From assembly GCA_021734995.1 (NCBI GenBank), contig JAIPHX010000004.1:18115-82114 (forward strand): a DNA stretch of 64,000 nucleotides, given 5' to 3'. The position numbers were made by a program, and so were the translations under genes. How positions within the stretch are numbered: position 1 is the first letter of the stretch; each line of letters starts with the position of its first letter. The DNA is from Minisyncoccota bacterium. Its GTDB lineage: Bacteria; Patescibacteriota; Minisyncoccia; Phycocordibacterales; UBA9973. The notes beneath the pieces are model-generated. The model worked only from the letters and a program-made list of their open reading frames with translations, did not search any database and was not told the DNA's origin. Below are positions 1 to 64,000 of the stretch, piece by piece.

Positions 1-733
1 ATATGATATTTTTTGCAGTAACAAGTCTTTTTTGACCTTGTCGTACTTCACTATTAAAATCTTTATCTATTGTATATAAACTTGGAAATTTTCCATTAGG
101 TAATGTAAAAGGATTCGCTGGATCGTAAATATAAGTTTTATCACCATCCTCTAATAGGATAAAGCTATGCGCCTCTGATTCTAGATTTTCTCCATCCTTA
201 TTCCAACACACTTCACCACTGAAATATCGTGATTGGATACTTTCATTCTGCAAATAAACCTGTGCTAATGCTGATATTTCTGCACATTCTGCACTGTTTA
301 ATCTAAATACATCACTTATTTTAATATCTTTTTCTTCGTATATTTTTTGACGAGAGTTTGCTCCTTGTGGATTATAAGGAAACTGTTCGTCATAGCTCCT
401 TGAAAAAGCAATGAGTTTTGCAAAAATTTCTGGGTTAATGTTTACCCCTTGTGCAACTAATTGTTTCTCAATTTTAATAAGATTATACCCTTCTGCAAGC
501 TTGCGAGTTTTAACAAAAAAATCTTTTAAGTTTTCAAAATCTGCAATTGCTGTCACGTTTACTTTTGCAGAAAACATACTTTCTCCTCCTACTGGGATAA
601 TATCATTTTCTGCTATTTCGCTAATTTCAAAACAATGATCAAAAATCATCTCAATATTTTGGTTTGAAGATGATTCTATTTTGGGCTTATTTACTTTAGA
701 TATACCTGATTTAAATTCTCCCATAGTGCTCAT
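1..733 (-). CDS. transglutaminase-like cysteine peptidase domain protein (N-terminal part; runs off window start)
   Basis: Minus-strand ORF starts at ATG 733 (MSTMGEFKSG...) and continues past position 1. Contains a Cys...His...Asp arrangement typical of transglutaminase-like cores (SAECAEISALAQVY ... EAHSFILLEDG ... YIYDPAN). Not in the ORF track because it is truncated by the window edge. Confidence 0.4.
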   Translation of the reverse strand, partial: MSTMGEFKSGISKVNKPKIESSSNQNIEMIFDHCFEISEIAENDIIPVGGESMFSAKVNVTAIADFENLKDFFVKTRKLAEGYNLIKIEKQLVAQGVNINPEIFAKLIAFSRSYDEQFPYNPQGANSRQKIYEEKDIKISDVFRLNSAECAEISALAQVYLQNESIQSRYFSGEVCWNKDGENLESEAHSFILLEDGDKTYIYDPANPFTLPNGKFPSLYTIDKDFNSEVRQGQKRLVTAKNII

Positions 734-771
734 TTTAGCATAAAATATTAATACCAGGTATGGGTCGATTA

Positions 772-1143
772 TTATGTCAGATTTTTTATGTATGACTGAA
801 AATCATGAAAGCTCTTGAATATTTGATTATCCTTTTGGTTCTTGTAGCGTATTATTGAAACAGCTTCTGGAATATTAATAATCTCTAATTCATTTAAAAA
901 TTTTACGAGAAATTCTTTTGAAATATCTTCTAAAATGAAGCCAACAATTGATGGATTCGGATACGCACTTAATACTATTCCTTTACTTCCCTTTTCTAAA
1001 AAATATTTAATTTGAAATCTCCATAACTTATCAATCTTTTCAATATCAATAGTTGAATCAAATATAATTTCGAAAAACTTATTTTCGTAATCGAGATCTA
1101 TTTCTGGGTCAAATGACCAATTGTCTTCGCGATAGGTTGTCAT
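772..1143 (-). CDS. hypothetical protein
   Basis: 123-aa ORF with no recognisable motifs; adjacent to the serine recombinase. Confidence 0.35.
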   Translation of the reverse strand: MTTYREDNWSFDPEIDLDYENKFFEIIFDSTIDIEKIDKLWRFQIKYFLEKGSKGIVLSAYPNPSIVGFILEDISKEFLVKFLNELEIINIPEAVSIIRYKNQKDNQIFKSFHDFQSYIKNLT

Positions 1144-1331
1144 AAAAAAATTATACCATACCGGAAAGCGGAAAGCTTTACTTCACGATGGTAAAACTTG
1201 CCAAATTGGAAACTTGCGGAGATCCTCGTATTAGAACCTTTCAGTAATAAGGCCTGTAAGGCTTTGGGGATATCTTTCATATTATCATAACAACGCTCCT
1301 CGTGCGAACTAAAAAGTGACAAAAGTGACAC
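1140..1331 (-). CDS. hypothetical small protein
   Basis: 63-aa ORF overlapping the previous ORF by 4 nt; weak support. Confidence 0.2.
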   Translation of the reverse strand: MSLLSLFSSHEERCYDNMKDIPKALQALLLKGSNTRISASFQFGKFYHREVKLSAFRYGIIFL

Positions 1332-1445
1332 TACTTGGACATATAAAGTTACATGAACATGTCACTATTTTAGACACGATTATGCGACGAATTTTTAGTC
1401 CTGCATAGACTTAGCAAAACTATTGTTCTCTGACACCATTGGTAT

Positions 1446-2768
1446 ATGGAAACATATACAACAGCTAGGATTAATAAGGAAATCTTTGCACCAGTACAAA
1501 AGATAAGGTATGTACTGTATGCTCGTAAATCTACCGAATCAGAAGAACGACAAGTTCTTTCAATAGATAGCCAAATAAAAGAAATGCTTGAACTAGCAGA
1601 AAGAGAAAACTTAGAAATTGTAGAAATCAGGCGAGAATCTCATTCAGCTAAAGAATCAGGACAACGACCTGTGTATAAGGAAATATTAGAAGACATACGA
1701 CGAGGTAGATTCAACGGAATACTAACTTGGGCACCAGATAGGCTTTCAAGAAACGCAGGTGACTTAGGGAGTATCGTAGATTTAATGGACCAAAAGTTGT
1801 TATTAGAAATTCGTACCTACGGACAACATTTTAAGAACTCTCCAAATGAAAAGTTTCTATTAATGATTCTCTGTTCTCAAGCAAAACTTGAGAATGATAA
1901 CAAAAGTGTAAATGTTAAACGAGGATTAAGAACAAGAGTAGAGATGGGACTATGGCCTGCTCCTGCACCAACAGGATACCTTAAAGAGAAAAGGATGGAT
2001 AGGAAATGCGAGACATTAATTGACAGAGATAGAGCACCTACAATCAAGAAAATGTTTGAGAAAGTAGCCTATGAGCATTGGAGTGGAAGAAAGGTATATA
2101 ACTGGCTTCGATTTGATTTAAACTTCAGGACAGCTTATGGAAAGAAGCATCTTAGCCTAGGTAATATATACAAAATACTAGGAAATCATTTCTACTATGG
2201 AATCTTTGAATATCCAAGAAAAAGTGGCAATTGGTATACTGGTAAACATGAGTCACTTATTACCAAAGAACTATATGACCAGGTTCAAGTGCAAATACGA
2301 AGCCAAGTCCTTCGTGTAGAAAACAAGGAATTTGCTTTCACTAAAATGATGACTTGTGGATTATGTGGTTCTAGTATTACGGCTGATGAAAAGTTTAAAA
2401 AACAGAAAAATGGTAATGTTCACAGATATGTATATTATGGATGTACGAAGTCTCAAAAAGCTGATTGCAAATGTGGCTACACAGAAGAAAAGGATATTCT
2501 CAAACAATTTGAAGAGTTAATTGAAAAGATTAATATTAATGAAATTCAAATTAAAGAAAAAATTAAAGCTGATGTTGAAAAATTCACCAATTTACAAAAT
2601 TTCTTCTTGGGAATTAAAGAAAAACCTAAAATATCAAATATTGATATCCGAGGATATGCTAGATATGTACTAAAAGAAGGGAGTGATATTGAGAAAAGAG
2701 AATTGTTGGGGTGCCTGAGGGGAAAGATTGTTTTGAGTGATAAAAAGATATCTATTTTAATTTTATAA
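1446..2768 (+). CDS. large serine recombinase (resolvase/invertase catalytic domain + recombinase domain + zinc ribbon)
   Basis: N-terminal YVLYARKSTESEERQVLSIDSQ matches the serine-recombinase catalytic motif (nucleophilic Ser in the ARKST context). 440 aa with a C-terminal Cys cluster CGLCGSS...YYGCTKSQKADCKCG, as in large serine recombinases. Confidence 0.85.
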   Translation: METYTTARINKEIFAPVQKIRYVLYARKSTESEERQVLSIDSQIKEMLELAERENLEIVEIRRESHSAKESGQRPVYKEILEDIRRGRFNGILTWAPDRLSRNAGDLGSIVDLMDQKLLLEIRTYGQHFKNSPNEKFLLMILCSQAKLENDNKSVNVKRGLRTRVEMGLWPAPAPTGYLKEKRMDRKCETLIDRDRAPTIKKMFEKVAYEHWSGRKVYNWLRFDLNFRTAYGKKHLSLGNIYKILGNHFYYGIFEYPRKSGNWYTGKHESLITKELYDQVQVQIRSQVLRVENKEFAFTKMMTCGLCGSSITADEKFKKQKNGNVHRYVYYGCTKSQKADCKCGYTEEKDILKQFEELIEKININEIQIKEKIKADVEKFTNLQNFFLGIKEKPKISNIDIRGYARYVLKEGSDIEKRELLGCLRGKIVLSDKKISILIL

Positions 2769-2802
2769 TAGTTTGGTATCTGTTTATAAATAAGAATTCA
2801 AA

Positions 2803-3702
2803 TTATTTTCTTTCTTTTATAGAGGTAATTTTATTTCCATTATGCATACTTGAAATTTTTCCATCAGCACCGTATCTATAATCTACTGTATTTAAACCAA
2901 TTGCGGGTATATTAGTAATATTTCCACCTTCACTTGGAATTAAAGCACCTAATCCTTTATTTTCAGGCTTCATTGTTCGTTCTTGAAAATTTATAAGTTC
3001 ATTAAAATCAAATGATTCTTTTAATTTAAAGGCGTCATCTTTTCTTACTCTTAAAAAAATAAAAGGTCCATCAATCTGAGTATTATTTTTTACCAATTGA
3101 TAAGTTCTTTCGTCAATTTTCTTATACACTCCAATATCTATTGATTGAGCAATTGTTTTTCCAGTTTTTGAGTCTGTTGCACTAAAATCATCGAGCCATC
3201 CTGAACCTTTCTTTGAATCATAAAATACTATTACATCAGAAGGATCTCTTTCTTTCTTCTCTCCCTTGTCATCACCCAAATAATCTGGGTTGTCTAAAAT
3301 ATTTTTAGTTCTTTGAACTTGTCCATTTTCTAAAACCTTGTAAACAGAACCTCTTTCAGTCTCGAATGATTCAAATTTTAAAATGTTATTTAATTCTTTT
3401 TCTGGAGTTTTATTTTGTATTTCATAAACAGAAGTCAATGTTTGTACTACATATTTTCCGTTTTCTACTTTTATACTCTTTATGTTACTTGTATTTCCAC
3501 CATTATCAAACTCAATAGGAAAACCAATCCTAACATTATTTTTCAATTTTCCTTGTAGTATATATCCAACTTCTAAATCTGAATTACCACTACTTGATTG
3601 TTTTAATAGAGACAATTCTTCACCAGTTTTTAATTCAAGTTTCTGGATAATATTTTCACTCTCAATTTTTTCATTATTTTGTGGGGGTATATCAAAAGCC
3701 AT
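2803..3702 (-). CDS. hypothetical protein (possible cargo of the recombinase island)
   Basis: 299-aa ORF with no recognisable domain; sits between the recombinase and tRNA-Trp. Confidence 0.45.
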   Translation of the reverse strand: MAFDIPPQNNEKIESENIIQKLELKTGEELSLLKQSSSGNSDLEVGYILQGKLKNNVRIGFPIEFDNGGNTSNIKSIKVENGKYVVQTLTSVYEIQNKTPEKELNNILKFESFETERGSVYKVLENGQVQRTKNILDNPDYLGDDKGEKKERDPSDVIVFYDSKKGSGWLDDFSATDSKTGKTIAQSIDIGVYKKIDERTYQLVKNNTQIDGPFIFLRVRKDDAFKLKESFDFNELINFQERTMKPENKGLGALIPSEGGNITNIPAIGLNTVDYRYGADGKISSMHNGNKITSIKERK

Positions 3703-3793
3703 ATATTTATAATATCAAATTTTTTACTATTTTAATAGTATTATTTTTAGATATTAAATATTTGCAGACAACACATCTCGTGCTAGCTGTCAA

Positions 3794-3867
3794 TGGCGGG
3801 CGATGAGAGAATCGAACTCCCGATAACGGTTTTGGAGACCGTAGTTATGCCACTTAACTAATCGCCC
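3794..3867 (-). tRNA. tRNA-Trp (anticodon CCA)
   Basis: Reverse complement GGGCGATTAGTTAAGTGGCATAACTACGGTCTCCAAAACCGTTATCGGGAGTTCGATTCTCTCATCGCCCGCCA folds as a clean cloverleaf: acceptor GGGCGAT/ATCGCCC, D stem GTTA/TAAC, anticodon stem ACGGT/ACCGT with loop CTCCAAA (anticodon CCA), T arm GGGAG-TTCGATT-CTCTC, encoded CCA. Confidence 0.85.
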
Positions 3868-3986
3868 ATACAACACATTTATTATTCAACACAACATCAG
3901 TACATTATTTATCTACCTACAACACAATACGCATTTTTTTCTCCCCAAAAAAACAAAAACAATCCTGGATTTCTGCAAAACCCAAT

Positions 3987-4064
3987 AGGGCTCAAACAGG
4001 AATCGAACCTGCTCAGCCGGCATATATTTTCAAGCCGACCATTCTTCCGTTAAACTATAAGCCC
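3987..4064 (-). tRNA. tRNA-like element with an atypical anticodon arm (possible tRNA-Phe(GAA)-derived pseudogene or non-canonical tRNA)
   Basis: Reverse complement GGGCTTATAGTTTAACGGAAGAATGGTCGGCTTGAAAATATATGCCGGCTGAGCAGGTTCGATTCCTGTTTGAGCCC has a perfect 7-bp acceptor (GGGCTTA/TGAGCCC), U8-A9 and a canonical T arm (GCAGG-TTCGATT-CCTGT). The anticodon stem TCGGC/GCCGG encloses a 12-nt loop (TTGAAAATATAT) instead of 7, the D stem pairs poorly, there is one extra nt before the acceptor 3' strand, and no CCA is encoded. Confidence 0.4.
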
Positions 4065-4169
4065 GTGCTCCCCAGCTGGTAACTGAGGAGTCCTCAGACA
4101 GCTTTTTACTAGTAATCAAGCTTCTGATAGTAAAAAAGAACAACACGACGAACTTTCGCCGTATCGTTA

Positions 4170-4198
4170 ATTATAGCATATTTATATTTTTCAAACAA
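4170..4198 (-). promoter_or_regulatory. candidate sigma70-type promoter (TTGTTT-17-TATAAT) reading toward the tRNA-like element
   Basis: On the minus strand: TTGTTTgaaaaatataaatatgcTATAATtaacg, about 100 nt upstream of the tRNA-like 5' end and directly after the rpmG terminator. Confidence 0.35.
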
Positions 4199-4240
4199 AA
4201 AAATACCCTATAAAGCTTAATTTATAAGGGTATTTTTTAT
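4199..4240 (-). terminator. intrinsic terminator hairpin downstream of rpmG (palindromic, usable on either strand)
   Basis: AAATACCCTATAAAgcttaaTTTATAAGGGTATTT inverted repeat flanked by an A-run and a T-run, immediately after the rpmG stop codon. Confidence 0.5.
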
Positions 4241-4404
4241 TATTTCTTAACTTCTTTATGCTTTAAACTTTTTTTGCACCATTTGCAAAACTTTTTTAGT
4301 TCAAGCTTAGTGGTAACAGTTTTTTTGTTTTTACTTGACCAATAGTTAATCCTCTTGCAAGTACCGCAAGCAAGCTTTATTAGTCTATCTTGTGATTTAG
4401 CCAT
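4240..4404 (-). CDS. rpmG: 50S ribosomal protein L33 (Cys4 zinc-ribbon type)
   Basis: Hand translation of the minus strand gives MAKSQDRLIKLACGTCKRINYWSSKNKKTVTTKLELKKFCKWCKKSLKHKEVKK (54 aa). This has the L33 signature (KLELKKF, paired CxxC). Absent from the ORF track because it is under 60 aa. Confidence 0.8.
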   Translation of the reverse strand: MAKSQDRLIKLACGTCKRINYWSSKNKKTVTTKLELKKFCKWCKKSLKHKEVKK

Positions 4405-4458
4405 ATAGATAAAGAATAATACAATTTTAAAGAAAAAGCAAGAATTTTAAGTTTTACA

Positions 4459-4881
4459 TCATAAAACAGAACTAGCCAATTCTTCTGTATCTTTTTTTAT
4501 TTTTTCAAAATTATCTTCTGTCAAATTTTCGTCATTCAACCTATCCACAATAGAATTATATTTTTCCCAAAACCCACTAAAAGTATCGTTAATATCCACT
4601 TCATTTGTGTCAAATTGGGTAACCTCTCTTTGTTCTTTTGAAACATTTTTATACTTATCTATTTCTATATCAATATATTCTTTTAAATGAAGTAATGGAT
4701 TTGTCTTTATGTATTTTTTTAATTCCTCAAATGTTTTTTGATTGAACATAGTAAAAGCATAAAGTTGATTAAAAGAATCAGCTAATCTTTTTTTTAAATC
4801 CATTAGATAATCAACCTGTACAAATTGACCATCATCTTGTGAGGCATCCCCCAAACCTATACCATCACCAATATTTTTCAT
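4459..4881 (-). CDS. hypothetical protein
   Basis: 140-aa ORF with no recognisable motif. Confidence 0.4.
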   Translation of the reverse strand: MKNIGDGIGLGDASQDDGQFVQVDYLMDLKKRLADSFNQLYAFTMFNQKTFEELKKYIKTNPLLHLKEYIDIEIDKYKNVSKEQREVTQFDTNEVDINDTFSGFWEKYNSIVDRLNDENLTEDNFEKIKKDTEELASSVL

Positions 4882-4910
4882 AAATATATCTTTAAAATTA
4901 TTATTAATTG

Positions 4911-5894
4911 TTAGACCGAAACCTTTAAATCATTAATCTTGTTGAAGTTATCTATAGCTAGAGTTATCAAAATATCCAAAAGTTCAGCTATTGGTAATCC
5001 ACCATACTCCCAAAGCTTTGGATACATACTAATGTCTGTGAATCCAGGTAAAGTGTTTATTTCATTTACCAAAACTTTTCCATTTTTTTGCAAAAAGAAG
5101 TCTACCCTAGCAAGACCGCTACAATCCAAAGTTTCAAATACTTTTATTGCTAAATCTTGTATTTCTTTTGCCTTACTTTCTGAGAGCTTCGCAGGAATTT
5201 CCAATCTTGCTCCATTTTGATCTGTGTATTTTGCTTCGTAAGAATAGAAATCTTTTAGTGGGATAATTTCCCCCAAAATAGAAGCGGTAGGGTTTTCATT
5301 GCCCAAGACTGCACATTCTATTTCTCTTCCTTTTGTTTCTTCTTCTATTATGATTTTTTTATCATACAAAAAAGACTCTTTGATTGCGCTGATAAATTCT
5401 TTTTCATTTTTTACTTTTGAAATACCAACAGAAGAACCCATATTTGCTGGCTTTACAAACATCGGCAAACCCAAACTCTTTTTTATTTCTTTAAAATTCA
5501 CGTCTTGCCCTTTTTTTATAATTTCAAATTTTCCTACAGGCAATCCCTTGTCTCGTAAAACTCTTTTTGCTATCTCTTTATCCATTCCAAGGGCAGATCC
5601 TAAAACAGAAGCACCCACGAAAGGCAACCCCAATATCTTTAGAAATCCCTGCATGCTTCCATCTTCTCCGTAAGGGCCATGCAACACAGGAAATACTACA
5701 TCTGCTTTAGATACAAAATCAAGAGAAAATTCTCCCTTTTTTGAAATTTTTACAGGCAAAACATTATATTTTTCTTTATCAAAAGATCCTATAATATTTT
5801 TAGCAGAATTTAAAGATACTTCATGTTCTGCGGATCTTCCTCCATACAAGACAGCTACTGTAATCTTTGGTATTTTTTTTGTATTTTTTTTCAT
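4911..5894 (-). CDS. ddl: D-alanine--D-alanine ligase
   Basis: ATP-grasp Ddl motifs: ITVAVLYGGRSAEHEVSL, VLHGPYGEDGSMQGFLKILGLPFVG, and a C-terminal ATP-grasp region. Confidence 0.85.
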   Translation of the reverse strand: MKKNTKKIPKITVAVLYGGRSAEHEVSLNSAKNIIGSFDKEKYNVLPVKISKKGEFSLDFVSKADVVFPVLHGPYGEDGSMQGFLKILGLPFVGASVLGSALGMDKEIAKRVLRDKGLPVGKFEIIKKGQDVNFKEIKKSLGLPMFVKPANMGSSVGISKVKNEKEFISAIKESFLYDKKIIIEEETKGREIECAVLGNENPTASILGEIIPLKDFYSYEAKYTDQNGARLEIPAKLSESKAKEIQDLAIKVFETLDCSGLARVDFFLQKNGKVLVNEINTLPGFTDISMYPKLWEYGGLPIAELLDILITLAIDNFNKINDLKVSV

Positions 5895-5960
5895 TTTTTA
5901 ATAAATAAATTAGGCCGATAAATTATACAGAACTTTACTGAACACCTTTATTATATCATC

Positions 5961-6698
5961 TCAAAAAAGAATCGCATCTTTCAACGATTTTGATACATTT
6001 GTCAGGTTTATACAGCTTTTTTCTGTAATCAATACCATATCTTCAATCCTTACCCCGCCAAAGTTTTTTAAATAAATTCCAGGTTCTATTGTCATCACAC
6101 ATCCCTCTGGTAAAATGTCTCCACTTGCAGGTTTTAAATTTGGCCATTCGTGTATGACCGTACCTACTCCATGACCAAGCCCATGCGGAAACTTTTTTGC
6201 CCCAAATTTTTTATTCAAAAAATCTCTAGCTACTTTGTCTAAAACAGAAGCTCGCCTTTCCCCTTTTTTAATTTTTTCTATTACTTTCTCTTCTGCTTCA
6301 AGTACTGCTAAATATATTTTTTCTTGTTTTTTGTTTGGTTTACCCCAAAAATATGTCCTTGTCATATCAGAACAATAGCTGTTTATTGTGCATCCAAAAT
6401 CAAACATCACTGTATCCCCTATTTTTAATTTTGTCTTATTTGGCTCATGATGAATATTTGCAGTATTTTTTCCAAAAGCGACAATTGGAGGAAAAGCCAA
6501 TACAGGTGCTCCGTATTTGATAAAAGAGTTTTCAATAAACTGAGCGGTAGATATCTCAGTAACCCCCGTTTTTAAATATTTTAAAACATCCTTCAATACT
6601 TTTTCACTTATTCTTTGAGCTTTAATAATATTTTTTAATTCTTTTTGAGTCTTCACTGCTCGCACTTCATGAATCAATTTTGTGTTCATATTAACCAT
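5961..6698 (-). CDS. M24-family metallopeptidase (aminopeptidase catalytic pita-bread domain)
   Basis: Metal-ligand pattern D..D...H...E...E: GDTVMFDFGCTINSYCSDMT, HGLGHGVGTVIHEWP, VMTIEPGIY, VRIEDMV. 245 aa, a single catalytic domain. Confidence 0.7.
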   Translation of the reverse strand: MVNMNTKLIHEVRAVKTQKELKNIIKAQRISEKVLKDVLKYLKTGVTEISTAQFIENSFIKYGAPVLAFPPIVAFGKNTANIHHEPNKTKLKIGDTVMFDFGCTINSYCSDMTRTYFWGKPNKKQEKIYLAVLEAEEKVIEKIKKGERRASVLDKVARDFLNKKFGAKKFPHGLGHGVGTVIHEWPNLKPASGDILPEGCVMTIEPGIYLKNFGGVRIEDMVLITEKSCINLTNVSKSLKDAILF

Positions 6699-6761
6699 TA
6701 TGCAATATATTTAAGATATTTTCTAGTTTCAATATATTTTTAAAAAAGATATAATGATGTT

Positions 6762-7004
6762 ATGTTTAATATTTTAAACTATAAAATCAAAATATATAAA
6801 GATAAAAATGGAATTTACGCAGGATACGTACCCTCTCTAAAAAGTTGTTATACTCAAGCAAAAAATCTAAAGGAGCTAAAATCAAGACTCCAAGAAGTTG
6901 TCATGTTGTCTTTAGAAACCAAAAACGAGGTCGGAAGAACCAGTGAGTTCATGGGTAAGAATGTCAAATCCTATGCCAAAACTGGTGCCAATTTCACCTC
7001 ATAA
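6762..7004 (+). CDS. hicB: HicB-family antitoxin-like protein
   Basis: 80 aa with the HicB/UPF0150 pattern (YKIKIYKDKNGIYAGYVPSLKSCYTQAKNLKELKSRLQEVV); directly followed by and overlapping a HicA-like gene. Confidence 0.55.
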   Translation: MFNILNYKIKIYKDKNGIYAGYVPSLKSCYTQAKNLKELKSRLQEVVMLSLETKNEVGRTSEFMGKNVKSYAKTGANFTS

Positions 7005-7209
7005 ATTAATAAAAATACTTAAAAAGCTAGGCTTCCGTGAAGAAAGAATAAGAGGTAGTCACCATTTTTTTGTAAATCCAATTTCAAAAAAAACAACAAC
7101 GATACCCATACACAATAATGAATCTTTAGGCATAGGTATCTTAAAATTAATCTTAAAAGATATTAATTTATCAACAGAAGAGTATGAAAAGCTAAGGAAG
7201 ACAATCTAG
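6973..7209 (+). CDS. hicA: HicA-family mRNA interferase toxin-like protein
   Basis: KLIKILKKLGFREERIRGSHHFFVNP matches the HicA/YcfA signature (…L.K.GF…GSHH.F). Likely start is ATG 6973 (MPKLVP…); the track ORF begins at 6943. Overlaps the hicB 3' end. Confidence 0.6.
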   Translation: MPKLVPISPHKLIKILKKLGFREERIRGSHHFFVNPISKKTTTIPIHNNESLGIGILKLILKDINLSTEEYEKLRKTI

Positions 7210-8117
7210 TAATCAATCAGCACGTCTACAATCTTTTCCATATCAGCAAAGCGACCACTAGTAGTAGAACCTAGAATACTAATAGCAAAAATGTTTTCAT
7301 TTTTAGTCTTTAAAATAACAGCTAAATTTCCACCAGCTAGAGTAGTATTACCTGTCTTAGAAAACAAAAACTCTTTTTGTGGTATTAAAACATTTGTATT
7401 TTTAGCAAAATGCTCAAATCCAGAGATAGATTTAAAATTTTTCTCTGCTAAAACACTACTTTCAAAAATATCTGGAGAAACTTTATAAGCATGCACAGAC
7501 ATCAGGTTGACATCTAAGGCGGAAGCGAGAGCTCCAGCTTTCAGCTCTCCATCTTTTTCAAAATCTAATCCTGTAAAATTAAAAAAGGAAGCATTTTTCA
7601 TTCCAATTCTTTGAGCTTTCTCGTTCATTTTTTCTATCAAATCTTTTTGTTCTTTTTCTTCCCAATACTCTGCCAAAGCATAAATACCGTCATTTGCCGA
7701 AACCATAAAAGCATATTCTGCTAAATCTTTTATTTTCCATTTCTCCATTTTGTATAGACCAAAATCACCATTTTGACTTATGGCTAAAGAAGAGAGAGAA
7801 GTAACATCTTCTGGATTTATATTAGGTAAGATGGTAATCAGTGTCATTGTCTTAGAAAGTGAAGCGATAGGTATGGGAGAGCCATCGTTTTTTCCATACA
7901 CAACCTTGTTTTTATTTACATCATATACAGATATTGCTTTTGCTTTTAAGTCTAGCGACTCAATTTCTTTTTTAATATTCCCAAGAAATTCCTTTTCCGC
8001 AATTTCTATATTTTTTAATCTAGATTCTTCTTTAAAATTAAAAAATAGAAAACACCCAGCCAAAATAGCTGTAATGACTAAAACAGTGATCAGGCTTCTA
8101 TTGTGTATCTCCTCCAT
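7206..8117 (-). CDS. D-alanyl-D-alanine carboxypeptidase (S11 family PBP)
   Basis: SxxK (ASLSKTMT), SxN (SAND) and KTG (KTGNT) motifs; N-terminal membrane anchor. Confidence 0.75.
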   Translation of the reverse strand: MEEIHNRSLITVLVITAILAGCFLFFNFKEESRLKNIEIAEKEFLGNIKKEIESLDLKAKAISVYDVNKNKVVYGKNDGSPIPIASLSKTMTLITILPNINPEDVTSLSSLAISQNGDFGLYKMEKWKIKDLAEYAFMVSANDGIYALAEYWEEKEQKDLIEKMNEKAQRIGMKNASFFNFTGLDFEKDGELKAGALASALDVNLMSVHAYKVSPDIFESSVLAEKNFKSISGFEHFAKNTNVLIPQKEFLFSKTGNTTLAGGNLAVILKTKNENIFAISILGSTTSGRFADMEKIVDVLIDY

Positions 8118-8712
8118 CAGTTTGGTTGGTGTTTTGATTTAAAATACTTTCTTCTTCTTTCTCTTTTGTCTGTATATTTTCTTCTTGCATTTTTTGAGTA
8201 GTATTGTTTAAAACTTTTATTGTCTCCATATAATCTGGTAATTCTTCTACACTTTTTACCCCTAGATAAGACAGTAAGTCAAAAGTAGGTTTATATATAA
8301 GTTTTCTACTATCATTTGGATCAATTTCTTTTTGGATCAAACCACGAATAGCCAAAGCTCTTAAGATAAAGCTAGAATTCACTCCTCTTACATAATCAAT
8401 CTCTGCTCTAGTTGCTCCATTTTTATACAAAATAACAGAAAGAGTCTCCAAAGAAGCTTTTGATAAATCTTTGTTTACTTCTTCTTTTTGTAATTCTTCA
8501 AACAAAACAGAGAGTTCAGGGGAAGTTCCAAAAGCAATTTCATCTCCATTTTCTTGTAAAACAACTCCCCTGTTTTCTAAAGATGTTTTTAGTTTTAATA
8601 AAGCTTCATCTAAAACAGAAAGATGTACCTTAAAAATGTCGCAAAGCTTTGCTCTGCTCATAGGTTCTCCTTTCCAGAAAAGTACTGCTTCTATTTTTTT
8701 ATCTAATTCCAT
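8098..8712 (-). CDS. scpB: segregation and condensation protein B
   Basis: The ScpB N-terminus has a winged-helix pattern (IEAVLFWKGEPMSRAKLCDI…). Gene order is scpA-scpB. Confidence 0.8.
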   Translation of the reverse strand: MELDKKIEAVLFWKGEPMSRAKLCDIFKVHLSVLDEALLKLKTSLENRGVVLQENGDEIAFGTSPELSVLFEELQKEEVNKDLSKASLETLSVILYKNGATRAEIDYVRGVNSSFILRALAIRGLIQKEIDPNDSRKLIYKPTFDLLSYLGVKSVEELPDYMETIKVLNNTTQKMQEENIQTKEKEEESILNQNTNQTDGGDTQ

Positions 8713-8741
8713 ATATTTTTATATTAAAATAATAATTACAA

Positions 8742-9500
8742 TTACACAACATCTTCCAAGCTTGTATTTTCTGCTTGTTTTTCTATCACAATATCTTCAA
8801 AAGTATTTTCTTGTACCGCATCTAGCAACCCCTGCCTTACTAGCTCAAGCATAGCAAGAAAAGAAACAATAACTGTAACTTTTTCTTCTTTTGTAACTGC
8901 TTTACCACTCCATTCTCTAAAACTCATCTTTACTGCTTCTTGGATTCTGTCTGTAAGACTTTCAATCATTTCTTCAAGACTGATAACTTTTTTTACCTCC
9001 ACTTCTGGCAAAGATTCTTTCTTGGGCATTCGGTTTAGAGTTTCCTGCACCAAAATCATCATATTTTCTTTTGTAATCTTTTCGTCTGGTAAAAATACTA
9101 CTTGTATTTGTTTTCGTTCAGCTAAAGGAAAAATTAATTTTTCCCCAAAAATAGATTTTAACTTCAAAGAAAGACCTGTATACATCTCGTATAATTTTAA
9201 CCGATCAGCAAGATTATGAATTTCACTTTCTTCTTCATTGGATAATGATAGGTTAGGCAACAAAGATTTAGATTTAATCAATATTAAAGTAGCCGCTACC
9301 ACCATAAACCCAGACATCTCTCTGTAGTGAACATCTCTTTTTTGTTCAAGATATTTTAAATAACTATCAGTCACCTCAGCCAAAGACACTTCGTTTATAA
9401 AAAGCTTACGTTCTTCTACCAATGAAAGCAATACACTAAAAGGCCCTTCAAAGATAGGAGTTTTCACTTTGTATAGATTGTCCAGTGTATCTGTATCCAT
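8742..9500 (-). CDS. scpA: segregation and condensation protein A
   Basis: ScpA motif FEGPFSVLLSLVEERKLFINEVSLAEVTDSYLKYL; immediately upstream of scpB. Confidence 0.8.
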   Translation of the reverse strand: MDTDTLDNLYKVKTPIFEGPFSVLLSLVEERKLFINEVSLAEVTDSYLKYLEQKRDVHYREMSGFMVVAATLILIKSKSLLPNLSLSNEEESEIHNLADRLKLYEMYTGLSLKLKSIFGEKLIFPLAERKQIQVVFLPDEKITKENMMILVQETLNRMPKKESLPEVEVKKVISLEEMIESLTDRIQEAVKMSFREWSGKAVTKEEKVTVIVSFLAMLELVRQGLLDAVQENTFEDIVIEKQAENTSLEDVV

Positions 9501-9560
9501 TTTTTTAAAATTTACCCTTATATATTAGCATTTTTATGTGAAAAAATATATACTAAATAA

Positions 9561-12101
9561 ATGAACAAAAATAAAACAAAAATACGATTATCCAAAAATA
9601 TCATACCCCTTAGATACAATATTGAAGTAAAACCAGATTTAGAAAATTTCACTTTTAGTGGTAAAGAGGTTATTTTTGTAAATATTTTAGAAAACACAGA
9701 TACTATTACTCTTCATACCAAAGATATTCAAATAGATGTAGCAAATGTATCTGTTTCATCAAAAAAAGACGATCAGAAAATATTTGCTAAGAAAATTACT
9801 TACAATCAAAAACAAGAAACAGCTACATTCTTTTTTTCAAAAAAAATACCTGCAGGAAAAATTTTCCTTACTTTGATATTCAAAGGAATCCTTAATGATA
9901 AAATGCGAGGATTCTATAGAAGCAAATATCACATAGAAGGAGCCACAGAACACATGGCTACTACTCAATTTGAAGCGACAGATGCAAGACGAGCTTTTCC
10001 TTGTTTTGATGAACCTGCCCAAAAATCAATTTTTGAAGTTTCTTTGATCGTACCAAAAGGACACACAGCTATCTCCAATACATTACCAGTATCAGTACTA
10101 GAGCACGAAGCAGGCTATGAAATAGTCAGATTTTCCCCTACTCCCAAAATGTCTACTTATCTTTTAGCTTTCATTGTAGGAAAATTTGAATTTTTAGAAA
10201 AAAAATCAAAAAATGGAGTATTGGTCAGAGTATACACTACTCCCGGTAAGACTTACCAAGCAAAATTTGCTCTTGAATGCACCGTCAAAACTCTAGATTT
10301 TTATGAAGAATATTTTGACATACCATATCCATTACCAACTCTTAATATGATAGCTATTCCTGATTTTTCTTCTCTTGCTATGGAAAACTGGGGAGCTATT
10401 ACTTTTCGAGAAATTGGTCTTTTAGTAGATGAAAAAAATACTTCTATCCAATCAAAAGAAAAAGTTGCTGAGGTTATCGCTCATGAAATCGCTCACCAGT
10501 GGTTTGGCAATCTTGTCACAATGGAATGGTGGACACACTTATGGCTCAATGAAGGTTTTGCTTCATATATTCCATATCTTGCTATTCATAAAATATTTCC
10601 AAAATGGAATATTTGGGAAAGATTTGTTACAGATACTTCTGGTATTGCGTTACGTTTAGATTCTCTAAAAAATACTCATCCAATAGAGATAGAAGTACAT
10701 CATCCCGACGAGATTGGAGAAATATTTGACGCAGTCTCATATTCTAAAGGAGCTTCTGTGATTGCTATGCTTGCTGATTATTTAGGTAAAGAACATTTTA
10801 GAAATGGTCTCAGATATTATCTAAAAAAGCATAGTTACAAAAATACTGAAACAATTCACCTATGGCAAGCCTTTGAAAAAATATCCAAAAAGCCCGTAGC
10901 TAAAGTAATGCAAAATTGGACAAGTAAAGGTGGATACCCTGTAATTGAAGCACGCATTGAAGGAGAAAATATTATTTTAAAACAAGACAGATTTTTCTCC
11001 AGCCCTATTTCAAAACAAAAAAACAAAGAGAAAGTTCTCTGGCAAATACCTGTATCTTTTGGAGACAACAAGCAAAAACAAAAATTATCCCTTTCAGACA
11101 AGGAGACGAGTTTCAAATATACCAAGGAGTGGGTCAAGATAAATCTAGGGGAAAATGGATTTTTTAGAGTTGTATATTCAAATGAATTATTGCAAAAATT
11201 AAAAAACCCTATCATCAAAAAGGAACTTCCCTCTTATGATCGTCTAGGTATCATTCGAGATTTGTTTGCTTCAGCTGAAGCAGGGATAATCCCCACTTCT
11301 TTAGTGTTAGATTTTCTTGATGCCTACAAAAATGAAGATAGCTATATAGTATGGGTAGAGATAGGGAGAGGCTTGTCTCAACTCGAACAAATTTTTGCTA
11401 AGACTAAAGAAATATCTAAAATAGAAAAGATTACTATAGGTCTTTTCTATCCTTTAATTAAAAAATTAGGTTGGGATCCGAAATCAAAAGAACCCAACAC
11501 TGATTCTTTATTACGCTCTATGGTATTACATCGTCTAGCTCGTTCTAAAGAGCCCAATACTCTAAAAAAAGCAAAGAGTTTATGGAAAGCTATACTTAAA
11601 GGAGAACAAATACATCCAGATATCAGGAGTGCTATATATAGCGCAGTAGCTGTTGAAGGAGATTTGTCAGATTTTAACAAAATGATTGAAATGTATAAAA
11701 AAGAAAGTATGCACGAGGAAAAAAATCGCCTTGGTAGCTCTTTGGGAGATTTCAATCAAAAAGATATTTTACAAAAAGTATGCCAATTTGCTCTTTCAGA
11801 AGATGTCAGGACGCAAGATTCTCCAAGTATTATTGGAAGTGTTGGAATGAACCCAGTAGGTAGAGACATATGGTGGAATTTCACTCAAAAAAATTGGGAT
11901 CTTTTGATCAATAGATATGGTGAAGGATCACACCAATTGAGTAGGATTATAAAATCATCATCTGGAAGCGCAGAAGAAAAGCATCTTAGCTCATTAAAAA
12001 AGTTTTTTGAAACACATAAAGCTCCTGGAGCAGAAAGAGCTGTGGAACAAGTTTTTGAAAAAATAGAAAGCAATATCGCTTGGAAAAAAAGAGGGTTATA
12101 G
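9561..12101 (+). CDS. pepN: aminopeptidase N (M1 family)
   Basis: HEIAHQWFGNLVTMEWW (HExxH) plus LWLNEGFASY (the second Glu ligand) and a GAMEN-like AMENWG motif; 846 aa. Confidence 0.85.
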   Translation: MNKNKTKIRLSKNIIPLRYNIEVKPDLENFTFSGKEVIFVNILENTDTITLHTKDIQIDVANVSVSSKKDDQKIFAKKITYNQKQETATFFFSKKIPAGKIFLTLIFKGILNDKMRGFYRSKYHIEGATEHMATTQFEATDARRAFPCFDEPAQKSIFEVSLIVPKGHTAISNTLPVSVLEHEAGYEIVRFSPTPKMSTYLLAFIVGKFEFLEKKSKNGVLVRVYTTPGKTYQAKFALECTVKTLDFYEEYFDIPYPLPTLNMIAIPDFSSLAMENWGAITFREIGLLVDEKNTSIQSKEKVAEVIAHEIAHQWFGNLVTMEWWTHLWLNEGFASYIPYLAIHKIFPKWNIWERFVTDTSGIALRLDSLKNTHPIEIEVHHPDEIGEIFDAVSYSKGASVIAMLADYLGKEHFRNGLRYYLKKHSYKNTETIHLWQAFEKISKKPVAKVMQNWTSKGGYPVIEARIEGENIILKQDRFFSSPISKQKNKEKVLWQIPVSFGDNKQKQKLSLSDKETSFKYTKEWVKINLGENGFFRVVYSNELLQKLKNPIIKKELPSYDRLGIIRDLFASAEAGIIPTSLVLDFLDAYKNEDSYIVWVEIGRGLSQLEQIFAKTKEISKIEKITIGLFYPLIKKLGWDPKSKEPNTDSLLRSMVLHRLARSKEPNTLKKAKSLWKAILKGEQIHPDIRSAIYSAVAVEGDLSDFNKMIEMYKKESMHEEKNRLGSSLGDFNQKDILQKVCQFALSEDVRTQDSPSIIGSVGMNPVGRDIWWNFTQKNWDLLINRYGEGSHQLSRIIKSSSGSAEEKHLSSLKKFFETHKAPGAERAVEQVFEKIESNIAWKKRGL

Positions 12102-12132
12102 TTTTTTTTAATAATGTAATATAATTTATGGC

Positions 12133-12393
12133 ATGGAGAATATAGAAGGACAAACTAGAAAACCAGCAGATTCTAAAAAAAGACAAAGAATCACATTGAA
12201 CGAACAAGACATCAGTGAAATAAAAGCGTTAGCTGGAACTAATTTAGATGAAAGCGATATTATTGCTACACTAGAAAATAATAACCCTTTAAACAGATTG
12301 GTTAGAGATGTAAATAACAAAATAACCACCTATTTAGGATGTGTAGATCAGATTGATTCTTCTAAAGAAAGAAAAAAAAAGTGTTTACATTAA
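12133..12393 (+). CDS. hypothetical small protein
   Basis: 86-aa ORF with no motif. Confidence 0.3.
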   Translation: MENIEGQTRKPADSKKRQRITLNEQDISEIKALAGTNLDESDIIATLENNNPLNRLVRDVNNKITTYLGCVDQIDSSKERKKKCLH

Positions 12394-12568
12394 ATATTTT
12401 ATTTCTAATCAATATTATATTTTTTTAGAAAAAGAATTAGAAAAAATATTCCAAAAAGCTGAAAAAGAAGGATACCAAGAAATATATATACATAGTATAA
12501 ACAAGGAAGAAGATGAGCTCCTATAAAAATCTGGATTTTTTGAAGTAGAGCAAACTTTTAAAGATGAA

Positions 12569-14641
12569 TTGAACAAAAAAACTAAATTATATGCTAAGAA
12601 ATTAGAAACTCTAGGTGAAAAAGTAGATCAATTAATAAAAGAATTAGAAAAAAATGCTAAGGAAGTAATTGAAAAATTAGACAAAAGGAAACTCAGGGAA
12701 TCATTAAAACATGCTCTCCAAATTAAATTTGATCCTAAAATAAATGAACTCTATGGTGCATTTGATACTCTTTTAACTGCTCAAGACCCTATTTTAGCAG
12801 AAAATTATAAAATTTCAGATATTTATAAAAAGGCAAAAAAAATTACTATTGAGAATAGAAAGCAAAACACGATATTAAATTACACAAATGCTTTAGTAAA
12901 AAAACTTAATCTAGAAATACATCAAGAAGAAATATTCCAGATATTGAAAAATAATCTATCTAAAGATTTTGATGATCAGTTAAAAAAATTCTTTAAAGAA
13001 AAACAGATTAAATATAACGAAGATATAAATTATAATAAAAATTATTTACACTCTTTATACCACAAGGAACCAATAAATCTAGGTATTTTTAAAATAGACG
13101 GTAAAAATATGTCTTTTTTTTCTTTGACATCACAAGAACATCTACAAGAAGAATCAAAAAAAATGGGACATTGCATAGGGGAAAGTGAATTCTATTTAAA
13201 AAAAATAATGAGTGGGCAAATAATGGCCATTTCTTTAAGAGATGAAGAAGGGCCACATTATACAATAGAATATGATATTAAAACAAAAACTATCATACAA
13301 TTTAAGGGTGGAAACGACACTCCTGTCAATTCGTTACCAAACAATAGAGCAATAGTCACAGACACACTTAATGCTTTATATAAAATGGGTTTTGATATTA
13401 AAAAGATGACTGAAAATTTTAGTTATTCTTTGTATAAAGATATAAAAGAAAATAAATTTTATACTTTAGACGAAGAAAATATCACCAATCTTATTTTGAA
13501 CGAAAATAAAAAATTTATTAAAGGTATTGTAGATCTGAACCAAAATACTACAGAAGAACAGTTAGAGTATCTTTGTTCTTCTGGATTAGATCTGAATATA
13601 GACAACTTACCAAAAGAAAAATATTATTTACTACAAAAAATAGAAGGGAGTATTGTTTATACTAAAATAGACCATCTACTTTTGCCAAATCTTGCTTCTG
13701 TGGGAGGTTACATTAATGCAGAAAAAGCTCAAAGTTTTAAAGCACCAAATCTTGCTTCTGTGGGAGGTGACATTAATGCAAGAAATACTCAAAGTTTTGA
13801 AGCACCAAATCTTGCTTCTGTGGGAGGTTACCTTTTTGCAGGAAGTACTCAAAGTTTTAAAGCACCAAATCTTGCTTCTGTGGGAGGTGACCTTTTTGCA
13901 AGAAAAGCTCAAAGTTTTGAAGCACCAAATCTTGCTTCTGTGGGAGGTGACCTTTTTGCAGAAAAAGCTCAAAGTTTTGAAGCACCAAATCTTGCTTCTG
14001 TGGGAGGTAGCCTTTATGCAAGAAATACTCAAAGTTTTGAAGCACCGAATCTTGCTTCTGTGGGAGGTGACCTTTTTGCAGAAAAAGCTCAAAGTTTTAA
14101 GGCACCAAATCTTGCTTCTGTGGGAGGTAGCCTTTATGCAGGAAGTACTCAAAGTTTTGAAGCACCAAATCTTGCTTCTGTGGGAGGTAGCCTTTATGCA
14201 GGAAGTACTCAAAGTTTTGAAGCACCGAATCTTGCTTCTGTGGGAGGTGACCTTTTTGCAGAAAAAGCTCAAAGTTTTGAAGCACCGAATCTTGCTTCTG
14301 TGGGAGGTAGCCTTTATGCAAGAAATACTCAAAGTTTTGAAGCACCGAATCTTGCTTCTGTGGGAGGTAGCCTTTTTGCAGGAAAAGCTCAAAGTTTTGA
14401 AGCACCGAATCTTGCTTCTGTGGGAGGTGACCTTTATGCAGGAAAAGCTCAAAGTTTTGAGGCACCAAATCTTACAAAAATAAAAATTTTAATCGTAAAT
14501 TTATCTATATTAAATAATTTTAATATTCCTGATAATTGTTCTATTGAGCACATTAACAACCAAGGAGAAGAAATTTATTATCCTTCTATCAAAGAAATTA
14601 AACAAATAATAGCTCAAAATAATTCAAAAACTAAAAAATAA
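12569..14641 (+). CDS. repeat protein: N-terminal domain (~370 aa) followed by 13 tandem 20-aa LRR-like repeats (PNLASVGGxLxAxxxQSFxA)
   Basis: 690-aa ORF. The C-terminal 260 aa are 13 nearly identical repeats with the aliphatic/Asn spacing of BspA/LRR_5-type repeats (F.APNL.SVGG.L.A…QSF). Confidence 0.7.
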   Translation: MNKKTKLYAKKLETLGEKVDQLIKELEKNAKEVIEKLDKRKLRESLKHALQIKFDPKINELYGAFDTLLTAQDPILAENYKISDIYKKAKKITIENRKQNTILNYTNALVKKLNLEIHQEEIFQILKNNLSKDFDDQLKKFFKEKQIKYNEDINYNKNYLHSLYHKEPINLGIFKIDGKNMSFFSLTSQEHLQEESKKMGHCIGESEFYLKKIMSGQIMAISLRDEEGPHYTIEYDIKTKTIIQFKGGNDTPVNSLPNNRAIVTDTLNALYKMGFDIKKMTENFSYSLYKDIKENKFYTLDEENITNLILNENKKFIKGIVDLNQNTTEEQLEYLCSSGLDLNIDNLPKEKYYLLQKIEGSIVYTKIDHLLLPNLASVGGYINAEKAQSFKAPNLASVGGDINARNTQSFEAPNLASVGGYLFAGSTQSFKAPNLASVGGDLFARKAQSFEAPNLASVGGDLFAEKAQSFEAPNLASVGGSLYARNTQSFEAPNLASVGGDLFAEKAQSFKAPNLASVGGSLYAGSTQSFEAPNLASVGGSLYAGSTQSFEAPNLASVGGDLFAEKAQSFEAPNLASVGGSLYARNTQSFEAPNLASVGGSLFAGKAQSFEAPNLASVGGDLYAGKAQSFEAPNLTKIKILIVNLSILNNFNIPDNCSIEHINNQGEEIYYPSIKEIKQIIAQNNSKTKK
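13685..14464 (+). repeat. 13 x 60-bp near-perfect tandem direct repeats (coding)
   Basis: The unit ccaaatcttgcttctgtgggaggt…caaagttttgaagca recurs at exact 60-nt spacing (13685, 13745, … 14405). Variation is confined to about six codon positions. Confidence 0.9.
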
Positions 14642-14820
14642 CCTTATATTGTTTTCAGTATTTTTCCACATTTGCCAATACTTGTATCTATGTTATCATT
14701 ACCTTTAATGTGTAAGACAAGAAGAAGAATGAATACAGAAAAAAGAAAAGCCAAAAATGCTTTTACCTTCGTGGCTTCACATTACGTAATTTATAAATCT
14801 AATATCACATTTTCAAAAAA

Positions 14821-14847
14821 GAACCCCGCATAGTGGGTTCTTTTTTT
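14821..14847 (+). promoter_or_regulatory. terminator-like hairpin + U-run in the pyrC leader (possible attenuator)
   Basis: GAACCCcgcatagtGGGTTC followed by TTTTTTT, ending 14 nt before the likely pyrC ATG (14861). A candidate promoter TTGCCA-16-TATCAT lies about 120 nt upstream (~14676-14705). Confidence 0.4.
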
Positions 14848-14860
14848 GTGTAAAAAAAAT

Positions 14861-16111
14861 ATGCTTTCAATAGAAGGAAATATCGTAAAAGAAAATAATG
14901 TGGAGAGAGGAAGAATTGAGATAGACATAGCTAGTGGTCTCATTTCAAAAATAACAGAAACTACAGGGGTAGCAGATATTATATTGAAAGAAGAGCTTAT
15001 CTTCCCTGGGTTCATTGATCTGCATGTGCACGCTAGAGAATGCTCTGACCACACTCAAGATTATAAAGAAGATTTTAAAACAGTCAGTGAAGCAAGTATC
15101 AATGGTGGAGTAACAGCTATTGCTGAAATGCCAAATAATCCTACTCCCCCAATAGACGAAGAAAGCTATGAAGCAAAAAAGAAATTAACAGAAAAATCTC
15201 TTGTTGAAGTTGTACTATACGCTGGTATCGGTCCACACACCTCCAAACTTTCTCGTAAAGTACCCTACAAAGCTTTTATGGGCCCTTCTGTTGGAGATCT
15301 ATTTTTTCATTCAAATGAAGAGTTGGAAGAAGTGATCAAAAATTACGAAGGAGAAAATATAAGTTTTCATTGTGAGGATCCAATCCTTTTAGAAGAAAAT
15401 AAAAATGCTGATACTCATGAGACAAAAAGACCCAAAGAAGCAGAAATCAAAGCTGTGGATTTCGCTATCTATTTAATTCAAAAATATAACTTAAAAGGAA
15501 AAGTCTGTCATGCTTCTACTTTAGAAAGCATCCAAAAGATTATCAAAGCTCGCGAAGCTGGTGTAAATATTTCAGCAGAAATCACTCCCCACCATTTATT
15601 TTTTGATGTATCAATGATAAATGACACAAACAGAAAATGGCTTCAAATAAATCCTCCGATTAGACAAGGAGCAGAAAATCGTTTAGCTTTAATCCAATTA
15701 CTAAAAGAAGGGAAAATAGATTATCTTGCTACAGACCACGCTCCACATACAATAGAAGAAAAAGAAAAAGGCACTTCTGGTATGCCCCATCTAGACACTT
15801 ATGGATATTTTGTAGTTTGGCTTATGAAAGAACATAATTTTACCCCTATGGAGATAGCTCGCGTATGTAGCACCAACCCAGCAAATTTTCTAAATGAATT
15901 TAGCACATCAAAATATGGAAAAATGGAAGTTGATTTTATGGGATCATTTACAATTATTGATCTTCAAAAAAAATACACTGTAAAAAAAGAAGACTTAAAG
16001 ACAAAGTGTCTTTGGTCACCTTTTGAAGATATGACTTTTGATGGAGATGTGGTAATGACTATTATTAGAGGTAAAATTTTGAAAGATAAAATTCAAAAAA
16101 ATGCAAAATAA
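14861..16111 (+). CDS. pyrC: dihydroorotase (cyclic amidohydrolase)
   Basis: DLHVHARE and ATDHAPH metal-binding motifs. The track ORF uses TTG at 14846; ATG at 14861 (MLSIEGN…) is the more likely start. Confidence 0.7.
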   Translation: MLSIEGNIVKENNVERGRIEIDIASGLISKITETTGVADIILKEELIFPGFIDLHVHARECSDHTQDYKEDFKTVSEASINGGVTAIAEMPNNPTPPIDEESYEAKKKLTEKSLVEVVLYAGIGPHTSKLSRKVPYKAFMGPSVGDLFFHSNEELEEVIKNYEGENISFHCEDPILLEENKNADTHETKRPKEAEIKAVDFAIYLIQKYNLKGKVCHASTLESIQKIIKAREAGVNISAEITPHHLFFDVSMINDTNRKWLQINPPIRQGAENRLALIQLLKEGKIDYLATDHAPHTIEEKEKGTSGMPHLDTYGYFVVWLMKEHNFTPMEIARVCSTNPANFLNEFSTSKYGKMEVDFMGSFTIIDLQKKYTVKKEDLKTKCLWSPFEDMTFDGDVVMTIIRGKILKDKIQKNAK

Positions 16112-17159
16112 CAAATTTACAAAAGCAAAATTGTATTTAAAAAATGGAGAGACTTTGGAAGCAAAAAATTTTGGCTCTATAAAATCAGTAGCAGGTGAAG
16201 TAGTCTTTGCTACAGGAATGACAGGATACCCAGAAGCTTTAACCGACCCATCTTTCAAGGGACAAATCCTTGTCTTTACCTACCCTATTATTGGAAGCTA
16301 TGGTGTTCCTAAAAAGGAATTTTGGGAATCTGACAAAATACAAGTCTCAGGACTGATAGTCTCTCAATACATTGATACTCCTTCTCACCACGAAAACGCT
16401 TCTACCTTAGCTCAGTGGTTTAAAAAAGAAAACATCCCATTATTGGAGATAAAAGACACAAGACTACTTACTCAAAAATTAAGAGACAAGGGAGCTATGC
16501 TTGGAAAAATAATATGCAAAAAAGATATTCCATACCAAGATCCAAATAAAGAAAATCTCGTAGCAGAAGTATCCACAAAAAAAATATTTTCCGTAGGCAC
16601 AGGTAAAAAAAATATAGTTTTGATAGATTGTGGAACCAAAAAAAACATAGCGGAATCAGTAGCAAAAAGAGGAGTAAAAGTTACAGTGGTACCTTGGGAC
16701 ACCGACCCAACTTCCCTCTCTTTTACCCCCGATGCTGTGATTATCTCAAATGGTCCAGGAGATCCGACAAAAGCTACAGCTACTATCAAGAATGTAAAGA
16801 AACTTCTCCAGAAACATATCCCGATTCTTGGAATATGTTTGGGTAATCAAATACTCAATCTTGCTTCAGGTGGTAAGACATACAAACTCAAATTTGGACA
16901 TAGAAGCCAAAATCAACCTGTACTAGAAGTGGGCACAGACAAATGCTATCTGACAACCCAAAATCACGGATTTGCTGTCGGCACAATACCAAAAAATTTC
17001 AAAGAATGGTTTCGTAATGCAAATGACGATACTAATGAAGGAATAATCCACCAGTCACTCCCCTTTATGTCTGTTCAATTTCATCCAGAAAGCACTCCAG
17101 GACCAACCGACACAGATTGGATTTTTGATTATTTCTTAAAAAGAGCAAATATTTTATGA
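16101..17159 (+). CDS. carA: carbamoyl-phosphate synthase small (glutaminase) subunit
   Basis: Class I glutamine amidotransferase catalytic Cys (GICLGNQIL), HGFAV, FHPE. Overlaps the pyrC end. Confidence 0.85.
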   Translation: MQNNKFTKAKLYLKNGETLEAKNFGSIKSVAGEVVFATGMTGYPEALTDPSFKGQILVFTYPIIGSYGVPKKEFWESDKIQVSGLIVSQYIDTPSHHENASTLAQWFKKENIPLLEIKDTRLLTQKLRDKGAMLGKIICKKDIPYQDPNKENLVAEVSTKKIFSVGTGKKNIVLIDCGTKKNIAESVAKRGVKVTVVPWDTDPTSLSFTPDAVIISNGPGDPTKATATIKNVKKLLQKHIPILGICLGNQILNLASGGKTYKLKFGHRSQNQPVLEVGTDKCYLTTQNHGFAVGTIPKNFKEWFRNANDDTNEGIIHQSLPFMSVQFHPESTPGPTDTDWIFDYFLKRANIL

Positions 17160-17297
17160 TTACTTATACTCTAGAAACAACAGAAATCACTCTCTTCGTA
17201 ACCGCACTCTGTTCTGGAAGGGCAAGATTGAAAACTTTGGTAGCGAAGGTTTCTCCGAGAGTGTCTTCTGTTGCTTTTAAAAAATAAAAATATTCAA

Positions 17298-20200
17298 ATG
17301 AACACAAATAAAAAATACAAAAAAATAATAGTGCTTGGTTCAGGGGCTTTAAAGATAGGCGAAGCGGGAGAATTTGACTATAGTGGAAGCCAAGCAATCA
17401 AAGCTTTAAAAGAAGAAAAAATAAAAGTTGTTCTTGTAAATCCAAATATTGCCACTTTTCAAACTTCTAAAAACTTAGCGGATGAAGTATATTTTTTACC
17501 AGTCAATCCATACTTTGTAGAGAAGATAATCAAAAAAGAAAAACCAGATGGCATTATGCTTTCTTTTGGCGGACAGACAGCCTTAAATTGCGGACTTGCT
17601 TTAGAAAAAAAAGGAATTCTAAAAAAATACAAGGTAGAAGTGCTTGGGAGTCCTGTGCTTTCCATAGAACTCACTGAAGATAGAGAAAAATTTGCCAGAC
17701 ATTTAGATAAAATAGGTATTCCTGTTCCTCCATCTAAAAGTGCTGTTACTCTAAAAGAAGCAAAAATATCTGCTGAAACGATCGGCTTTCCTGTAATGAT
17801 TCGTGCAGCTTTTGCTCTAGGGGGTCAAAAATCAGGAGTAGCACATAACCAAAAAGAATTAGAGGAAATTGTTCAAGGAGCTCTAGCAATATCTCCTCAA
17901 GTATTGATTGAAAAATATTTACATCACTTTAAAGAAATAGAATATGAAGTAGTCAGAGACAAGCATGGTAATGTTGTTACTGTGTGTAATATGGAAAATC
18001 TAGATCCACTTGGTATTCATACAGGAGACTCCATTGTAGTAGCCCCGAGCCAAACATTAAACAATGAAGAATACCATGGTCTTCGTGAAGCTAGTAGAAA
18101 AATAGTAGATAGTCTAAAAATAGTTGGTGAGTGCAATGTCCAATATGCTCTCAATCCAAATCCAACAAAAAATCCAGATGGGAGTATTAGACGACTTGAA
18201 TACTATGTCATTGAAGTAAATGCTCGCTTGTCTCGTTCTAGTGCTCTTGCTTCAAAAGCTACTGGCTACCCTCTTGCTTATGTAGCAGCTAAACTTGCAT
18301 TAGGTAAAGGCATGGTAGAAATAGAAAACAAAATCACTAAAAAAACAAAAAGCTTTTTTGAACCAGCCCTAGACTATATCGTAGTCAAAATGCCTCGTTG
18401 GGATTTAGATAAATTTAAAAATGCAGAAGAAAAAATAGGTAGTGCTATGAAATCCGTCGGTGAAGTGATGTCTATTGGACGAACCTTTGAAGAAGCTTTC
18501 CAGAAAGCTATTCGAATGCAGACAGGTCAAAAAGAAAGTGTCACAGATAATGGCTTTAAAAATGAGATGGAAATGAAAAAATTTCTTTCTTTCCCCTCTC
18601 CTCGTAGAATTTTTGCGGTAGCTTCTGCTTTACAAAAAGGAATGTCTGCAGAAAAAATCCATTCCATTACAGGAATAGATATGTGGTTCTTGGAAAGAAT
18701 TGCAAATATTACAAATACCGAAAATAAATTAATAAAAAATAAAAAATTAACAAAAGAAAATCTTTTGCTTTTGAAAGAAAACGGATTTTCAGATAAAAAA
18801 ATAGGACAAGTTGTAGGTAAAACAGAATTTGAAATCCGTAAAACAAGAAAAAAGCTTGGTATCTTCCCAAGCATCTTTGCCATCGATACTCTAGCAGGAG
18901 AATTTCCAGCCCAGACAAATTATCTTTATCTTACTTATCACGGGAATCACAACGATGTAGAATCTATCGGCAAAGAAGGCATTGTAGTGCTTGGTTCTGG
19001 TCCATACCATATTGGCTCTTCGGTAGAGTTTGATTGGTCTTGTGTTCATGCTACTTTAGCTCTCAAAAAATACAACAAGAAATCTATTGTAATCAATTGT
19101 AATCCTGAGACTGTCTCTACTGATTATGATATGTCTGATAGGTTGTATTTTGAAAATCTTTCTTTTGAGACTGTGGCTGATATTTTTGAATTTGAAAAAG
19201 CTGAAGGACTTATCATTTCTGTAGGTGGACAAAGACCCAACAATCTAGCCAAAAAATTATCCAAAGAAAAATTTAAACTTTTTGGTACTGAAGCAGAAAA
19301 TATTGATAGAGCTGAAGACCGCAATCTATTTTCCGCTCTTCTAGATAAATTAAAAATAGATCAGCCGGAATGGCAAAGTTTTAATAGTATGAAAGAAGCA
19401 ATGACTTTTGTAGATAAAGTAGGTTTCCCTGTCCTAGTCCGCCCTTCTTATGTATTATCAGGATCTGCGATGCGTGTATGCTATGGAACAAAAGAATTAA
19501 AAGATTTTGTGGGTAAAGCATCCGTCCTATCTCCTGAATACCCTGTTACTATTTCTAAATATATTGAAAATGCAAAAGAACTAGAATTTGATGCTGTAGC
19601 ACAAAATGGAGAATTGGTGGTATATGGTATATCTGAGCATATAGAAAACGCAGGGGTGCATTCAGGAGACGCCACTATCGTATATCCTACTCAGCGAGTC
19701 TATGCCTCTACAGAATATCAACTCAGAGAAACTGCAAAAAAAATAGCTTCAGAATTAAAGATTGCTGGACCATTTAATATCCAATTTTTGTTCAAAGACA
19801 ACAAACCATATGTAATAGAAGTAAATGTTCGAGCAAGTAGAACATTTCCATTTCTTTCAAAAGCAATGAATGTAGATTTCCCTGAAATGGCAATTGACAG
19901 CTTTTTTGGTAAAGCCAAAAAACATAAATTTATTTACCCAAAAAGTGTATTAGTAAAGTCATCTCAATTTTCATTCTCTCGCTTACTTGGAGCAGACCCT
20001 ATTCTTAGAGTAGAAATGTCTTCTACAGGAGAAGTGGCTTGTTTTGGGAAAGATTATGATGAAGCATTGCTAAAATCCATAATGAGTGCCAACTTTTTAG
20101 ATTTTAACAAAAAAAGTGTTTTACTTTCTCTAGGTGGAGATTTAAATAAAGTAAAATTTTTAGAATCAGCTCAAACACTATTAGATTTAGGATATACAAT

Positions 20201-20519
20201 TTTTGCTACTGATGGTACGGCAGATTTTTTAAAGAAAGAAAACATAGAATGTAAAACAATCAAAAAAGCAAAGGAAACTACTCCAAACACTATTAGCCTC
20301 ATAGAATCCAAAGAAGTAGCTTTTGTGATAAACTTAAGCCTAGAAGGTAGCCCTAAAAATTTAAATAACACGGATGGTTTTAGAATCAGGCGAGCGACAG
20401 TGGACAACCAAATTCCATTATTCACTGATTTACATTTAGCCCGAGCATTTATCAAAGCTCTTGCCAAATATGACATAGATGACTTAGAAATTAAAAGCTA
20501 TAAAGAATATTTAGATTAA
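17298..20519 (+). CDS. carB: carbamoyl-phosphate synthase large subunit
   Basis: KKIIVLGSGALKIGEAGEFDYSGSQA N-terminus, duplicated ATP-grasp halves and a C-terminal MGS-like domain; ~1070 aa. Start is probably ATG 17298 (MNTNKKYKKIIVLGSG) rather than the track ORF start at 17271. Confidence 0.9.
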   Translation: MNTNKKYKKIIVLGSGALKIGEAGEFDYSGSQAIKALKEEKIKVVLVNPNIATFQTSKNLADEVYFLPVNPYFVEKIIKKEKPDGIMLSFGGQTALNCGLALEKKGILKKYKVEVLGSPVLSIELTEDREKFARHLDKIGIPVPPSKSAVTLKEAKISAETIGFPVMIRAAFALGGQKSGVAHNQKELEEIVQGALAISPQVLIEKYLHHFKEIEYEVVRDKHGNVVTVCNMENLDPLGIHTGDSIVVAPSQTLNNEEYHGLREASRKIVDSLKIVGECNVQYALNPNPTKNPDGSIRRLEYYVIEVNARLSRSSALASKATGYPLAYVAAKLALGKGMVEIENKITKKTKSFFEPALDYIVVKMPRWDLDKFKNAEEKIGSAMKSVGEVMSIGRTFEEAFQKAIRMQTGQKESVTDNGFKNEMEMKKFLSFPSPRRIFAVASALQKGMSAEKIHSITGIDMWFLERIANITNTENKLIKNKKLTKENLLLLKENGFSDKKIGQVVGKTEFEIRKTRKKLGIFPSIFAIDTLAGEFPAQTNYLYLTYHGNHNDVESIGKEGIVVLGSGPYHIGSSVEFDWSCVHATLALKKYNKKSIVINCNPETVSTDYDMSDRLYFENLSFETVADIFEFEKAEGLIISVGGQRPNNLAKKLSKEKFKLFGTEAENIDRAEDRNLFSALLDKLKIDQPEWQSFNSMKEAMTFVDKVGFPVLVRPSYVLSGSAMRVCYGTKELKDFVGKASVLSPEYPVTISKYIENAKELEFDAVAQNGELVVYGISEHIENAGVHSGDATIVYPTQRVYASTEYQLRETAKKIASELKIAGPFNIQFLFKDNKPYVIEVNVRASRTFPFLSKAMNVDFPEMAIDSFFGKAKKHKFIYPKSVLVKSSQFSFSRLLGADPILRVEMSSTGEVACFGKDYDEALLKSIMSANFLDFNKKSVLLSLGGDLNKVKFLESAQTLLDLGYTIFATDGTADFLKKENIECKTIKKAKETTPNTISLIESKEVAFVINLSLEGSPKNLNNTDGFRIRRATVDNQIPLFTDLHLARAFIKALAKYDIDDLEIKSYKEYLD

Positions 20520-20550
20520 ATATTATTAAATTAAAATCAAAAAAAACAAA

Positions 20551-21468
20551 ATGCAACATATTATTTCTTCAAAAGAATTATCCAAAGATAAAATAGAATC
20601 CATTCTCAATAGATCTAAAGAAATGGAAGAAGCCTGCAAAAAAGGTACTGTAGAGCCAATATTGAAAGACAAAATAGTGGCTTGTATTTTTTTTGAACCT
20701 TCTACTCGCACAAGATTATCTTTTGAAACCGCCTCTCTCAAACTTGGAGCACAGGTAATTTCTGCAGAAAATGCTGAGACAAATTCTTCTGCTTACAAAG
20801 GAGAAACTATTGAAGATACTACTAAGATTTTAAGCTCTTATGCCGATATAATCGTAATAAGACATCATACAGCAGGCATGCTTCTTCGTGCCTCTAAAGT
20901 ATCCAATAAACCTGTTATAAACGCAGGAGACGGGGCAAACGAACACCCTTCTCAAGCATTACTTGATCTATATACCATTCAAAAAGAACATGGTCGTCTA
21001 GACAATCTTACTATCGCTTTTGGGGGAGATCTCACTCATAGTCGCACTCTACATTCTCTTGTGCCATTGCTAACTCTTTACCCCAATAATACTTTTTATT
21101 TTATTTCCCCAAAAGAATTGGCTCTTCCAAAAGAATACACAGATAGCTTACAAAAAAACGGAGTAAACTTTAAAGAGATGAATACTTTAAAAGATGGACT
21201 CAAAGATGCTGATATTTTATATATGACCAGAGTGCAAAAAGAAAGATTTGAAAATGCTGAAGACTATGAAAAAGTAAAAGATTTATTTATTCTAAAAAAA
21301 GAACATTTAGCTGAAATGAAAAAAAATGCAATTATTATGCATCCTTTACCTAAGATAAATGAAATAGAACTAGAAGTGGATAGTGACCCTCGTGCTTCAT
21401 ACTTTCGCCAAGCAGAAAATGGTCTTTATGTCAGGATGGCAATGCTTGAATATGTGTTGAAGGGGTAG
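20551..21468 (+). CDS. pyrB: aspartate carbamoyltransferase catalytic subunit
   Basis: STRTR motif (FFEPSTRTRLSFE), HPLP-type motif (MHPLP) and a carbamoyl-phosphate binding region. Confidence 0.85.
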   Translation: MQHIISSKELSKDKIESILNRSKEMEEACKKGTVEPILKDKIVACIFFEPSTRTRLSFETASLKLGAQVISAENAETNSSAYKGETIEDTTKILSSYADIIVIRHHTAGMLLRASKVSNKPVINAGDGANEHPSQALLDLYTIQKEHGRLDNLTIAFGGDLTHSRTLHSLVPLLTLYPNNTFYFISPKELALPKEYTDSLQKNGVNFKEMNTLKDGLKDADILYMTRVQKERFENAEDYEKVKDLFILKKEHLAEMKKNAIIMHPLPKINEIELEVDSDPRASYFRQAENGLYVRMAMLEYVLKG

Positions 21469-21488
21469 AAATAAAAACAGCAAAAACA

Positions 21489-21800
21489 TTATCTAAATGC
21501 CCCTTCTTTTTGCAAAATAGCTTTTTTATTTTCTGCTCCCCTATTATACCCTCCGATTTTACCATCAGATCTTATCACTCTATGGCAAGGGATTTTAGAA
21601 TCATAATTTTTATTTAAAATATTGCCGACTGCTCTAAAGGCTTTTGCCTTACCTGCCATCTTTGCTACTTCTTTATATGTAAGCACTTTACCTTTAGGAA
21701 TTTTTGAGACAACCATCCTCACCTTTTCACCAAATGTCTTTACTTGTGTCTTTTTATTTTTATAGGTATCAATTTTAGTTTGTCTTTTTTTATCTTTCAT
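21489..21800 (-). CDS. MGMT-family protein (methylated-DNA-protein-cysteine methyltransferase DNA-binding domain)
   Basis: PCHRVIRSDGKIGGY carries the PCHRV active-site motif; 103 aa (C-terminal domain only). Confidence 0.7.
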   Translation of the reverse strand: MKDKKRQTKIDTYKNKKTQVKTFGEKVRMVVSKIPKGKVLTYKEVAKMAGKAKAFRAVGNILNKNYDSKIPCHRVIRSDGKIGGYNRGAENKKAILQKEGAFR

Positions 21801-21860
21801 TTTATATATTATACAAAAAAATAAAGGCCTCTGTAACAGAAGCTTTTAGCCTATCTACTC

Positions 21861-22217
21861 CTATCTATAAGCATCAATCTTCACAGCCAAGATAAAATCA
21901 TTCTCGGTAAGCCCTCCCACAGAATGAGTCCAAAGCTCTATCACTACTTTATTGTAATATACATGTATATCAGGATGATGTCCTTCTTCTTCGGCGAGGT
22001 CTGCTACTCTTTCTACAAAATTTATTGCTCCGATAAAATCTTTAAAAACAAACTCCTTAGAAATTTTTTTTAAATCTACATCAATACCCCATCCAAAAGC
22101 TTCTTCCATATAATCTTCTAAATCCTTTCCAGACAAAGCTTTGATACTTTTATCTTTACAAGGGACACATTTCTTTTTTATTAAATCAGATTTTGACATA
22201 TTGAAATTATAACACAA
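21861..22217 (-). CDS. 4a-hydroxytetrahydrobiopterin dehydratase (PCD/DCoH-like)
   Basis: EEGHHPDIHVYYNKVVIELWTHSVGGLTENDF matches the PCD signature ([EG]-[DE]-x-x-H-H-P); N-terminal extension with CxxC. Confidence 0.7.
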   Translation of the reverse strand: MCYNFNMSKSDLIKKKCVPCKDKSIKALSGKDLEDYMEEAFGWGIDVDLKKISKEFVFKDFIGAINFVERVADLAEEEGHHPDIHVYYNKVVIELWTHSVGGLTENDFILAVKIDAYR

Positions 22218-22289
22218 AAAAACTTTTTAAAAACAAAGAAATATGTACCATTTATTTGCTTTTTTATTTATATTATATATAATGAAATT

Positions 22290-22336
22290 ACAGTGGCTTC
22301 GGCCTCCGAGATTGATCCGCCCAAAAGCGGATCTTT
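22290..22336. other. GC-rich double-hairpin island (candidate small RNA or terminator pair)
   Basis: cagtGGCttcgGCCtccgag (a C(UUCG)G-type hairpin) followed by GATCCGCccaaaaGCGGATC (a perfect 7-bp stem) and a U-rich tail, in an otherwise AT-rich intergenic region. Confidence 0.3.
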
Positions 22337-22345
22337 CGTTTTGTA

Positions 22346-22729
22346 CTAAATTAAATTCTTTACTCTTTTCTTTATATTTAGAAATTCATCTAAATTAATT
22401 GTATTAATTTTTCTTAATAATCTTTTTGCATCTAAAACCCGTATTTGATCTAACAAAACGTAATGTTTACTTATTCCATCACTTAATTCATGTTGATATT
22501 TAGGTAATCTTTGTTTAGTAGTTATTGGTAAACAAATAAATGTTTCAAAACTTAATTTTTTCAAAATAACAACAGGACGTTCAAAACTTTTACCTTTGCC
22601 ATTTTGTTCTCTGCCTATATTAATCCCAAGAGAAGACCACCATACTTCTCTTTCTAAGAAGAGAAGTATAACATTTTTATTGTCTATTTTTTTCTTTATT
22701 GTGTTCCACTCACCAAAATTTTTTTGCAT
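22346..22729 (-). CDS. MazF/PemK-like endoribonuclease toxin-like protein (no adjacent antitoxin ORF)
   Basis: The pattern resembles the MazF/PemK fold: GE.WWSSLG…GREQ.GKGKSFERPVVILKK…FICLPITT…VLLDQIRVLDAKRL. Confidence 0.5.
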   Translation of the reverse strand: MQKNFGEWNTIKKKIDNKNVILLFLEREVWWSSLGINIGREQNGKGKSFERPVVILKKLSFETFICLPITTKQRLPKYQHELSDGISKHYVLLDQIRVLDAKRLLRKINTINLDEFLNIKKRVKNLI

Positions 22730-22800
22730 TTTAAAATGCTATAAAATAAAGATAAATTTTAAATAAACTTTATTTAAAAAAATCTTAGCAAAAAAATTCA

Positions 22801-24216
22801 CTATTTCCCCATTTTAATATTTAATTCTTTTAGTTGTTTTTCTGATATATCAGAAGGAGAATCCATCATCAAGTCTTTCCCTTCTCCTGTCTTTGGAAAA
22901 GCAATCACTTCTCTGATATTTGGCTCATTTTGAAGCAACATTATAAATCTATCAAAACCCCAAGCAATTCCACCATGAGGAGGACATCCAGATCCGAGTG
23001 CTTTGATCATATGACCAAAATTCTTTTCTACTACTTCTTGTTCATAACCCATTATTTCAAATACTTTTTCCAGTGCTTCCGGTTCGTGATTTCTAATACT
23101 TCCACCTCCTATCTCGCTTCCATTTAAGACAATGTCATATTGAGTAGTCAAAATATCACCAATGTCTTTTTTATCCATAAGCATAGCCATGTGTTCATCT
23201 TGTGGGCGAGAAAAAGGATTGTGTGTAAAAGTCCATTCTCCACTAGTATCTACGTTGTCTGATTTGTCTGTTCTTTCAAAAAATGGAAAATCCACCACCC
23301 AACAAAAAGCCAAGAGATTTGGATTGTTTTTATCTTTTCTAATATCTGGTCTATCTGTGCCGTATTTTTCCATTGATTCTTTGTAAGTAATACGAGGAAA
23401 AGGAATTTCTTGTATTTCTTTTTCTGAATAAATATTTTTTACTACATTGATCAACAGCTCTTCGTTTAGGTTCATCACATCTTCTCTATCTACAAAACTC
23501 ATTTCCATGTCTATTTGTGTAAATTCTGGCTGTCTGTCCCCTCTAGTGTCTTCATCTCGCATACATTTTGCAACTTGAAAATACCTCTCAGCCCCCGAAG
23601 CCATAAGGAGTTGTTTGTATTGCTGTGGGGACTGTGGTAGAGCATAAAACTTCCCTTGCCAAATCCTAGAAGGCACTACATAGTCTCTTGCTCCCTCAGG
23701 AGTGGATTTTGTAAGTATTGGAGTTTCTACTTCAATAAAAGACTTCTTGTCCAAAAAATCACGAATAAATTTTACTACCTTGTGTCTATTGCGAATATTC
23801 TTTTGCATTCTATCTCTTCGTAAATCAAGAAAGCGGTATTTCAATCTATTTTCTTCTCCAATTTCATATCCTTCAGACACTACATCAAAGGCAGGAGTTT
23901 CTGCTTTGTTTAATACTTCTATCTCCAATACTTCCAGTTCTATATCTCCATTTACTACTCCTTCTTTTATATTCTTTTCAGGTCTTTTATTCACCAACCC
24001 TTTTATATTTAAAACCCACTCTGGACGAATATCTTTTGCTTTTTCAATAGCTTGCTCTCTAGAAGGTAGGGCCACACATTGCACATACCCAGTCATATCT
24101 CTCATATCAAAAAAGACCATTTTACCCTGATCTCTACGCACATTTACCCAGCCAGCAATATGCACTTCTTGACCAGCATATTGGCTTAAATCTTTTATAT
24201 ATATTCTTTCTTTCAT
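22801..24216 (-). CDS. aspS: aspartyl-tRNA synthetase (short form lacking the bacterial GAD insertion)
   Basis: Class IIb N-terminal OB fold; motif 2 RDEDTRGDRQPEFTQIDMEMSF is AspRS-specific; motif 3 GGGSIRNHE…GCPPHGGIAWGFDRF; 471 aa. Confidence 0.8.
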   Translation of the reverse strand: MKERIYIKDLSQYAGQEVHIAGWVNVRRDQGKMVFFDMRDMTGYVQCVALPSREQAIEKAKDIRPEWVLNIKGLVNKRPEKNIKEGVVNGDIELEVLEIEVLNKAETPAFDVVSEGYEIGEENRLKYRFLDLRRDRMQKNIRNRHKVVKFIRDFLDKKSFIEVETPILTKSTPEGARDYVVPSRIWQGKFYALPQSPQQYKQLLMASGAERYFQVAKCMRDEDTRGDRQPEFTQIDMEMSFVDREDVMNLNEELLINVVKNIYSEKEIQEIPFPRITYKESMEKYGTDRPDIRKDKNNPNLLAFCWVVDFPFFERTDKSDNVDTSGEWTFTHNPFSRPQDEHMAMLMDKKDIGDILTTQYDIVLNGSEIGGGSIRNHEPEALEKVFEIMGYEQEVVEKNFGHMIKALGSGCPPHGGIAWGFDRFIMLLQNEPNIREVIAFPKTGEGKDLMMDSPSDISEKQLKELNIKMGK

Positions 24217-24239
24217 ATCAATATATTAGCATAAATCCT

Positions 24240-25259
24240 CTACTTTTCGCTATGCCACAAAGCTGTGACGGAATTCCCATTATGTAAATTGTCAATTACT
24301 TGAGCAATCAGTTTTGAAGTAGAGATAACTTCTAAGTTTTTTAATTTTTTTATTTTTTCTTGATCAAGACAAGAATCCGTCAGCCAAACACCTGAGAATT
24401 CAGCATTGTTTAGATTATCTAATGCATCTCCTGATAAGATGGCGTGTGTAGCTGTAAAATATACTTCCTTTGCTCCATTTTCTTTAAGAGCTTTTAAGCA
24501 ATTTACTGCTGTGCCACAAGTATCAGCAATGTCGTCAGGCATAATACATATATATCCCTTAGGGTCACCAATCACTTCCATTATTTGATTGTGATTAGAT
24601 TTTTTATAATCTCGTAATTTATTCAAAATGACAATATTACCAGGAATGCCAAGTGCCCCCGCAATCTTTCTAGTAGATGGAGCAGCTCCAAGGTCGGGAG
24701 AAACAATCATTACTTTATCTAAATCAAATTTCTTTTTTCTTATCTGTGTTAAAAGTAAATCTGTGGTATCAACATCAACAATTGGAATAGACATAGAGTG
24801 GGCATTGTAGCTACTTGGGTTATGAAGCTTCAGCACTACGATCCTATTGGCTCCAGCCATTTGTAACTGCATTGGTACTTTTTGTGATAATACTGGCTCA
24901 CGATGATTGGTAGATCTATCTTGTCGCGCATAAGGAAGGCAGGGCATTATCACGGTGATCCTTGATGGCTCTCCTTGTTTTAATCCAAAGATTAAAGAAA
25001 CACATTCATCCAAGTCATAAGCGAGTTCTTCTTTGCTACCATACCTTGGTTGACATATTACATAGACATCTCTATCACGCACAGACTCAGTATGATGTAT
25101 CAAGAATTCTCCATTTTTAAAAGACTTATACAAAACAGGTGAAATTGGCGTCTTTAAAAGCTTTGATATCTTTTCTGCTAAATTTGTATGCGTGCCGTTA
25201 GAAAGTGAATATATTCTTAAAGGATACGGGTTTACATTGATGTGGTTGTTGTTTTTCAT
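24240..25259 (-). CDS. prs: ribose-phosphate pyrophosphokinase
   Basis: PRPP synthetase motifs (VVSPDLGA…, DDIADTCGT, pyrophosphate-binding loop). Confidence 0.9.
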   Translation of the reverse strand: MKNNNHINVNPYPLRIYSLSNGTHTNLAEKISKLLKTPISPVLYKSFKNGEFLIHHTESVRDRDVYVICQPRYGSKEELAYDLDECVSLIFGLKQGEPSRITVIMPCLPYARQDRSTNHREPVLSQKVPMQLQMAGANRIVVLKLHNPSSYNAHSMSIPIVDVDTTDLLLTQIRKKKFDLDKVMIVSPDLGAAPSTRKIAGALGIPGNIVILNKLRDYKKSNHNQIMEVIGDPKGYICIMPDDIADTCGTAVNCLKALKENGAKEVYFTATHAILSGDALDNLNNAEFSGVWLTDSCLDQEKIKKLKNLEVISTSKLIAQVIDNLHNGNSVTALWHSEK

Positions 25260-25293
25260 GATGAGTAGATTTTAACATAAAAAAGATTAAATT

Positions 25294-25327
25294 AAAAAAA
25301 AGGGCGGGTGCTATAAAGCACCCGCCC
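25294..25327 (-). promoter_or_regulatory. strong GC hairpin + U-run in the prs 5' leader (terminator/attenuator-like)
   Basis: GGGCGGGTGCTataaAGCACCCGCCC, followed on the minus strand by TTTTTTTT, 35-68 nt upstream of the prs ATG. Confidence 0.35.
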
Positions 25328-25490
25328 ACGAATGGAGGCCATTTTGTAAACATGGCAAACTCCTTTCTTGTTTATTAAAAAACCTTCTCTCCTTTCTTCC
25401 CTTTCGGGCAGGAGACCAATCTCATTCATTTATTTAAGAGACTGGTATATATATTTAACTATTTAAATATATATACCAAACTCCAACCCT

Positions 25491-25524
25491 CCCTACAAAA
25501 CAAAAATCCCCATTCTTTTTGGGG
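25491..25524 (-). terminator. intrinsic terminator (minus strand)
   Basis: On the minus strand CCCCaaaaagaaTGGGG is followed by ATTTTTGTTTTG; downstream of the AbiEii-like gene. Confidence 0.4.
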
Positions 25525-25709
25525 CTTTAGTCTTAATTCTATATATTTTTTATCTTACATTTTGATTGATCTATATATACAATTAAAACTGCCCCTTCTT
25601 AATAAAGGGAAAAATAATGTTCTTAATTGTTATATTGAAAGCAACCATATCAATATGGTATCTAATATTTTCCAAAAAGCAACCTAGAATTGTGGAAAAC
25701 TAAAAAGTA

Positions 25710-26339
25710 TTAATTAATATTATCTTTTATGTATAGATCAGTTATTTTCTGTATTTCTTTTTTTATATCTTTCCAATCTGTTTTTATAATATAAATCGGC
25801 TCCACATCATCTTCTGCATCATTAAAATATACAAGACTTTTTAAAATGTACATAAGATTATATCCATAGCTAGCATATTTTTCTTTAAAAAAATTCAATA
25901 TATCTTGAATAGAATATCTTTTTAAAAGAAAATATAAATCTACAAAGTCTTTCTTGCTTCCTCTGTTTGATATAGCTAGTATTTTCATGGCAGAGATATC
26001 GCGTTCGTCAGCTATTTTTAGTCCTTCAAAATCTTTTTTCTCAAACAATAAATTTACAGGTGTTTTAAAAAAACTAATTTTCACACCATCTAGACTTCCA
26101 TTAAAAGTATCTTCTTTTGTTTCCTCAATTTCAAGCTTACCAAGTAATTTCAAACTTTGAATTAATCTTTCGGTTTCAAATTCTTTATTTGTGAAAAAAT
26201 CTAAATCAATGGATATCCTATGACCTAATTGCAAAGAAAGTCCTGTCCCACCAGCAAGACAAAAATCAAATACTGTTACTGTATTCTTTAACAAATGAAA
26301 AACCTTATTTGTTTTTTCATCTAAAGTTTCAATATACAT
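25710..26339 (-). CDS. nucleotidyltransferase, AbiEii/AbiGii toxin family-like
   Basis: N-terminal FCLAGGTGLSLQLGHRISIDLDFF matches the AbiEii/DUF1814 GGTAL…HR.S.DLD signature. Confidence 0.6.
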   Translation of the reverse strand: MYIETLDEKTNKVFHLLKNTVTVFDFCLAGGTGLSLQLGHRISIDLDFFTNKEFETERLIQSLKLLGKLEIEETKEDTFNGSLDGVKISFFKTPVNLLFEKKDFEGLKIADERDISAMKILAISNRGSKKDFVDLYFLLKRYSIQDILNFFKEKYASYGYNLMYILKSLVYFNDAEDDVEPIYIIKTDWKDIKKEIQKITDLYIKDNIN

Positions 26340-26345
26340 TTTAAT

Positions 26346-26573
26346 TTAGTTAATATTATAATAATGCTCCCAGAAATTTTTTGAGCGAGACCCTAAAACC
26401 CTTGAATTAATTAAAGTATCTTTGACATCATCTTGGGAATATTCTTTGTGCATCCATTGAATTTCTTCTTGATTACCAAAATCAAGAATACGTTCTATAA
26501 CATACTTCTTATTTTTTTTAAAATCTATTTTTGATATATCTGTATCCCAAAACAAAGTAGCTCTAAGTTCCAT
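26346..26573 (-). CDS. small protein upstream of AbiEii-like gene (possible cognate antitoxin partner)
   Basis: 75-aa ORF ending 6 nt before the nucleotidyltransferase gene. Supported by operon position only. Confidence 0.3.
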   Translation of the reverse strand: MELRATLFWDTDISKIDFKKNKKYVIERILDFGNQEEIQWMHKEYSQDDVKDTLINSRVLGSRSKNFWEHYYNIN

Positions 26574-26635
26574 ATAGTATATATTATAACATATTTTTGA
26601 TTAAAAATAAAGCAAAATAAGGCCAATAAATCCAA

Positions 26636-27580
26636 CTATTTTACCCCTAAATTGCTTTTTATCTCATTTAGTTTTTTATCAGCCACTTCTTTTGCTTTTT
26701 TGCTTCCTTCTTCTAATATTTTTAAAACTTCAGCTTCATTTTTGGCCAATTCTTTTCTTCTTTCTCTCATTGGGGCAATAAACTTTTCCAAATCTTCCAC
26801 CAGTAATTCTTTTAATTCTTTATACTTCCCTGCTTTACTTTCATACAAAGGCAAGAGTTCAGAAGCTGAGCGGAAAAGTTTGTGTATAGCATACACATTT
26901 TCTGGAATACCCGAGCTAGAATCCGTCACAATACTCATCACACATTTTTTTATCTCTTCATATTCAGCAAAAAGTGGAATAGTATTTCCATAACTTTTAG
27001 ACATCTTTTTTCCATCAGTCCCTAATACTGTATCCATATCTTTTATCATCATCGGCTCTGGTAATTTAAAAGTATCACCAAAAATGTTATTAAACTTCAA
27101 AGCTGTATCTCTAGCTATCTCTACGTGTTGCTTTTGGTCTTTTCCTACAGGCACAATATCGGGCTCATAAAGCAATATATCTGCGGACATTAACATTGGG
27201 TAATTGAAAGTCCCCACACAGATCTCTTTGTTTTTTGCTTCTGCATCTTTAAAAGCATGCGCTCGCATTAGGTATGGCATTGTAGTAATCGTATCAAAAA
27301 TCCAAGCAAGCTCAGTGTGTGCTGACACATCTGACTGTTTAAAAATGACAGTCTTTTTTGGATCCAATCCTATTGCCAAATAGTCCAGCAATAAATTGTA
27401 GGTATTTTTTTTCATCTCTTTCTTGTCTTGGATAAAATTCAAAGCATGATAATCCGCTATCATTGCATAAAAATGATAATTATCTTGCATTTCTACAAAT
27501 TGCTTCATTGCTCCAAAATAATTGCCAATATGTGGAACCCCTGTAGGTTTTACCCCTGATAATGCTATTTTCTTAGACAT
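26636..27580 (-). CDS. trpS: tryptophanyl-tRNA synthetase
   Basis: Class I motifs HIGN (GVKPTGVPHIGNYFGA) and KMSKS (KMSKSYGN). Confidence 0.9.
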   Translation of the reverse strand: MSKKIALSGVKPTGVPHIGNYFGAMKQFVEMQDNYHFYAMIADYHALNFIQDKKEMKKNTYNLLLDYLAIGLDPKKTVIFKQSDVSAHTELAWIFDTITTMPYLMRAHAFKDAEAKNKEICVGTFNYPMLMSADILLYEPDIVPVGKDQKQHVEIARDTALKFNNIFGDTFKLPEPMMIKDMDTVLGTDGKKMSKSYGNTIPLFAEYEEIKKCVMSIVTDSSSGIPENVYAIHKLFRSASELLPLYESKAGKYKELKELLVEDLEKFIAPMRERRKELAKNEAEVLKILEEGSKKAKEVADKKLNEIKSNLGVK

Positions 27581-27681
27581 ATCAAAATTATATCATAAAT
27601 CAATATTTTGTATCTACCCCCTATCTTGCAGAAAATATCAAAAATCTTTATCCACATCTTAGTCACAGCTTAAACCACTTT

Positions 27682-30402
27682 TTGTTTTTATGTCTTTTTG
27701 CATATCATGTTAGAATGTTTCTAATGAACAAGATGTACAAAAATTCAAATGATTTAAGAATGCCCCCTCAGAGTATTGCTTCTGAGCAAGCAGTCCTTGG
27801 ATCAATAATGCTTCGCAAAGATGCGCTACTTGATATTGAAGATGTAGTTAATGCAGATTCTTTCTATGCTCCAAAACACAAAATAATATTCCAATCAATG
27901 CTTGATCTTTCTTTAAAAAATGAACCAATTGATCTTTTGTCTGTTGCAAACAAATTAGCTGAACAAAAAAACATAGAGAGTGTCGGGGGAAACCAATACC
28001 TTGCGGAGTTGGCTAATAGTGTTCCATCTTCTGCCAACATTAGACACTATGCCGAAATCGTTCAAAAAAAATATATTTTAAGATCTTTAATAGAAGCATC
28101 CAACCATATCTCTGAAATTGCTTTTGAGGAAAATGATAGCAACCTAGATGAAGTATTGGACGAAGCAGAGAAAAAAATTTTTGGCATAGTGAACTCTCCT
28201 AAAAATCAAAAATATGTCAATCTAAAAGATGCTCTGCCTGAAGCTTTTGAAAGAATAGAAAAACTTAGTGAACACAAGGGAGGTCTTAGAGGAATACCTA
28301 CTGGATTTAAAGATTTAGACAATACTCTTTCTGGATTACAAAATTCAGATTTAATCATTCTAGCAGCTCGTCCTTCTGTTGGTAAAACTACCCTTGCCCT
28401 AGACATGGCTCGTATGTCTGCTATTGGACACAAAAAAGCAGTGGGTATATTTTCTTTGGAAATGTCTGCTCAACAACTCATAGACAGAATGCTCTCTGCT
28501 GAATCCAAAGTAGATGCTTGGAAAATTCGCACCGGTAAAGGTCTACATATAGAGCATGATTTTGGTAGAATCCGAGATGCTATGCAAAGACTTTCTGAAG
28601 CAAAAATATTCATAGATGATCAAGCAGGTAATTCTATCACCAAAATGAAAGCTGTAGCTAGACGTTGGAAAGCAGAAAAAGGATTAGATTTTATAATAGT
28701 GGACTATTTACAACTTATGACTACTTCTAAAAACTACGACTCTATGGTCAATCAAGTCACTGAAATTTCTCGTTCTTTGAAAGCTTTAGCCAAAGAATTA
28801 GACGTACCTGTACTTGCTCTTTCTCAGCTAAACAGAGCAGTAGAATCTCGTGGAGGGAAACCTAGACTTTCAGACTTGAGAGATTCGGGCTGTGTCACAG
28901 GTGATACTTTGATTCAAAGAGCCGATACAGGAGAAAGAATTCCGATTAAAGAATTGGTGGGACAACAAAATATACCTGTTATCTCTCTAAGTGGAGAATA
29001 TGAGTTACGACCAATGCTTGCTTCAAAATTTTTCTCTAATGGAAAAAAAGAAATTTTTGAATTAAAAATGCGTAGCGGTAAAACAATCAAAGCATCTGCA
29101 AACCATAAATTTTATACAATGGACGGGTGGCAAAGACTTGATGCACTAGACGAAAGTGACAGGATTGCGACCCCTCGTTTTATCCAAGCGACTTCTCCAA
29201 TATCCAACCTTTGTAAAGAAGAATTAATCTTACTTGCTCATCTGCTTGGAGATGGATGTGTACTACCTAGACAACCAATTCATTACACAAGCGCAGATGA
29301 AAAAAACATAAAAGCAGTAGAAGATGCTTCTGAAAAATTATTTGGCATCAAAGCCAGAAGAATTCGTCAAAAAAATTGGTGGCATACATATTTACCTTCT
29401 CCTTATCGTCTAACCAAAAACAAACATCACCCCATAACAGATTGGTACACAGAACTAGGAATTCAAGCAGTGCGTTCTTATGAGAAAAAAATTCCTAAAG
29501 CAGTCTTCGCTTCAGACAGTATGTCTATCCAGCTTTTCTTGCATCATCTTTGGGCTACTGATGGCAATATTTCTAGAAAAATTTTGGCAGGTAGGAAAAC
29601 ATCTGCTTCTATATACTATGCTACTTCTAGTAAAGAATTAGCAAAGGGTGTACAACATTTACTTTTACGCCTAGGAATTTGGAGCAATATCAGAGAAGTG
29701 ACACAAGGCAAATATCGTCCCATGTTTAATGTCTATGTGCAAAGTACTCCAATGCAAAAAAAGTTTTTAGATTTAGTAGGATCTTATGGTTCCAGAGGAA
29801 AAATTGTTTCCCAATTAAAAAAAGCATTAGAAGCTATTGCTCCTATCCCAAATACAGACACAATTCCAAAAGAAGTTTGGCAACTTTTTGTTGCTCCTGA
29901 AAAAGAAAAAGCAAACATGAGCTGGAGAGATGTTTCAGAAAATTTAAATATCTCTTACAATGGTAGTGCTTTAGTCACTAGAGGAGTCTCCAGAGAACGA
30001 TTAGCTAAAGTTGCTACCGTGTTGCAAAGCAAAAGCCTAGTTCACTTAGCTGAATCAGATATATATTGGGATGAAATCACATCTATCACTCCTCTTGGCA
30101 AAGAAGAAGTCTTTGATGCTACTGTTCCAGGAGCCCATAATTTTGTAGCTGAAGATATTATTATTCATAACAGTATAGAACAAGATGCTGATGTGGTGAT
30201 GTTTATCCACCGTGAAGATAAAGGTAAAGATGAATCTGAAAAGACTAATATCGCAGAAATTCTAATAGAAAAACACCGAAATGGTCCTACAGGAAAAGTA
30301 GAATTGTATTTTGATGAAAAAACTACTACTTTCCTAAACTTAGATAAAAGTAGTATCAATGAATTTTCAGCAACACAAATAAGTAATTTAGATGAATTTT
30401 AA
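27682..30402 (+). CDS. dnaB: replicative DNA helicase DnaB, interrupted by an intein
   Basis: The N-terminal DnaB domain, Walker A (ARPSVGKTT), Walker B (IIVDYLQLM) and the C-terminal FIHRED…EILIEKHRNGPTG are separated by a 427-aa insert. The true start is probably an internal Met (MNKMYK… at ~27724). Confidence 0.9.
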   Translation: MFLCLFAYHVRMFLMNKMYKNSNDLRMPPQSIASEQAVLGSIMLRKDALLDIEDVVNADSFYAPKHKIIFQSMLDLSLKNEPIDLLSVANKLAEQKNIESVGGNQYLAELANSVPSSANIRHYAEIVQKKYILRSLIEASNHISEIAFEENDSNLDEVLDEAEKKIFGIVNSPKNQKYVNLKDALPEAFERIEKLSEHKGGLRGIPTGFKDLDNTLSGLQNSDLIILAARPSVGKTTLALDMARMSAIGHKKAVGIFSLEMSAQQLIDRMLSAESKVDAWKIRTGKGLHIEHDFGRIRDAMQRLSEAKIFIDDQAGNSITKMKAVARRWKAEKGLDFIIVDYLQLMTTSKNYDSMVNQVTEISRSLKALAKELDVPVLALSQLNRAVESRGGKPRLSDLRDSGCVTGDTLIQRADTGERIPIKELVGQQNIPVISLSGEYELRPMLASKFFSNGKKEIFELKMRSGKTIKASANHKFYTMDGWQRLDALDESDRIATPRFIQATSPISNLCKEELILLAHLLGDGCVLPRQPIHYTSADEKNIKAVEDASEKLFGIKARRIRQKNWWHTYLPSPYRLTKNKHHPITDWYTELGIQAVRSYEKKIPKAVFASDSMSIQLFLHHLWATDGNISRKILAGRKTSASIYYATSSKELAKGVQHLLLRLGIWSNIREVTQGKYRPMFNVYVQSTPMQKKFLDLVGSYGSRGKIVSQLKKALEAIAPIPNTDTIPKEVWQLFVAPEKEKANMSWRDVSENLNISYNGSALVTRGVSRERLAKVATVLQSKSLVHLAESDIYWDEITSITPLGKEEVFDATVPGAHNFVAEDIIIHNSIEQDADVVMFIHREDKGKDESEKTNIAEILIEKHRNGPTGKVELYFDEKTTTFLNLDKSSINEFSATQISNLDEF
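28891..30171 (+). mobile_element. intein with LAGLIDADG homing-endonuclease domain inside dnaB
   Basis: Begins with Cys (RDSG|CVTGDTL), contains LAGLIDADG-like LLAHLLGDGC and a second block, and ends …IIHN|S (His-Asn followed by an extein Ser). It is in-frame, 1281 nt, located after Walker B at the common DnaB insertion site. Confidence 0.8.
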
Positions 30403-30423
30403 AATATTTAGAATCAAATATTT

Positions 30424-31035
30424 ATGAACACAGTAGAGAAACTTACCGAGATTTTTAAAATGTTTCCAGGAATAGGAGAAAGACAAGCGAAACGCTTTGT
30501 GTATTTTTTGATGTCTCGCAACCAAGGAAGTCTAGAAGAACTTTCAAATCTTCTACTCCAATTAAAAAAAGAAACCCGGCAATGCAATGAGTGTTTTAGA
30601 TTTTTTTCTTTAAAAAATGAAACTGCTTCTACTTTATGTAATATATGCAAAGATCCAAATATAGATTCAAGTACTCTTTTGATAATAGAACGAGATTCAG
30701 ACTTAGAAAGCATTCAAAAAAGTGGAATATATAATGGTAAGTACTTTGTACTTGGTGGACTTGTACCCATCGTAGAAAAAAATACCACAAAGGCAATTCG
30801 TCTTAATGACTTAAAAAATAAAACAAAAAATGAAAACCTAAAAGAAATTATCCTGGCTTTTTCTTTAAGTCCTCAAGGGGACCATACTGATTTTTATTTA
30901 AGAAATGAGTTAAAAAATATAACTGAAGAAAAAAATATAAAGATATCTTCACTTGGTAGAGGTTTGTCCACAGGTACAGAGCTAGAATATTCTGATAATG
31001 ATACAATTAAACATGCATTACAAAACAGACAATAA
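30424..31035 (+). CDS. recR: recombination protein RecR
   Basis: HhH N-terminus, C4 zinc finger (CNECFRF…CNICKD) and a Toprim domain (LIIERDSDLESIQKSG). Confidence 0.85.
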   Translation: MNTVEKLTEIFKMFPGIGERQAKRFVYFLMSRNQGSLEELSNLLLQLKKETRQCNECFRFFSLKNETASTLCNICKDPNIDSSTLLIIERDSDLESIQKSGIYNGKYFVLGGLVPIVEKNTTKAIRLNDLKNKTKNENLKEIILAFSLSPQGDHTDFYLRNELKNITEEKNIKISSLGRGLSTGTELEYSDNDTIKHALQNRQ

Positions 31036-31037
31036 AA

Positions 31038-32282
31038 ATGTTTAGAAGATTTCTACAAAATTTTAATACTGACGACATATCTATTGGTTCTAAAATTTTA
31101 ACAAAAGCAACTGCCATCAGATGGTTTGGCTGGGGTTTTGCTGAAAATTTAATTCCAATTTTTCTTTTTTCTTTTGCTAGTGGATATGCAGAGGCAGGAT
31201 TATTAAAATCTTCTTACGAACTAGCTTTAATTTTAACTTTACCCATTTTTGGAATGTTTGCTGATAGATTTAAAGCCACTACTCTTATCATTATCGGACT
31301 TTCTATGTATATAGTTGTAGGGACTAGCTACTTACTGGCAGGACTTACAGGAATGGCAATTTTTATAGTTATTGCAAGAGTCTTCAATGGTATTGGCTTT
31401 GGATTAGATGCAGTAGGTAGAGAAGCATATTTTAGAAGACACAATACATCATCCAAACTCGCAACAGTGTTTGGTTATTTTGATTCTATTACAATTTTTT
31501 GGTGGATTTTTGCTTCTTTCCTTGGGATCTTTTTGATAAAACATTTTGAAATTCATTGGCTTTTATCTCTAATAGTTCCTACTGTGTTGATTGCTATTTT
31601 AATAGTAAAGAAATGGCAAAAAAAAGAAGAAGCTCTAAATAAAGAAAATGGGGTCACTGCTACAATCATAGAAAATAAATCAAAATACACAGATTTATTT
31701 AGAGAATTTGGCTCATGGAATTATCAATTGAAAATAATTTTATTACTAAATCTTATCTTATCTGCAAGCTGGTCCATTATTATATTTTTCTTACCAATAA
31801 ATATGTATAATTCTGGAGCAAGTTATACTACTATTATTTTATTTGGAATATCAGCTTCCCTGCCTATGCTTTTTGGTATTTTTCTCGGAAAAATTTTTGA
31901 CAAAAAAGGTCCTCGCATATTTATCTATGGATTATTGATTTATGGATTTTTAATGGTGATGCTGAGTTTTGGAGAATCCTACAATATAATCATTGCCACC
32001 GCCTTTCTTATTGGTGTTATCCAAGAATTTGTCTCTGTAGGAAAAGAAGAGATAATCACCCTCTATGCAAAACCAGAACATTATGGAAGAGTTGGGGGGT
32101 TTATGCGGAGTATAATGAACCTAGGAGCAATGATAGGACCACTTATCGCTGGTATCCTTATAGATTCTACAGGAAGCATTACTGTCATCTATATGGGGCT
32201 TGCTTTTTGTATGTTCGTTCTAGCTTTTAGTTTTGCTGTACATAGTAGAATCACTCATGTACGCAAAATGAAAACTATATAA
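31038..32282 (+). CDS. MFS transporter
   Basis: About 12 predicted TM helices; MFS-like loop motif between TM2 and TM3 (GMFADRFK). Confidence 0.65.
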   Translation: MFRRFLQNFNTDDISIGSKILTKATAIRWFGWGFAENLIPIFLFSFASGYAEAGLLKSSYELALILTLPIFGMFADRFKATTLIIIGLSMYIVVGTSYLLAGLTGMAIFIVIARVFNGIGFGLDAVGREAYFRRHNTSSKLATVFGYFDSITIFWWIFASFLGIFLIKHFEIHWLLSLIVPTVLIAILIVKKWQKKEEALNKENGVTATIIENKSKYTDLFREFGSWNYQLKIILLLNLILSASWSIIIFFLPINMYNSGASYTTIILFGISASLPMLFGIFLGKIFDKKGPRIFIYGLLIYGFLMVMLSFGESYNIIIATAFLIGVIQEFVSVGKEEIITLYAKPEHYGRVGGFMRSIMNLGAMIGPLIAGILIDSTGSITVIYMGLAFCMFVLAFSFAVHSRITHVRKMKTI

Positions 32283-32291
32283 AATAACCAT

Positions 32292-32323
32292 AAAAAAAAT
32301 CGGCCATCAGGTCGATTTTTTTT
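32292..32323. terminator. bidirectional intrinsic terminator between convergent MFS and rplU genes
   Basis: AAAAAAAATCGGCCatcaGGTCGATTTTTTTT: an 8-bp stem with a tetraloop, flanked by an A-run and a T-run. Confidence 0.5.
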
Positions 32324-32325
32324 AT

Positions 32326-32643
32326 TTATTTGATAGCTAGAATTTTTACTCTAAAGAACGGCTGTCTGTGACCATTTCTTTTCAAATATCTAGATTTTTG
32401 TTTGTATTTCATTACAAGGACTTTTTTAGCTCTGCCAATTTCTTTGATTTCTGCTTCTACTTTTGCTCCATCTATATAGGGTGTGCCGATAGAGGTATTT
32501 TTGCCATCATCAACTAAAAGCACCTTATCAAAAGATACCTTGTCACCTGCCTTAAAATCCCCTTTTATTTTCTCGATAGAAACAAGCTGTCCCTCAGAGA
32601 CCTTGTATTGCTTGCCACCTGTTTTTATTACTGCAAATTCCAT
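32326..32643 (-). CDS. rplU: 50S ribosomal protein L21
   Basis: MEFAVIKTGGKQYKVSEGQLVSIEKI… is a canonical L21 N-terminus. Confidence 0.85.
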   Translation of the reverse strand: MEFAVIKTGGKQYKVSEGQLVSIEKIKGDFKAGDKVSFDKVLLVDDGKNTSIGTPYIDGAKVEAEIKEIGRAKKVLVMKYKQKSRYLKRNGHRQPFFRVKILAIK

Positions 32644-32700
32644 AAGTTATATATTAACTTAAACTTTGCAAAAAAGCAAGATTAGCTTTATAATTCAGTT

Positions 32701-33735
32701 ATGCAAGAAAAAAACTATACAAGTAATGCAGAAAAGTATTTCTTTTTTGCCCTTTTATTAGGAACCTTAATTTTTACTTTTTTTATATTTCAGCCATTCT
32801 GGATGGTTCTTGTTTTGGGAGCTTGTTTTTCTATTGTTCTAAGACCAATCTATGAAAAATTTAAAAAGCTAAAATTCCCTTCTTGGTTGGCTTCCATGAT
32901 CACCGTTTTTCTTTTTGCAGTGCTTGTGTGTGGCCCTTTATTTGGTATGGGGATTATTATTTTCAATCAAACACAAGATTTATACAGAACTCTTATTGAA
33001 GGCGGTGGTATCCCTACCCTTGCATCCATAAATGATAAAATCCAACATATTTTACCAAACGGAATAGACTTTGACATTCATCAAAAAACAAATGATTTAA
33101 TATATATGATTTCCAACAATCTAGGCAAAATATTTAGTGCCACTCTCACTACTATTTTTTCATTTGGTTTGACTTTACTTGCAATTTTCTATTTCCTAAA
33201 AGATGGCTCAGAATGGAAGAAGTCACTTATTACTCTTAGTCCCTTGGCTGATACAGATGATTTAAAAATCATCAATCGTATGACAATTGCGATCAATGGC
33301 ATTATCAAAGGATACTTGCTTATAGGAGTTATTCAAGGAATTATTATGGGAATAGGTCTTGCCATTTTTGGAGTACCTAGTCCTGCCCTCTGGGGAGTTG
33401 TCGCAGCGATTAGTTCTCTCATTCCTACTGTGGGTACTGCTCTAATTTCTATCCCCGCTGTAATATTTTTGTTCGCGACTGGCAATGCTGGCAGTGCGAT
33501 TGGTCTGGCTATTTGGTCTGTGGCTATCGTAAGCACTATAGACAATCTATTAAATCCATACATTGTGGGGAGCAAAATAAAAATCCCTCCTTTTTTGATA
33601 CTATTTTCTGTCCTTGGTGGAATGGCATTATTAGGATGGATGGGTATTTTACTTGGACCCCTTATTGTAAGCTTGCTGTATACTCTTGTATATTTGTATA
33701 GAGGAGAATTTCAAAACACTCCTACTACCAACTAA
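32701..33735 (+). CDS. AI-2E family (UPF0118/PerM-like) transporter
   Basis: About 8 TM helices, with the characteristic long loop and C-terminal GxxGxxxGP-rich helices of the AI-2E family. Confidence 0.55.
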   Translation: MQEKNYTSNAEKYFFFALLLGTLIFTFFIFQPFWMVLVLGACFSIVLRPIYEKFKKLKFPSWLASMITVFLFAVLVCGPLFGMGIIIFNQTQDLYRTLIEGGGIPTLASINDKIQHILPNGIDFDIHQKTNDLIYMISNNLGKIFSATLTTIFSFGLTLLAIFYFLKDGSEWKKSLITLSPLADTDDLKIINRMTIAINGIIKGYLLIGVIQGIIMGIGLAIFGVPSPALWGVVAAISSLIPTVGTALISIPAVIFLFATGNAGSAIGLAIWSVAIVSTIDNLLNPYIVGSKIKIPPFLILFSVLGGMALLGWMGILLGPLIVSLLYTLVYLYRGEFQNTPTTN

Positions 33736-33744
33736 TCCAAAGAA

Positions 33745-35100
33745 ATGCCGATCAAATTTTACAACACCCTGACAAGAGAAAAAGAAATTTTTGAACCACT
33801 AGATCCAAAAGAAGTTCGTTTTTATTCTTGCGGTCCTACTGTCTACAATTACCCACATATCGGCAATTACCGAGCATATCTTTTTGCTGATACTCTAAAA
33901 AGAGTTTTGGAATACAATAATTATAATGTAAAACATATAATGAATATTACCGATATTGATGATAAGACAATCAGAGATTCTCAAAAAAATAATCAGTCAC
34001 TAAAAGAATTTACAGAATTTTACACTGAGGAATTTTTTAAAGATATCAAACTTTTAAATATTATCCCACCATTTAAATTCACCAAAGCTACTGATTATAT
34101 AAATGAAATGGTAAAAATTACTGAAACACTTTTGGAAAAAGAAATTGCATATAAAAGCGGTGACGGAAGTATATATTTTAATATAAAAAAATTCAAAGAA
34201 TATGGCAAACTTTCACATATCGTACTAGAGGACCAAAAAGAAAATGCTTCAGGGAGAATCAAAGCTGATGAATATGATAAAGATAATGCTCAAGATTTTG
34301 CTCTTTGGAAAGCTTGGGACGAAAGTGATGGAGAAGTTTTTTGGGAGACTACCATAGGAAAAGGACGCCCAGGGTGGCATATAGAGTGCTCTGCAATGTC
34401 TATGGCTAATCTTGGTGAACAACTAGATATTCATACGGGAGGAGTAGACAATATGTTTCCCCATCATGAAAATGAAATTGCTCAATCAGAATGTGCGACA
34501 GGTAAATCTTTTTCAAAATACTGGATGCACAATGAATGGCTTTTGGTGGACAACAAAAAAATGGCAAAATCTGCTGGTAATTTTTACACACTAAGAGATT
34601 TAATAGATAAAGGGATAGATCCTGTTGCCTATCGTTTTTGGCTCTTAATGGCTCACTACAGAAGCAAAGCCAACTTTGTGTGGGAAGCATTAGAAGGAGC
34701 AGAAACAGCCCTAAAAAGGCTTTACAGGCTCTATGAAGAGCTTGGAGCTGATATAGGTCAGGTAGACAAAGAATCCAAAGATAAATTTAATGAATACATA
34801 TCAGATGACTTGGATACCCCGAAAGCTTTGACCGTCCTATGGGATGTGGTCAAAAATGAAAATATTTCAAAAGCAGACAAAAAAGCTACTCTCTTAGATT
34901 TTGATAGAGCATTAGGACTGGGTTTTGAAAATATTAAAAAAGAAGAAATCCCAGAAAATATTCTTGGGTTAGCTAAAGAAAGAGAACAAGCTAGAGAAGA
35001 AAAAGACTTCAAAAAATCTGATGAACTAAGAGCATCAATCAAAGAACTTGGTTATGAAATAAAAGATGAAGGAGATAGTTATCGTATTAGTAAAATATAA
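33745..35100 (+). CDS. cysS: cysteinyl-tRNA synthetase
   Basis: HIGN (YPHIGNYRAY), zinc-binding GWHIECSAM, KMSKS variant KMAKSAGN. Confidence 0.9.
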   Translation: MPIKFYNTLTREKEIFEPLDPKEVRFYSCGPTVYNYPHIGNYRAYLFADTLKRVLEYNNYNVKHIMNITDIDDKTIRDSQKNNQSLKEFTEFYTEEFFKDIKLLNIIPPFKFTKATDYINEMVKITETLLEKEIAYKSGDGSIYFNIKKFKEYGKLSHIVLEDQKENASGRIKADEYDKDNAQDFALWKAWDESDGEVFWETTIGKGRPGWHIECSAMSMANLGEQLDIHTGGVDNMFPHHENEIAQSECATGKSFSKYWMHNEWLLVDNKKMAKSAGNFYTLRDLIDKGIDPVAYRFWLLMAHYRSKANFVWEALEGAETALKRLYRLYEELGADIGQVDKESKDKFNEYISDDLDTPKALTVLWDVVKNENISKADKKATLLDFDRALGLGFENIKKEEIPENILGLAKEREQAREEKDFKKSDELRASIKELGYEIKDEGDSYRISKI

Positions 35101-35154
35101 TACTATAGAAAATACCCTTTCTGAATACTGAAAAGTTTTTAGTGAAAATAAATT

Positions 35155-36246
35155 TTAAATCCCCTCTTCTTGTAATTTTTCTACAAGATCCCGAGTCTTA
35201 CGATTTAGTTTTTTGGGCATATTGATATTAACTTTTATCAGCAAATCACCTCTTCTACTACCACTCACAGGTACCCCTCTTCCTTTTACTCTAAGTATTT
35301 CATTGATGGATACACCGTCAGGTATTTTTACTTTTATTTCTCCATCTAAAGTCTCAATATTTTTATCAGCTCCCAAAAGCGCTTCACTCAATTTTATATC
35401 CAAATTCATTACGAGATTTGGTCCTTCTCTTTTGAAAACAGGATGTGGCTTAACGTGAATTTTAATATACAGATCTCCTGTAGTCCCTTTAGCAATAGCT
35501 TCTCCCATACCACTCATTCTTATCATTTCTCCATCTCTAATACCTGAGGGAACAGCCACTACCACTTCTTCCTCTTTTCTAATGACCCCATTACCCCTAC
35601 ATTCAGAACATTTTTCTGCATACACTTTTCCAGAACCAAGACAATCTTCACAAGCTTTTGTGGTAGAGATAGTTCCTAGAATAGAACGCTTAGTCTCATG
35701 TATTTTGCCCTGTCCATTACATCTCTTACAAGTATCCATTTTGGAATTTGGCTTACCTCCTGCACCATTACACTGCAGACAAAGAGAATTTTTTGTCATC
35801 AAGAATCTTCTAGTAACCCCAAAAATTGACTCACTGAAGCTAATCTGCATTTCCGTAGAAATATCTCTCCCTCTTCTAGCCTGAGGTCTTCCACCTCCAA
35901 AGAAATCACTGAAAATGTCGTTTAAATTTCCAAAATCAAAATCTGCTCCTGCTCCTCCATTTTGAAATCCGTTTGCAAAACCAGAAAAATCAAAACCACC
36001 AAATCCTTGGCCATATCCTTGACCACCACCCATATTTTCAAAACCAGCACCAAATTGGTCGTATTTCTGTCTTTTTGAGTCATCAGAAAGAGTTTGATAA
36101 GCTTCATTTACTTCTTTAAATTTTTTTTCGTCTCCTTCTTTTTTATCAGGATGATATTTATGAGCCAGCTTGTAAAAAGCTTTTTTTATCTCATCTTTAG
36201 ATGCACTTTTATTTACTCCCAATATTTCATAGTAATCTTTAGCCAT
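35155..36246 (-). CDS. dnaJ: chaperone DnaJ
   Basis: J domain (DYYEILGV…HPD), G/F-rich linker, and CxxCxGxG zinc-finger repeats. Confidence 0.9.
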
Positions 36247-36286
36247 AATAAAAGATTATACTCACACACACGAAGAGGTCAAGAGG

Positions 36287-37732
36287 CTATATCATCGGCT
36301 CAACCTCTTGTGTAGCACTTACAGATTTAGAATTCCCTTCTATCATTGACTTTTCTTCAGCGCTACGAATAATAGTAGCTTCTTCTTCAGCGATAAGATT
36401 TGCAGCACTTTCTTTTGAAATAGTATATTTTCTACGAGAAGCTTCTTCTATTTCTTTTCTATATGAAGGATGAGTTGGCGGTAAAATTCGTAAAGTCTCA
36501 GCAGAAAATGGGTCATAAGATTCACCATCTATGGTCATCTTAATATAAAATTCAGTTACTGCTAGATTAATCATATCTTTCACATCAAAGATAGGAGAGA
36601 ACTCAGGTTTCATTTTTACAGCATCTTCACCACCAATACGAAAAGAAATAATACTTCCACAATTACCCAATACTGCTTGATGCACTTTTGGAATAATTTG
36701 ACCGACATATTGATGCGCCATTGTAAGATTCAATCCGTATTTGCGAGCCTCTGAAAGAATGTTTTCAAATGTTTGAGTGACCACATTTTGAAACTCATCC
36801 ACATATATATAAAAATCTTTACGATCTTTTTCAAGCATACTTGCTCTTTCCATACCTGCTTGCTTAATCTTTGTCAAAAAAATAGATCCTAAGAAAGAGG
36901 AATTTTCTTCTCCGAGTCTTCCTTTAGAAAGATTGATCAATATAATCTTTTCTTTATTCATAAGCTCACTAATATCCACCTTATTTTCTTTCTGTCCAAA
37001 GATATTACGCAACAATGGATCTGAAAGGAATTGCCCAAGTTTATTGACCAAAGGAATAATAGCGTCAGTATCAAACTTTTCAGACCAATCGGCAAATTCA
37101 ATAGCGAAGAATCTTTTGACCATATCATCTTTGATATATTCAATTACTTTCTGTCTATAATTTCTATCAGTCAACATTGAGATCATTCCACGCATTGTCG
37201 CATAAGGGTAATCCAATAAAGCTAGACAAGTAAAACGAAAAACGTGTTCTAGGCGAGGAGTCCAATTGGCACCGAATTGTTTTTGAAAAACTTCAATCAA
37301 TCCTTGCGTAAGTTGGAACTTAAACATAGGATCTACATTTTGCAAAGGATTAAACGAGATTGGAAAATTAATATCTGTAGGATCAATAATACATACATCT
37401 TCAATACGTTCTTTTGGAATAAAATCAAGCATTGCATCTATCACATCTCCATGTGGATCTATAAGACAAAGCCCATGGTTATAAGAGATATCTTGCCTTA
37501 AAAATAATTCCATGAGTTTTGTTTTTCCTACTCCAGATTTACCAATAATATACAGATGCCTACGGCGATCTATTCTCTTTATACCAAAAATAAATTTCTT
37601 TTCTTCTAAAGAAGCAACGTAATTTGTGCGTCCAATGAAAGACACCTCCTCAGGTTCTACTTTCCCAAAAATAGGAAGTTCTGGTGGTGGTGGTGCGTAT
37701 TTTATTATCTGTACTCTATTTCCTTTTGGCAT
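36287..37732 (-). CDS. FtsK/HerA-superfamily P-loop ATPase (DUF87/HerA-like; T4SS-coupling-protein-like)
   Basis: Walker A IIGKSGVGKT followed by the HerA-type CLIDPHGD motif; Walker B YIYVDEFQ. Paralogue of the next gene. Confidence 0.55.
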   Translation of the reverse strand: MPKGNRVQIIKYAPPPPELPIFGKVEPEEVSFIGRTNYVASLEEKKFIFGIKRIDRRRHLYIIGKSGVGKTKLMELFLRQDISYNHGLCLIDPHGDVIDAMLDFIPKERIEDVCIIDPTDINFPISFNPLQNVDPMFKFQLTQGLIEVFQKQFGANWTPRLEHVFRFTCLALLDYPYATMRGMISMLTDRNYRQKVIEYIKDDMVKRFFAIEFADWSEKFDTDAIIPLVNKLGQFLSDPLLRNIFGQKENKVDISELMNKEKIILINLSKGRLGEENSSFLGSIFLTKIKQAGMERASMLEKDRKDFYIYVDEFQNVVTQTFENILSEARKYGLNLTMAHQYVGQIIPKVHQAVLGNCGSIISFRIGGEDAVKMKPEFSPIFDVKDMINLAVTEFYIKMTIDGESYDPFSAETLRILPPTHPSYRKEIEEASRRKYTISKESAANLIAEEEATIIRSAEEKSMIEGNSKSVSATQEVEPMI

Positions 37733-37763
37733 ATATTAATATTCTAACATTTAAGTGATACAT

Positions 37764-40061
37764 TTATCCTAAAATTTTTCGCAAGACATCTTCAGGTACT
37801 TCTTTTGTTTTATTTTTCAGATCTTCTTGTTTCTTTTTACTGTCATATTCTTCGTTTTCGTCTTCTTGTTTCTTTTGATCATCATTTACCTGTTTTTCAT
37901 CTTCTTCTGTATTTTGATTATCAATTATCTCATCTTTTTTATTTTCTTGTTTAACTTCAGAATCTTCTAGAGGTCTTTCCCTTTCTGGAACTTTTGATAT
38001 TTCAGGCATTTCTATTTCGCGCACTATTCCAGAAAATACTGGAGTTTGTTCTTTTACATCTTCTTCTTTTTTTATCTCATTGACTTCTTTTGTTACAATT
38101 TTTTCAGTTATTTCTTTTGTTTCATCTATATCACTTATTTCCTCAAACTTTCCAATAAAATCTTTAAGCTTATTCATTTCTTCTAATGAAGCAGATTTAT
38201 CATTTTTAGGTGGTTTATTTTCTGTTTTTGATTTCAATATGTCTAAAGAAGCAGGAGGTTCTACCGGCTCACTTACCACTTCTTTTATTTCTTCTTTAGC
38301 TTTTATTTCTTCTGTTTTATTATTTAAAGTCTTATTTAAAATATCTTTTAAAGCACTTGTATCTCTTTCTTTTTCATTTTTATTTTTATTTTTTGAAAAA
38401 ACATTTTTGATTCCAGAAAATATTTTTGGTCTACCTGAACTTTTGTTATTATTACTTTCCCTCGAATCCTTAGAAGGTTCTTTGCTTTGTTCATTACTCT
38501 CTTCTTGTGCAAACTCTATTCCTAGATCCATTAATGGTTTATAAAACTTAGTAGGCTTGTAGTTTGACACAGACTCACCTTTCACTGGCTTCATTTCTCC
38601 TGCTTTTATTTTAGTAATACAATCTTTACAATACACAGGTCTTCCTTTTTCTGGTTTAAAAGGAACTTTTGTCGCATTTCCACAAGAAGAACACTCTACA
38701 TCAAATTTTTCAAAATTATTATTACCAGGATTTCCGTTTTCATCCAGAATAGACATTCCACTCCAATTATTTATTTCTTTTTCTACCTCTTCCTTTGTTT
38801 TACAATATAATTCACGAGACATTTTTATCACTTCCGTTTCTATTTCCTGATTACCAGATTTTACCAATTGAGGCATTGTTTTTGCAGAAAATGGACGCGA
38901 TGTAACTCCGTCAATCATAAGCTTCATATATACTTTATAATTCGGTAAATTAACAATATCCTCTGGAGTAAATTCTGGTTCAAATTCTTTTTCCAAAAAA
39001 TCAGCATCATCTGCTCCTACTCTAAACACAATCATTGTTCCAATGTTTCCAAAGATAGCATCACGAACAGAAGAGCTTTCTTTGGTAACAAGCTGAGCAG
39101 TGTATTGGTGAGCAACTGTAAGATTTAGGCGGTATTTTCTAGCTTCAGAAAGAATACCTGCAAAAGCATCTGTAACGAAATTTTGAAATTCGTCCACGTA
39201 AAGATAGAAATCTTTACGTTCATCTTCTGGGATACGTACTCTTTCCATCGCAGCAAGCTGAATTTTAGTAATAATCATACCTCCAAGAAGAGCTGAGTTG
39301 TCTTCTCCAATTCTTCCTTTTGAAACGTTTACCAAAAATATTTTTCCTTCATTCATCATATCAAAAATATTGATAGTACTTTTAGACTGACCCACAATAT
39401 TTCTAATAATAGAAGTAGATAAAAATTGCCCTACTTTGTTTTGAATAGGAGCGATAGCTTCGTTTCTAAATTTATCTTGCCATTCTTCGTATTCATGTAT
39501 CCAAAAAGCTTTAATGACAGGATCTTTCAAATTGGTGATTATTTTTTGTCTATAATCTTTGTCTACCAACATTCTAGGGATACCAAGAAGAGTAGTTCCA
39601 GGAGTATCTAGTAAAGCCAAAATAGCATTATTTAAAATATATTCCATTCTGGCACTCCAAGCATTTGCCCATATTTTTGTAAATATTCCCATCAAACCAG
39701 AAGCTACTAAATGCTTATACTTAGGATCTATTAATTCCAGCACATTAAAACCTATATGATATTCTGTATCAGCAGGATTAAAATATATTACATCTTTTAA
39801 TCTATGAGGTGGTATAGCAGAAAGGACACCTTCCACATTCTCTCCATGAGGATCCACAAGACATACACCATCTCCATTCTGGATGTTTTGAATAATCATA
39901 TTGAACATTAGAGCAGATTTACCAGTACCAGATTTTCCAAGAATATATACATGCTGACGTCTGTCTCTACGCTTTATACCAAAGAGTTTATTTTGGTCAC
40001 GAAAACTGGCTAAGCCAAGATATGTAAGGTCTCTATTACGTGGTAAGTCTGATAAATCCAT
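37764..40061 (-). CDS. FtsK/HerA-superfamily P-loop ATPase with C-terminal CxxC…CxxC zinc ribbon and ~330-aa K/E-rich low-complexity tail
   Basis: Walker A ILGKSGTGKS, CLVDPHGE, Walker B LYVDEFQ. Then CSSCGNATKVPFKPEKGRPVYCKDC, then a long lysine/glutamate-rich tail (…KEEIKEVVSEPVEPP…EDENEEYDSKKKQEDLKNK…). Confidence 0.55.
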   Translation of the reverse strand: MDLSDLPRNRDLTYLGLASFRDQNKLFGIKRRDRRQHVYILGKSGTGKSALMFNMIIQNIQNGDGVCLVDPHGENVEGVLSAIPPHRLKDVIYFNPADTEYHIGFNVLELIDPKYKHLVASGLMGIFTKIWANAWSARMEYILNNAILALLDTPGTTLLGIPRMLVDKDYRQKIITNLKDPVIKAFWIHEYEEWQDKFRNEAIAPIQNKVGQFLSTSIIRNIVGQSKSTINIFDMMNEGKIFLVNVSKGRIGEDNSALLGGMIITKIQLAAMERVRIPEDERKDFYLYVDEFQNFVTDAFAGILSEARKYRLNLTVAHQYTAQLVTKESSSVRDAIFGNIGTMIVFRVGADDADFLEKEFEPEFTPEDIVNLPNYKVYMKLMIDGVTSRPFSAKTMPQLVKSGNQEIETEVIKMSRELYCKTKEEVEKEINNWSGMSILDENGNPGNNNFEKFDVECSSCGNATKVPFKPEKGRPVYCKDCITKIKAGEMKPVKGESVSNYKPTKFYKPLMDLGIEFAQEESNEQSKEPSKDSRESNNNKSSGRPKIFSGIKNVFSKNKNKNEKERDTSALKDILNKTLNNKTEEIKAKEEIKEVVSEPVEPPASLDILKSKTENKPPKNDKSASLEEMNKLKDFIGKFEEISDIDETKEITEKIVTKEVNEIKKEEDVKEQTPVFSGIVREIEMPEISKVPERERPLEDSEVKQENKKDEIIDNQNTEEDEKQVNDDQKKQEDENEEYDSKKKQEDLKNKTKEVPEDVLRKILG

Positions 40062-40099
40062 ATATATAAATTATACCTTGCACAGAATGTTTTATCAAT

Positions 40100-40131
40100 A
40101 AAAAAACTGGCTTTGCGAAGCCAGTTTTTTT
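40100..40131. terminator. intrinsic terminator downstream of dnaK (palindromic)
   Basis: AAAAAAACTGGCTTtgcgAAGCCAGTTTTTTT directly after the dnaK stop codon. Confidence 0.5.
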
Positions 40132-40135
40132 ATCT

Positions 40136-42055
40136 TTAATTTTTAGTACCCTCTGTATCTCCCTTGTTTTCCGCTTCATTGAATTCTGCATCTCGCACTT
40201 CTGCGGGTTGCTCTTCAGGAGTAGCATTACTTTCAGGATTTGGCTCATTCGTACCAGCTTTAGCCATAGCTTCCCCTATCTTTGACATTTCAGAAGAAAG
40301 CTCTTCGGTGGCTTTTTTGATAGCTTCCATGTCATTCCCATCTTTTACTGATTTCAAATTTGAAATCTTTGTTTCTACTTCTTTTTTCAAATCTTCAGGG
40401 ATACTTGCTTCATTATCTTTCAAAGCCTTTTCAGCTGTGTAGATTATCATCTCTCCTGTATTTTTTACATCTACTATTTCTTTTTTCTTTTTATCTTCTT
40501 CAGCGTGGACTTCAGCATCTTGTTGCATTTTTTTAATATCTTCTTCTTTCAATCCAGAGCTAGCTTCTATTTTTATAGACTGTACTTTCCCAGATGCTTT
40601 TTCTTTTGCTGTAACATTTAAAATACCATTTGCATCTACATCAAAAGTAACTTCCACTTGAGGAATTCCTCTTGGAGCAGGTGGTACCCCATCTAAGATA
40701 AATTTACCGAGAGATTTATTGTCATTTGCCATTGGTCTTTCTCCTTGTACTATATGTATCTCCACTGAAGTTTGGTTGTCCGCAGCAGTAGAGAAAACCT
40801 GTGATTTAGAAGCTGGAATGGTAGTGTTTCTCTCAATCAATTTTGTGGCTACTCCACCAAGTGTTTCTATCCCCAAGGAAAGAGGTATCACATCAAGAAG
40901 TAGTACATCTCTAACTTCTCCTTTTAAAACTCCAGCTTGAACCGCAGCTCCTAGTGCCACTACTTCGTCTGGGTTAATAGACATGTTTGGAGTTTTTCCA
41001 AAAAAGTTTTTTACTGCTTCTGTTATGGCAGGCATTCTTGTCTGACCTCCCACCATGATTATTTCATTAATATCACCCATTTTAAATGGAGAAGCTTCTA
41101 ATGCTCTCTTTGTAATTTCAATAGATCTGTCTATATATTCACGAGCCAAAGATTCCAAAGTAGCTCTAGTCATTTTCAAAAGTAAATGTTTAGGGCCATC
41201 AGCTCCAGAAGTGATGAATGGTATATTTATTTCAGTTTCAGTAGTAGTAGAAAGTTCATGTTTCGCTTTTTCTGCCCCTTCTTTTAATCTTTGATGTGCA
41301 AGAGGGTCTTTAGATACATCAATACCTGACTCTTTTTTAAATTCCTCAGCAATCCAAGTAATAATCTTTCTATCAATATCACCACCTCCCATATGACTAT
41401 CTCCGTCTGTAGATTTTACTTCTATTACATCATCCCCAATTTCTAAAATAGATACATCAAATGTTCCTCCTCCAAAGTCATACACTACGATTTTTTCATT
41501 TTTCTTTTTATCAAAACCATAAGCTAATGCTGCAGCGGTAGGCTCGTTGATTATTCTCTTTACATCAAGCCCCGCAATCGCTCCAGCATCTTTTGTGGCC
41601 TTTCTTTGAGAATCATTAAAATATGCAGGGACAGTAATCACCGCTTCAGTTACTTTTTCTCCTGTTTTTGCCTCCACATCTGCTTTTATTTTTTGCAAAA
41701 GCATTGCAGAAATTTCTTCTGGACGATAAAACTTATCAGTCATTTTTACTTTTACTCCACCATCTTCACCGTTTTCAATTTTAAATGAAGCTGTTTGTTT
41801 ATCTTTTTGTACTTCTGGATCATCAAAACGATGCCCCATATATCGCTTTACTTCAGCTATTGTATTTTCAGGATTAGTCACAGCTTGTCTTTTAGCCAAA
41901 AGCCCAACCAAACGATCCCCGTTTTTTGCCATAGCAATCACAGAAGGAGTAGTTCTATTTCCTTCTACGTTTTCCACAATTTTAGGAGCACCTCCTTCAA
42001 TAATGGCTACGGCAGAATTTGTTGTCCCCAAATCAATTCCTATTATTTTACTCAT
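40136..42055 (-). CDS. dnaK: chaperone DnaK (Hsp70)
   Basis: [18 protein letters not shown]…, DLGGGTFD, and full Hsp70 ATPase and substrate-binding domains. Confidence 0.95.
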
Positions 42056-42090
42056 AATTTTATTTTAAATTAAACTTATAATATATATAA

Positions 42091-42170
42091 AAATAAAGGT
42101 TTTATTATATTTATACCTTTATTTTGCGACCGCAAAATACTTGTCAAAAGTAGTATATATGATATACTAC
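42091..42170. promoter_or_regulatory. cluster of perfect palindromes in the dnaK / PaaX-like divergent region (candidate operators)
   Basis: AAATAAAGGT…ACCTTTATTT (10-bp arms, 42091-42124); TTTTGCG-ac-CGCAAAA (42123-42138); GTAGTATAT-atg-ATATACTAC (42150-42170), the last ending 5 nt before the 42175 ORF start. Confidence 0.35.
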
Positions 42171-42174
42171 CCCT

Positions 42175-42693
42175 ATGTCAAGTAAATCAGACTATTCCAA
42201 AAAAATATTAGGTATTTTAGGCCAAAAAACAGCCATCTCTTTAGAGAATATCAAAAAAGGAGAAGACTCTAAAGCGAAATATGCTCTGACTAGATCTGTA
42301 AAAAATATGATTGAAGGAGGATTGGCTGAAATACACAAATCTACCAACCAAACTTTTTTAAAAATCACCCCAAAAGGTAAAGCAAAATTAAATTGTCTAA
42401 AATTAGAAGGTAAGGATGCTTTGGTTTCCAATTCTTGGGATGGTATGTGGAGGATTATTATTTTAGACATGCCAGAAACTAGAAAAAATGAGCGTGATAG
42501 TTTAAGATATATATTAAAGAAGGCAAATTTTGTTTGTATTAAAAATACTGTATGGGTATCCCCTTTCCCTTATGAACATTTGTTCTATAATTTAAAGAAG
42601 GACTTAGGATTATCCACAGAACTTATCATTATCGTCACAAACAAAGTAGACGATGATACTGCCAAAAATTTTTTGGAATCAATAAAATCATGA
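42175..42693 (+). CDS. winged-helix regulator, PaaX-family-like C-terminal domain
   Basis: N-terminal wHTH-like segment; C-terminal W.GMWRIIILDMPETRKNERDSLRYILKKANF…NTVWVSP matches the PaaX_C-type pattern (W.G.W…D.PE..R..RD.LR…GF…SVW.SP). Confidence 0.4.
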   Translation: MSSKSDYSKKILGILGQKTAISLENIKKGEDSKAKYALTRSVKNMIEGGLAEIHKSTNQTFLKITPKGKAKLNCLKLEGKDALVSNSWDGMWRIIILDMPETRKNERDSLRYILKKANFVCIKNTVWVSPFPYEHLFYNLKKDLGLSTELIIIVTNKVDDDTAKNFLESIKS

Positions 42694-43379
42694 AGATACA
42701 TAGATTTATCGGGGATTACAATTTGAATAAAGATTTCATTACTATTACTGATCTATCTCAAGTAAAGCAAATTAAAAATGTTTTAAAGTTAAATATTAAT
42801 GAACACATTTTTTTATCGGATGGGATGGGAAAAGAAATTGAAGCAGAAATTCAAAATATTCAAAAAGAACAAATTATGGTAAAAAAAGTAGTGGAAATTA
42901 TTACAGAAAAAGAAAATAAAAAAGTGAACTTGTATCTTGCTATCTTAAAGAAAGAAAACTTTGAATTAGCCGTCCAAAAAGCAGTAGAATGTGGCGTGTC
43001 AGAAATCACACCAATTTTAACAAAAAGAACAATAAAGACAGGTATCAAGAAAGATAGGCTTGAAAAAATAATCAAAGAGGCATGTGAACAATCTGGAAGA
43101 AATATTATTCCAAAAATAAATGAAATTACAACTTTTGAAAATGCATTACAAGAAGGACAAAAAAACGATCGTAAGGTGATTTTTCATTTTTCCAAAGAAG
43201 AATACTCAAATATCCCTGATATCAAAAGCATCGCTATATTTATAGGGCCAGAAGGTGGTTTTACTGATACTGAAATATCATTTGCAAGAGAACAAAAATA
43301 TGAAATTTGCTCTTTAGGTGACCATACACTACGAGCTGAGACTGCTTGTATTGTAGGGAGTTATCTTGCTTGCCACTAA
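42690..43379 (+). CDS. rsmE: 16S rRNA (uracil1498-N3)-methyltransferase RsmE
   Basis: PUA-like N-terminus and SPOUT C-terminus with IFIGPEGGFT; 229 aa; HRF at the N-terminus. Confidence 0.7.
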   Translation: MKIHRFIGDYNLNKDFITITDLSQVKQIKNVLKLNINEHIFLSDGMGKEIEAEIQNIQKEQIMVKKVVEIITEKENKKVNLYLAILKKENFELAVQKAVECGVSEITPILTKRTIKTGIKKDRLEKIIKEACEQSGRNIIPKINEITTFENALQEGQKNDRKVIFHFSKEEYSNIPDIKSIAIFIGPEGGFTDTEISFAREQKYEICSLGDHTLRAETACIVGSYLACH

Positions 43380-45115
43380 TACACCTCTTTATTATAACAC
43401 CCCTCACAATACACTATCTCTGGTCTATCTGGAGCATATGAGGTTTCGAATTCATTTGAGCACTCTTTTGTTCCGTTTGTATGCATATGTGCTTCTTTAT
43501 CACACATACAAGAGCGGTGCCAGAGTTTCATTGGGTTTCTTTTTGATAGTCTTTCGTAGTGTCTACAATTGGGACAGGTGTTTGGAACAGGAATTTTATT
43601 TTTTTTATAAAAAGACAACTCACTCTCTGTAAGTTTAAAAGCTTCAGTACATTTATGTTCACACTTACCTAAGTGTGAACAACCTATAATATTATTTAAT
43701 ATAGTATCATCAACATCTTTAATATTATCTGGTATACCTTGTGAAGGCAAATCTATCCTATAGTTCCTCTCTTCATCATCTTTCCATTTAAAACAAAGAT
43801 CTAGGGCAATATTTTTATTCAAAGGAAAAAATTCTTGAGCAGTTGATTCATTGTACGAAAAAGGAGACAGATCATATGGAAAGAATTCTCCATATTTATA
43901 TATTCTATTTTTTTTATCAATATATGGATTAGAATTCATTTCTTCTTTAATCTTTTCAATTAAAATTTGGTATTCCTCTTTTGTGTATTGTTTATTTAAA
44001 ATACAATATGACTTTTTTTGCAGAGAAATACAACCAAAAAGAAAAGAAGACCCTTTACACATTTCTGAATATTCTACATTGTTTGAGGTATCTACCACAT
44101 GCACAAACTTTGTATTTGATACTTCTTCAGGGCTCATCGCTTCATATACATATTGACTATTACCCATACCATAACAATCGTATATTTCTTTTGAGGAAAA
44201 AACCCATGCAGAGTATCTACTATTCTCTAGATCAAAACCATCAAATACCATTTTCGAATTTTTAGTATTTACTAGATTATCTCCTGTAGAATTTTGACAA
44301 CTTACTAAGTTTCCGTATTTATGTATAGATTGTTTTTTAATATTATCAAAAAGTTTTTTATACTCATCAATAATCTTTTTTGAACCTAAATCAATTTCCT
44401 TTAATCTTTCGAGATAAGCATCTTTTGAAAGATTTTCTCCCATAAACGTATATGAACTATTTCTTTTATTTATAATTCCAAAACAATTAGAGATATTTCT
44501 AGAGTTTGAAACAAAATAAGAATCAATCAATGCTTCAGATTTTTCTGAATAAAATGTATTATATGATTTTTCAACATTAAAAGCTTCGTATAAATTCTCT
44601 GAATAATGAGAATAAACTACGTCCATACATTTTTTTAAATTAACTGCTCTAGCTACATACATACAATCTTCTGAATCTCTAAACCCGTAAGAAAGATAGC
44701 AATTTTTGTTATTGTATGATTGGTTGGTATATGGCGAATTTGTACATTGTACAGTCCAAATACCCAATCTGGGTACTTTTAGTTGTAATTCTCTAAATAA
44801 TTCGAAAAAAGATTTTAAATTATCATATTCAATTCCAAAATCTATTGGATCCCAATTATCGCTATACCAACAATCTCTACAATATATCGTATAACATGAA
44901 TCTTTGGGGTACAAAGAAATGAAAGATTTTTTACATAAATCACAATCTCTTTTATACAAAGACCTTTCATTTCTCCACATAAATCTCCTCTGCATCCTAC
45001 ACTCCGGACAAAAAGTAGGTGGTGGTACCTTGATTTTTTGATAGAAAAGAAAGTCTTCTGACTCTATCATAAAGTCATTTTTGCAATTTTGACAGTTTTT
45101 AGTTTCTGGTGGCAT
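43376..45115 (-). CDS. Cys-rich paralogue family protein 1 (N- and C-terminal zinc-ribbon motifs, duplicated Cys-repeat core)
   Basis: N-terminal CQNCKNDFMIESEDFLFYQKIKVPPPTFCPECR and C-terminal LCPNCRHYERLSKRNPMKLWHRSCMCD…EIVYCEGCYNKEVY; about 30 Cys. Member of a six-gene family in this window. Confidence 0.6.
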   Translation of the reverse strand: MPPETKNCQNCKNDFMIESEDFLFYQKIKVPPPTFCPECRMQRRFMWRNERSLYKRDCDLCKKSFISLYPKDSCYTIYCRDCWYSDNWDPIDFGIEYDNLKSFFELFRELQLKVPRLGIWTVQCTNSPYTNQSYNNKNCYLSYGFRDSEDCMYVARAVNLKKCMDVVYSHYSENLYEAFNVEKSYNTFYSEKSEALIDSYFVSNSRNISNCFGIINKRNSSYTFMGENLSKDAYLERLKEIDLGSKKIIDEYKKLFDNIKKQSIHKYGNLVSCQNSTGDNLVNTKNSKMVFDGFDLENSRYSAWVFSSKEIYDCYGMGNSQYVYEAMSPEEVSNTKFVHVVDTSNNVEYSEMCKGSSFLFGCISLQKKSYCILNKQYTKEEYQILIEKIKEEMNSNPYIDKKNRIYKYGEFFPYDLSPFSYNESTAQEFFPLNKNIALDLCFKWKDDEERNYRIDLPSQGIPDNIKDVDDTILNNIIGCSHLGKCEHKCTEAFKLTESELSFYKKNKIPVPNTCPNCRHYERLSKRNPMKLWHRSCMCDKEAHMHTNGTKECSNEFETSYAPDRPEIVYCEGCYNKEVY

Positions 45116-45149
45116 ATATTAAAAGTATATATAATAAAGGGTAATTAGT

Positions 45150-46892
45150 CTAATACACCTCTTTATTATAACACCCTTCACAGTACACTATCTCTGGTCT
45201 ATCTGGAGCATATGAGGTTTCGAATTCTTCTGTGCACTTCCCTACATGTCCATGTTTGTCTTTATCACACATACAAGAGCGGTGCCAGAGTTTCATTGGG
45301 TTTCTTTTTGATAGTCTTTCATAGTGTCTACAATTGGGACAGAGCCTAGGGAGTGGTAGATTCATACGTTTGTAGAATTGTAATTCTTCAGGAATTATCT
45401 TGAAAGCTTCAGTACACTGATGGTTACAATCTTTGTGTTGACACTCAATGACTTTGTTAATAATGAAATCATCTAAATCTTTAATATTATCAGGGATATC
45501 TTCTGTTTTAATATCTATTGTATAGTTTCTTTCTTCTTTATCTTTCCATTCATATCCTTGTTCTTTTGCTTGTTCTTTAATTAAAGGAAAGAATTCTTGA
45601 GCGATTGTTTCATTGTAGGCAAATGGACTTAATTCACTTGGAAAGAATTCTCCATACTTATATACTCTCCCCTTACTATCTATGTATGGCATATCATTCA
45701 TGTGTTTTATTATTTTAGGAACTAGATCTTCATATTCTTCTTTGGTGTATTGTTTGTTTAGAATGCAGTATTGTTTGTTACGGAGGCCGATGCAGGCAAA
45801 GAGATTAGAACAAGATTTACACATCATGGAGTACGTTAAATTATGACTTACATCGATAGAGAAAGTGAACAAATTTGTATTTGGAGAAAAACCACAACCC
45901 ACACTTTCGTAAACAAGTTCTCCGTTGGCAACGCCATGTACATCATAAACATCTTTACATCCTTTTAAAACTCGCATACTGTAAGCTACATTTTCTGAAG
46001 AAGTTACATCAAAAGATTTTTTAACATTTTTTGAATTCACAATATTATTACCTTTAGAATTTAATGAATTTCTTATTTCAGCATATTTATGAGGTACAGA
46101 ATTCTTCATGCTATAAAAATCTTTTTTAAGCTTCTCGTTAACTACATATGACCCAAAGTCCATTTTATTTATTAAACTATTATATTCTTTAACACTTAAT
46201 TGTTTATTGTAAAAAAAGTTACTGGCATTAATTAAATTAGATGACATGAAACATTGGTTGATATTTGAACTTTTAAAAATAAATTTTGAGTGTATGCCTT
46301 CTTTAACTTGTTGTAAATAACTACATTCATTATTGTGGTAACTATCTAGTGAATTAGAGCATAATTCTGAGTCTTGCAACCAGTCAGAATCAAAACAATT
46401 ATGTAATCCAGAAGAGTTTGAACAATATAACGAGTCTTGACTTTCAATAACAGAAAAACACATATAACAATCTTTAACATTACCATTATAATTTCCATAT
46501 TCACTATTTAACTGTTTACCTTTTGTGTCTGCTGGTATTAACGGCACTTTTTTAAATAATTCATAAAATTGTTCAAAGAACGGATTTGAAAAATTATATT
46601 CTTTTGCATAAAATAGAGGATCCCATCTATCTCCCCACCAACAATCATGACAATAAACCTTAAATAAAGTTTCTTGATAATAATTTGTAACAAACTTTTT
46701 ATTACATAAATCACATCTTTTATGATACAAGTTTCTCTCATTTCTGAAATTCATCCTGCGTACCATCCTACACTCCGGACAAAAAGTAGGTGGTGGTACC
46801 TTGATTTTTTGATAGAAAAGAAAGTCTTCTGACTCTATCATAAAGTCATTTTTGCAATTTTGACAGTTTTTAGTTTCTGATGTCATATACAA
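45150..46892 (-). CDS. Cys-rich paralogue family protein 2
   Basis: Same terminal motifs; core diverged from paralogue 1. The termini (~110 bp at the 5' end, ~170 bp at the 3' end) are near-identical at the DNA level. Confidence 0.6.
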   Translation of the reverse strand: MYMTSETKNCQNCKNDFMIESEDFLFYQKIKVPPPTFCPECRMVRRMNFRNERNLYHKRCDLCNKKFVTNYYQETLFKVYCHDCWWGDRWDPLFYAKEYNFSNPFFEQFYELFKKVPLIPADTKGKQLNSEYGNYNGNVKDCYMCFSVIESQDSLYCSNSSGLHNCFDSDWLQDSELCSNSLDSYHNNECSYLQQVKEGIHSKFIFKSSNINQCFMSSNLINASNFFYNKQLSVKEYNSLINKMDFGSYVVNEKLKKDFYSMKNSVPHKYAEIRNSLNSKGNNIVNSKNVKKSFDVTSSENVAYSMRVLKGCKDVYDVHGVANGELVYESVGCGFSPNTNLFTFSIDVSHNLTYSMMCKSCSNLFACIGLRNKQYCILNKQYTKEEYEDLVPKIIKHMNDMPYIDSKGRVYKYGEFFPSELSPFAYNETIAQEFFPLIKEQAKEQGYEWKDKEERNYTIDIKTEDIPDNIKDLDDFIINKVIECQHKDCNHQCTEAFKIIPEELQFYKRMNLPLPRLCPNCRHYERLSKRNPMKLWHRSCMCDKDKHGHVGKCTEEFETSYAPDRPEIVYCEGCYNKEVY

Positions 46893-46913
46893 GTTATATT
46901 AAAACAATCCCAG

Positions 46914-47831
46914 CTAGAAATCAATCAGCAATATATTCTTTCCTTTTGAGTGACCTTTTTTTTGATATTTTAAAGCTTTTTTAAAGTGTTTAATATTAAA
47001 ATACTTATCCACAACAACCTTTATTGTTCCTTTTCCAATAAGTTTAACGATCTGCCCCAAGTCTTTTGAATCTGAATGAAACAAAAAATGCTTAGCTAAA
47101 ATATCATATCCTTCCAAATCTTCACTAGTTGGTTTTCCATTTATTGATAAATATTTTCCACCTTTCTTTAATACCTTAAAAAGAGTACTCTTCATTGAAA
47201 CACTATCAAGAACACAATCAAGATCTTTTATCTTATTAAAACTTGAAGTGTTGGTATAGTCTAAAATCTCATCAGCCCCAATATTATATAAAAACTTATG
47301 GTTTTTCTTTGAAGCAGAAGTATACACATACGCCCCTTTCCATTTAGCAAACTGTATTGCAAACAAACCCACTCCTCCAGCCCCAGCAGTTATAAATATC
47401 TTTTGTCCTTTTTTTAAATTAAGTTCTTTAAATAGAGATTGCCAAGCTGTCAGACTAGCCAAAGGAATTGATGCTGATTTTAAAAGAGATATATTTAATG
47501 GTTTTTTATATATATACATCTCTTTCGTCACTATGTATTCAGCACAAGCCCCCTGTTTCAACCATTCAAGAGATCCAATTACTTTATCTCCTTTTTTATA
47601 TTTTTTTATTTTTTTACCAACCTTAACAGCAACACCAGAAAAATCACTACCTAAAATATATGGCTTTTTAAATATATTATATTCTATTCCTTTCCAATCT
47701 ACAGGGTTTAATCCAACAGCTTTTACTTTAATTAAAATTTCATTATTTAAAATATCAGGGATAGGAATTCTTTTTATTCTTATATAGTTTCCTGATATAT
47801 TTTTATCTACAAAAATAGCTTTCATAATCAA
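46914..47831 (-). CDS. zinc-type/MDR-superfamily NAD(P)H-dependent oxidoreductase (quinone oxidoreductase-like)
   Basis: GroES-like N-terminus; Rossmann motif ITAGAGGVGLFAIQFAKWKGAYVY. Confidence 0.7.
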   Translation of the reverse strand: MIMKAIFVDKNISGNYIRIKRIPIPDILNNEILIKVKAVGLNPVDWKGIEYNIFKKPYILGSDFSGVAVKVGKKIKKYKKGDKVIGSLEWLKQGACAEYIVTKEMYIYKKPLNISLLKSASIPLASLTAWQSLFKELNLKKGQKIFITAGAGGVGLFAIQFAKWKGAYVYTSASKKNHKFLYNIGADEILDYTNTSSFNKIKDLDCVLDSVSMKSTLFKVLKKGGKYLSINGKPTSEDLEGYDILAKHFLFHSDSKDLGQIVKLIGKGTIKVVVDKYFNIKHFKKALKYQKKGHSKGKNILLIDF

Positions 47832-47833
47832 TT

Positions 47834-48556
47834 TTACAAAAAGCTTTTAAACCAAACCAATGTATTCTTAAACAATGAATTTTGTACAACATCTGAGTCA
47901 TTAAAAAGGTGTGTAGCCTTCGGGATAATTTTGAATTTTTTCTGATTTAAATTAAACTTATAATAATTAAAAGCTTTTTTAACCAATGTTCCATTACCAG
48001 CAACAGCAACTAAGATGGGACATTTGAAATTTTTGGCTAAAAAATCCCATTTTAAGTTATTTGTTTCATCAATTAATTTTTTACTAAAAACAGTTGTAAG
48101 CCCCCAAGGCATGATATAACCATCTAATTCTTTAATATATTTACCTATCTTTTTATTAAACATAAATTTATAAGACGGGTCCCATAGAGCAACAGCATCA
48201 AAATTTTGATCTTTGGAAGAAAAGATAACAGGACCTCCAAAACTATGCCCAACAATAAACACCTTTTGAAAACCAAGTTTACGAAAATATCTAACTGTTT
48301 GATCAACATCAAAACCGGAAGTTTTTAAATCACAGTCTATGAATTGACGCGCTTTCGGTCTCCAATCATAAAGATTCAAACGAAAAGTGGCAAATCCATT
48401 ATCCGCAAAAAAGTTAACAGCATCATGAATTAATTTTTCTTCCATATCTCCTGTAAGACCATGAACTATCACAAATAAAGGCTTAGCAAAATCCCCTTTT
48501 AATTTTCCATATAAATATACATCTTTAGCGACTTTAATTTTTACTAATTTTTCCAT
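47834..48556 (-). CDS. alpha/beta-fold hydrolase
   Basis: Nucleophile elbow GHSFGG (IVGHSFGGPV); 240 aa; start is 2 nt after the oxidoreductase stop. Confidence 0.6.
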   Translation of the reverse strand: MEKLVKIKVAKDVYLYGKLKGDFAKPLFVIVHGLTGDMEEKLIHDAVNFFADNGFATFRLNLYDWRPKARQFIDCDLKTSGFDVDQTVRYFRKLGFQKVFIVGHSFGGPVIFSSKDQNFDAVALWDPSYKFMFNKKIGKYIKELDGYIMPWGLTTVFSKKLIDETNNLKWDFLAKNFKCPILVAVAGNGTLVKKAFNYYKFNLNQKKFKIIPKATHLFNDSDVVQNSLFKNTLVWFKSFL

Positions 48557-48577
48557 TTTAAAATATATACTTTTTAA

Positions 48578-50305
48578 TTAATACACCTCTTTATTATAAC
48601 ACCCCTCACAATATACTATCTCTGGTCTATCTGGAGCATATGAGGTTTCGAATTCTTCTGTGCACTTCCCTGCATGCCCATGTTTGTCTTTGTCACACAT
48701 ACAAGAACGGTGCCAGAGTTTCATTGGGTTTAATCTCTCTAATCTTTTTTTATACCTTTCATCTTGATGCAATCTAGGTAAAGGTAAATCCATTCTCTTA
48801 TAAAATTCAAATTCTGATTGTAAAATGCGATAAGATTTCCCTGAAACAGAACATTGAATAATATGTTCAGTAATATCTTCTTTTGTATCCTTTATATCAA
48901 TTGGTAATTCCTCAGCTTTAATTGTCGGCATGTATCTTTTTACCTCTACTTCTCCATAATCTATACCAAACTTTGTTAAAAATTCTTTATCTTTTGGCAT
49001 TAAATCAAATAATACTGATTCAGTATAACTAAAAGGAGAAAATTCTGGAGGGAAAAATTCTCCATATTTATAAATATGTCCAACTTTACCAACATAAGGC
49101 ATATCATTCATATGCTTTTTAATTTTCTCTATCATTTCAAAATATTTTTCCTTAGAATACTGTTTATTTAAAATACAATATTGCTTATTTTTTAAACCTA
49201 CACAACCAAAAAGATCAGCCGAGGAACCACAATAATCAGTATATTCTGAGTTTATTAATGCTGGCATACCATAAATAGTAAAAAACAAATTATTACCGAG
49301 ATCTGAACCCCCTGTAGCATGTTCATAAATTAATTCACCTCTACCTTTATGTGTTACATCCATAGCATCTTTTAATCCTCCTGGACATCTAAAACCATAT
49401 TTTACATTTTCAACACCGGCACAAGAAAAACAATATTTTGCATTTTTAGAAGAGAAAATATTATCTCCCGTAGAGTTAATAGAATTTAAAATATGACCAT
49501 ATTGTCTTGGCAATTTTAAATTAAATTTATAAAATTCTTTTTGGAAATTAACCAAAGTTTCATAATTACCTAAATTTAAATCTTTCAACTTTTTTTCATA
49601 TTCCTCTTTAGAATACTGTTCATTTAAAATACAAAATCTTTTGTTTCGTAAATTAACACAACCTATACAATCTTGACAATTTCTACAATTAATTAAAAAC
49701 CGAGAAGAAACACAGTTACTAGAAAAATCACAAAAAGCACAATCATAATTTTTAGTAGAATCGATACACTCATAAATAATATTACTATCTTGAGCTAAAT
49801 ATGTATCGTAAATATCTTTTGATTTTGATATATTATTTGAATAAAAAATATTTTCAGAATCCCAAATAACAGAATATGAAAGATAAACATTTTTTACATC
49901 TTGAATCATATTGGCATACTCAGAATTTATATTCTTGCCGTTTTGCCCTACTGCTGGACGAGGAACATTTTTAAATAATTCATTAAATTGAGTAAAAAAA
50001 TCTTTATTAAAATCAACGTCTAAAGCATAGGTTTGTGGATCCCATTCATCTTTTTTCCAACAGTCTACACAATATACATTAAAAATAGATTCTGGACTAT
50101 AAACAGAAATAGTCTTTTTGCTACACAATGCACAATTTCTATGATACAACCTTCTTTCGTTTCTCCAAATCAATCTTCTAAAGAACCTACACTCCGGACA
50201 AAAAGTAGGTGGTGGTACTTTGATCTTTTGATAGAAAAGAAAGTCTTCTGACTCTATTATAAAGTCATTTTTGCAGTTTTGGCAGTTTTTAGTTTCTGGT
50301 GACAT
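48578..50305 (-). CDS. Cys-rich paralogue family protein 3
   Basis: Same terminal zinc-ribbon motifs; internal CxxCxxCxxC (CRNCQDCIGC); duplicated …C.LN.QYSKEEY… modules. Confidence 0.6.
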   Translation of the reverse strand: MSPETKNCQNCKNDFIIESEDFLFYQKIKVPPPTFCPECRFFRRLIWRNERRLYHRNCALCSKKTISVYSPESIFNVYCVDCWKKDEWDPQTYALDVDFNKDFFTQFNELFKNVPRPAVGQNGKNINSEYANMIQDVKNVYLSYSVIWDSENIFYSNNISKSKDIYDTYLAQDSNIIYECIDSTKNYDCAFCDFSSNCVSSRFLINCRNCQDCIGCVNLRNKRFCILNEQYSKEEYEKKLKDLNLGNYETLVNFQKEFYKFNLKLPRQYGHILNSINSTGDNIFSSKNAKYCFSCAGVENVKYGFRCPGGLKDAMDVTHKGRGELIYEHATGGSDLGNNLFFTIYGMPALINSEYTDYCGSSADLFGCVGLKNKQYCILNKQYSKEKYFEMIEKIKKHMNDMPYVGKVGHIYKYGEFFPPEFSPFSYTESVLFDLMPKDKEFLTKFGIDYGEVEVKRYMPTIKAEELPIDIKDTKEDITEHIIQCSVSGKSYRILQSEFEFYKRMDLPLPRLHQDERYKKRLERLNPMKLWHRSCMCDKDKHGHAGKCTEEFETSYAPDRPEIVYCEGCYNKEVY

Positions 50306-50337
50306 AAATAAAGTATATATAATAAAGGATAATTAAT

Positions 50338-51252
50338 CTAATATTTATCTTCAGGGTACAGATACCTCCTGATCTTAATAGAATAGTCTCCCATATCTCC
50401 TATTTTTTCTGAGATATCTGAAATAAAATATTTTTCTCGAGCTTCTTTGATAGGAAGATCTGTGTCCAATAAACCAACTCTCAGAGCAAGGTCATCAGCT
50501 GAAGCTGTAAGCCATAAACGCCAAGAAAACATTGATATTCTATTTGAAGTTATCTTATTTATATGTCTTACTATACTTGAAGTACAGTTTGCATAAAAAG
50601 TGTTGTACCATGATCTGTCAGTAGAGTTTAGCTCATTCATTCTTTCCAACATATCAACAAGTAACAACCGAGCATTTTTGTTTTCAGTTAATTTCACAGG
50701 ATACACATATACCTTATCTTTTCTAACATTTGCTCTTAAAAGCATTACATCTCTTTCGTCTGCTGGAATATACATCAATGGATACGTATGCAACATCCCC
50801 TTCCAAATACTAAAATTTTGTTCTTTAGTTTTCCGTGCTTCTATGCTAATAGCTAAAAAATCTCCGTTAGTAAACTCAAAAGAAAGAAAAGTATGTGCCG
50901 CAAAAGTAGCTTCATTAAAAGGCTCTGATACATACCACACTTTTTTGATCTCTCTTAAATCATAAGTTTTATCATAATAAGCAGGAATCATATCTTTTTC
51001 TGTAGGAAAATATCTAAAATTTCTGACATTTTTAATAGTCACAAAATCATCATTAAATTCTGCTTTAGCTAAGATAGCTAAATGCTCTTGCCAATCACCT
51101 TCTGTTGGAACTTCTTTGGAAATTTGCCAAAACACAAAAAGACAAAAAATACATATTAAAATATACAAAATTCTAAAAAATAAAGTATTCTTAATAAAAT
51201 TAAATTTTAAATTCATTATCTTACAAATTAATAGACTTCTTTGGTATAACAC
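50338..51252 (-). CDS. membrane-anchored DUF4105/Lnb-like protein
   Basis: N-terminal TM helix; the …WYNTFYANCTSSIV… segment resembles the conserved NCT motif of DUF4105 (Lnb N-acyltransferase-like) proteins. Assignment is tentative. Confidence 0.35.
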   Translation of the reverse strand: MLYQRSLLICKIMNLKFNFIKNTLFFRILYILICIFCLFVFWQISKEVPTEGDWQEHLAILAKAEFNDDFVTIKNVRNFRYFPTEKDMIPAYYDKTYDLREIKKVWYVSEPFNEATFAAHTFLSFEFTNGDFLAISIEARKTKEQNFSIWKGMLHTYPLMYIPADERDVMLLRANVRKDKVYVYPVKLTENKNARLLLVDMLERMNELNSTDRSWYNTFYANCTSSIVRHINKITSNRISMFSWRLWLTASADDLALRVGLLDTDLPIKEAREKYFISDISEKIGDMGDYSIKIRRYLYPEDKY

Positions 51253-52925
51253 CCTTCACAGTACACTATTTCCTTGCTTTCTGGAGCATAAGCTGAATCC
51301 ATTGTCTCTCCGCATTTTGAACAATTAGCTTTATAAAGTCTTTGGGATAAAGTATTTTGGAAACGAACCAGCCTACGACATTCAGGGCATTTTCTAGGAA
51401 TTGCAATATTTAATCTTTTTAATAACTCAAACTCACCTTTTACTATTCTAAAACATTTTCCACATTCACATTTTATAACCTCATTTAAAATATCATTAGA
51501 ATTATTAATATCATTCGGTAGATCAGAATATTTAACAGTAGGAGTATATTCATTTGGAATGGGTTCAAACCATTTTAAGTGATTTTCTTCACATTTTTCT
51601 TTCGTCATAGGAAAATATTGATTTGCCATTGTTTCATTATAAGCAAAAATAGAAAATTCTTCTGGGAAAAATTCTCCGTATTTATATACTAAACCCTTTT
51701 TACTAATATAAGGATTACTGTTCATATTTTTAATAATTTCTTCTTTCAGTTTTAAAAACTCATCTTTTGTATATTGCTTATTTAAAATACAATATTCTTT
51801 TTTCTTTAAATTAACACACCCGAAAGTATTTTTACAAGAAGTAGTGTAATAACAATATTCATTGTTTAATGAATCGGGATAATTCCCAAAAGAAAATTTT
51901 ATATTAGATGCTCCATGCCCTGCTACTGCCACTTCATACATTCTTTCAACATTACCTCCCCAACAAGTATAATCATAAGAATCTTTTGTACGAGGGACTG
52001 AGATCAATTGAACATAACGAGAATCTTCTACGCTAGTTATCATATAAGCATCCTGAGTATTTTTTGATTCATACGCATAATTACCGACTACATTTACATT
52101 CAAACTATTGGTATATAGACACCTATTGGGTAATGTAAGCCAAAAAGCTTTCGCTTCTTCAAGATATTTTAAAATGTTTGAGTATAAATTCAAATTTACT
52201 TTTTTCATAAATTCAAAATATTCTTCTTTGGAGTATTGTTGGTTAAAAATACAATATGATTTTTTCTTTAAATTCATACATCCAAAACAATTAATACAAG
52301 AGGAGCAATTTTTGGAAAATAAAACCTCTACACAGTTATCACATTCTTGAGAAAAAAGAGTTTGGTAACATTTATGCAGGCCCGCAGATTCATAACATAA
52401 TTCTGATTCTTTAATACGAAAACAATCCGCTGAATCTTTTAAACCATCTACAAAATCAGAATAAAAACAATTTTCGGCATAATCCACAAAAAAGCAAAGA
52501 TAACAATTTTTTAAATCAGAAGTATAGTTAGTATATTCACTATTAATTAGCTTGGAATAAGTAGAATCCAAAGACATGAAAGGAGTTTTGTTTATTAATT
52601 CTTCAACTTGCTCTAAAAAAGGACGAGAAGAATCATAATCCATACTATACTCAGTACCATCCCATTTATCAGCCCACCAGCACTTTGAACAAAAAACTTT
52701 TTGTTTCTTGTCTTTGTGAACCATTGAAATAATATTCAAGCCACAGCTATCACAAATTCTTTTATACAAAGAATATATATTCATGAAAGACAGTCTGCGT
52801 TTCAACCTACACTCCGGACAAAAAGTAGGTGGTGGTACCTTAATCTTCTCATAGAAAAGAAAATCTTCCGGCTCTATTATGAAGTCTTTTTTACAGTTTT
52901 GGCAGTTTTTAGTTTCTGGTGGCAT
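51228..52925 (-). CDS. Cys-rich paralogue family protein 4 (divergent C-terminal region)
   Basis: Canonical N-terminus; C-terminus …CSKCGETMDSAYAPESKEIVYCEGCYTKEVY; internal CxxCxxCxxC (CSSCINCFGC). Overlaps the DUF4105-like gene by 25 nt. Confidence 0.6.
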   Translation of the reverse strand: MPPETKNCQNCKKDFIIEPEDFLFYEKIKVPPPTFCPECRLKRRLSFMNIYSLYKRICDSCGLNIISMVHKDKKQKVFCSKCWWADKWDGTEYSMDYDSSRPFLEQVEELINKTPFMSLDSTYSKLINSEYTNYTSDLKNCYLCFFVDYAENCFYSDFVDGLKDSADCFRIKESELCYESAGLHKCYQTLFSQECDNCVEVLFSKNCSSCINCFGCMNLKKKSYCIFNQQYSKEEYFEFMKKVNLNLYSNILKYLEEAKAFWLTLPNRCLYTNSLNVNVVGNYAYESKNTQDAYMITSVEDSRYVQLISVPRTKDSYDYTCWGGNVERMYEVAVAGHGASNIKFSFGNYPDSLNNEYCYYTTSCKNTFGCVNLKKKEYCILNKQYTKDEFLKLKEEIIKNMNSNPYISKKGLVYKYGEFFPEEFSIFAYNETMANQYFPMTKEKCEENHLKWFEPIPNEYTPTVKYSDLPNDINNSNDILNEVIKCECGKCFRIVKGEFELLKRLNIAIPRKCPECRRLVRFQNTLSQRLYKANCSKCGETMDSAYAPESKEIVYCEGCYTKEVY

Positions 52926-52945
52926 AAATATATATAATTTTTTAA

Positions 52946-54688
52946 TTAATACACCTCTTTATTATAACACCCCTCACAATATACTATCTCTGGTCTATCT
53001 GGAGCATATGAGGTTTCGAATTCTTCTGTGCACTTCCCTACATGCCCATGTTTGTCTTTATCACACATACAAGAGCGGTGCCAGAGTTTCATTGGGTTAC
53101 GTTTAGCAAGTCTTTCTTCATGACGGCAAAAAAAACATAACCTAGGTAACGGTACTTTTAATCTTTTGTATAAATTAAATTCTCCTGAAGTAATTTTAAA
53201 AGAACCACGACAATATAAATTATTTTTATCAAAATTTAAACATTGGATTACTTCTTTTAGAATAGAATCATCAACATCAGATAATTTATCTTTTAAATCT
53301 TGAGACTTCATTGTGGGGATATAATCAAGTTTATTTAATTCTTTCCATTTATAACCCAATTCTTGTGCCTTTTCTTTTGTTGATGGAAAATAATCCTGTG
53401 CCTGAGTTTGATTATATGCAAATGGGCTTAATTCCGATGGAAAGAATTCTCCATACTTATATACTCTGCCTTTACTATCTATATATGGCATATCATTCAT
53501 ATGCTTTATTATTTTTGGGACTAATTCTTCGTATTCTTCTTTAGTGTATTGTTTGTTTAAAATACAATATTTTTTGTTACGGAGACCAATGCAAGCGAAT
53601 AGATTATTTGAATTATAACAATTGAAAGAATACTGCACTTCAGAAGAGTAATATACCACACTGCAAAAATACAAAGAAACCCCTCCTGCATCAAAAAACT
53701 CATAATTATTTTCAGACAAAAATACTCCTGGTCCACCATCATAACAATCTTTTGAATTAAAACCTCCCCAATGAACATATTTTGAATTTTCTAAAATATC
53801 CGTACAATCAAAACAATATTGAGAATTTTTTACATCTATTAGATTGTCACCTGAAGAATTTAAAGTATTTACTTTAAAATTAGCCCGATGCAAAGATTGC
53901 AAATACAAGCTTAAAAATTTTTCTTTTAATGCTTGGACATTTTTATAACTATCCAAATCAATCTCCGAAATTCTTTTTTTATATTCTTCAGCGCTCAACT
54001 GTTCATTCCACATACAATACGACTTACTTCTTAGGTTTGTACAACCCAGACAATCTGTACAATTAACACAATCATATAAGAAATAAGAATCAACACAGTT
54101 TTTTGATTGTATTGAGTACAAAAGATGATATGAATCAGAAATTGCTACAGAATCAAAACACAATTCAGAATTATTTATGATATAACAATCAATACAATCT
54201 TTAATCTTCCTAACTCTATTTAAATAAAAACTATTTTCTATTCCCCAAGAACCAGAACACATATAGCTATCTTTGGACTCATGTGCAATATTACAATAAT
54301 CTGAATTAACAGCGCTAGAGTTAGATAATGCCTGAAATGGTACATTGTTTCTAAATTCATTCCATTGTTCAAAAAAAGATTTTGAAAAATCATAATCTAC
54401 CCCAAAACTCATAGAGTCCCATTCATCCCCCCACCAATATTGATTATCGTAAATTTTAATTTCAGATTCTGGTGGATATAAACTAATTAATTTTTCATTA
54501 TGCCCAGGAATATTACAATCTTTTTTAAAAAGATTCATTTCATTTCGCCAGCATAAACGTCTGACCATTCTACACTCCGGACAAAAAGTAGGTGGTGGCA
54601 CCTTAATCTTCTCATAGAAAAGAAAATCTTCCGGCTCTATTATGAAGTCGTTTTTGCAATTTTGACAGTTTTTAGTTTCTTGTAGCAT
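52946..54688 (-). CDS. Cys-rich paralogue family protein 5
   Basis: Same termini as paralogues 2 and 3; internal CVNCTDCLGC. Confidence 0.6.
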   Translation of the reverse strand: MLQETKNCQNCKNDFIIEPEDFLFYEKIKVPPPTFCPECRMVRRLCWRNEMNLFKKDCNIPGHNEKLISLYPPESEIKIYDNQYWWGDEWDSMSFGVDYDFSKSFFEQWNEFRNNVPFQALSNSSAVNSDYCNIAHESKDSYMCSGSWGIENSFYLNRVRKIKDCIDCYIINNSELCFDSVAISDSYHLLYSIQSKNCVDSYFLYDCVNCTDCLGCTNLRSKSYCMWNEQLSAEEYKKRISEIDLDSYKNVQALKEKFLSLYLQSLHRANFKVNTLNSSGDNLIDVKNSQYCFDCTDILENSKYVHWGGFNSKDCYDGGPGVFLSENNYEFFDAGGVSLYFCSVVYYSSEVQYSFNCYNSNNLFACIGLRNKKYCILNKQYTKEEYEELVPKIIKHMNDMPYIDSKGRVYKYGEFFPSELSPFAYNQTQAQDYFPSTKEKAQELGYKWKELNKLDYIPTMKSQDLKDKLSDVDDSILKEVIQCLNFDKNNLYCRGSFKITSGEFNLYKRLKVPLPRLCFFCRHEERLAKRNPMKLWHRSCMCDKDKHGHVGKCTEEFETSYAPDRPEIVYCEGCYNKEVY

Positions 54689-54702
54689 TTTATAAATATT
54701 TT

Positions 54703-56370
54703 TTAACTTATATTTTGTTTATAACAATCTTCACAAGCAATTTTTTGATAATTCCATTTTACATCATAAAAAGCAGTAATTTCTTTTTTACAAAATGTAC
54801 AGTAGTATAAATATGGATTCAAAACAGAAAAAAGCTTAAACTGATTTTTAATTCTAAGATCAAAATGATATCTCGGTAATGGAATATTATTTTCTTTATA
54901 AAATGCAAGCTCATTTCTAGCAACATTAAATCTCCAACCAGTTTCTTTGCATATGAGTGCTTTTGTAATAATATCATCCTCCACATCTTTTATATGGTCT
55001 GGTAAATCATCAGTAGATAGTCCTTCAATATGAGCCTCATTTATAGTAAGCCAGTACCCTCCCAAAGATTTTATTTCTTTTTCTTCTGTCTCTTGAAAAT
55101 AAAAATAAGCAGTTGATAAATTAAACGGACATAAGCTCATGTTATATGGCAGAAATTTGCCATATTCTCCTCTTGCCTTCATATCATTAATAATCTTATT
55201 TTTTAAATGATAAAATTCTTCTTCAGAATATTGCTTGTTTAAAATACAATATTTTTGTTTTTTGAGACCGACACATCCAAAACAAGAATCACATTCAACA
55301 CACAAATCAAGATATTCAGAATTTCTGGAAGAAGACCATATTGAATATTTTAAAGAGTAAGCTTGCACACAACAACTACAATTTCCCAGAAGCTCTGAAT
55401 GCCAGCATCCATCTGCATCAATATTTGACTTATTTTTAAGACCTCGAGTACAATTAAAACATTCTTCAGAATCAGATACTGTATTGCAATTATGACAATC
55501 CTTGGTAGACATAAGATAATTTCCAAAAGAATTTTGCACTTTTAAATTAAAGTTTTCTCTATGTACCACTTCTTTTTGAATTATTTCGTGAAATCTTTTT
55601 TTTAATTCTTGAACATTATCATAAGAACCTAAATCATATTCTTTTAGTTTATTTTCATACTCTTCTTTTGAATATTGCACATTTTCTATACAAAATCGTT
55701 TATTTCTTAAATTCCAAGACATAAAACAATCTTGACAATTTCTACAATCATATAAAAAATATGAATCTATACAATCTTTTGAATGATATGAATAAAAAAC
55801 CTTAAAACAATTGGAACAATCAGAAATTTCATAACATTTTTCAGAAGTATAAGAGACAATAGAATCAATACTATTTTTAACCTTAATATTTCTATAAGAA
55901 TAATATAAATTCTCACATTCTTCCATTGCCCTAGATAAATAACAATTTTTTGAACTCCATACATCATCACACCATTCACAATTAGTATTACTAGAACCCA
56001 TTTGGTGAGGTCTCGGAATTTTTTCTTGAAGTTCTTTTAGTTGTTCAAAAAAAGAACGAGATGGATTATAATCGCATCCATAATCTTTCGCATCCCATTT
56101 ATCTCCATACCATTCAGAGATAGAATAAATCGGGTATCTTGCATTTTCAGGCAAAATAGTGATTAATCCATCTCCAGATAAATCAGAAGTTCCTTTTCTA
56201 AATTTTCCAAAAACCCAAAAAGACAAATGTTGCTTTAATCTACACTGATGACACGTAGTTGGAATTTCAGTTTGAGTTTTAGCATACAAGTTTAATTCCC
56301 CTATTTCTATAGTAAAATTTTTTTGACAATACTGACAAATCTTATTCTCCTTTTGTGCCTTTATATTCAT
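54703..56370 (-). CDS. Cys-rich paralogue family protein 6 (most divergent member)
   Basis: N-terminal CQYCQKNFTIEIGELNLYAK…TCHQCR; internal CRNCQDC; C-terminal …YYCTFCKK…IACEDCY. The start overlaps the grpE 3' end by 29 nt. Confidence 0.55.
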   Translation of the reverse strand: MNIKAQKENKICQYCQKNFTIEIGELNLYAKTQTEIPTTCHQCRLKQHLSFWVFGKFRKGTSDLSGDGLITILPENARYPIYSISEWYGDKWDAKDYGCDYNPSRSFFEQLKELQEKIPRPHQMGSSNTNCEWCDDVWSSKNCYLSRAMEECENLYYSYRNIKVKNSIDSIVSYTSEKCYEISDCSNCFKVFYSYHSKDCIDSYFLYDCRNCQDCFMSWNLRNKRFCIENVQYSKEEYENKLKEYDLGSYDNVQELKKRFHEIIQKEVVHRENFNLKVQNSFGNYLMSTKDCHNCNTVSDSEECFNCTRGLKNKSNIDADGCWHSELLGNCSCCVQAYSLKYSIWSSSRNSEYLDLCVECDSCFGCVGLKKQKYCILNKQYSEEEFYHLKNKIINDMKARGEYGKFLPYNMSLCPFNLSTAYFYFQETEEKEIKSLGGYWLTINEAHIEGLSTDDLPDHIKDVEDDIITKALICKETGWRFNVARNELAFYKENNIPLPRYHFDLRIKNQFKLFSVLNPYLYYCTFCKKEITAFYDVKWNYQKIACEDCYKQNIS

Positions 56371-56983
56371 ATATATTTACTCTCGCTGGTCGCAAAACTC
56401 TTTCACCAAGCTTGTATCCTTTTTGAATTACTTGAGCTATTTTATGATCATATTCTTTTTTATCAGTTTCTACTACTTCTACAGAATGATGGAGATTTGG
56501 ATCAAATGATTCATTCTCTTTACCTATCTCTCGGACTCCATACTCTTCAAAAACAGCATTCATTTGAGAATATATATATTCTACTCCTTTACGCCAATTT
56601 TCATCTACTTTCTCCCATGATTCTTTGTTGGCAAAAGCCATATTAAAACTATCAGCTACTGTCAAAAATCTTCCCAAGATTCTTTCTCGGACAGCTTCAG
56701 AAAAATTACTCTTTCTTAGCTCTTCGTCTTTTTTATAATTAGCAAAATCAGCTCTTTCTTTTTGCCAACCTGCTAGATATTCAGATTTTTCTTTTTGAGC
56801 ATCTTTCAATTGCGCACGGAGTTTTTTGAGTGTTTTTTTTAAATCTTCTTCTCCATCTTCGTTGTATTCAAACTCTACAATATCTTCATCGGAATCCTCG
56901 CTGGAGTCTTGTATTTCAGGCATTTTTTCCAATTCCTCTTCTATGTTTGCATTATTTTTTTGTGTTTCATCTTTTTTAGTCAT
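56342..56983 (-). CDS. grpE: nucleotide exchange factor GrpE
   Basis: Acidic N-terminal tail, coiled-coil, and C-terminal …GYKLGERVLRPARVNIYE typical of GrpE. Confidence 0.8.
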   Translation of the reverse strand: MTKKDETQKNNANIEEELEKMPEIQDSSEDSDEDIVEFEYNEDGEEDLKKTLKKLRAQLKDAQKEKSEYLAGWQKERADFANYKKDEELRKSNFSEAVRERILGRFLTVADSFNMAFANKESWEKVDENWRKGVEYIYSQMNAVFEEYGVREIGKENESFDPNLHHSVEVVETDKKEYDHKIAQVIQKGYKLGERVLRPARVNIYEYKGTKGE

Positions 56984-57007
56984 ATTTTTATATTAGCATA
57001 CTTTTAA

Positions 57008-57038
57008 AAAACAAAAAGCCCCTTGTGAGGGCTTTTTT
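57008..57038 (-). terminator. intrinsic terminator downstream of rpsI
   Basis: AGCCCcttgtgaGGGCT hairpin with a U-run on the minus strand, between the rpsI stop and the grpE start. Confidence 0.45.
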
Positions 57039-57044
57039 GATATC

Positions 57045-57473
57045 TTATCTTTTACTCCATTTTGGTGCTTTTCTAGCTTTTTTCAATCCGAATTTTCTTC
57101 GTTCTTTAGAACGAGGATCTCTTTTAAGAAACCCTAAATCTTTCATTTGAGGACGAAATTCTATATCAGAAATACAAATAGCACGAGCAAGACCATGTCT
57201 TACAGCTTCAGCTTGAGAATGATGTCCACCTCCAAGTACTTTTGCCTCTACTTTCCATTTTAGATTGGATTTTCCTTCTACTTCAGCTACACCCTTTAGT
57301 ATTGGATCTTGAACCAATCTGCGAGTTTCTTCTGTTTTAAAATATTCTTTTGCATCCATTCCATTTACGGAAATAGAATTCTTTGAAGCAGAAAAAATTC
57401 TCACTCTTGCTGTAGAAGTTTTTCTTCTTCCTACTGCCTCAATGTATTCATCTTTTGATTTTTCTTTTGTCAT
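57045..57473 (-). CDS. rpsI: 30S ribosomal protein S9
   Basis: …GGGHHSQAEAVRHGLARAI… and a C-terminal …KKARKAPKWSKR. Confidence 0.85.
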   Translation of the reverse strand: MTKEKSKDEYIEAVGRRKTSTARVRIFSASKNSISVNGMDAKEYFKTEETRRLVQDPILKGVAEVEGKSNLKWKVEAKVLGGGHHSQAEAVRHGLARAICISDIEFRPQMKDLGFLKRDPRSKERRKFGLKKARKAPKWSKR

Positions 57474-57478
57474 CTTTT

Positions 57479-57850
57479 TTATTCTTCAATTGTTAAATTT
57501 TTTATCATTGTCTTTTTTAATTTGTTTGCAGGCAACATTTTGGAAATAGCATGGTGAAGTAATTCTTTGTATCCCTTTTTTTCTATTACTTCTGATCCAG
57601 ACATTATAGTCAATCCTCCTGGATAGCCAGAATATCTCTTGTGCTCCAAAGTGTTTAACTTTTCAGTAGTAATGCTCATTTTGGATGCATTTATTACTTT
57701 TACAGGAGATCCAGAAAAAGCATTTCTTTTAAATGTTGACTTATTCTTACCTAGCAAAACAACAGCGACAGAGCTTGCCAATCTACCTAAAGTCTTTGCT
57801 GTAGCATCTACGATCTGTGGTTCTATTTTTTTATCTTCTTTCTTTTTCAT
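57479..57850 (-). CDS. rplM: 50S ribosomal protein L13
   Basis: IVDATAKTLGRLASSVAVVLLGKNK… follows the L13 N-terminal pattern; position upstream of rpsI. Confidence 0.8.
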   Translation of the reverse strand: MKKKEDKKIEPQIVDATAKTLGRLASSVAVVLLGKNKSTFKRNAFSGSPVKVINASKMSITTEKLNTLEHKRYSGYPGGLTIMSGSEVIEKKGYKELLHHAISKMLPANKLKKTMIKNLTIEE

Positions 57851-57863
57851 ATAAATTATTTAT

Positions 57864-58223
57864 TTATTCTTGCAAAAGCTCTATCTGAGCCATTTCTGCT
57901 CCATCTGATTTTCTAACTCCTAATTTTAATATTCTAGTATATCCGCCATTTCTATCTTTAAATCTTGGTCCAATCTTTGTAAAAAGTTTTTTTGTTTCAG
58001 GAGCTCTGTTGAATAAAGAGGACAACACAATTCTTCTAGAAGCCAATGTATCTTTTTTAGCCTTAGTTATTATTTTTTCAATAAAAGGTCTCAATTCTTT
58101 TGCTTTTGGTAAAGTTGTCTTAATCTTTTCTCTAATAACCAAGTTTAAAACAAGAGATTTTAAAAGAGCTTCTCTTACGTTTTTCTTTCTGCCAAATTTT
58201 CTGTTTGAATTATGATGTCTCAT
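57864..58223 (-). CDS. rplQ: 50S ribosomal protein L17
   Basis: MRHHNSNRKFGRKKNVREALLKSL…; position after rpoA. Confidence 0.85.
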   Translation of the reverse strand: MRHHNSNRKFGRKKNVREALLKSLVLNLVIREKIKTTLPKAKELRPFIEKIITKAKKDTLASRRIVLSSLFNRAPETKKLFTKIGPRFKDRNGGYTRILKLGVRKSDGAEMAQIELLQE

Positions 58224-58229
58224 ATACTT

Positions 58230-59216
58230 TTATTCTTTTAAATTAAGTCCGAAAGTACTTAATACTTTTTTAATTTCAGAAATACCTTTTTCTCCAATAC
58301 CTTCTATTTCAAGTAAATCTTCTCTTTTCTTTCTTGCTAAACCACCTAAAGTACGGATATTAGCAGAAGTAAGAGCATTCAATGTACGAGTAGAGAGGTC
58401 TAGGCTGTCTGTGCGAGTTTTTAAAACATCTGTAAAATCATCTCCCCTTTTTTCTTCTACTTTTTCAGCCTTTTTTGGTACTTCTTTAACTTCTTCAAAA
58501 ACTTCCATCTCTTCCTCTTCTTCTTTAAAATCAACTATACCTTTAAGTTGATTTATCATAATTTTTACAGATTGCAATAATGCTTCTCTTGGTGACATTG
58601 TACCATCTGTCTCAATTGCAATTCTCAATCTATTGTAGTTGATTTTATCTCCAACACGCATATTTTCTACTTCATAGGAAACTCTACGTATAGGAGTAAA
58701 GATAGCATCTACTGCCATAGTTCCTATATCTACTTTCTCTTTTTGAATTGTTTCTTTTGGAACAAAACCCAATCCCTTTTCTATACTAAGTTCAATATTT
58801 AAATTAGTTTTTCCTGTTATCTCAGCAATATGTACATCTGGAGTAAGTATTTCTACTTGTCCACCTGTTGTTATATCAGAAGCAACAACGCTTTTTGGGC
58901 CTTTTATAGACAAAGTAACCACTTGTGCTTCATCAGATATAATTTTAAAACGAATTTTCTTTAAATTTAAAAGAATTGTAATTACATCTTCTTTTATACC
59001 TTCAATTGTCTCAAATTCATGAGAAATACCCTCTATTTTAACATGAGTCAAACCTGCACCCAAAAGAGAAGATAAGATAATTCTTCTCAAACTATTACCT
59101 AGAGTATGACCGTAGCCGGGATAAAGACCGTCTATTTCAAAAACCCCTTTATTGCCCTCCTCTGATACCGCTCGTGGTTGGGAAGGAATAATTATGTTGT
59201 ATTTATTATCGGACAT
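58230..59216 (-). CDS. rpoA: DNA-directed RNA polymerase subunit alpha
   Basis: N-terminal dimerisation domain, C-terminal alphaCTD (…DLSTRTLNALTSANIRTLGGLA…); located between rpsD and rplQ. Confidence 0.9.
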   Translation of the reverse strand: MSDNKYNIIIPSQPRAVSEEGNKGVFEIDGLYPGYGHTLGNSLRRIILSSLLGAGLTHVKIEGISHEFETIEGIKEDVITILLNLKKIRFKIISDEAQVVTLSIKGPKSVVASDITTGGQVEILTPDVHIAEITGKTNLNIELSIEKGLGFVPKETIQKEKVDIGTMAVDAIFTPIRRVSYEVENMRVGDKINYNRLRIAIETDGTMSPREALLQSVKIMINQLKGIVDFKEEEEEMEVFEEVKEVPKKAEKVEEKRGDDFTDVLKTRTDSLDLSTRTLNALTSANIRTLGGLARKKREDLLEIEGIGEKGISEIKKVLSTFGLNLKE

Positions 59217-59295
59217 ATTTTTTTATTTTTTTGTCCGCCTTTGGCGGGAAAAATTATTTGTAAAATTATTTTTTAAAATTTATAATCAAAAAAAA

Positions 59296-59898
59296 TTAAC
59301 GGCTATAAAACTCAAGGACTGCGTTCAGATCAAAAAATGTATCGTTGTTTTTTGGTTTTGCTAAAATACTTCCTTGCATAATATTAATATCAAAAGAAAC
59401 CCAATCTGGAAATTTATATTCTTTTATTTTTTCAGCCAAACCAAGCCATACATTCTTGCTTTTAGAACCTTCACGAATTTTTATAATATCTCCTACTTTT
59501 ACTGAATATGATGGAATAGTCACTTTGTGCTCATTTACAATAAAATGACCATGAGACACAAGCTGTCTTGCAAATCTTCTACTAGAAGCTAATCCCATAC
59601 GATATACTACATTATCAAGACGAGATTCTATATCTTCGTAAAATTTTTCTGATGCACCTGCTCCTTTTACATTTAAAGCCTTATTAACATAGTTGGAAAG
59701 TTGTTTTTCGCTTACACCATAAGCAAAACGAATTTTTTGTTTTTCTACAAGCTGTGTTCCGTACTCAGAAAGAGCTTTTGGTCTTTTACTTCCAGGACCG
59801 AATGTTTTTGGGGCGAAAGAAAACTTTGGAGTTTGACATTTGTCATATACTCCTGCTCCTAATCTTTTACAAATTTTAAATTTTGGTTTTGAAATCAT
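59296..59898 (-). CDS. rpsD: 30S ribosomal protein S4
   Basis: PKFKICKRLGAGVYDKC… and an S4 RNA-binding domain. Confidence 0.85.
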   Translation of the reverse strand: MISKPKFKICKRLGAGVYDKCQTPKFSFAPKTFGPGSKRPKALSEYGTQLVEKQKIRFAYGVSEKQLSNYVNKALNVKGAGASEKFYEDIESRLDNVVYRMGLASSRRFARQLVSHGHFIVNEHKVTIPSYSVKVGDIIKIREGSKSKNVWLGLAEKIKEYKFPDWVSFDINIMQGSILAKPKNNDTFFDLNAVLEFYSR

Positions 59899-59910
59899 AT
59901 TAATTAAAAA

Positions 59911-60354
59911 TTAAACTCTTCTTGGTTTCTTTGGCTTTGGACCATTATGTGGAACAGGTGTCTTGTCTTTGATAGACGATATCTCCATTCCATAAGCCAT
60001 AATTGCACGAATTGCTGGCTCTCTGCCAGAACCTACTCCTTTTACAACAACATCAATATCTTTAACTCCGATACTTGCCATTTTGCTACCAATCACATCT
60101 CCTACTTTTGAAGCTGCGAAAGGTGTTCCTTTTTTAGCTCCTCTAAAACCTAAAGCTCCAGAACTACTTGCAAAAACTGCATTCCCGAGTTTGTCAGCAA
60201 AAAGCACTTTTGTATTATTGAATGTTGCTTCAACATTTACAATACCAGAAGTAACTTTTTTCTTAGAAGCTTTTGGGCCACCTTTTTTTACTTCACCTTC
60301 TTGTGGCTTTTTTTCAGTATCGTTTTCTTTTGTTGTAATTTTTGTCTTTCCCAT
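59911..60354 (-). CDS. rpsK: 30S ribosomal protein S11
   Basis: …GIVNVEATFNNTKV…SSSGALGFRGAKKGTPFAA…GREPAIRA…. Confidence 0.85.
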   Translation of the reverse strand: MGKTKITTKENDTEKKPQEGEVKKGGPKASKKKVTSGIVNVEATFNNTKVLFADKLGNAVFASSSGALGFRGAKKGTPFAASKVGDVIGSKMASIGVKDIDVVVKGVGSGREPAIRAIMAYGMEISSIKDKTPVPHNGPKPKKPRRV

Positions 60355-60365
60355 ATTTTTAATTT

Positions 60366-60746
60366 TTATGTTTTACTTTCTTTTCTCTTTCCAGATGCCA
60401 TTGTTCTTCTTACATTTCCCCTAATGGTTCTAGAGTTTGTTTTAGTTCTTTGACCTCTAGCTGGTAATTTTTTTGTATGTCTTGATCCTCTGTAGGATTT
60501 TATATCTTTCAGTCTTTTTATGTTTGCAGAAACTTCTCTTTTTAGATTACCTTCTATCTTCATCCCTTCTATAATGCTACGAATTTGGTTTTCTTCTGCT
60601 TCTGTAAGCTCTTCAGCTTTTTTACCAAAATCAAGACTCACTTGTTTTAAAATTTTTCTAGCAGTAGAAATACCTACTCCGTACACACAAGTCAGTGCAA
60701 ATTCAAGTCTTTTTTCGTTTGGTACATTGATTCCTAGTATTCTCAT
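60366..60746 (-). CDS. rpsM: 30S ribosomal protein S13
   Basis: MRILGINVPNEKRLEFALTCVYGVG…; the start is set at the internal Met (60746) because the 5' part of the track ORF overlaps rpmJ. Confidence 0.85.
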   Translation of the reverse strand: MRILGINVPNEKRLEFALTCVYGVGISTARKILKQVSLDFGKKAEELTEAEENQIRSIIEGMKIEGNLKREVSANIKRLKDIKSYRGSRHTKKLPARGQRTKTNSRTIRGNVRRTMASGKRKESKT

Positions 60747-60747
60747 A

Positions 60748-60858
60748 TTATTGTTTTTGTTTATGTTTTGGGGTAGAGCAAATAACACGCAAGTGCTTAC
60801 CTCGTTTTACTATCTTACAATTTGAACAAATTTTTTTTACTGCAGATTTTATTTTCAT
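60748..60858 (-). CDS. rpmJ: 50S ribosomal protein L36
   Basis: Hand translation gives [36 protein letters not shown] (36 aa), the L36 zinc-ribbon signature; missing from the ORF track (under 60 aa). Confidence 0.8.
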
Positions 60859-60981
60859 AAATTTATACCCTTATCAAAACAAGAGAAAAATAAGGGAAAA
60901 AACCCTTATTTTTTCGTAAATTTAATACCTTTAAAACACTAAAAATCATTATACACTATTATAAAAATAATACAAGTATTT

Positions 60982-61212
60982 TTATAGCCTTTTTAAAATT
61001 CTAGCTTTCCCCCCATACTCATCCAACAAAACCTCGACTGTATCACCTATCAAAACCTTAATACGGTGCAATCTCATTTTGCCTGAAAGGTAAGCCAAAA
61101 TTTCTTTTTCTTCTCCATTTACTTCATTTATTTTTACCCTAAACAAAGTAGAAGGTAGTGCTTCAGTCACTACTCCTCTTGCCATAAGTTTATCTTTTTT
61201 GTCGTCTTTCAT
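60982..61212 (-). CDS. infA: translation initiation factor IF-1
   Basis: S1-like OB fold: ARGVVTEALPSTLFRVKINEVNGEEKEILAYLSGKMRLHRIKVLIGDTVEV. Confidence 0.85.
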   Translation of the reverse strand: MKDDKKDKLMARGVVTEALPSTLFRVKINEVNGEEKEILAYLSGKMRLHRIKVLIGDTVEVLLDEYGGKARILKRL

Positions 61213-61238
61213 TTATTAATATTTATATAATAGCATAT

Positions 61239-62648
61239 TTATGGGTAATTTACAATTATATGAATCTTTTTCATATCTTCTGGGAAAGATTTTTTCCAGA
61301 CTGGTTTGATACTAGATTCAGCAGAAATAACATGAGAGTATTTATTCATAATTTTTTCAAAATCTTTCTTATTTTTACCAGCTATATCTGAAGCAAAAGA
61401 AACATCATCAAATTTGTATACCAATAGAGGGTTTCCAGATAAAGCAAAATTTATATCCCGAATACTGTTTATATTTTTAGAAGTTACATTCTCTGCATTT
61501 TGTAATGTAAACTTTATATCTTTAATGTTTGATATATATACATTTTGTTCATTTTCATTTGGGGCAATATTTTTTAATATCTCTTTAGCAACAACCTCTT
61601 CATTAAAGATAAATCCATACAGAACGGCATCCATAGATATTGTGGTAGCTTCTTCTTCTGTTCCTTCTTTGTAATCCAAGGCATCTTTTGGATCTCCTAT
61701 AGTAAATTTTTCATTTGTTTTTTCGAAAAATATAGCAGTAGTCCATAAAATAAAACCTGCAGGAATTTGATTTTTAGCTTTTTCCATCAATTTATCCCTT
61801 AAAGAACTTTCAAGTTTTTTTAAAGACTCTTCTTTTTTTTCTACAGAAACCTCTCTTGTAATACCCAATTTCCCTCCAGAAATATCCCCTACAGATCTAG
61901 CAAAAAACTTTTCATATTTAGGAGAACCTTTAAATCCAAGAATTTTAAAATCAAGAGGAGGACTATTATATTCTTCTCCTGCTTCACTAGCAAAAATATC
62001 TACTTGTATTTGACCTGGCACATCTTCTTTTTGCATACCTGGTACTATTACTTTTTCTACTGTTTTATATATTTTTCCATCTATGGTTTCCAGACGAGTA
62101 TTTATATCTAGGGCCTGTGGTGCCAAACTAAAATTATTGTAAATGATTACAGTTCCTTTGGCTGATTCTTTCACTTCTTTTTCTTCCCCTCCAAGCACTG
62201 TTACTTTTTCTTCTCCAGTCAATACCATTAGATCGAAAGAGAAACTTTTTGATGAATTTCCCTTGCTTGCTATAAAATCTTCTGACATTGATAATACTTT
62301 TGTTTCTGGATTTACAGTTACTGTTGCTTTTACAAACAACAAAGAAACTGCAAAAAACAGGAAAAGTATCGCAATGAAAGCAATTACCCATATACCGTAC
62401 TTTGAATCCCCCCCATTAAAATCCCCACTGTATGTATATGCTGAAGATTGAAACTGATACTCATTTTCTCTTCTAGTCTTTTCTATTCTATCCAAACGAT
62501 CATCCTTTGGTACGGAGTCTTCTTGCTCTATTTTTTTTGAATTTACAAATTGTTTTTTATTAACTGCATCAATAGATTTTTTACCTGAAGCAGTACTTCT
62601 TTGTTGATTTTTTGTTTTCACCATATCTTCAAAAATATTTTTGGGCAT
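61239..62648 (-). CDS. hypothetical membrane-anchored protein
   Basis: Single N-terminal TM helix (IWVIAFIAILFLFFAVSLLFV) after a basic N-terminal region; 469 aa. Confidence 0.4.
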   Translation of the reverse strand: MPKNIFEDMVKTKNQQRSTASGKKSIDAVNKKQFVNSKKIEQEDSVPKDDRLDRIEKTRRENEYQFQSSAYTYSGDFNGGDSKYGIWVIAFIAILFLFFAVSLLFVKATVTVNPETKVLSMSEDFIASKGNSSKSFSFDLMVLTGEEKVTVLGGEEKEVKESAKGTVIIYNNFSLAPQALDINTRLETIDGKIYKTVEKVIVPGMQKEDVPGQIQVDIFASEAGEEYNSPPLDFKILGFKGSPKYEKFFARSVGDISGGKLGITREVSVEKKEESLKKLESSLRDKLMEKAKNQIPAGFILWTTAIFFEKTNEKFTIGDPKDALDYKEGTEEEATTISMDAVLYGFIFNEEVVAKEILKNIAPNENEQNVYISNIKDIKFTLQNAENVTSKNINSIRDINFALSGNPLLVYKFDDVSFASDIAGKNKKDFEKIMNKYSHVISAESSIKPVWKKSFPEDMKKIHIIVNYP

Positions 62649-62663
62649 CTTTTTTTTATTTTA

Positions 62664-63773
62664 TTAAGCAAATCTATTAATAGAAAGATTCTTCAACATT
62701 TCCATTGGTAAATGAGAAACTTTAAATTTGTTTTCAGTCCAAGCATATTGGTTTACTCTTTCATTTGACACCATATTTGTAAACAAATTGGACAAGCCAC
62801 TTTCTGCACTTACAAATACTATATATGGTAAAGCAATATCTTCGGTATGTTCATATAAATTTTTTTCAAAAGAAGAAAGCCATGAATTTTCAAAAATATT
62901 AATATCTTGTACCAAATTGGCTATCACATTATTACTAGCATGACCTTCGTTGTATCTATTTATTAAAGAAGTTGCTTCTGTAAAAGAAATATTGTTTGTA
63001 TTGGATACCTGTCTTATAAAATGGTTGGATCCTACAGGGAAAGAACTAAGAGCATTCATACTGCCGTTTTTTACTAAAAGAATATCAGATATCTCTCCAC
63101 CTACTGCAAGCAAGATAAAATTTTCTTTTGGAAACATATCTCTAGCTGATGTAAAGGAATGGAAAGCAAACGAAGAGAATTTTATCTCTCTTTCTGGTAA
63201 TTGTTCTTCCACTGTATCTTTAATTTTTTGAATAAACATCTTTGAACCCAAAGAAATAAATATTTCCATTTTTAATTCTCTAGCCTTTTGATTGTATGGA
63301 GTGTCTGTGCTATATCCATTGAGGGTAGTTTTGAGTGTTTTCATTTCTATTGGTAAAACCTCCCCATTTTCTAAATCACCATAAAGTTCATATTTTTCTT
63401 TTTTGAAGACTTCTACTTCTTTTTTCAAGATATCACTAGCCATTTTATTACTAAAGATAAAAGGGGTATTTTTTTTAAAAATAATTTTTCTAAATTCGGA
63501 AATATACCAAGGAGAAGCAAGAATGCATTGAATCTTAGATGGACTTTCCATTTTTTTTGCTCGCACTTTGTTCAATAAAATACTTAATGATTTTAACGTG
63601 TGTCCAGAAAGTATATCCATATCTGGATTTTCAAATATTTTTATAGGTTCTCTAATAGAAAAAATAATCCTTGGGATTTTATTTTCTGTCTTTACTAAAG
63701 TTGCCCCGACAGAAGAAGAACCTATATCTAAAAATAGTGATACATCCTTATTCATAATATTATTATAACACAA
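62664..63773 (-). CDS. actin-fold (ASKHA) ATPase-like protein, PilM/FtsA-like
   Basis: N-terminal phosphate-1 motif FLDIGSSSVGATLV; 369 aa; the following gene is membrane anchored. Confidence 0.35.
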   Translation of the reverse strand: MCYNNIMNKDVSLFLDIGSSSVGATLVKTENKIPRIIFSIREPIKIFENPDMDILSGHTLKSLSILLNKVRAKKMESPSKIQCILASPWYISEFRKIIFKKNTPFIFSNKMASDILKKEVEVFKKEKYELYGDLENGEVLPIEMKTLKTTLNGYSTDTPYNQKARELKMEIFISLGSKMFIQKIKDTVEEQLPEREIKFSSFAFHSFTSARDMFPKENFILLAVGGEISDILLVKNGSMNALSSFPVGSNHFIRQVSNTNNISFTEATSLINRYNEGHASNNVIANLVQDINIFENSWLSSFEKNLYEHTEDIALPYIVFVSAESGLSNLFTNMVSNERVNQYAWTENKFKVSHLPMEMLKNLSINRFA

Positions 63774-63840
63774 GAATAAAAAATAAATGCTATAGGGAAA
63801 GCTATAAATTTTATCTACTTACAAATTTTTGGCACATTTA

Positions 63841-64000
63841 TTATTGAAGTACTGCTTTTATCCTACGTACCCCTTGAGAAGAAGCTTCTTCTTTTTGTAT
63901 TTTGAATACTCCGAGATCTTTAGTGTTTTGTACATGAGGACCTCCACAAAATTCTTTAGAGATAGGGTTGCCTTCATTATCTTCTATAAAATAGACTGAC
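63841..64000 (-). CDS. alanyl-tRNA synthetase editing-domain / AlaX-like protein, C-terminal fragment (runs off window end)
   Basis: Minus-strand translation …[36 protein letters not shown] matches the conserved HxCGGTHV…IG.FKI…GVRRIEAV block of AlaRS/AlaX editing domains; stop at 63841. Confidence 0.45.

Follow-up and report, generated by a model that had tools for sequence, protein, structure and literature searches.

A probable 2.6-kb integrative element with a large serine recombinase beside tRNA-Trp in Patescibacteria, and the family to which it belongs

Introduction

Tyrosine integrases are the classical agents of integration beside tRNA genes. phiC31 and Bxb1 are examples of the large serine integrases that temperate phages and ICEs encode, and the targets of the characterised serine integrases are mostly protein-coding genes. 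A gene for a large serine recombinase (LSR) next to the 3' end of tRNA-Trp in a member of the Patescibacteria raises the questions of whether it is part of a mobile element, where such an element ends, and what ties it to the tRNA gene. The initial annotation of the locus favoured an integrative element or prophage remnant, inserted where secE-nusG would be expected and with a boundary that was not visible. Here, we analyse this locus in a stretch of 64 kb, called the window throughout; some analyses also drew on sequence beyond its left edge, from Logan contigs that include the identical L001.

Results

The neighbourhood of tRNA-Trp

The initially described order of genes was borne out: rpmG, a tRNA-like element, tRNA-Trp, and a 299-aa ORF on the minus strand, followed by the LSR gene on the plus strand (Table 1). 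Some smaller features had to be requalified. The tRNA-like element is present but sub-threshold as a tRNA: it scores below the Rfam cut-off, its anticodon loop has 12 nt and not 7, and ARAGORN calls it only with introns allowed (removal of 5 nt from the loop yields a tRNA-Phe(GAA)). Of two small hypothetical genes, the 123-aa ORF is plausible, and the 63-aa one is probably spurious because it straddles what we identify below as the boundary of the element, at 1215. The gene cut by the window edge encodes 263 aa once completed from L001. Its match to the transglutaminase domain is weak (Transglut_core, PF01841; E = 0.19, 12.5 bits for a cut-off of 23), it has a Cys...His...Asp spacing, and the papain-like toxin domain PF15645 is present in 2 of its 88 homologues. 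The CCA of the window tRNA-Trp is encoded in the genome, and that of most relatives is not.

Table 1. Features of the locus, in window coordinates.
Feature	Position	Strand	Basis or remark
123-aa ORF	772-1143		Plausible gene, outside the element
63-aa ORF	1140-1331		Spans the element boundary at 1215
Left flank, outside the element	1144-1214	.	Upstream region of the 123-aa ORF
Left-end module (TGCGGAGATCCTCGTATTAGAACC...)	1215-1319	+	Conserved, ~105 nt; nhmmer profile
Non-coding region upstream of the recombinase	1320-1445	+	Conserved alignment with relatives
Large serine recombinase (LSR), 440 aa	1446-2768	+	Pfam, PHROG, motifs
299-aa ORF, cargo	2803-3702	-	Position between recombinase stop and right-end motif
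Right-end motif (ACAACACATCTCGTGCTAGCTGTCAA), 20-26 nt	3768-3793	+	Abuts the TGG encoding the CCA end of tRNA-Trp
tRNA-Trp(CCA), host target gene	3794-3867	-	ARAGORN and Rfam, 63.4 bits; 3' end faces the element
tRNA-like element	3988-4064	-	27.3 bits for an Rfam tRNA cut-off of 29
rpmG	4240-4404	-	Pfam Ribosomal_L33, 8e-16

The expectation of secE-nusG after tRNA-Trp does not survive comparison. Searches with tblastn revealed no secE, nusG, rplK, rplA, or tuf in the 64 kb (E. coli and B. subtilis queries), and no match to NusG, RplK, RplA, or SecE within 10 kb of tRNA-Trp in relatives L005-L030. The order M24-Ddl-(Alr)-rpmG-tRNA-Trp is kept in 10 related Paceibacterota/Nomurabacteria genomes, where the next genes are either MiaA, an HTH-MurA protein, tRNA-Leu(CAA), and ParB, or variable genes, and never secE-nusG-rplK. 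The expectation is thereby refuted on the very ground that the initial annotation had named, i.e., the arrangement in related genomes, and this shows that it is inapplicable to this clade. The comparison with genomes devoid of the island, which had also been proposed, speaks in favour of an element. The recombinase and both of the element ends described below (left-end module and right-end motif) are absent from these 10 relatives, and the same site is empty in L008 and L006, where tRNA-Trp abuts MiaA (with a gap of 3 nt in L008). The site is occupied in L089/L090 and L096: ParB, tRNA-Leu, and MiaA lie left of the element in L089; L090, which has the same recombinase protein, shows the element joined to tRNA-Trp on the right; and in L096 MiaA is found 860 nt outside the left-end module.

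Both ends of the element lie within the window

We compared the locus with recombinase loci of other genomes, notably L171 (93% identical to that of the window, target tRNA-Ser) and L089/L090 (85%, target tRNA-Trp). The element DNA is homologous across genomes at positions 1215-2758 and 3768-3822, and the flanks and cargo are unrelated (L171, L089/L090, L173). On the left, homology to L171, L089, and L173 stops at 1215, and the flanks of these three are mutually unrelated. On the right, homology to L171 and L090 resumes at the right-end motif, despite the tRNA-Ser target of L171, and this motif abuts the CCA of tRNA-Trp at 3793/3794. We therefore regard 1215-3793 as probably a 2.6-kb integrative element, directly 3' of the host tRNA-Trp and derived by deletion from a larger family. 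It would comprise a left-end module, the promoter region of the recombinase, an intact LSR gene, one cargo gene, and the right-end motif. Hence, the initial proposal of an element holds by virtue of the ends, the cargo, and the empty sites, but loses the argument drawn from secE-nusG; the boundary said to be out of view is in the window, at both ends; and the extent then proposed (1-4240 and beyond) is reduced, leaving the 123-aa ORF and the edge gene outside. We rejected an element body placed wholly upstream of the recombinase, since cargo is found to either side of it and the left-end module forms the far boundary.

We infer that tRNA-Trp was formerly followed on its 3' side by 1144-1214, which would represent the attB' side. 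Read on the tRNA strand, the left junction of the window is ...GGATCTCCGCA/AGTTTCC, and the empty sites of relatives read ...CGCCCGC/AGTGAA (the slash marks the junction). Two further signs suggested at the outset did not materialise. Att-like direct repeats of the tRNA-Trp type are missing at the far end, as searches for direct and inverted repeats in the extended region returned only AT-rich chance matches. Neither GC nor tetranucleotide composition deviates in the element, which is at the 54th percentile of tetranucleotide distance, or in the region to its left. The mobility of this copy is something that we only infer, because neither an excised form nor an empty site of the same species was seen.

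On the view of the initial annotation, one large island or prophage remnant would run leftwards from tRNA-Trp to a far boundary outside the window, and would include the 123-aa ORF, the 263-aa gene, and the NUDIX, 204-aa, and 57-aa ORFs found beyond the window's left edge. None of these left genes is syntenic with the relatives, which have MiaA, MurA, tRNA-Leu, and ParB there; the homologues of the 263-aa protein are patchy and mostly on contigs of 1-3 kb, two of them with the toxin-type domain; and the leftward extension reached 1.8 kb past the window, where both Logan contigs break at the same perfect palindrome. Such an island is nevertheless unlikely, given that the left-end module lies at 1215, where homology across genomes also ends, that no end motif abuts the module as it would in a tandem array, and that the left part lacks a second recombinase, PHROG or phage matches to its ORFs, and a deviant composition (69th percentile of tetranucleotide distance). 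We do not count the genes to the left of 1215 as members of the 2.6-kb element.

A tRNA-like module at the left end

The left-end module opens with ~8 nt that look like the reverse complement of a tRNA acceptor end; next come a box similar to TCTCGTGYTAG, the T-loop-like TTAGAACC, and a hairpin. Two of its stem pairs stay paired despite changes on both sides. According to an nhmmer profile, the module is restricted to loci with the recombinase, where it invariably occupies the element's far end: between the host TsaD and cargo in L085 (position 2353), adjoining the MscL start codon in L086 (6307), and also in L096 (1745), L089, L171, L173, and L102. Rfam has no family matching the window region upstream of the recombinase, this module included. 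The non-coding stretch that separates the module from the recombinase is 80-86% identical over its whole length in L171, L089, and L173, and the ~70-90 nt closest to the ATG can be aligned with L085, L086, L091-L093, and others; it presumably holds the recombinase promoter and 5' UTR.

The acceptor-like bases of the window module are tRNA-Ser-like (CGGAGA; TGCGGAGA), although the target is tRNA-Trp, in contrast to the Trp-like GGCGGGCG or TGCGGGCG of L096, L173, and L085. Together with the lack of the MiaA block, which is expected past the element and is missing from the 3 kb beyond its left end, this could point to a chimera of two copies, one at tRNA-Ser and one at tRNA-Trp, formed with a chromosome rearrangement, so that the left flank once neighboured tRNA-Ser. 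We find this improbable. A Ser-like left end is combined with a tRNA-Trp target in L089/L090, which still have MiaA on the left, and L085 has the converse, a Trp-like end and a tRNA-Ser target. Because these ends mismatch their targets, the acceptor-like bases look borne by the element, not derived from the host.

Right ends and tRNA genes across the family

Among 86 recombinase loci, 62 tRNAs lie downstream of the recombinase gene and 5 upstream (binomial p = 4e-15), and 53 of the 62 are convergent with it. The family uses genes for tRNA-Trp, Ser, Gln, Glu, Arg, Asn, and Asp. The end motif comes after 33 of 38 recombinase-proximal tRNAs versus 1 of 47 others, counted with patterns defined from these very loci; the others divide into 23 in the same loci, none with the motif, and 24 in recombinase-free loci, one with it. 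The 0/23 led us to reject the idea that tRNAs of the host lineage generally have this motif as their trailer. The class of end motif follows the recombinase subfamily and not the identity of the tRNA. L171 and L102 have an end motif joined to a left-end module, as would be expected of elements in tandem or of an attP-like junction. When IMG/VR was scanned with an exact pattern for junctions of the attP type, nothing matched, and a looser, poorly designed pattern applied to the recombinase loci had no match either. In L099, there is an 18-bp direct repeat of the 3' end of tRNA-Gln.

Recombinase and cargo

The LSR has the domains Resolvase (PF00239, 5.9e-20), Recombinase (PF07508, 9e-11), and Zn_ribbon_recom (PF13408, 9e-8), and matches the integrase phrog_95 (2e-57). 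With the motifs YARKS (S29), DRLSR (98-102), and CGLC at residue 304, it is, judging by its sequence, apparently intact. Among solved structures, the SPbeta integrase SprA/YokA (9dxh, 3.4e-15) is its best relative. The element has only this serine type of recombinase and no tyrosine integrase, and we could identify no recombination directionality factor. Homologues number at least 8000, the best 120 all being at least 80% identical. This conservation exceeds that of host genes: in L086, the recombinase is 84% identical and a PilM-like protein 43%, and even the top match of Ddl reaches only 64%.

Related elements carry other genes in the place of the 299-aa ORF. The protein has 13 homologues, 0 of them annotated, one of which (93% identical) adjoins rpmG in another genome. 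Its AlphaFold2 model (mean pLDDT 82.6) is mostly beta-strand and has no fold match in the PDB at E <= 0.001. No genes for phage packaging, structure, or repressors were found among the window ORFs, the integrase being the sole PHROG match.

A widespread family associated with the LOOT RNA

The family is widespread in Patescibacteria, and the window copy is a stripped-down member. Full-length members of ~7-19 kb have a CI-like repressor, a ParB-methyltransferase, TerS, TerL, and a LOOT RNA upstream of the recombinase, none of which is present in the window copy. The packaging module of the relatives is recognised by TerL (6.6e-79), TerS, and the CI-like repressor, and further cargo includes copper resistance, CBASS, and ABC transporters. 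Members are found on 36 IMG/VR contigs. It is highly improbable that the recombinase gene is instead a non-mobile part of the chromosome, domesticated for a host function (e.g., inversion or resolution) and inherited vertically. In favour of that view, its best 120 homologues span several candidate lineages at 80% identity or more, its composition is host-like, and its nucleotide identity to relatives is only 76-86%, because of which its divergence looks old and not the outcome of a recent sweep. Against it, the neighbours of the gene differ in every genome examined, it is absent beside tRNA-Trp in the 10 relatives, the ends of its loci are conserved and their cargo varies, it has links to a module of terminase and repressor and to IMG/VR contigs, and it occurs in tandem copies, two on a single contig.

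LOOT (Rfam RF03000) has 42 matches among the 86 related loci, most of them on the strand opposite to the recombinase and 150-320 nt upstream of it; that of L085 reaches 80 bits for a gathering score of 46.4. In the window, there is no match in 1100-1480 even at E <= 10, and nhmmer finds none across the window. The 5' strand of the long stem of LOOT recurs, with locus-specific covariation, immediately ahead of the start codon of the gene that follows, which prompts the speculative reading that LOOT could control the expression of a gene of the element (e.g., a directionality or lysogeny factor). Our search of the literature found no description of the recombinase family or of the function of LOOT.

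Discussion

The junctions suggest how such an element could integrate. An attP made of the right-end motif next to the tRNA-like left-end module would be joined by the recombinase to an attB consisting of the 3' end and the trailer of a tRNA gene. Comparison of the junctions would place the crossover at or beside the discriminator base and the first C of CCA, because of which the tRNA would stay intact and gain an encoded CCA. Recognition of features shared by tRNA 3' ends would explain the use of many tRNA species. The 18-bp repeat of L099 would fit a crossover deeper inside the tRNA. One may go further and propose, tentatively and with more doubt than confidence, a distinct mode of targeting by serine integrases in which attP contains a structured mimic of the tRNA 3' end, attB is the generic 3' end of nearly any tRNA gene, and LOOT is, in full-length members, a cis-acting switch.

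Our results suggest that a highly conserved family of serine integrases carries out integration at genes of many tRNA species across Patescibacteria. Copper resistance, CBASS, and transporters are cargo of weight for tiny, streamlined genomes, and because of such cargo the family is a candidate for a main channel of gene exchange among these bacteria, in which few mobile elements are known. Genome engineers may also take an interest in an integrase of 440 aa whose attachment site is short, definable, and located at a universal sequence. Through the link with LOOT, an orphan RNA family acquires a genomic context and a model of regulation that can be tested. For the window itself, the size and the boundaries of the element are corrected.

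How does this family compare with known systems? First, the tRNA-gene islands with tyrosine integrases (P4-like), catalogued in Islander (PMC4383910), share with it the insertion at the 3' end of tRNAs, a recombinase gene inside the element, variable cargo, tandem arrays, sites that are empty in relatives, and, in L099, the repeat of the tRNA 3' end. They differ from it in that its recombinase is an LSR, many tRNA species are targeted by one recombinase subfamily, and the window copy has a tRNA-end-like module in lieu of a repeat of the target. Second, it resembles the large serine integrases (SPbeta SprA/YokA, TP901-1) in the order of resolvase, recombinase, and zinc ribbon, the catalytic Ser, and DRxxR, and, for the larger members, in the linkage to phage packaging genes. 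Unlike those of phages and ICEs, the recombinase is short, unusually conserved group-wide, directed at tRNA 3' ends, and without an identified directionality factor. Third, the Tycheposons of Prochlorococcus are cargo-bearing or satellite-like with a packaging gene, often have replication genes, and mostly use tyrosine recombinases, with an LSR in 27/937 (bioRxiv 10.1101/2020.12.28.424599). The family has the same cargo-bearing or satellite-like forms and the LSR of that minority, but in a different host phylum, and LOOT and the left-end module are undescribed for Tycheposons. Finally, L085, with repressor, TerS, TerL, and integrase and no capsid or tail genes in 18.6 kb, is built like phage satellites or phage-inducible chromosomal islands. 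The family has no known helper phage, and the window copy differs from such islands by having none of those genes.

Gene content beside tRNA-Trp

Between positions 1215 and 3793, the window (G+C about 31%) carries a 2.6-kb integrative element that occupies a tRNA site and uses a recombinase of the serine rather than the tyrosine type (table). The recombinase matches a PHROG integrase (2e-57), contains S29 and the DRLSR motif, and has the SPbeta integrase SprA/YokA as its closest solved relative. The gene order described in the initial annotation (rpmG, a tRNA-like element, tRNA-Trp, a 299-aa ORF, the 440-aa recombinase, small ORFs, and an edge gene) is real, and two of its labels need qualification. 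The tRNA-like element is present as a sequence, but its anticodon loop is 12 nt long and its score is below the Rfam tRNA threshold (27.3 vs 29 bits). The "transglutaminase-like" edge gene has as its sole basis for that name a sub-threshold Pfam match (E = 0.19) and PF15645 in two homologues. A Logan contig identical to the window (L001, 0 mismatches over 12.8 kb) lengthens the sequence by 1802 nt leftwards; with it the edge ORF reaches its full length of 263 aa, and a NUDIX gene, a 204-aa ORF, and a 57-aa ORF come into view.

The tRNA-like sequence between rpmG and tRNA-Trp resembles tRNA-Phe(GAA) whose anticodon loop is longer by 5 nt on its 3' side, and deletion of 5 nt converts it to tRNA-Phe(GAA); it has no counterpart in any of the loci compared and may represent a pseudogene or an unusual tRNA. 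The two Logan contigs, which derive from two sequencing runs, terminate in the same perfect palindrome; this reflects either an artefact of assembly or a genuine hairpin or repeat boundary.

Features of the window and of loci compared with it
Sequence	Position	Strand	Feature	Remarks
Window	up to the window start	-	Edge ORF	cut by window start
Window	772-1143	-	123-aa ORF
Window	1140-1331	-	63-aa ORF
Window	1215-1319		Left-end module (profile)
Window	1446-2768	+	Large serine recombinase, 440 aa	Resolvase, Recombinase, Zn_ribbon_recom domains
Window	2803-3702	-	299-aa ORF (cargo)
Window	3774-3793		Right-end motif, reverse complement	CATCTCGTGCTAGCTGTCAA
Window	3794-3867	-	tRNA-Trp(CCA)
Window	3988-4064	-	tRNA-like sequence
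Window	4240-4404	-	rpmG	Pfam L33
Window	6762-7209	+	HicB-like/HicA toxin-antitoxin pair	overlapping small ORFs
Window	12569-14641	+	PcfJ-like protein
Window	27682-30402	+	DnaB helicase gene	split by intein with LAGLIDADG endonuclease domain
Window	37764-40061	-	TraG/VirD4-type coupling protein
Window	43376-56370	-	Six paralogous ORFs	555-580 aa
L001	1-22		Perfect 22-nt palindrome, 1.8 kb left of window start	CACACTAAATATATTTAGTGTG
L005	12360-13347		rpmG-(218-aa ORF)-tRNA-Trp	inverted segment
L085	9709-9837	-	LOOT RNA (RF03000)	80 bits, gathering score 46.4
L085	about 9646-9700		LOOT stem repeat
L171	4979-5068		tRNA-Ser, anticodon ACT

A variable site in related genomes

The organism belongs to the Patescibacteria of Paceibacterota/Nomurabacteria type, and its Ddl is at most 64% identical to those of GTDB species representatives. 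The order M24-Ddl-(alanine racemase)-rpmG-tRNA-Trp is kept in ten relatives of this type, where MiaA, an HTH-MurA protein, tRNA-Leu(CAA), and ParB come after tRNA-Trp as a convergent block. This block follows directly in L008 and L006, whose tRNA-Trp adjoins MiaA and which represent empty sites; one to several unrelated genes intervene in L007, L010, L012, and L013, and L009 has a wholly different arrangement. Since the genes after tRNA-Trp differ among relatives, its 3' side is a variable spot in the clade. The initial annotation had proposed an island in the place of secE-nusG; because a MiaA-type block or variable genes follow tRNA-Trp in relatives, secE-nusG is not expected here, and none of secE, nusG, rplK, rplA, and tuf lies within the 64 kb. 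The island interpretation was right in kind and wrong in its reasoning, its extent, and the claim that its boundary is not visible, and the suggested composition check gave no signal for the element. In one relative (L005), the segment from rpmG to tRNA-Trp has the opposite orientation with respect to Ddl and MiaA.

Occupied sites were found as well. ParB, tRNA-Leu, and MiaA lie left of the element in L089; in L090, which shares its recombinase protein with L089, the element is joined to tRNA-Trp; and a full-length element sits beside MiaA in L096. The MiaA block was not found in the 3 kb of sequence available left of the window element. In another genome, the gene for a protein 93% identical to the 299-aa protein likewise adjoins rpmG; the contig breaks off within the neighbouring ORF, at the place expected for the recombinase gene. 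This cargo protein has 13 homologues and a confident structure model, for which no fold match was obtained.

A recombinase family at tRNA genes

A search for homologues of the recombinase returned at least 8000 matches. The best 120 share 80% identity or more with it and belong to genomes labelled Campbell-, Nomura-, Taylor-, and Pacebacteria. Divergence is much greater in host proteins than in the recombinase (in L086, 43% identity for a PilM-like protein vs 84%), and the genes around it vary between genomes. In 86 recombinase loci, with similar amounts of sequence on both sides, 62 tRNA genes lie downstream of the recombinase gene vs 5 upstream (p = 4e-15); 53 of the 62 are on the opposite strand, so that the tRNA 3' end faces the recombinase gene. 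In three independent loci (L171, L108, and L191), the tRNA next to the right end is called as tRNA-Ser with the unusual anticodon ACT, 100-200 nt from a normal tRNA-Ser(GCT), and may be a duplicated or altered copy of the target.

The two ends of the element

The right end is a conserved motif immediately after the first downstream tRNA, whose type tracks the recombinase subfamily and not which tRNA is present. Along the tRNA strand, the version found in the window's subfamily is CCA-(TTGACAG or AGTCGTG)-NTAG-CACGAGATG. A motif of one of three types lies after 33 of 38 first downstream tRNAs (Gln, Ser, Arg, Glu, Trp, Asn, Phe, Asp), none of 23 other tRNAs of the same loci, and one of 24 tRNAs in Ddl loci that lack the recombinase. 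At loci of the window's motif type, CCA is genome-encoded in nearly all motif-bearing tRNAs; it is not encoded in neighbouring tRNAs, nor in tRNA-Trp of most relatives. One Logan contig (L002) stops exactly at the motif/tRNA junction, which hints weakly at heterogeneity.

The left end emerges from blastn comparison with the closest elements, in which homology runs from window position 1215 to about 2758 and resumes at 3768 into the tRNA. These limits are common to L171 (93% recombinase identity, tRNA-Ser target), L089/L090 (85%, tRNA-Trp target), and L173; the flanks left of 1215 and the genes from the recombinase stop to the motif are unrelated. A profile of the left-end module matches the far end of larger elements: in L085, between the host TsaD and a CBASS system, with an element of 18.65 kb extending to tRNA-Ser; in L086, adjoining the MscL start codon, with an element of 6.7 kb and core genes on each side; and in L096, 860 nt from MiaA. 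The first ~8 nt of the module resemble the reverse complement of a tRNA acceptor end, either Ser-like (TGCGGAGA) or Trp-like (GGCGGGCG), and are followed by the box TCTCGTGYTAG, common to module and right-end motif, and then by TTAGAACC. The module forms a hairpin whose pairing is preserved via compensatory changes. The window combines a Ser-like left end with a tRNA-Trp target. In L171 and L102, the right-end motif is directly fused to the left-end module, the arrangement expected of tandem elements or of an attP-type junction. In L099, 18 bp of the tRNA-Gln 3' end are repeated at the far end of the element.

Full-length members and the LOOT RNA

In 25-30 loci, a ParB-type N6/N4 methyltransferase, a TerS-like protein (~135 aa), and TerL (~510 aa; PHROG match 6.6e-79) precede the recombinase; L085 additionally encodes a CI-like S24 repressor. 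The recombinase is also present on 36 IMG/VR contigs, many ending at a tRNA. A LOOT RNA was detected in L085, and an nhmmer profile found 42 matches in the 86 recombinase loci (L085 and 41 others), most of them on the strand opposite the recombinase gene and 150-320 nt upstream of it, with no match in 80 Ddl loci and none in the window. LOOT is tightly linked to the recombinase family. The 5' strand of its long stem recurs 2-5 nt ahead of the ATG that starts the next ORF on the LOOT strand (9-16 nt, locus-specific sequence; examples are L085, L095, L100, L140, L144, and L152). The longest repeat averages 8.7 nt vs 4.2 nt in shuffles and reaches at least 10 nt in 16 of 36 loci. This looks like an alternative pairing able to hide or expose the translation start, in which case LOOT would be a cis-regulatory leader. 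The window element has no methyltransferase, TerS, TerL, repressor, or LOOT, and retains both ends, the recombinase, and a single cargo gene, which makes it a deletion derivative of the family's full form.

Other features of the window

Three shorter ORFs break up the near-tandem array of the six paralogous ORFs, whose mutual identities are 30-52%; a Pfam scan of four of them gave no match. The PcfJ-like gene lies in the window's most deviant tetranucleotide stretch and, together with the TraG/VirD4-type gene, may be a trace of another mobile element. The HicA_toxin Pfam annotation was taken from the gene list.

Proposed integration and comparison with known elements

We infer the whole integration mechanism of the window element from sequence comparison. 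The attP site would consist of the right-end motif followed directly by the left-end module (...CTCGTGCTAGCTGTCAATG(G) joined to CGGAGATCCTCGTATTAGAACC...), and attB the tRNA 3' end with its trailer, giving as a proposed empty site tRNA-Trp ...CATCGCCCGC joined to AAGTTTCCAATTTGGCAAG... The junctions compared are ...ATCGCCCGC / CATTGACAG on the tRNA side of the window element, ...GGATCTCCGC / AAGTTTCC on its far side, and ...CGCCCGC / AGTGAA in empty relatives. This comparison points to a crossover that coincides with, or lies beside, the discriminator base and the first C of CCA, which would leave the tRNA intact and provide it with an encoded CCA. Given the repeat in L099, the crossover of some members may lie further inside the tRNA. 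We found no description of this recombinase-element family in the searchable literature. Among known systems, a few Tycheposons likewise have a serine recombinase (bioRxiv 10.1101/2020.12.28.424599), as the window element does.

Follow-up and report, generated by a model that had tools for sequence, protein, structure and literature searches.

A PcfJ-domain protein of a CPR bacterium with a C-terminal array of near-identical LRR-like repeats that vary at a few fixed positions

Introduction

Several described LRR proteins share features with the repeat array reported here. In the TpLRR/BspA-type LRRs (LRR_5; PDB 6mlx, 4fs7, and 4fdw), the unit comprises ~23 residues with the pattern LxxIxIPxxVxxIGxxAFxxC, whereas the present array has a period of 20 residues and a Gly-Gly turn, lacks the conserved Cys or Asn, and, as inferred from motif mapping, carries its most variable positions on the strand after the Gly-Gly turn and not on the 'LxxLxL' strand. 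A 20-residue unit is likewise found in the bacterial LRRs of IpaH, SspH, and YopM, which were the top Foldseek matches of the array. In IpaH and SspH, an LRR substrate-recognition domain is combined with a Cys-dependent catalytic domain, and these proteins may offer the best analogy for how the 690-aa protein described here works, although its domain order is reversed, a PcfJ domain with a predicted GNAT-like fold takes the place of NEL, and there is no sequence homology. The 690-aa protein also differs from IpaH, SspH, and YopM in having no known secretion signal or secretion system. In the rod of the Vibrio polar flagellum, the small LRR protein FlrP (PDB 8z5u), which is positively charged and secreted by the Sec pathway, serves as a structural brace (bioRxiv 10.64898/2025.12.04.692373); the 690-aa protein, in contrast, has no signal peptide, and its array is acidic, fused to PcfJ, and composed of near-identical repeats. 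The Receptor L domain (PF01030), present in EGFR and the insulin receptor, shares with the array the motif 'L..[IV].G.L.[IL]' and a single-stranded right-handed beta-helix, and was matched by 15 of 86 family members but not by the 690-aa protein, which lacks Cys-rich regions or an extracellular context.

In plant NLRs (at the xxLxLxx positions) and in lamprey VLRs, a conserved scaffold bears diversity at alternating outward strand residues within recombining arrays. The present array resembles these LRRs in its conserved scaffold, its concentrated diversity, and its evolution by recombination, although NLRs and VLRs are eukaryotic and VLRs are assembled somatically from cassettes, whereas the diversity of the present array is germline, is found between the tandem units of one gene, and is of a far smaller scale. 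TALE RVD and Pumilio/PUF proteins are likewise composed of near-identical tandem repeats that differ at few fixed positions, but their repeats are alpha-helical, 33-36 residues long, and read one nucleotide each, whereas the structure predicted here contains no helical repeats and is an acidic, all-beta solenoid with 20 residues per turn.

CPR bacteria are thought to depend on other cells or to live attached to them, and the majority of their proteins carry no annotation. PcfJ is a widespread, uncharacterized domain that was first named on a conjugative plasmid; its namesake, from the Enterococcus plasmid pCF10, is plasmid-borne and, to our knowledge, has no known function. The 690-aa protein matches the family model above threshold and retains the conserved residues of the family, but is chromosomal and carries a repeat array. 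Among the targets of diversity-generating retroelements (DGRs) in CPR genomes are proteins that combine a PcfJ-like N-terminal head with a diversified C-terminal region (PMC5758913); there, the retroelement acts on a single variable region, whereas here the diversity lies between tandem units.

Here, we analyze the 690-aa protein and conclude, with a probability of roughly 0.6, that its variable LRR-like solenoid is a fast-evolving target-binding module on an enzyme-like PcfJ head.

Results

Organization of the locus

The gene, from a CPR bacterium (Pacebacteria) with a tiny genome, lies within a 64,000-nt stretch of DNA (hereafter, the window), and is chromosomal and surrounded by housekeeping genes. 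Its features are as follows:

12569..14641, + strand: 690-aa ORF with a TTG start, encoding the PcfJ domain protein with its C-terminal repeat array
12893..13318, + strand: match to PcfJ (Pfam PF14284), aa 109-250 (43.5 bits, above the cutoff of 25; E 3.7e-11)
13064..13468, + strand: alpha/beta core of the PcfJ domain, aa 166-300, with a predicted GNAT-like fold
13469..13684, + strand: conserved linker and solenoid N-terminal cap, aa 301-372, with the motif D-x-T...K..I..V.G.L.D.S....Y..L, conserved in alignment A3
13685..14464, + strand: 13 tandem 60-bp / 20-aa repeats, delimited by in-frame slicing and Tandem Repeats Finder
14465..14638, + strand: degenerate 14th unit (itself 14465-14524), C-terminal cap strands, and terminal helix, aa 633-690
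14825..14847, + strand: terminator-like hairpin followed by a T-run, 3' of the gene, from a consensus scan alone

The identical NCBI entry (P0001) is annotated as 'MAG: PcfJ domain-containing protein [Candidatus Pacebacteria bacterium]'. TTG is the sole start available to the ORF, its stop codon lies at 14639-14641, and the C-terminal tail of the protein aligns with that of P0002. Two further long ORFs over the array (13676-14452 on the - strand and 13692-14483 on the + strand) are by-products of the repetition.

The original prediction, which had overlooked the PcfJ domain, the decayed N-terminal module upstream, and the absence of a signal peptide, had proposed a search for a signal peptide or partner genes, and neither was found. 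The 690-aa protein contains no Sec-type signal peptide or transmembrane segment (maximum 19-aa Kyte-Doolittle hydropathy of 1.13), and intact homologs likewise begin with hydrophilic N-termini. No conserved neighbor genes were identified around the locus and its homologs, leaving the genomic context without a functional clue. The PADLOC defense-system models yielded no match for the 690-aa protein and three relatives, and PHROGs yielded just one weak match, to phrog_8470, a family of unknown function. Pfam matches of the 690-aa protein to CdAMP_rec, STAT_int, and ApoC-I were below threshold and were dismissed as spurious.

A conserved PcfJ head with a predicted GNAT-like fold

Across the PcfJ core in alignment A3, E195, C202, and T232 were invariant, and H201, Y209, S222, R224, E234, and Q244 were at least 90% conserved; in alignment A5, all nine residues were at least 90% conserved. 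The 690-aa protein keeps every conserved residue (E...HC.G...Y...S.R...T.E...Q), and these provide PcfJ with a candidate active site comprising His-Cys, Glu, Tyr, Ser-x-Arg, Thr-x-Glu, and Gln. The AF2 model of the domain suggested a GNAT-like fold, which gives PcfJ a testable fold assignment. The segment Q244-F-K-G-G-N (Q-F-K-G-G-G in some homologs) follows the strand that precedes helix 259-272, and its resemblance to the acyl-CoA-binding motif A of GNATs (Q/R-x-x-G-x-G/A, at the beta4-alpha3 junction) is suggestive only. The GNAT-like predicted fold, together with the conserved polar residues, suggests that the PcfJ head may be an enzyme. A match to PcfJ was also found in 34 of the 86 related proteins, and our literature search on PcfJ function returned no relevant papers.

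A disrupted N-terminal module upstream of the ORF

Homology to the N-terminal module of related proteins extends upstream of the TTG start:

12130..12378, + strand: N-terminal module remnant, part 1, identified by tblastn with the N-termini of P0002, P0020, and P0047 (E 1e-12 to 8e-18)
12372..12380, + strand: A9 homopolymer run, read from the sequence, at which the frame shifts relative to intact homologs
12353..12568, + strand: N-terminal module remnant, part 2, in the frame of the 690-aa ORF, with an in-frame TAA at 12524-12526

Part 1 is read in the frame of the ORF 12133-12393, which is not that of the 690-aa ORF, and a +/-1 change at the A9 run would join both homologous frames; the run could mark a genuine lesion, result from an error in sequencing, or act as a site of slippage. 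At the TAA, the tblastn alignment reads '...NKEEDELL*KSGFF...' against 'NRFLTSRFGF' in the homologs. The module is found in many homologs, and several naturally lack it (e.g. P0009). Since the module is broken here by a frameshift and a stop, with TTG as the sole start, the locus might be decaying. A reading of the N-terminal module as GNAT-like, made by eye, gained no support from a profile search against PDB sequences.

Thirteen units that differ within a short patch

The 13 near-identical 60-bp repeats that had been predicted were recovered as 13 in-frame units with the consensus PNLASVGG-x-[LI]-x-A-x-x-x-QSF-x-A, followed by the degenerate 14th. Tandem Repeats Finder reported a period of 60 with 13.1 copies, 90% matches, and a score of 1173 at 13685-14473, as well as a higher-order period of 180 bp; the pairwise identity between units also averaged 90% at the DNA level. 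Of the 60 columns of the unit, 47 are invariant and 13 vary, and 10 of these 13 fall inside a single 19-nt stretch (scan-statistic P = 0.005). The codon variants matched those originally listed exactly, namely GAC/AGC/TAC at codon 9, CTT/ATT at codon 10, TTT/TAT/AAT at codon 11, GAA/AGA/GGA at codon 13, AAA/AAT/AGT at codon 14, GCT/ACT at codon 15, and E/K at codon 19, to which two silent sites have to be added (CCA/CCG in codon 1 and an A/G change at the wobble position of codon 19). Codons 9, 11, 13, and 14 (unit offsets +24..26, +30..32, and +36..41) are hypervariable, while codons 10 and 15 vary conservatively. The variable positions are dominated by aromatic and charged residues (Y, F, R, and D), and the array as a whole is acidic, with a pI of 4.7 and 20 D+E against 14 K+R.

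Units 8 and 9 are identical, and units 5-6 resemble units 10-11. The longest exact repeat inside the array is 81 bp, and the array is therefore resolvable by 150-bp reads or k > 81, so that it is not an obvious assembly artefact.

A predicted LRR-like solenoid outside the LRR_5 family

The array had been predicted to be a solenoid of the BspA/LRR_5 type, with structure prediction proposed as the check. AF2 modeled the full protein with a pLDDT of 87.6 and the repeats, with a pLDDT of 94-97, as an all-beta solenoid in which every turn contains three short strands, at unit positions 5-6, 10-11, and 17-19. The model displays the structural hallmarks of an LRR, i.e. tandem units of 20-30 residues, each forming one solenoid turn, and a parallel beta-sheet, and the closest solved structures, with low rmsd, were Vibrio FlrP, TpLRR, and BspA-type LRRs. 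FlrP was also the sole PDB sequence match (E 1e-3). Foldseek ranked highest the LRRs of YopM (4ow2, E 7.7e-4), SspH2, SspH1, and IpaH, with low TM-scores of 0.19-0.30. The LRR-like beta-solenoid was thereby supported, but membership in Pfam LRR_5 (PF13306) was not: none of the Pfam models LRR_1, LRR_4, LRR_5, and LRR_8 matched the 690-aa protein at E<=1, and the Asn/Cys ladder of the LxxLxLxx(N/C)xL segment is absent from the family consensus P-x-L-x-[ST]-[VI]-G-G-x-L-x-[LAFVI]. Judging from the in/out alternation of G-G-x-L-x-A-x and from the hydrophobicity patterns of the family, the variable residues are probably surface-facing.

A widespread repeat family that varies at the same positions

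An exhaustive HMMER search identified 1770 cluster representatives of the repeat family at E<=1e-3 in CPR bacteria, phages, and mobile elements, and no Pfam or NCBIfam model covers them. A word-indexed search with the full protein had returned 2 proteins alone, probably due to low-complexity word saturation, and the exhaustive search was used instead. In the consensus of 1131 units, positions 3, 6, 10, and 12 are conserved and hydrophobic, and positions 9, 11, 13, and 14 are polar and variable; positions 9 and 14 lie in or beside turns, where N, D, G, and S are structurally favored.

The restriction of variation to fixed positions, as claimed for this array, recurs throughout the family. In 58 other arrays, the within-array mismatch was 0.74, 0.73, 0.79, and 0.57 at positions 9, 11, 13, and 14, respectively, and at most 0.48 elsewhere. 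At the DNA level, columns 25/26, 31/32, and 37/38 vary as well in young arrays of three other sources (a Magasanikbacteria genome, a GC-rich mobile element, and a phage). We looked for random variation in these additional copies, and the same positions were found to vary, so that the claim stands. Positions 2, 4, 16, and 17 are free across the family and invariant within this 13-unit array.

The array is not confined to PcfJ heads. P0010 carries the same cap and repeats on a different N-terminal domain, as revealed by hhalign, and the cap-plus-array is also present in a phage genome and in a polyvalent protein of the MuF type; such portability is compatible with a role in conflicts between genomes. 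The 'GTGWC' domain of P0006, P0008, and P0010 was considered as a PcfJ variant and rejected: hhalign aligned the cap and repeats only, and Pfam returned nothing.

Selection, reshuffling, and changes in copy number

Within the array, codons 9-15 displayed a pN of 0.285 and a pS of 0, and the remaining 13 codons of the unit a pN of 0.013 and a pS of 0.082. Because their pN/pS is 0.16, these scaffold codons are under purifying selection, whereas the codon 9-15 patch shows a replacement excess, its pN being 3.5-fold the pS of the other codons. All four gametes were observed at 46 of 78 site pairs, revealing reshuffling between units. In another array (L003), the pN at variable positions (0.27) was lower than the pS of the other codons (0.40), and relaxed constraint, not positive selection, can therefore explain at least some lineages.

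The proposed proneness of the locus to expansion and contraction agrees with genes that are near-identical otherwise and differ by whole units, although these copy-number differences rest on short-read metagenome assemblies. L001 and L005 have four repeats and L002 seven. L002 was the one locus recovered by the GTDB scan; L005, the one locus obtained when metagenomes were scanned with the tighter alignment A7, samples the P0002 organism for the third time. Among Magasanikbacteria proteins with 100% identity at aligned positions, lengths of 932, 912, and 792 aa occur, and P0152 and P0011 differ in length by exactly 20 aa. The metagenome scan with the 690-aa protein's own PcfJ region revealed no close relatives, and the viral-contig scan gave no matches.

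Discussion

We propose that the protein consists of two functional modules, a PcfJ-family head and a tail formed by a 13-turn LRR-like beta-solenoid with 20 residues per turn. In the predicted solenoid, L3, V6, G7-G8, L10, A12, F18, and A20 would form the core and turns, while the outward residues of the second strand and the next turn (positions 9, 11, 13, and 14) would line up into a long variable stripe of Y, S, D, N, F, K, R, E, and G. The stripe would most likely bind a partner, probably a protein, and so set the target of the head domain. The array appears young, and would change by duplication and deletion of units and by exchange between them, through unequal recombination or gene conversion; such exchange would keep the scaffold DNA near identical, with the binding positions remaining distinct or being kept so by selection. 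We infer that the solenoid functions as a variable recognition module that targets the enzyme-like head; ligand binding, enzymatic activity of PcfJ, and a role in interactions with host, phage, or rival cells are likewise proposed.

The variable stripe could also reflect neutral drift at unconstrained surface positions of a structural spacer or scaffold, whose units are homogenized by concerted evolution and have no specific ligand. The pattern in L003, the location of positions 9 and 14 in or near turns that favor N/D/G/S, and the structural bracing role that FlrP, the closest relative with a solved structure, plays in a flagellar motor are compatible with drift, but we consider it rather unlikely for this array: replacement in the patch far exceeds synonymous change elsewhere and is accompanied by no synonymous change of its own, the variation does not extend over all unconstrained sites since the family-free positions 2, 4, 16, and 17 are invariant, and the variable positions are dominated by Y, F, R, and D. 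A decaying pseudogene or an assembly artefact without current function is less probable still. The A9 frameshift and in-frame TAA in the N-terminal module, the weak TTG start, and the origin of the sequence from a metagenome-assembled genome point in that direction, but the 2.07-kb frame, including 780 bp of repeats, is free of stops, purifying selection acts on its scaffold, no conserved PcfJ residue has been lost, homologs without the N-terminal module exist, and an array whose longest internal exact repeat is so short can be assembled.

The original prediction likened the array to a TALE/Pumilio-style code, in which every repeat would recognize a single unit of a periodic ligand, for example a nucleic acid, a glycan, or an extended peptide. 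The small alphabet at each variable position (D/S/Y, F/Y/N, E/R/G, and K/N/S), the semi-independent assortment of these positions revealed by the four-gamete analysis, and the family-wide variation of the same three or four positions would suit a code; we nevertheless hold it to be very improbable, since the fold is a beta-solenoid and not a helical repeat, the acidic array is unfavorable for nucleic acids, the closest structures (FlrP, TpLRR, and the YopM/IpaH LRRs) are protein-binding LRR-type proteins, and nothing points to a polymer ligand read unit by unit. The recurring residue combinations, which had been taken as code-like, occur in duplication-like blocks (units 5-6 and 10-11; units 8 and 9) and are explained by recent unit duplication and reshuffling. 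Targeted adenine mutagenesis of the array by a DGR or a similar system is the least probable of the accounts considered. It would explain why an A allele is present in 13 of 13 variable columns with no C/T polymorphism, against 46-84% of variable columns in other arrays, and why one hypothetical template unit, with AAC and AAT at codons 9 and 11, could yield all variants by changes at A only; moreover, DGRs are reported in CPR genomes, where targets carry a 'PcfJ-like' domain upstream of the variable region (PMC5758913). However, the nearby reverse transcriptase and template repeat expected of a DGR target were not found within the 64 kb: no template-repeat copy was present elsewhere (best chance matches <=21 bp), and no reverse-transcriptase Pfam match was obtained among the ORFs of at least 150 aa (~40 of 42 lying outside the array's spurious frames) or within +/-10 kb of six homologs. 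Furthermore, 11 adenine columns never vary, including those in the family-free codons 2, 16, and 17, and in 12 of the 13 variable columns, there is just one non-A allele, which many units share; this argues for descent and not for independent mutagenesis. An A/G bias is expected in any case from the interchange of polar residues (NAN and NGN codons), and this codon-structure bias explains much of the adenine bias of the array. That the array is a substrate of active adenine-directed diversification, by a trans-acting DGR-like retroelement or another targeted mutator, is likewise highly doubtful; if true, PcfJ-solenoids would constitute a programmable CPR recognition system, with a GNAT-like head aimed at changing host or phage targets.

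The repeats described here belong to a large family of 20-residue solenoid repeats outside all curated models, combining a constant scaffold with three or four hypervariable positions, which is repeatedly fused to the uncharacterized PcfJ and also occurs in phages and in the polyvalent proteins of mobile elements. If the recognition-module model holds, these would be rapidly retargetable "enzyme plus recognition rail" proteins in interactions between genomes. Being near-idealized, the repeats might also provide protein engineers with a natural consensus-repeat scaffold.

Gene identity and repeat architecture

The repeat protein is encoded by a single ORF, upstream of which 12130-12568 codes for a conserved N-terminal module found in many homologs.

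12569..14641, + strand: PcfJ-repeat ORF, 690 aa
12372-12380: frameshift in an A9 homopolymer, breaking the N-terminal module
12524-12526: in-frame TAA, breaking the N-terminal module

NCBI lists an identical 690-aa protein, annotated as PcfJ domain-containing and derived from a Candidatus Pacebacteria MAG, and Pfam places the PcfJ domain (PF14284) at residues 109-250, above the gathering score, while no match was obtained in NCBIfam, PADLOC, or any Pfam repeat model. The protein has neither a hydrophobic N-terminus nor a transmembrane segment. Housekeeping genes flank it, with an M1 aminopeptidase gene on the upstream side and pyrC, carA, carB, and pyrB downstream; the gene stands alone, since its homologs are placed in unrelated contexts. 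Immediately past the TAA, a TTG provides the new start of the annotated ORF, and the A9 run could reflect either an error in sequencing or a switch prone to slippage. Together, the frameshift and the stop codon make it possible that the gene is a pseudogene; however, the N-terminal module is naturally absent from some homologs, and the truncated protein may therefore still be functional. The original prediction had captured the repeats of this gene while overlooking both the PcfJ domain and the damage to the N-terminus.

Tandem Repeats Finder identified a 60-bp period at 13685-14473 (13.1 copies, 90% matches, score 1173), together with a weaker 180-bp super-period. Read in frame, the array comprises 13 units of the form PNLASVGG-x-[LI]-x-A-x-x-x-QSF-x-A and then a degenerate 14th unit, and shows exactly the codon variants that had been listed from the sequence. 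The array is a real, non-random feature: 13 of the 60 DNA columns of a unit vary, and 10 of these are packed into a 19-nt stretch (scan statistic P = 0.005). The long ORFs in its other frames are by-products of repetition. Since the longest exact internal repeat is 81 bp, the array is resolvable by ordinary 150-bp reads or large k-mers.

A large family with position-restricted variation

An exhaustive HMMER search retrieved 1770 cluster representatives at E<=1e-3, and an iterated repeat profile yielded 1131 units from 140 proteins with the consensus P-x-L-x-[ST]-[VI]-G-G-x-L-x-[LAFVI]-x-x-x-x-x-[LF]-x-[LA]. Many arrays of this family are 60-82% identical internally at the protein level. Across 58 arrays (query excluded), the probability that two units mismatch was 0.74, 0.73, 0.79, and 0.57 at unit positions 9, 11, 13, and 14, respectively, and at most 0.48 at every other position. 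DNA columns 25/26, 31/32, and 37/38 were also variable in young arrays of three different origins outside the window (a Magasanikbacteria genome, a phage, and a GC-rich element that encodes a polyvalent protein of MuF type); the proposed restriction of variation to particular positions thus extends well beyond the window gene.

Among 86 relatives, PcfJ was found in 34 and the Receptor L domain model matched 15, and unrelated N-terminal domains were also fused to the module of N-terminal solenoid cap plus array. Two adjacent genes at locus L004 (109-1929 and 2059-4437) each end in a 63-bp (21-aa) repeat array of the same family, indicating tandem paralogs. At locus L007 (10001-14329), family repeats occur in a 1442-aa MuF_C-containing polyvalent-type protein whose gene adjoins a gene of >3400 aa and an integrase, and locus L008 (10001-11569), which also carries them, belongs to a phage genome that encodes terminase, major capsid, and ERF proteins. 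Several members, among them P0011 (L003 6001-8169), P0016, P0045, P0051, P0082, and P0095, carry W at the conserved G of their relatives (e.g. FKWWWD vs FKGGGD), and the L003 translation is correct only with UGA read as Gly, indicating that these members derive from code-25 lineages of the Gracilibacteria/Absconditabacteria type.

Predicted structure and proposed function

The AlphaFold2 model, built with a 27-sequence alignment, reached a mean pLDDT of 87.6 over the whole protein and 94-97 across the repeats, and predicts that each 20-residue unit makes a single turn, its three short strands falling at unit positions 5-6, 10-11, and 17-19. The sole PDB entry matched by sequence was FlrP (E 1e-3), described as a beta-solenoid LRR protein bracing the Vibrio flagellar rod (bioRxiv 10.64898/2025.12.04.692373); FlrP and TpLRR are the closest structural relatives of the solenoid. 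In light of the predicted turns and the FlrP match, the original label of a BspA/LRR_5-type beta-solenoid is apt for fold and motif, although the sequence belongs to no curated LRR family. The hypervariable positions 9, 11, and 13 flank the conserved, inward-facing L10 and A12 and, by beta-strand alternation, would be expected to face outward along the same side, position 14 lying at the next corner.

In the best-supported reading, to which we assign a probability of roughly 0.6, the protein, which carries no recognizable secretion signal, would comprise two modules, with a long acidic solenoid directing the PcfJ head to a partner. The head may be a modifying enzyme with a GNAT-like fold, and duplication, deletion, and exchange of units would renew the putative binding stripe of the solenoid. 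In function, the proposed arrangement is most analogous to that of the IpaH and SspH effectors, which combine an LRR with a catalytic domain. Because the module also occurs in polyvalent proteins and in phage genomes, it may have a role in inter-genomic conflict or host interaction. While the structural and evolutionary intuitions of the original prediction were largely right, its analogy to TALE/PUF code repeats is not supported, as the array differs from these in its beta fold and acidic charge and no polymer ligand is indicated. Hypervariable LRR-like solenoids are already known in principle; what is new is a large, uncharacterized repeat family with an unusually clean pattern, lacking a curated model and fused to a domain of unknown function, from which testable hypotheses follow for PcfJ and for CPR biology.

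Evolution of the array

Within the window array, whose units are few and non-independent, pN was 0.285 and pS 0 in the variable patch (codons 9-15), as compared with 0.013 and 0.082 in the other 13 codons. The latter values indicate purifying selection on the scaffold, and replacement divergence in the patch exceeds synonymous divergence elsewhere, suggesting diversifying selection on codons 9-15. The code-25 homolog at L003 displayed no replacement excess of this kind. All four gametes were observed at 46 of 78 site pairs, implying that variable sites were reshuffled among units or recurrently hit.

The anticipated expansion and contraction was evident between near-identical genes. For the organism encoding homolog P0002, two independent samples (L001, L005) both show 4 units and a GTDB MAG (L002) shows 7; across the aligned array region, these differ solely by a clean 180-bp indel and by point changes at three sites close to the 3' end. 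Likewise, Magasanikbacteria proteins of 932, 912, and 792 aa are 100% identical over aligned positions, and homologs P0152 and P0011 differ in length by exactly 20 aa. These comparisons rest on short-read assemblies, in which internal exact repeats of just 68-81 bp do not force assembly collapse.

Adenine is one allele at all 13 variable columns (9 A/G, 3 A/T, and 1 A/C pairs, with column 25 triallelic A/G/T) and C/T polymorphism occurs at none, resembling the signature of a diversity-generating retroelement (DGR); moreover, a DGR survey reported PcfJ-like domains in CPR DGR targets (PMC5758913). All variants are derivable from one hypothetical unit with AAC at codon 9 and AAT at codon 11, and in seven other arrays the A allele occurs at 46-84% of variable columns. 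Nevertheless, DGR action is unlikely and the array is probably not a DGR target: the 64 kb contain no template-like copy, no reverse transcriptase was found in the scanned window ORFs or near six homologs, 11 adenine columns never vary, and at 12 of the 13 variable columns the units share, by descent, one and the same non-A allele. Furthermore, an A/G bias arises by itself from the interchange of polar residues (NAN and NGN codons).

Other features in the window

A run of six minus-strand ORFs of about 555-580 aa spans 43376-56370:

43376-45115, minus: ORF of the six-ORF run
45150-46892, minus: ORF of the six-ORF run
48578-50305, minus: ORF of the six-ORF run
51228-52925, minus: ORF of the six-ORF run
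52946-54688, minus: ORF of the six-ORF run
54703-56370, minus: ORF of the six-ORF run

Apart from a treble-clef zinc finger that one ORF carries at its end, these lack Pfam domains, and they may form a tandem paralog cluster. Mobile or toxin-antitoxin elements may have left their mark in a large serine recombinase (1446-2768) close to tRNA-Trp (3794-3867) and in a gene for an AbiEii-type toxin (25710-26339). Two adjoining genes at 36287-40061 on the minus strand encode VirD4/TraG/TrwB-like coupling ATPases, one of which contains a treble-clef zinc finger, and an intein with a LAGLIDADG homing-endonuclease domain interrupts the DnaB helicase gene at 27682-30402.

Follow-up and report, generated by a model that had tools for sequence, protein, structure and literature searches.

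The genes of the Hsp70 machinery, grpE, dnaK and dnaJ, lie on one strand of the 64,000-nucleotide (64-kb) stretch of DNA analysed here, hereafter the window, which comes from a MAG of Candidatus Pacebacteria (uncultivated, CPR/Paceibacteria). They are separated by other genes, and a first-pass annotation had described an array of Cys-rich genes and two ATPases as wedged into the canonical grpE-dnaK-dnaJ order. The question is whether a canonical operon was interrupted here by a single recent insertion or whether the layout belongs to the lineage. We consider the second answer probable: the locus would be a lineage-typical Hsp70 neighbourhood of Nomurabacteria-type Paceibacteria, made of three transcription units with fixed and variable parts, rather than a canonical operon with one recent insertion.

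The gene order and coordinates proposed for the minus strand, from grpE to dnaJ, were reproduced, and all gene calls hold. The order is rpsI, a terminator, grpE, six Cys-rich paralogues (555–580 aa) with three unrelated genes interspersed, convergent rsmE and a PaaX-like gene, dnaK, a terminator, two paralogous VirD4/TraD-like ATPases and dnaJ. The six paralogues and the three further genes were found downstream of grpE, where they had been placed. Also confirmed were rsmE and the PaaX-like gene on the plus strand ahead of dnaK (matches to PF04452 and PaaX_M), and the terminator after dnaK, a hairpin with a 16-bp stem at 40098–40133. The distance between grpE and dnaK is 14.3 kb and that between dnaK and dnaJ is 3.9 kb, with opposite-strand genes and a terminator intervening. 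Judged from these features, the three chaperone genes do not form one operon here: each has a promoter-like site of its own. Operon boundaries were drawn from the sequence alone, and promoter-like matches in the window, 116 against a shuffled expectation of 98 ± 10, are barely above chance in this genome of 30% G+C.

Synteny was compared in a sample of 80 related species with DnaK identity down to 78%. Independent in-group genomes have a matching layout; a similar arrangement in about 80 independently assembled genomes excludes an assembly artefact, and its sharing by dozens of related species marks it as a trait of the lineage rather than an isolated insertion. All 37 informative loci have ATPase A between dnaK and dnaJ, and 36 of them also have ATPase B there. 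In nearly all related loci, including those without paralogues, the PaaX-like gene and dnaK are divergently oriented. The paralogues themselves vary in number: between grpE and dnaK there are none in 18 of the 54 loci showing both genes, one in 13, two in 15, three in 6 and four in 2, and the dnaK-dnaJ interval, which holds the ATPase site, is free of them in 11 of 37. They vary from 0 to 4 or more copies at two hot spots, one following grpE and the other ATPase A. The closest relative (L003; DnaK 89% identical) has zero paralogues at both sites, and its grpE adjoins the PaaX-like gene and dnaK. In a more distant Nomurabacteria-type genome, the PaaX-like gene, the operator described below, dnaK and dnaJ are adjacent, with no ATPases between dnaK and dnaJ. 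With this single outgroup arrangement, the ATPases may have been inserted in the in-group or lost in the distant relative.

The description of the array and ATPases as wedged in is thus partly borne out. The canonical order is interrupted, as seen from the paralogue-free loci and from the adjacent dnaK and dnaJ of the distant genome, but not by one insertion: the ATPases are fixed, and the PaaX-like gene still separates grpE from dnaK in essentially all relatives, the paralogue-free ones included. Read from comparative gene order, the description holds historically, as an old clade-wide reorganisation combined with a fast-changing tandem array.

Upstream of grpE, the ribosomal-protein/rpoA operon is closed by an intrinsic terminator behind rpsI (S9) (57013–57037, minus strand), whose 10-bp stem contains 4 GC pairs and precedes a T-run. 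In 26 of 50 related loci the rpsI-grpE spacer has a perfect hairpin and then a T-run. A putative extended −10 box, TGcTAATAT (56990–56998, minus strand), ends 6 nt before the ATG of grpE, and TGnTAnnnT is found ahead of grpE in 46 of 50 related loci, with a median end 6 nt before the ATG. Since this box is so near the start codon, a leaderless grpE transcript is predicted. The grpE gene (56342–56983, minus strand), coding for the nucleotide-exchange factor of DnaK (PF01025, E 1.9e-37), is followed by paralogue 6 (54703–56370, minus strand), a divergent, 'grpE-linked' member of the array. The 29-nt overlap reported between the two genes was verified: the grpE stop ends at 56342, and in paralogue 6 the sole ATG ahead of the conserved CxxC lies at 56370. 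An overlap between grpE and the start of the first paralogue is repeated in 21 of 33 species, and in 22 of 36 related loci grpE is directly followed by an orthologue of paralogue 6 (47–67% identity). A search of the grpE-paralogue 6 junction for a terminator and an obvious promoter found neither. Because nothing of the kind lies between the genes and the overlap recurs, the suggested co-transcription and translational coupling of grpE with the array are plausible. Gaps within the run from grpE to paralogue 1 range from −29 to +34 nt, and no strong minus-strand terminator was found inside it. In several array genes a −10-like box closely precedes the ATG, and given these boxes individual transcription could occur as well.

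The remaining paralogues, all on the minus strand, are paralogue 5 (52946–54688), paralogue 4 (51228–52925), paralogue 3 (48578–50305), paralogue 2 (45150–46892; likely start at the ATG at 46886) and paralogue 1 (43376–45115), the last co-directional gene, whose stop and that of the convergent rsmE share 4 nt. The six proteins are 30–52% identical to one another (tblastn E 1e-59 to 1e-180) and contain 5.0–6.5% Cys. The G+C content of the array is 0.28–0.30 versus 0.31–0.36 in the flanks. The three unrelated genes, on the same strand, encode an Lnb_N-domain membrane protein with one hydrophobic segment (50338–51252; PF13387, E 8.6e-31; probable true start at ATG 51216), an alpha/beta-hydrolase-fold protein (47834–48556; PF00561, E 3.8e-7) and a zinc-ADH/quinone-oxidoreductase-family protein (46914–47831; ADH_N and ADH_zinc_N_2; TIGR02824, E 3e-38, under the cut-off). 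No homologues of these three proteins were found among the 160 related loci mapped.

The paralogues combine zinc ribbons with a beta-solenoid. An AlphaFold2 model of paralogue 5 (pLDDT 89, pTM 0.88) predicts that the central ~250 residues stack into regular coils, one for about every 12 residues. A Foldseek search of this model against the PDB gave no whole-protein match. At the fold level, with 7–10% identity, the model resembles known beta-solenoids (curli CsgA-like, insect and plant antifreeze proteins, left-handed beta-helix acyltransferases); in contrast to these, the solenoid of the paralogues is flanked by zinc modules, and signal peptide and acyltransferase motifs are absent. The zinc modules are zf_Tbcl-like and, putatively, CxxC-x17-CxxC. 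The latter (TIGR04272/PF23477) exceeds the cut-offs in ATPase A; at the paralogue ends the spacing of the Cys residues agrees with it on inspection, and PF23477 matches the C-termini of paralogues 4 and 5 weakly, with 23.9 and 13.3 bits, under the cut-off of 27. Small proteins of Methanosarcina mazei were shown to bind zinc through this domain (PMC12704099), whereas here large multidomain proteins would carry the ribbon as a terminal module. Profile searches detected no chaperone-related domain in the paralogues. The analogy with the CxxCxGxG zinc centres of DnaJ, offered as a hint of a stress or proteostasis function, carries no weight, since the paralogue zinc modules belong to other Pfam families; a proteostasis role of the paralogues is speculation. 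We tentatively entertain the idea, which we would not call likely, that they act in the cytoplasm as zinc-binding scaffolds or adaptors: the variable surface of the solenoid would confer different binding specificities, and a partner would be shared with ATPase A through the CxxC-x17-CxxC ribbon.

Identity between array copies is concentrated at the ends of the genes. At third codon positions it is 0.71–1.00 over the first 41 codons (paralogues 1–5) and 0.77–0.86 over the last 66 codons (paralogues 1, 2, 3 and 5), compared with ~0.45 mid-gene, and four copies share an 89-nt block at their 3' ends with 94% identity. This pattern suggests that gene conversion keeps the 5' and 3' ends alike. At least 5,185 homologues are present among the matches listed, all nameless or 'hypothetical' in their sources. 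The family comprises 5,330 clusters at 50% identity, nearly all from CPR-named sources, and one fragment was found in 2.9 million viral contigs. Across the family the full-length architecture is kept, as are about 100 near-invariant residues, which points to purifying selection for a cellular function. Members are also located between ftsW and murG, after scpAB, beside mreB, after rpoBC and sigma-70, and within polyamine genes.

Between the array and dnaK, on the plus strand, lie rsmE, coding for a 16S rRNA methyltransferase (42690–43379; PF04452, E 2.6e-44), which in relatives is located between the two ATPases, and the PaaX-like gene (42175–42693), which is divergent from dnaK (40136–42055, minus strand; PF00012 (HSP70), E 4.8e-245). 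On its other side dnaK is followed by the strong bidirectional intrinsic terminator (T/A runs on both sides of its stem), so that it is bracketed by this terminator and a divergent promoter region. The 172-aa PaaX-like protein has a winged helix-turn-helix and a PaaX_M domain. Like PaaX, the phenylacetyl-CoA-responsive repressor of E. coli, it thus joins an N-terminal winged helix-turn-helix to a Cas2-like PaaX_M fold; it differs in its length and its linkage to dnaK. No match to the PaaX C-terminal domain was found in it, its score against TIGR02277 is 25 bits with a cut-off of 264, and there are no paa genes within the window.

The intergenic region of dnaK and the PaaX-like gene contains an operator-like palindrome, TATTTTGCG-GT-CGCAAAATA (42119–42140), whose right arm is partly degenerate relative to the clade consensus ACAAGTATTTCGYG-NN-CRCGAAATACTTGT, derived from 71 instances. 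In 1.4 Mb the motif has 74 matches, of which 62 are at most 400 nt upstream of dnaK; the others are mostly further upstream beside the PaaX-like gene, and two are directly upstream of dnaJ, in two species. None of the 74 was found at grpE, in the array or at ATPase A. This absence from grpE and the array argues against the shared heat-shock control that had been proposed for the array, and no cis-evidence for its heat-shock regulation was found.

In that it groups the same three genes in one neighbourhood, with the same relative order and orientation, and has a promoter palindrome beside a dedicated repressor-like gene, the locus resembles the hrcA-grpE-dnaK-dnaJ operon of Bacillus and other Firmicutes with its CIRCE element. 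It differs from that operon in that the chaperone genes are not contiguous and appear to form three separate units, and the candidate regulator, encoded divergently from dnaK, is a winged-helix protein of a truncated PaaX type. The operator differs too, in its sequence and in its location at dnaK only and rarely at dnaJ. CIRCE itself, TTAGCACTC-N9-GAGTGCTAA, has no match with three or fewer mismatches in the window, and the ORFs scanned there yielded no HrcA domain; upstream of grpE are rpsI and its terminator.

ATPase A (37764–40061, minus strand), a soluble VirD4/TraD-like P-loop protein, is preceded by a promoter-like site at 40098–40070. It is followed by its paralogue ATPase B (36287–37732, minus strand; 44% identity) and by dnaJ (35155–36246, minus strand; DnaJ, DnaJ_C and DnaJ_CXXCXGXG domains), which has a promoter-like site, TTGACC-16-TATAAT, upstream (36282–36255, minus strand). 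The Walker A/B motifs are GKSGTGKS and FYLYVDE in ATPase A and GKSGVGKT and FYIYVDE in ATPase B. Both proteins had been called HerA/FtsK-like, which is correct at the superfamily level because TrwB_AAD_bind, DUF87 and TraG-D_C exceed the Pfam cut-offs in both (PF01935 (DUF87/HerA): 29.3 and 28.5 bits, cut-off 23.2), but VirD4/TraD-like is a closer description. PADLOC HerA models gave weak matches at most, and the best matches to NCBIfam equivalogs (TraD, CD1115 and others) scored 43.7–50.7 bits against cut-offs of 250–647. Neither NurA nor a defence effector was found beside the ATPases; no nuclease domain was detected, the neighbours being dnaK, dnaJ and the paralogous ATPase.

With type IV coupling proteins (VirD4/TraD/TrwB) the two ATPases share the P-loop core, the Walker motifs and the matches to FtsK-HerA superfamily Pfam families, and ATPase B is named 'type IV secretion system DNA-binding domain-containing protein' by NCBI. 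Unlike them, they have no N-terminal membrane anchor (no 19-residue window reaches 1.6 on the Kyte-Doolittle scale; maxima 1.13 and 1.01) and no linkage to secretion genes, as virB4, relaxase and other type IV secretion genes were not found within the window. They further differ in being a conserved paralogous pair between dnaK and dnaJ, and ATPase A adds a CxxC-x17-CxxC zinc ribbon (aa 452–484; TIGR04272/PF23477, 56.2 bits with a cut-off of 36 and 52.6 bits with a cut-off of 27) and, after it, a low-complexity charged C-terminal region. Patescibacteria genomes are reported to have about two VirD4-type homologues each, almost never near virB4 (148 of 5,713) (PMC12102498), and the ATPases fit these 'orphan' coupling-protein homologues.

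Several other explanations of the locus were weighed. The idea that horizontal transfer recently placed an island between grpE and dnaK in this genome only is hardly credible, and the synteny data largely refute it. The three enzyme-type genes, present in 0 of 160 related loci mapped, the slightly lower G+C of the array and the direct neighbourhood of grpE, the PaaX-like gene and dnaK in the closest relative would fit such an event. However, 36 of 54 related species have arrays at this very site, headed by an orthologous gene, the ATPase pair is constant throughout the clade, the borders have no integrase, tRNA or att-like repeat, and the nearest recombinase gene is 40 kb off. The paralogues might instead be a fast-turnover family that hitchhikes on operons, has no functional tie to chaperones, multiplies by unequal recombination and persists on strong co-directional housekeeping transcripts, grpE and dnaK being a permissive, highly expressed site. 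The copy number (0 to at least 7 per array), the homogenised copy ends and the three unrelated cargo genes, found in this array only, agree with this, as does orientation: all mapped paralogues in dnaK loci are on the dnaK strand, extra copies in loci picked by paralogue similarity are co-oriented, and in other contexts, where insertions split conserved gene pairs such as ftsW/murG, members are co-directional with up- and downstream genes except for two opposite neighbours (L001, L164). We nevertheless regard it as quite improbable: transposase, integrase and flanking repeats are absent, the family is almost missing from viral contigs, its conserved architecture and residues indicate selection for a cellular function, and the orthologous paralogue 6/grpE junction is kept across many species.

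That same junction, with its overlapping start in 21 of 33 species, speaks for a dedicated proteostasis or translocation module, in which the paralogues would be clients, adaptors or co-factors of DnaK-DnaJ-GrpE and the two ring ATPases, clustered through joint work. So do the concentration of arrays at two sites flanking dnaK, the CxxC-x17-CxxC ribbon apparently common to ATPase A and the paralogue ends, and the position of ATPase B before dnaJ in 36 of 37 loci with 82–91% identity across related species. A chaperone or ATPase gene is at most 10 kb away in 20 of 46 metagenome loci (at least 8 kb long, picked by paralogue similarity), but this sample is skewed to close relatives and orthologues of paralogue 5. 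Against the module stand the absence of paralogues from the grpE site in 18 of 54 loci, from the dnaK-dnaJ interval in 11 of 37 and from both in L003, the family members in unrelated housekeeping operons, the lack of the dnaK operator at grpE and the array, and the lack of a detected chaperone-related domain in the paralogues. On balance we find this reading unlikely, if worth keeping in mind.

According to the favoured reading, that of a lineage-typical neighbourhood of three units, transcription of the first unit would start at the conserved extended −10 after the rpsI terminator and read through grpE into the co-directional zinc-ribbon/beta-solenoid genes. A gene of the paralogue 6 type would be the conserved partner in this unit and, with its start inside the grpE 3' end, is probably translated by coupling to grpE. 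The second unit would be dnaK alone, between the strong terminator and the divergent promoter region; the arms of the palindrome there (13-2-13) hold the −35-like boxes of both predicted divergent promoters, and the PaaX-like winged-helix protein is predicted to be an autoregulatory repressor that binds it. The protein and the palindrome would then be this clade's counterpart of HrcA/CIRCE. The third unit would consist of the two paralogous soluble VirD4/TraD-like ATPases and then dnaJ. The PaaX-like regulator and the ATPase pair would be the fixed parts, and the zinc-ribbon genes the variable ones, in tandem arrays that grow and shrink at the two hot spots while gene conversion keeps the ends of their copies similar. 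In this genome, the second array and rsmE were presumably moved beside the first array, and the three unrelated genes would have landed within the array.

A far-reaching and very doubtful extension of these ideas is that the VirD4-like ATPase pair, DnaK-DnaJ-GrpE and the paralogues make up one CPR-specific machine for protein handling or export. The zinc-ribbon/beta-solenoid paralogues would be its diversified substrates or adaptors, recognised via the terminal zinc modules that conversion homogenises, much as type IV effectors have a common conserved end for VirD4 binding. If such a machine were real, it would allow these episymbionts to deliver or display a varying set of proteins.

Open reading frame listing and Pfam/NCBIfam scans bore out all gene names and coordinates of the first-pass annotation. 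The window has a G+C content of 30% throughout and comes from a Candidatus Pacebacteria (CPR/Patescibacteria) MAG (locus tags K9L98_027xx). On the minus strand, rpoA, rplQ, rplM and rpsI lie upstream of grpE (56983-56342), with a terminator (57037-57013) between rpsI and grpE. An array follows on the same strand: paralogues 6, 5 and 4 of a Cys-rich zinc-ribbon/beta-solenoid family, an Lnb_N-domain membrane protein gene, paralogue 3, genes for an alpha/beta hydrolase and a zinc-ADH/quinone-oxidoreductase-type protein, and paralogues 2 and 1, the last ending at 43376. The plus strand carries a gene for a PaaX_M-domain protein (42175-42693, hereafter PaaX-like) and rsmE (42690-43379). Next come dnaK (42055-40136, minus strand), a hairpin (40133-40098) whose 16-bp stem is flanked by A/T runs, two P-loop ATPase genes, A (40061-37764) and B (37732-36287), and dnaJ (36246-35155), the last three also on the minus strand. 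The stop codons of paralogue 1 and convergent rsmE overlap by 4 nt (43376-43379), with no terminator between the converging transcripts. Some 80 independent assemblies show the same layout, which rules out an assembly artefact.

Genes for HrcA, GroEL or type IV secretion were not found anywhere in the window. Rfam and tRNA scans of the window returned a single tRNA-Trp, distant from the locus, which therefore contains no known RNA thermometer or riboswitch. Elsewhere in the window, the replicative helicase gene dnaB (27682-30402, plus strand) harbors an intein with a LAGLIDADG homing-endonuclease domain. Genes for a serine recombinase, a PcfJ-like protein, a MazF-type toxin and an AbiEii-type toxin (1446-2768, 12569-14641, 22346-22729 and 25710-26339) suggest that this small genome includes some mobile or defence-type genes. 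Pfam gave no match for a 469-aa ORF (61239-62648, minus strand) flanked by the ribosomal-protein genes and an FtsA-like gene.

For comparison, one genome per species was scanned with DnaK, yielding 80 loci from Nomurabacteria/Paceibacteria MAGs with 78-89% identical DnaK (78% being the lower limit of sampling), on which window proteins were placed by tblastn. The 80 loci share a backbone consisting of rpoA, L17, L13, S9, grpE, a site for paralogues, the divergent PaaX-like gene, dnaK, ATPase A, a second site for paralogues, often with rsmE, ATPase B and dnaJ. The same layout was found independently by look-ups via the PaaX-like protein, whose listed matches were close relatives only (58-69% identical). 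Between grpE and dnaK, 54 informative loci contained no paralogue (18 loci), one (13), two (15), three (6) or four (2); two more loci, in which grpE is out of view, carry at least 4-5 upstream of dnaK. The dnaK-dnaJ interval, informative in 37 loci, contained ATPase A in all 37, ATPase B in 36, and 0-3 paralogues. The closest relative (locus L003, DnaK 89% identical) is paralogue-free at both sites. The single outgroup arrangement (L166/L167, positions 707-3846) comes from a more distant Nomurabacteria-type genome with DnaK 79%, PaaX-like protein 51% and DnaJ 49% identical. There, the PaaX-like gene, operator and dnaK are followed after 165 nt by dnaJ, with no ATPases between, and one paralogue lies 6 kb off, within polyamine-synthesis genes.

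The first-pass annotation regarded the array and two HerA-like ATPases as wedged into the canonical grpE-dnaK-dnaJ order. Historically this is a fair description, but the synteny of related genomes points to an old, clade-wide reorganised neighbourhood. No homologues of the three enzyme-type genes of the array were found in the 160 related loci mapped. In relatives (L031, L041, L045, L056 and L083) a second paralogue array separates the two ATPases, with rsmE behind it, whereas in the window paralogues and rsmE (42690-45115) are all found upstream of dnaK and the PaaX-like gene, with only 31 nt between the ATPase genes (37732-37764). This points to a local block rearrangement. The literature searched, with incomplete coverage, held no earlier description of the dnaK-ATPase-dnaJ order or of CPR chaperone gene order.

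Paralogues also occur between ftsW and murG, after scpAB, adjoining mreB and ftsA/ftsZ, after rpoBC and sigma-70, and within polyamine genes. All those mapped in dnaK loci are on the dnaK strand; in non-chaperone contexts they are co-oriented with their neighbours, except for one opposite gene each in L001 and L164. Eighty metagenome loci picked by similarity to paralogue 5 revealed tandem arrays of up to 7 copies. A chaperone or ATPase gene was present within 10 kb in 20 of the 46 metagenome loci of at least 8 kb, a sample biased to paralogue 5 orthologues.

ATPases A and B are paralogues of each other (44% identical). Walker A and Walker B motifs are present in both, and neither has a transmembrane segment; both exceed Pfam cut-offs for TrwB_AAD_bind, TraG-D_C and DUF87 and fall far below the NCBIfam equivalog cut-offs set for true conjugative coupling proteins. 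ATPase A contains a CxxC-x17-CxxC zinc ribbon at residues 452-484 (TIGR04272/PF23477) and a long, low-complexity, charged C-terminal region. ATPase B, named 'type IV secretion system DNA-binding domain-containing protein' by NCBI, is 82-91% identical in many species, the matches listed being close relatives only. The pair matches the orphan VirD4-type coupling-protein homologues surveyed in Patescibacteria (PMC12102498). That survey counted 5,713 homologues in 2,918 genomes, about two per genome, only 148 of them near virB4; its authors left open co-option for another role and did not mention dnaK (PMC12102498). A defence-system reading of the locus was dropped, since PADLOC models gave weak mad8/HerA-type matches for the ATPases only and none for the paralogues.

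A CIRCE search of the window was negative. Instead of the HrcA/CIRCE system, both components of which are missing from the window, the dnaK region has a palindrome and the PaaX-like gene. The 13-2-13 palindrome, with the consensus ACAAGTATTTCGYG-NN-CRCGAAATACTTGT (71 instances), lies between dnaK and the divergent PaaX-like gene (42056-42174 in the window; related loci L003-L082 and L166), and its arms hold the -35-like boxes of both divergent promoters. The window copy (42119-42140) has a partly degenerate right arm. A degenerate core pattern gave 74 matches in 1.4 Mb, with 62 no more than 400 nt upstream of dnaK and most of the others farther upstream, beside the PaaX-like gene. Two matches were directly upstream of dnaJ (L072 and L077), and none of the 74 was at grpE or ATPase A. 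The clade's chaperone operator is thus limited to dnaK and sometimes dnaJ. The palindrome and the PaaX-like protein look like a previously undescribed candidate chaperone operator/repressor pair of this CPR clade; a PaaX-dnaK link was not described in the literature searched, coverage of which was incomplete.

ATPase A, ATPase B and dnaJ each have a promoter-like site near the ATG, such matches being near background level at 30% G+C. The terminator, promoter-like and operator signals together would give three units: grpE with the array, dnaK alone, and the ATPases with dnaJ. Genes across 35155-57000 and in related loci lack a Shine-Dalgarno sequence, and -10-like boxes end 6-8 nt before the ATG of grpE, ATPase A, ATPase B, dnaJ and several paralogues, suggesting that leaderless or near-leaderless starts may be widespread.

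The 29-nt overlap between grpE and the first paralogue was borne out: the only possible ATG of paralogue 6 (56370-54703) precedes the grpE stop codon. The first gene after grpE is of the paralogue-6 type (47-67% identity) in 22 of 36 informative loci; the start of the first gene overlaps grpE by 14-38 nt in 21 of 33 loci, and a gap of 29-32 nt is found in six more. The terminator hairpin lies in the rpsI-grpE spacer, where 26 of 50 related loci have a perfect hairpin and T-run. In 46 of the 50, and at 56998-56990 in the window, grpE is preceded by an extended -10 box, TGnTAnnnT, ending a median of 6 nt from the ATG, which predicts that grpE has its own promoter and a leaderless mRNA. Intergenic distances from grpE to paralogue 1 range from -29 to +34 nt, and no gene in this run has a Shine-Dalgarno sequence. 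As to promoters and terminators within the array, which the first-pass annotation proposed to search for, there is no strong minus-strand terminator from grpE to paralogue 1, but -10-like boxes stand just before the ATG of several array genes, so that internal starts are compatible with the sequence. In the S9-grpE spacer, six related loci (L023, L027, L037, L053, L060 and L078) carry shared structured inserts that are GC-rich and about 80-100 nt long, and five (L011, L029, L043, L052 and L062) have 'CCCCGATTATCGGATCGGG' hairpins in the dnaK leader. Neither kind of element occurs in the window; they may represent small RNAs or miniature repeats.

Pairwise identity among the six paralogues is 30-52%; they contain 5.0-6.5% Cys and have no hydrophobic segment or signal peptide. 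A word-based search found at least 5,185 homologues; the 120 listed are nameless or 'hypothetical', and their named sources are all Paceibacteria, Nomurabacteria or Dojkabacteria MAGs. When 1.84 billion cluster representatives were searched exhaustively with a profile, 5,330 clusters matched at E <= 0.001, of which 2,330 reached E <= 1e-30; the best 150 of the 5,330 are mostly full length (about 520-610 aa) with a few shorter fragments. The AlphaFold2 model of paralogue 5, built with 106 homologues, is confident (pLDDT 89, pTM 0.88). Its N-terminal zinc module resembles a treble clef and matches PF13451 weakly. The model also has two blocks of beta-solenoid repeating about every 12 residues, a highly conserved helical and loop segment ('YKYGEFFP...SPFxYNET' region), and C-terminally repeated zinc modules that end in the pattern CxxC-x17-CxxC. 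A PDB sequence search with the family profile gave an insignificant match only, and Foldseek comparison of the model with the PDB gave nothing at E <= 0.001. An Fe-S cluster role for the solenoid's CxxCxxC runs was rejected because just 1-2 of these cysteines are near-invariant across the 106 homologues. A phage origin was likewise dropped, as viral contigs gave a single fragmentary match. No earlier description of the family was found in the literature searched, coverage again being incomplete.

Paralogues 1-5 (within 43376-54696) have near-identical 5' and 3' ends at the DNA level and saturated middles. Third-codon-position identity is 0.71-1.00 over the first 41 codons (paralogues 1-5), 0.77-0.86 over the last 66 codons (paralogues 1, 2, 3 and 5) and about 0.45, which is saturated, in the central solenoid region of all copies. 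Four copies share an 89-nt block at the 3' end with 94% identity (43376-43464, 45150-45238, 48578-48666 and 52946-53034). This pattern of apparently old genes with freshly homogenised ends indicates gene conversion at the paralogue ends. Paralogue 6 is outside the conversion tracts, consistent with a separate orthologous lineage tied to grpE.

We consider probable a structural and evolutionary model in which the chaperone neighbourhood would be an old, clade-wide reorganisation that includes the PaaX-like regulator and the pair of VirD4-like ATPases as two fixed additions, with a fast-changing tandem array superimposed at two hot spots. A recent island scarcely fits paralogues at the same site in 36 of the 54 informative loci and is very improbable, even with the closest relative paralogue-free and no homologues of the enzyme-type genes in the 160 loci mapped.

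That chaperones, ATPases and paralogues form a functional module appears unlikely. The comparison supports paralogue-6/grpE coupling as the only specific link between the family and chaperones. The general proteostasis role raised as speculation in the first-pass annotation, partly by analogy with the zinc centres of DnaJ, is not supported, because the array is absent from many relatives, the family resides in many other operons, the dnaK operator is missing at grpE, and the family's zinc modules have no relationship to the zinc centre of DnaJ. The converse, a hitchhiking family functionally unlinked to chaperones, accommodates the other operons and faces the recurrent grpE junction; we hold it to be more doubtful still. 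The favoured model remains that of a reorganised neighbourhood with fixed additions and a variable array.

Four leads for this uncultivated lineage, the candidate repressor and its operator, the address of the ATPases, the grpE-coupled member and array turnover, are testable, and none alone changes the textbook view. The candidate heat-shock repressor and operator would replace HrcA/CIRCE. The dnaK-dnaJ interval may be a fixed genomic address for the 'orphan' homologues of type IV coupling proteins in Patescibacteria. A conserved, probably grpE-coupled member has been found for a family of 5,330 clusters without annotation, and the array appears to be a clear case of how tandem arrays turn over and undergo gene conversion in a streamlined genome. 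Although CPR/Patescibacteria genomes are among the smallest bacterial ones, about 10 kb is here given to six copies of one uncharacterised family beside the main chaperone genes.
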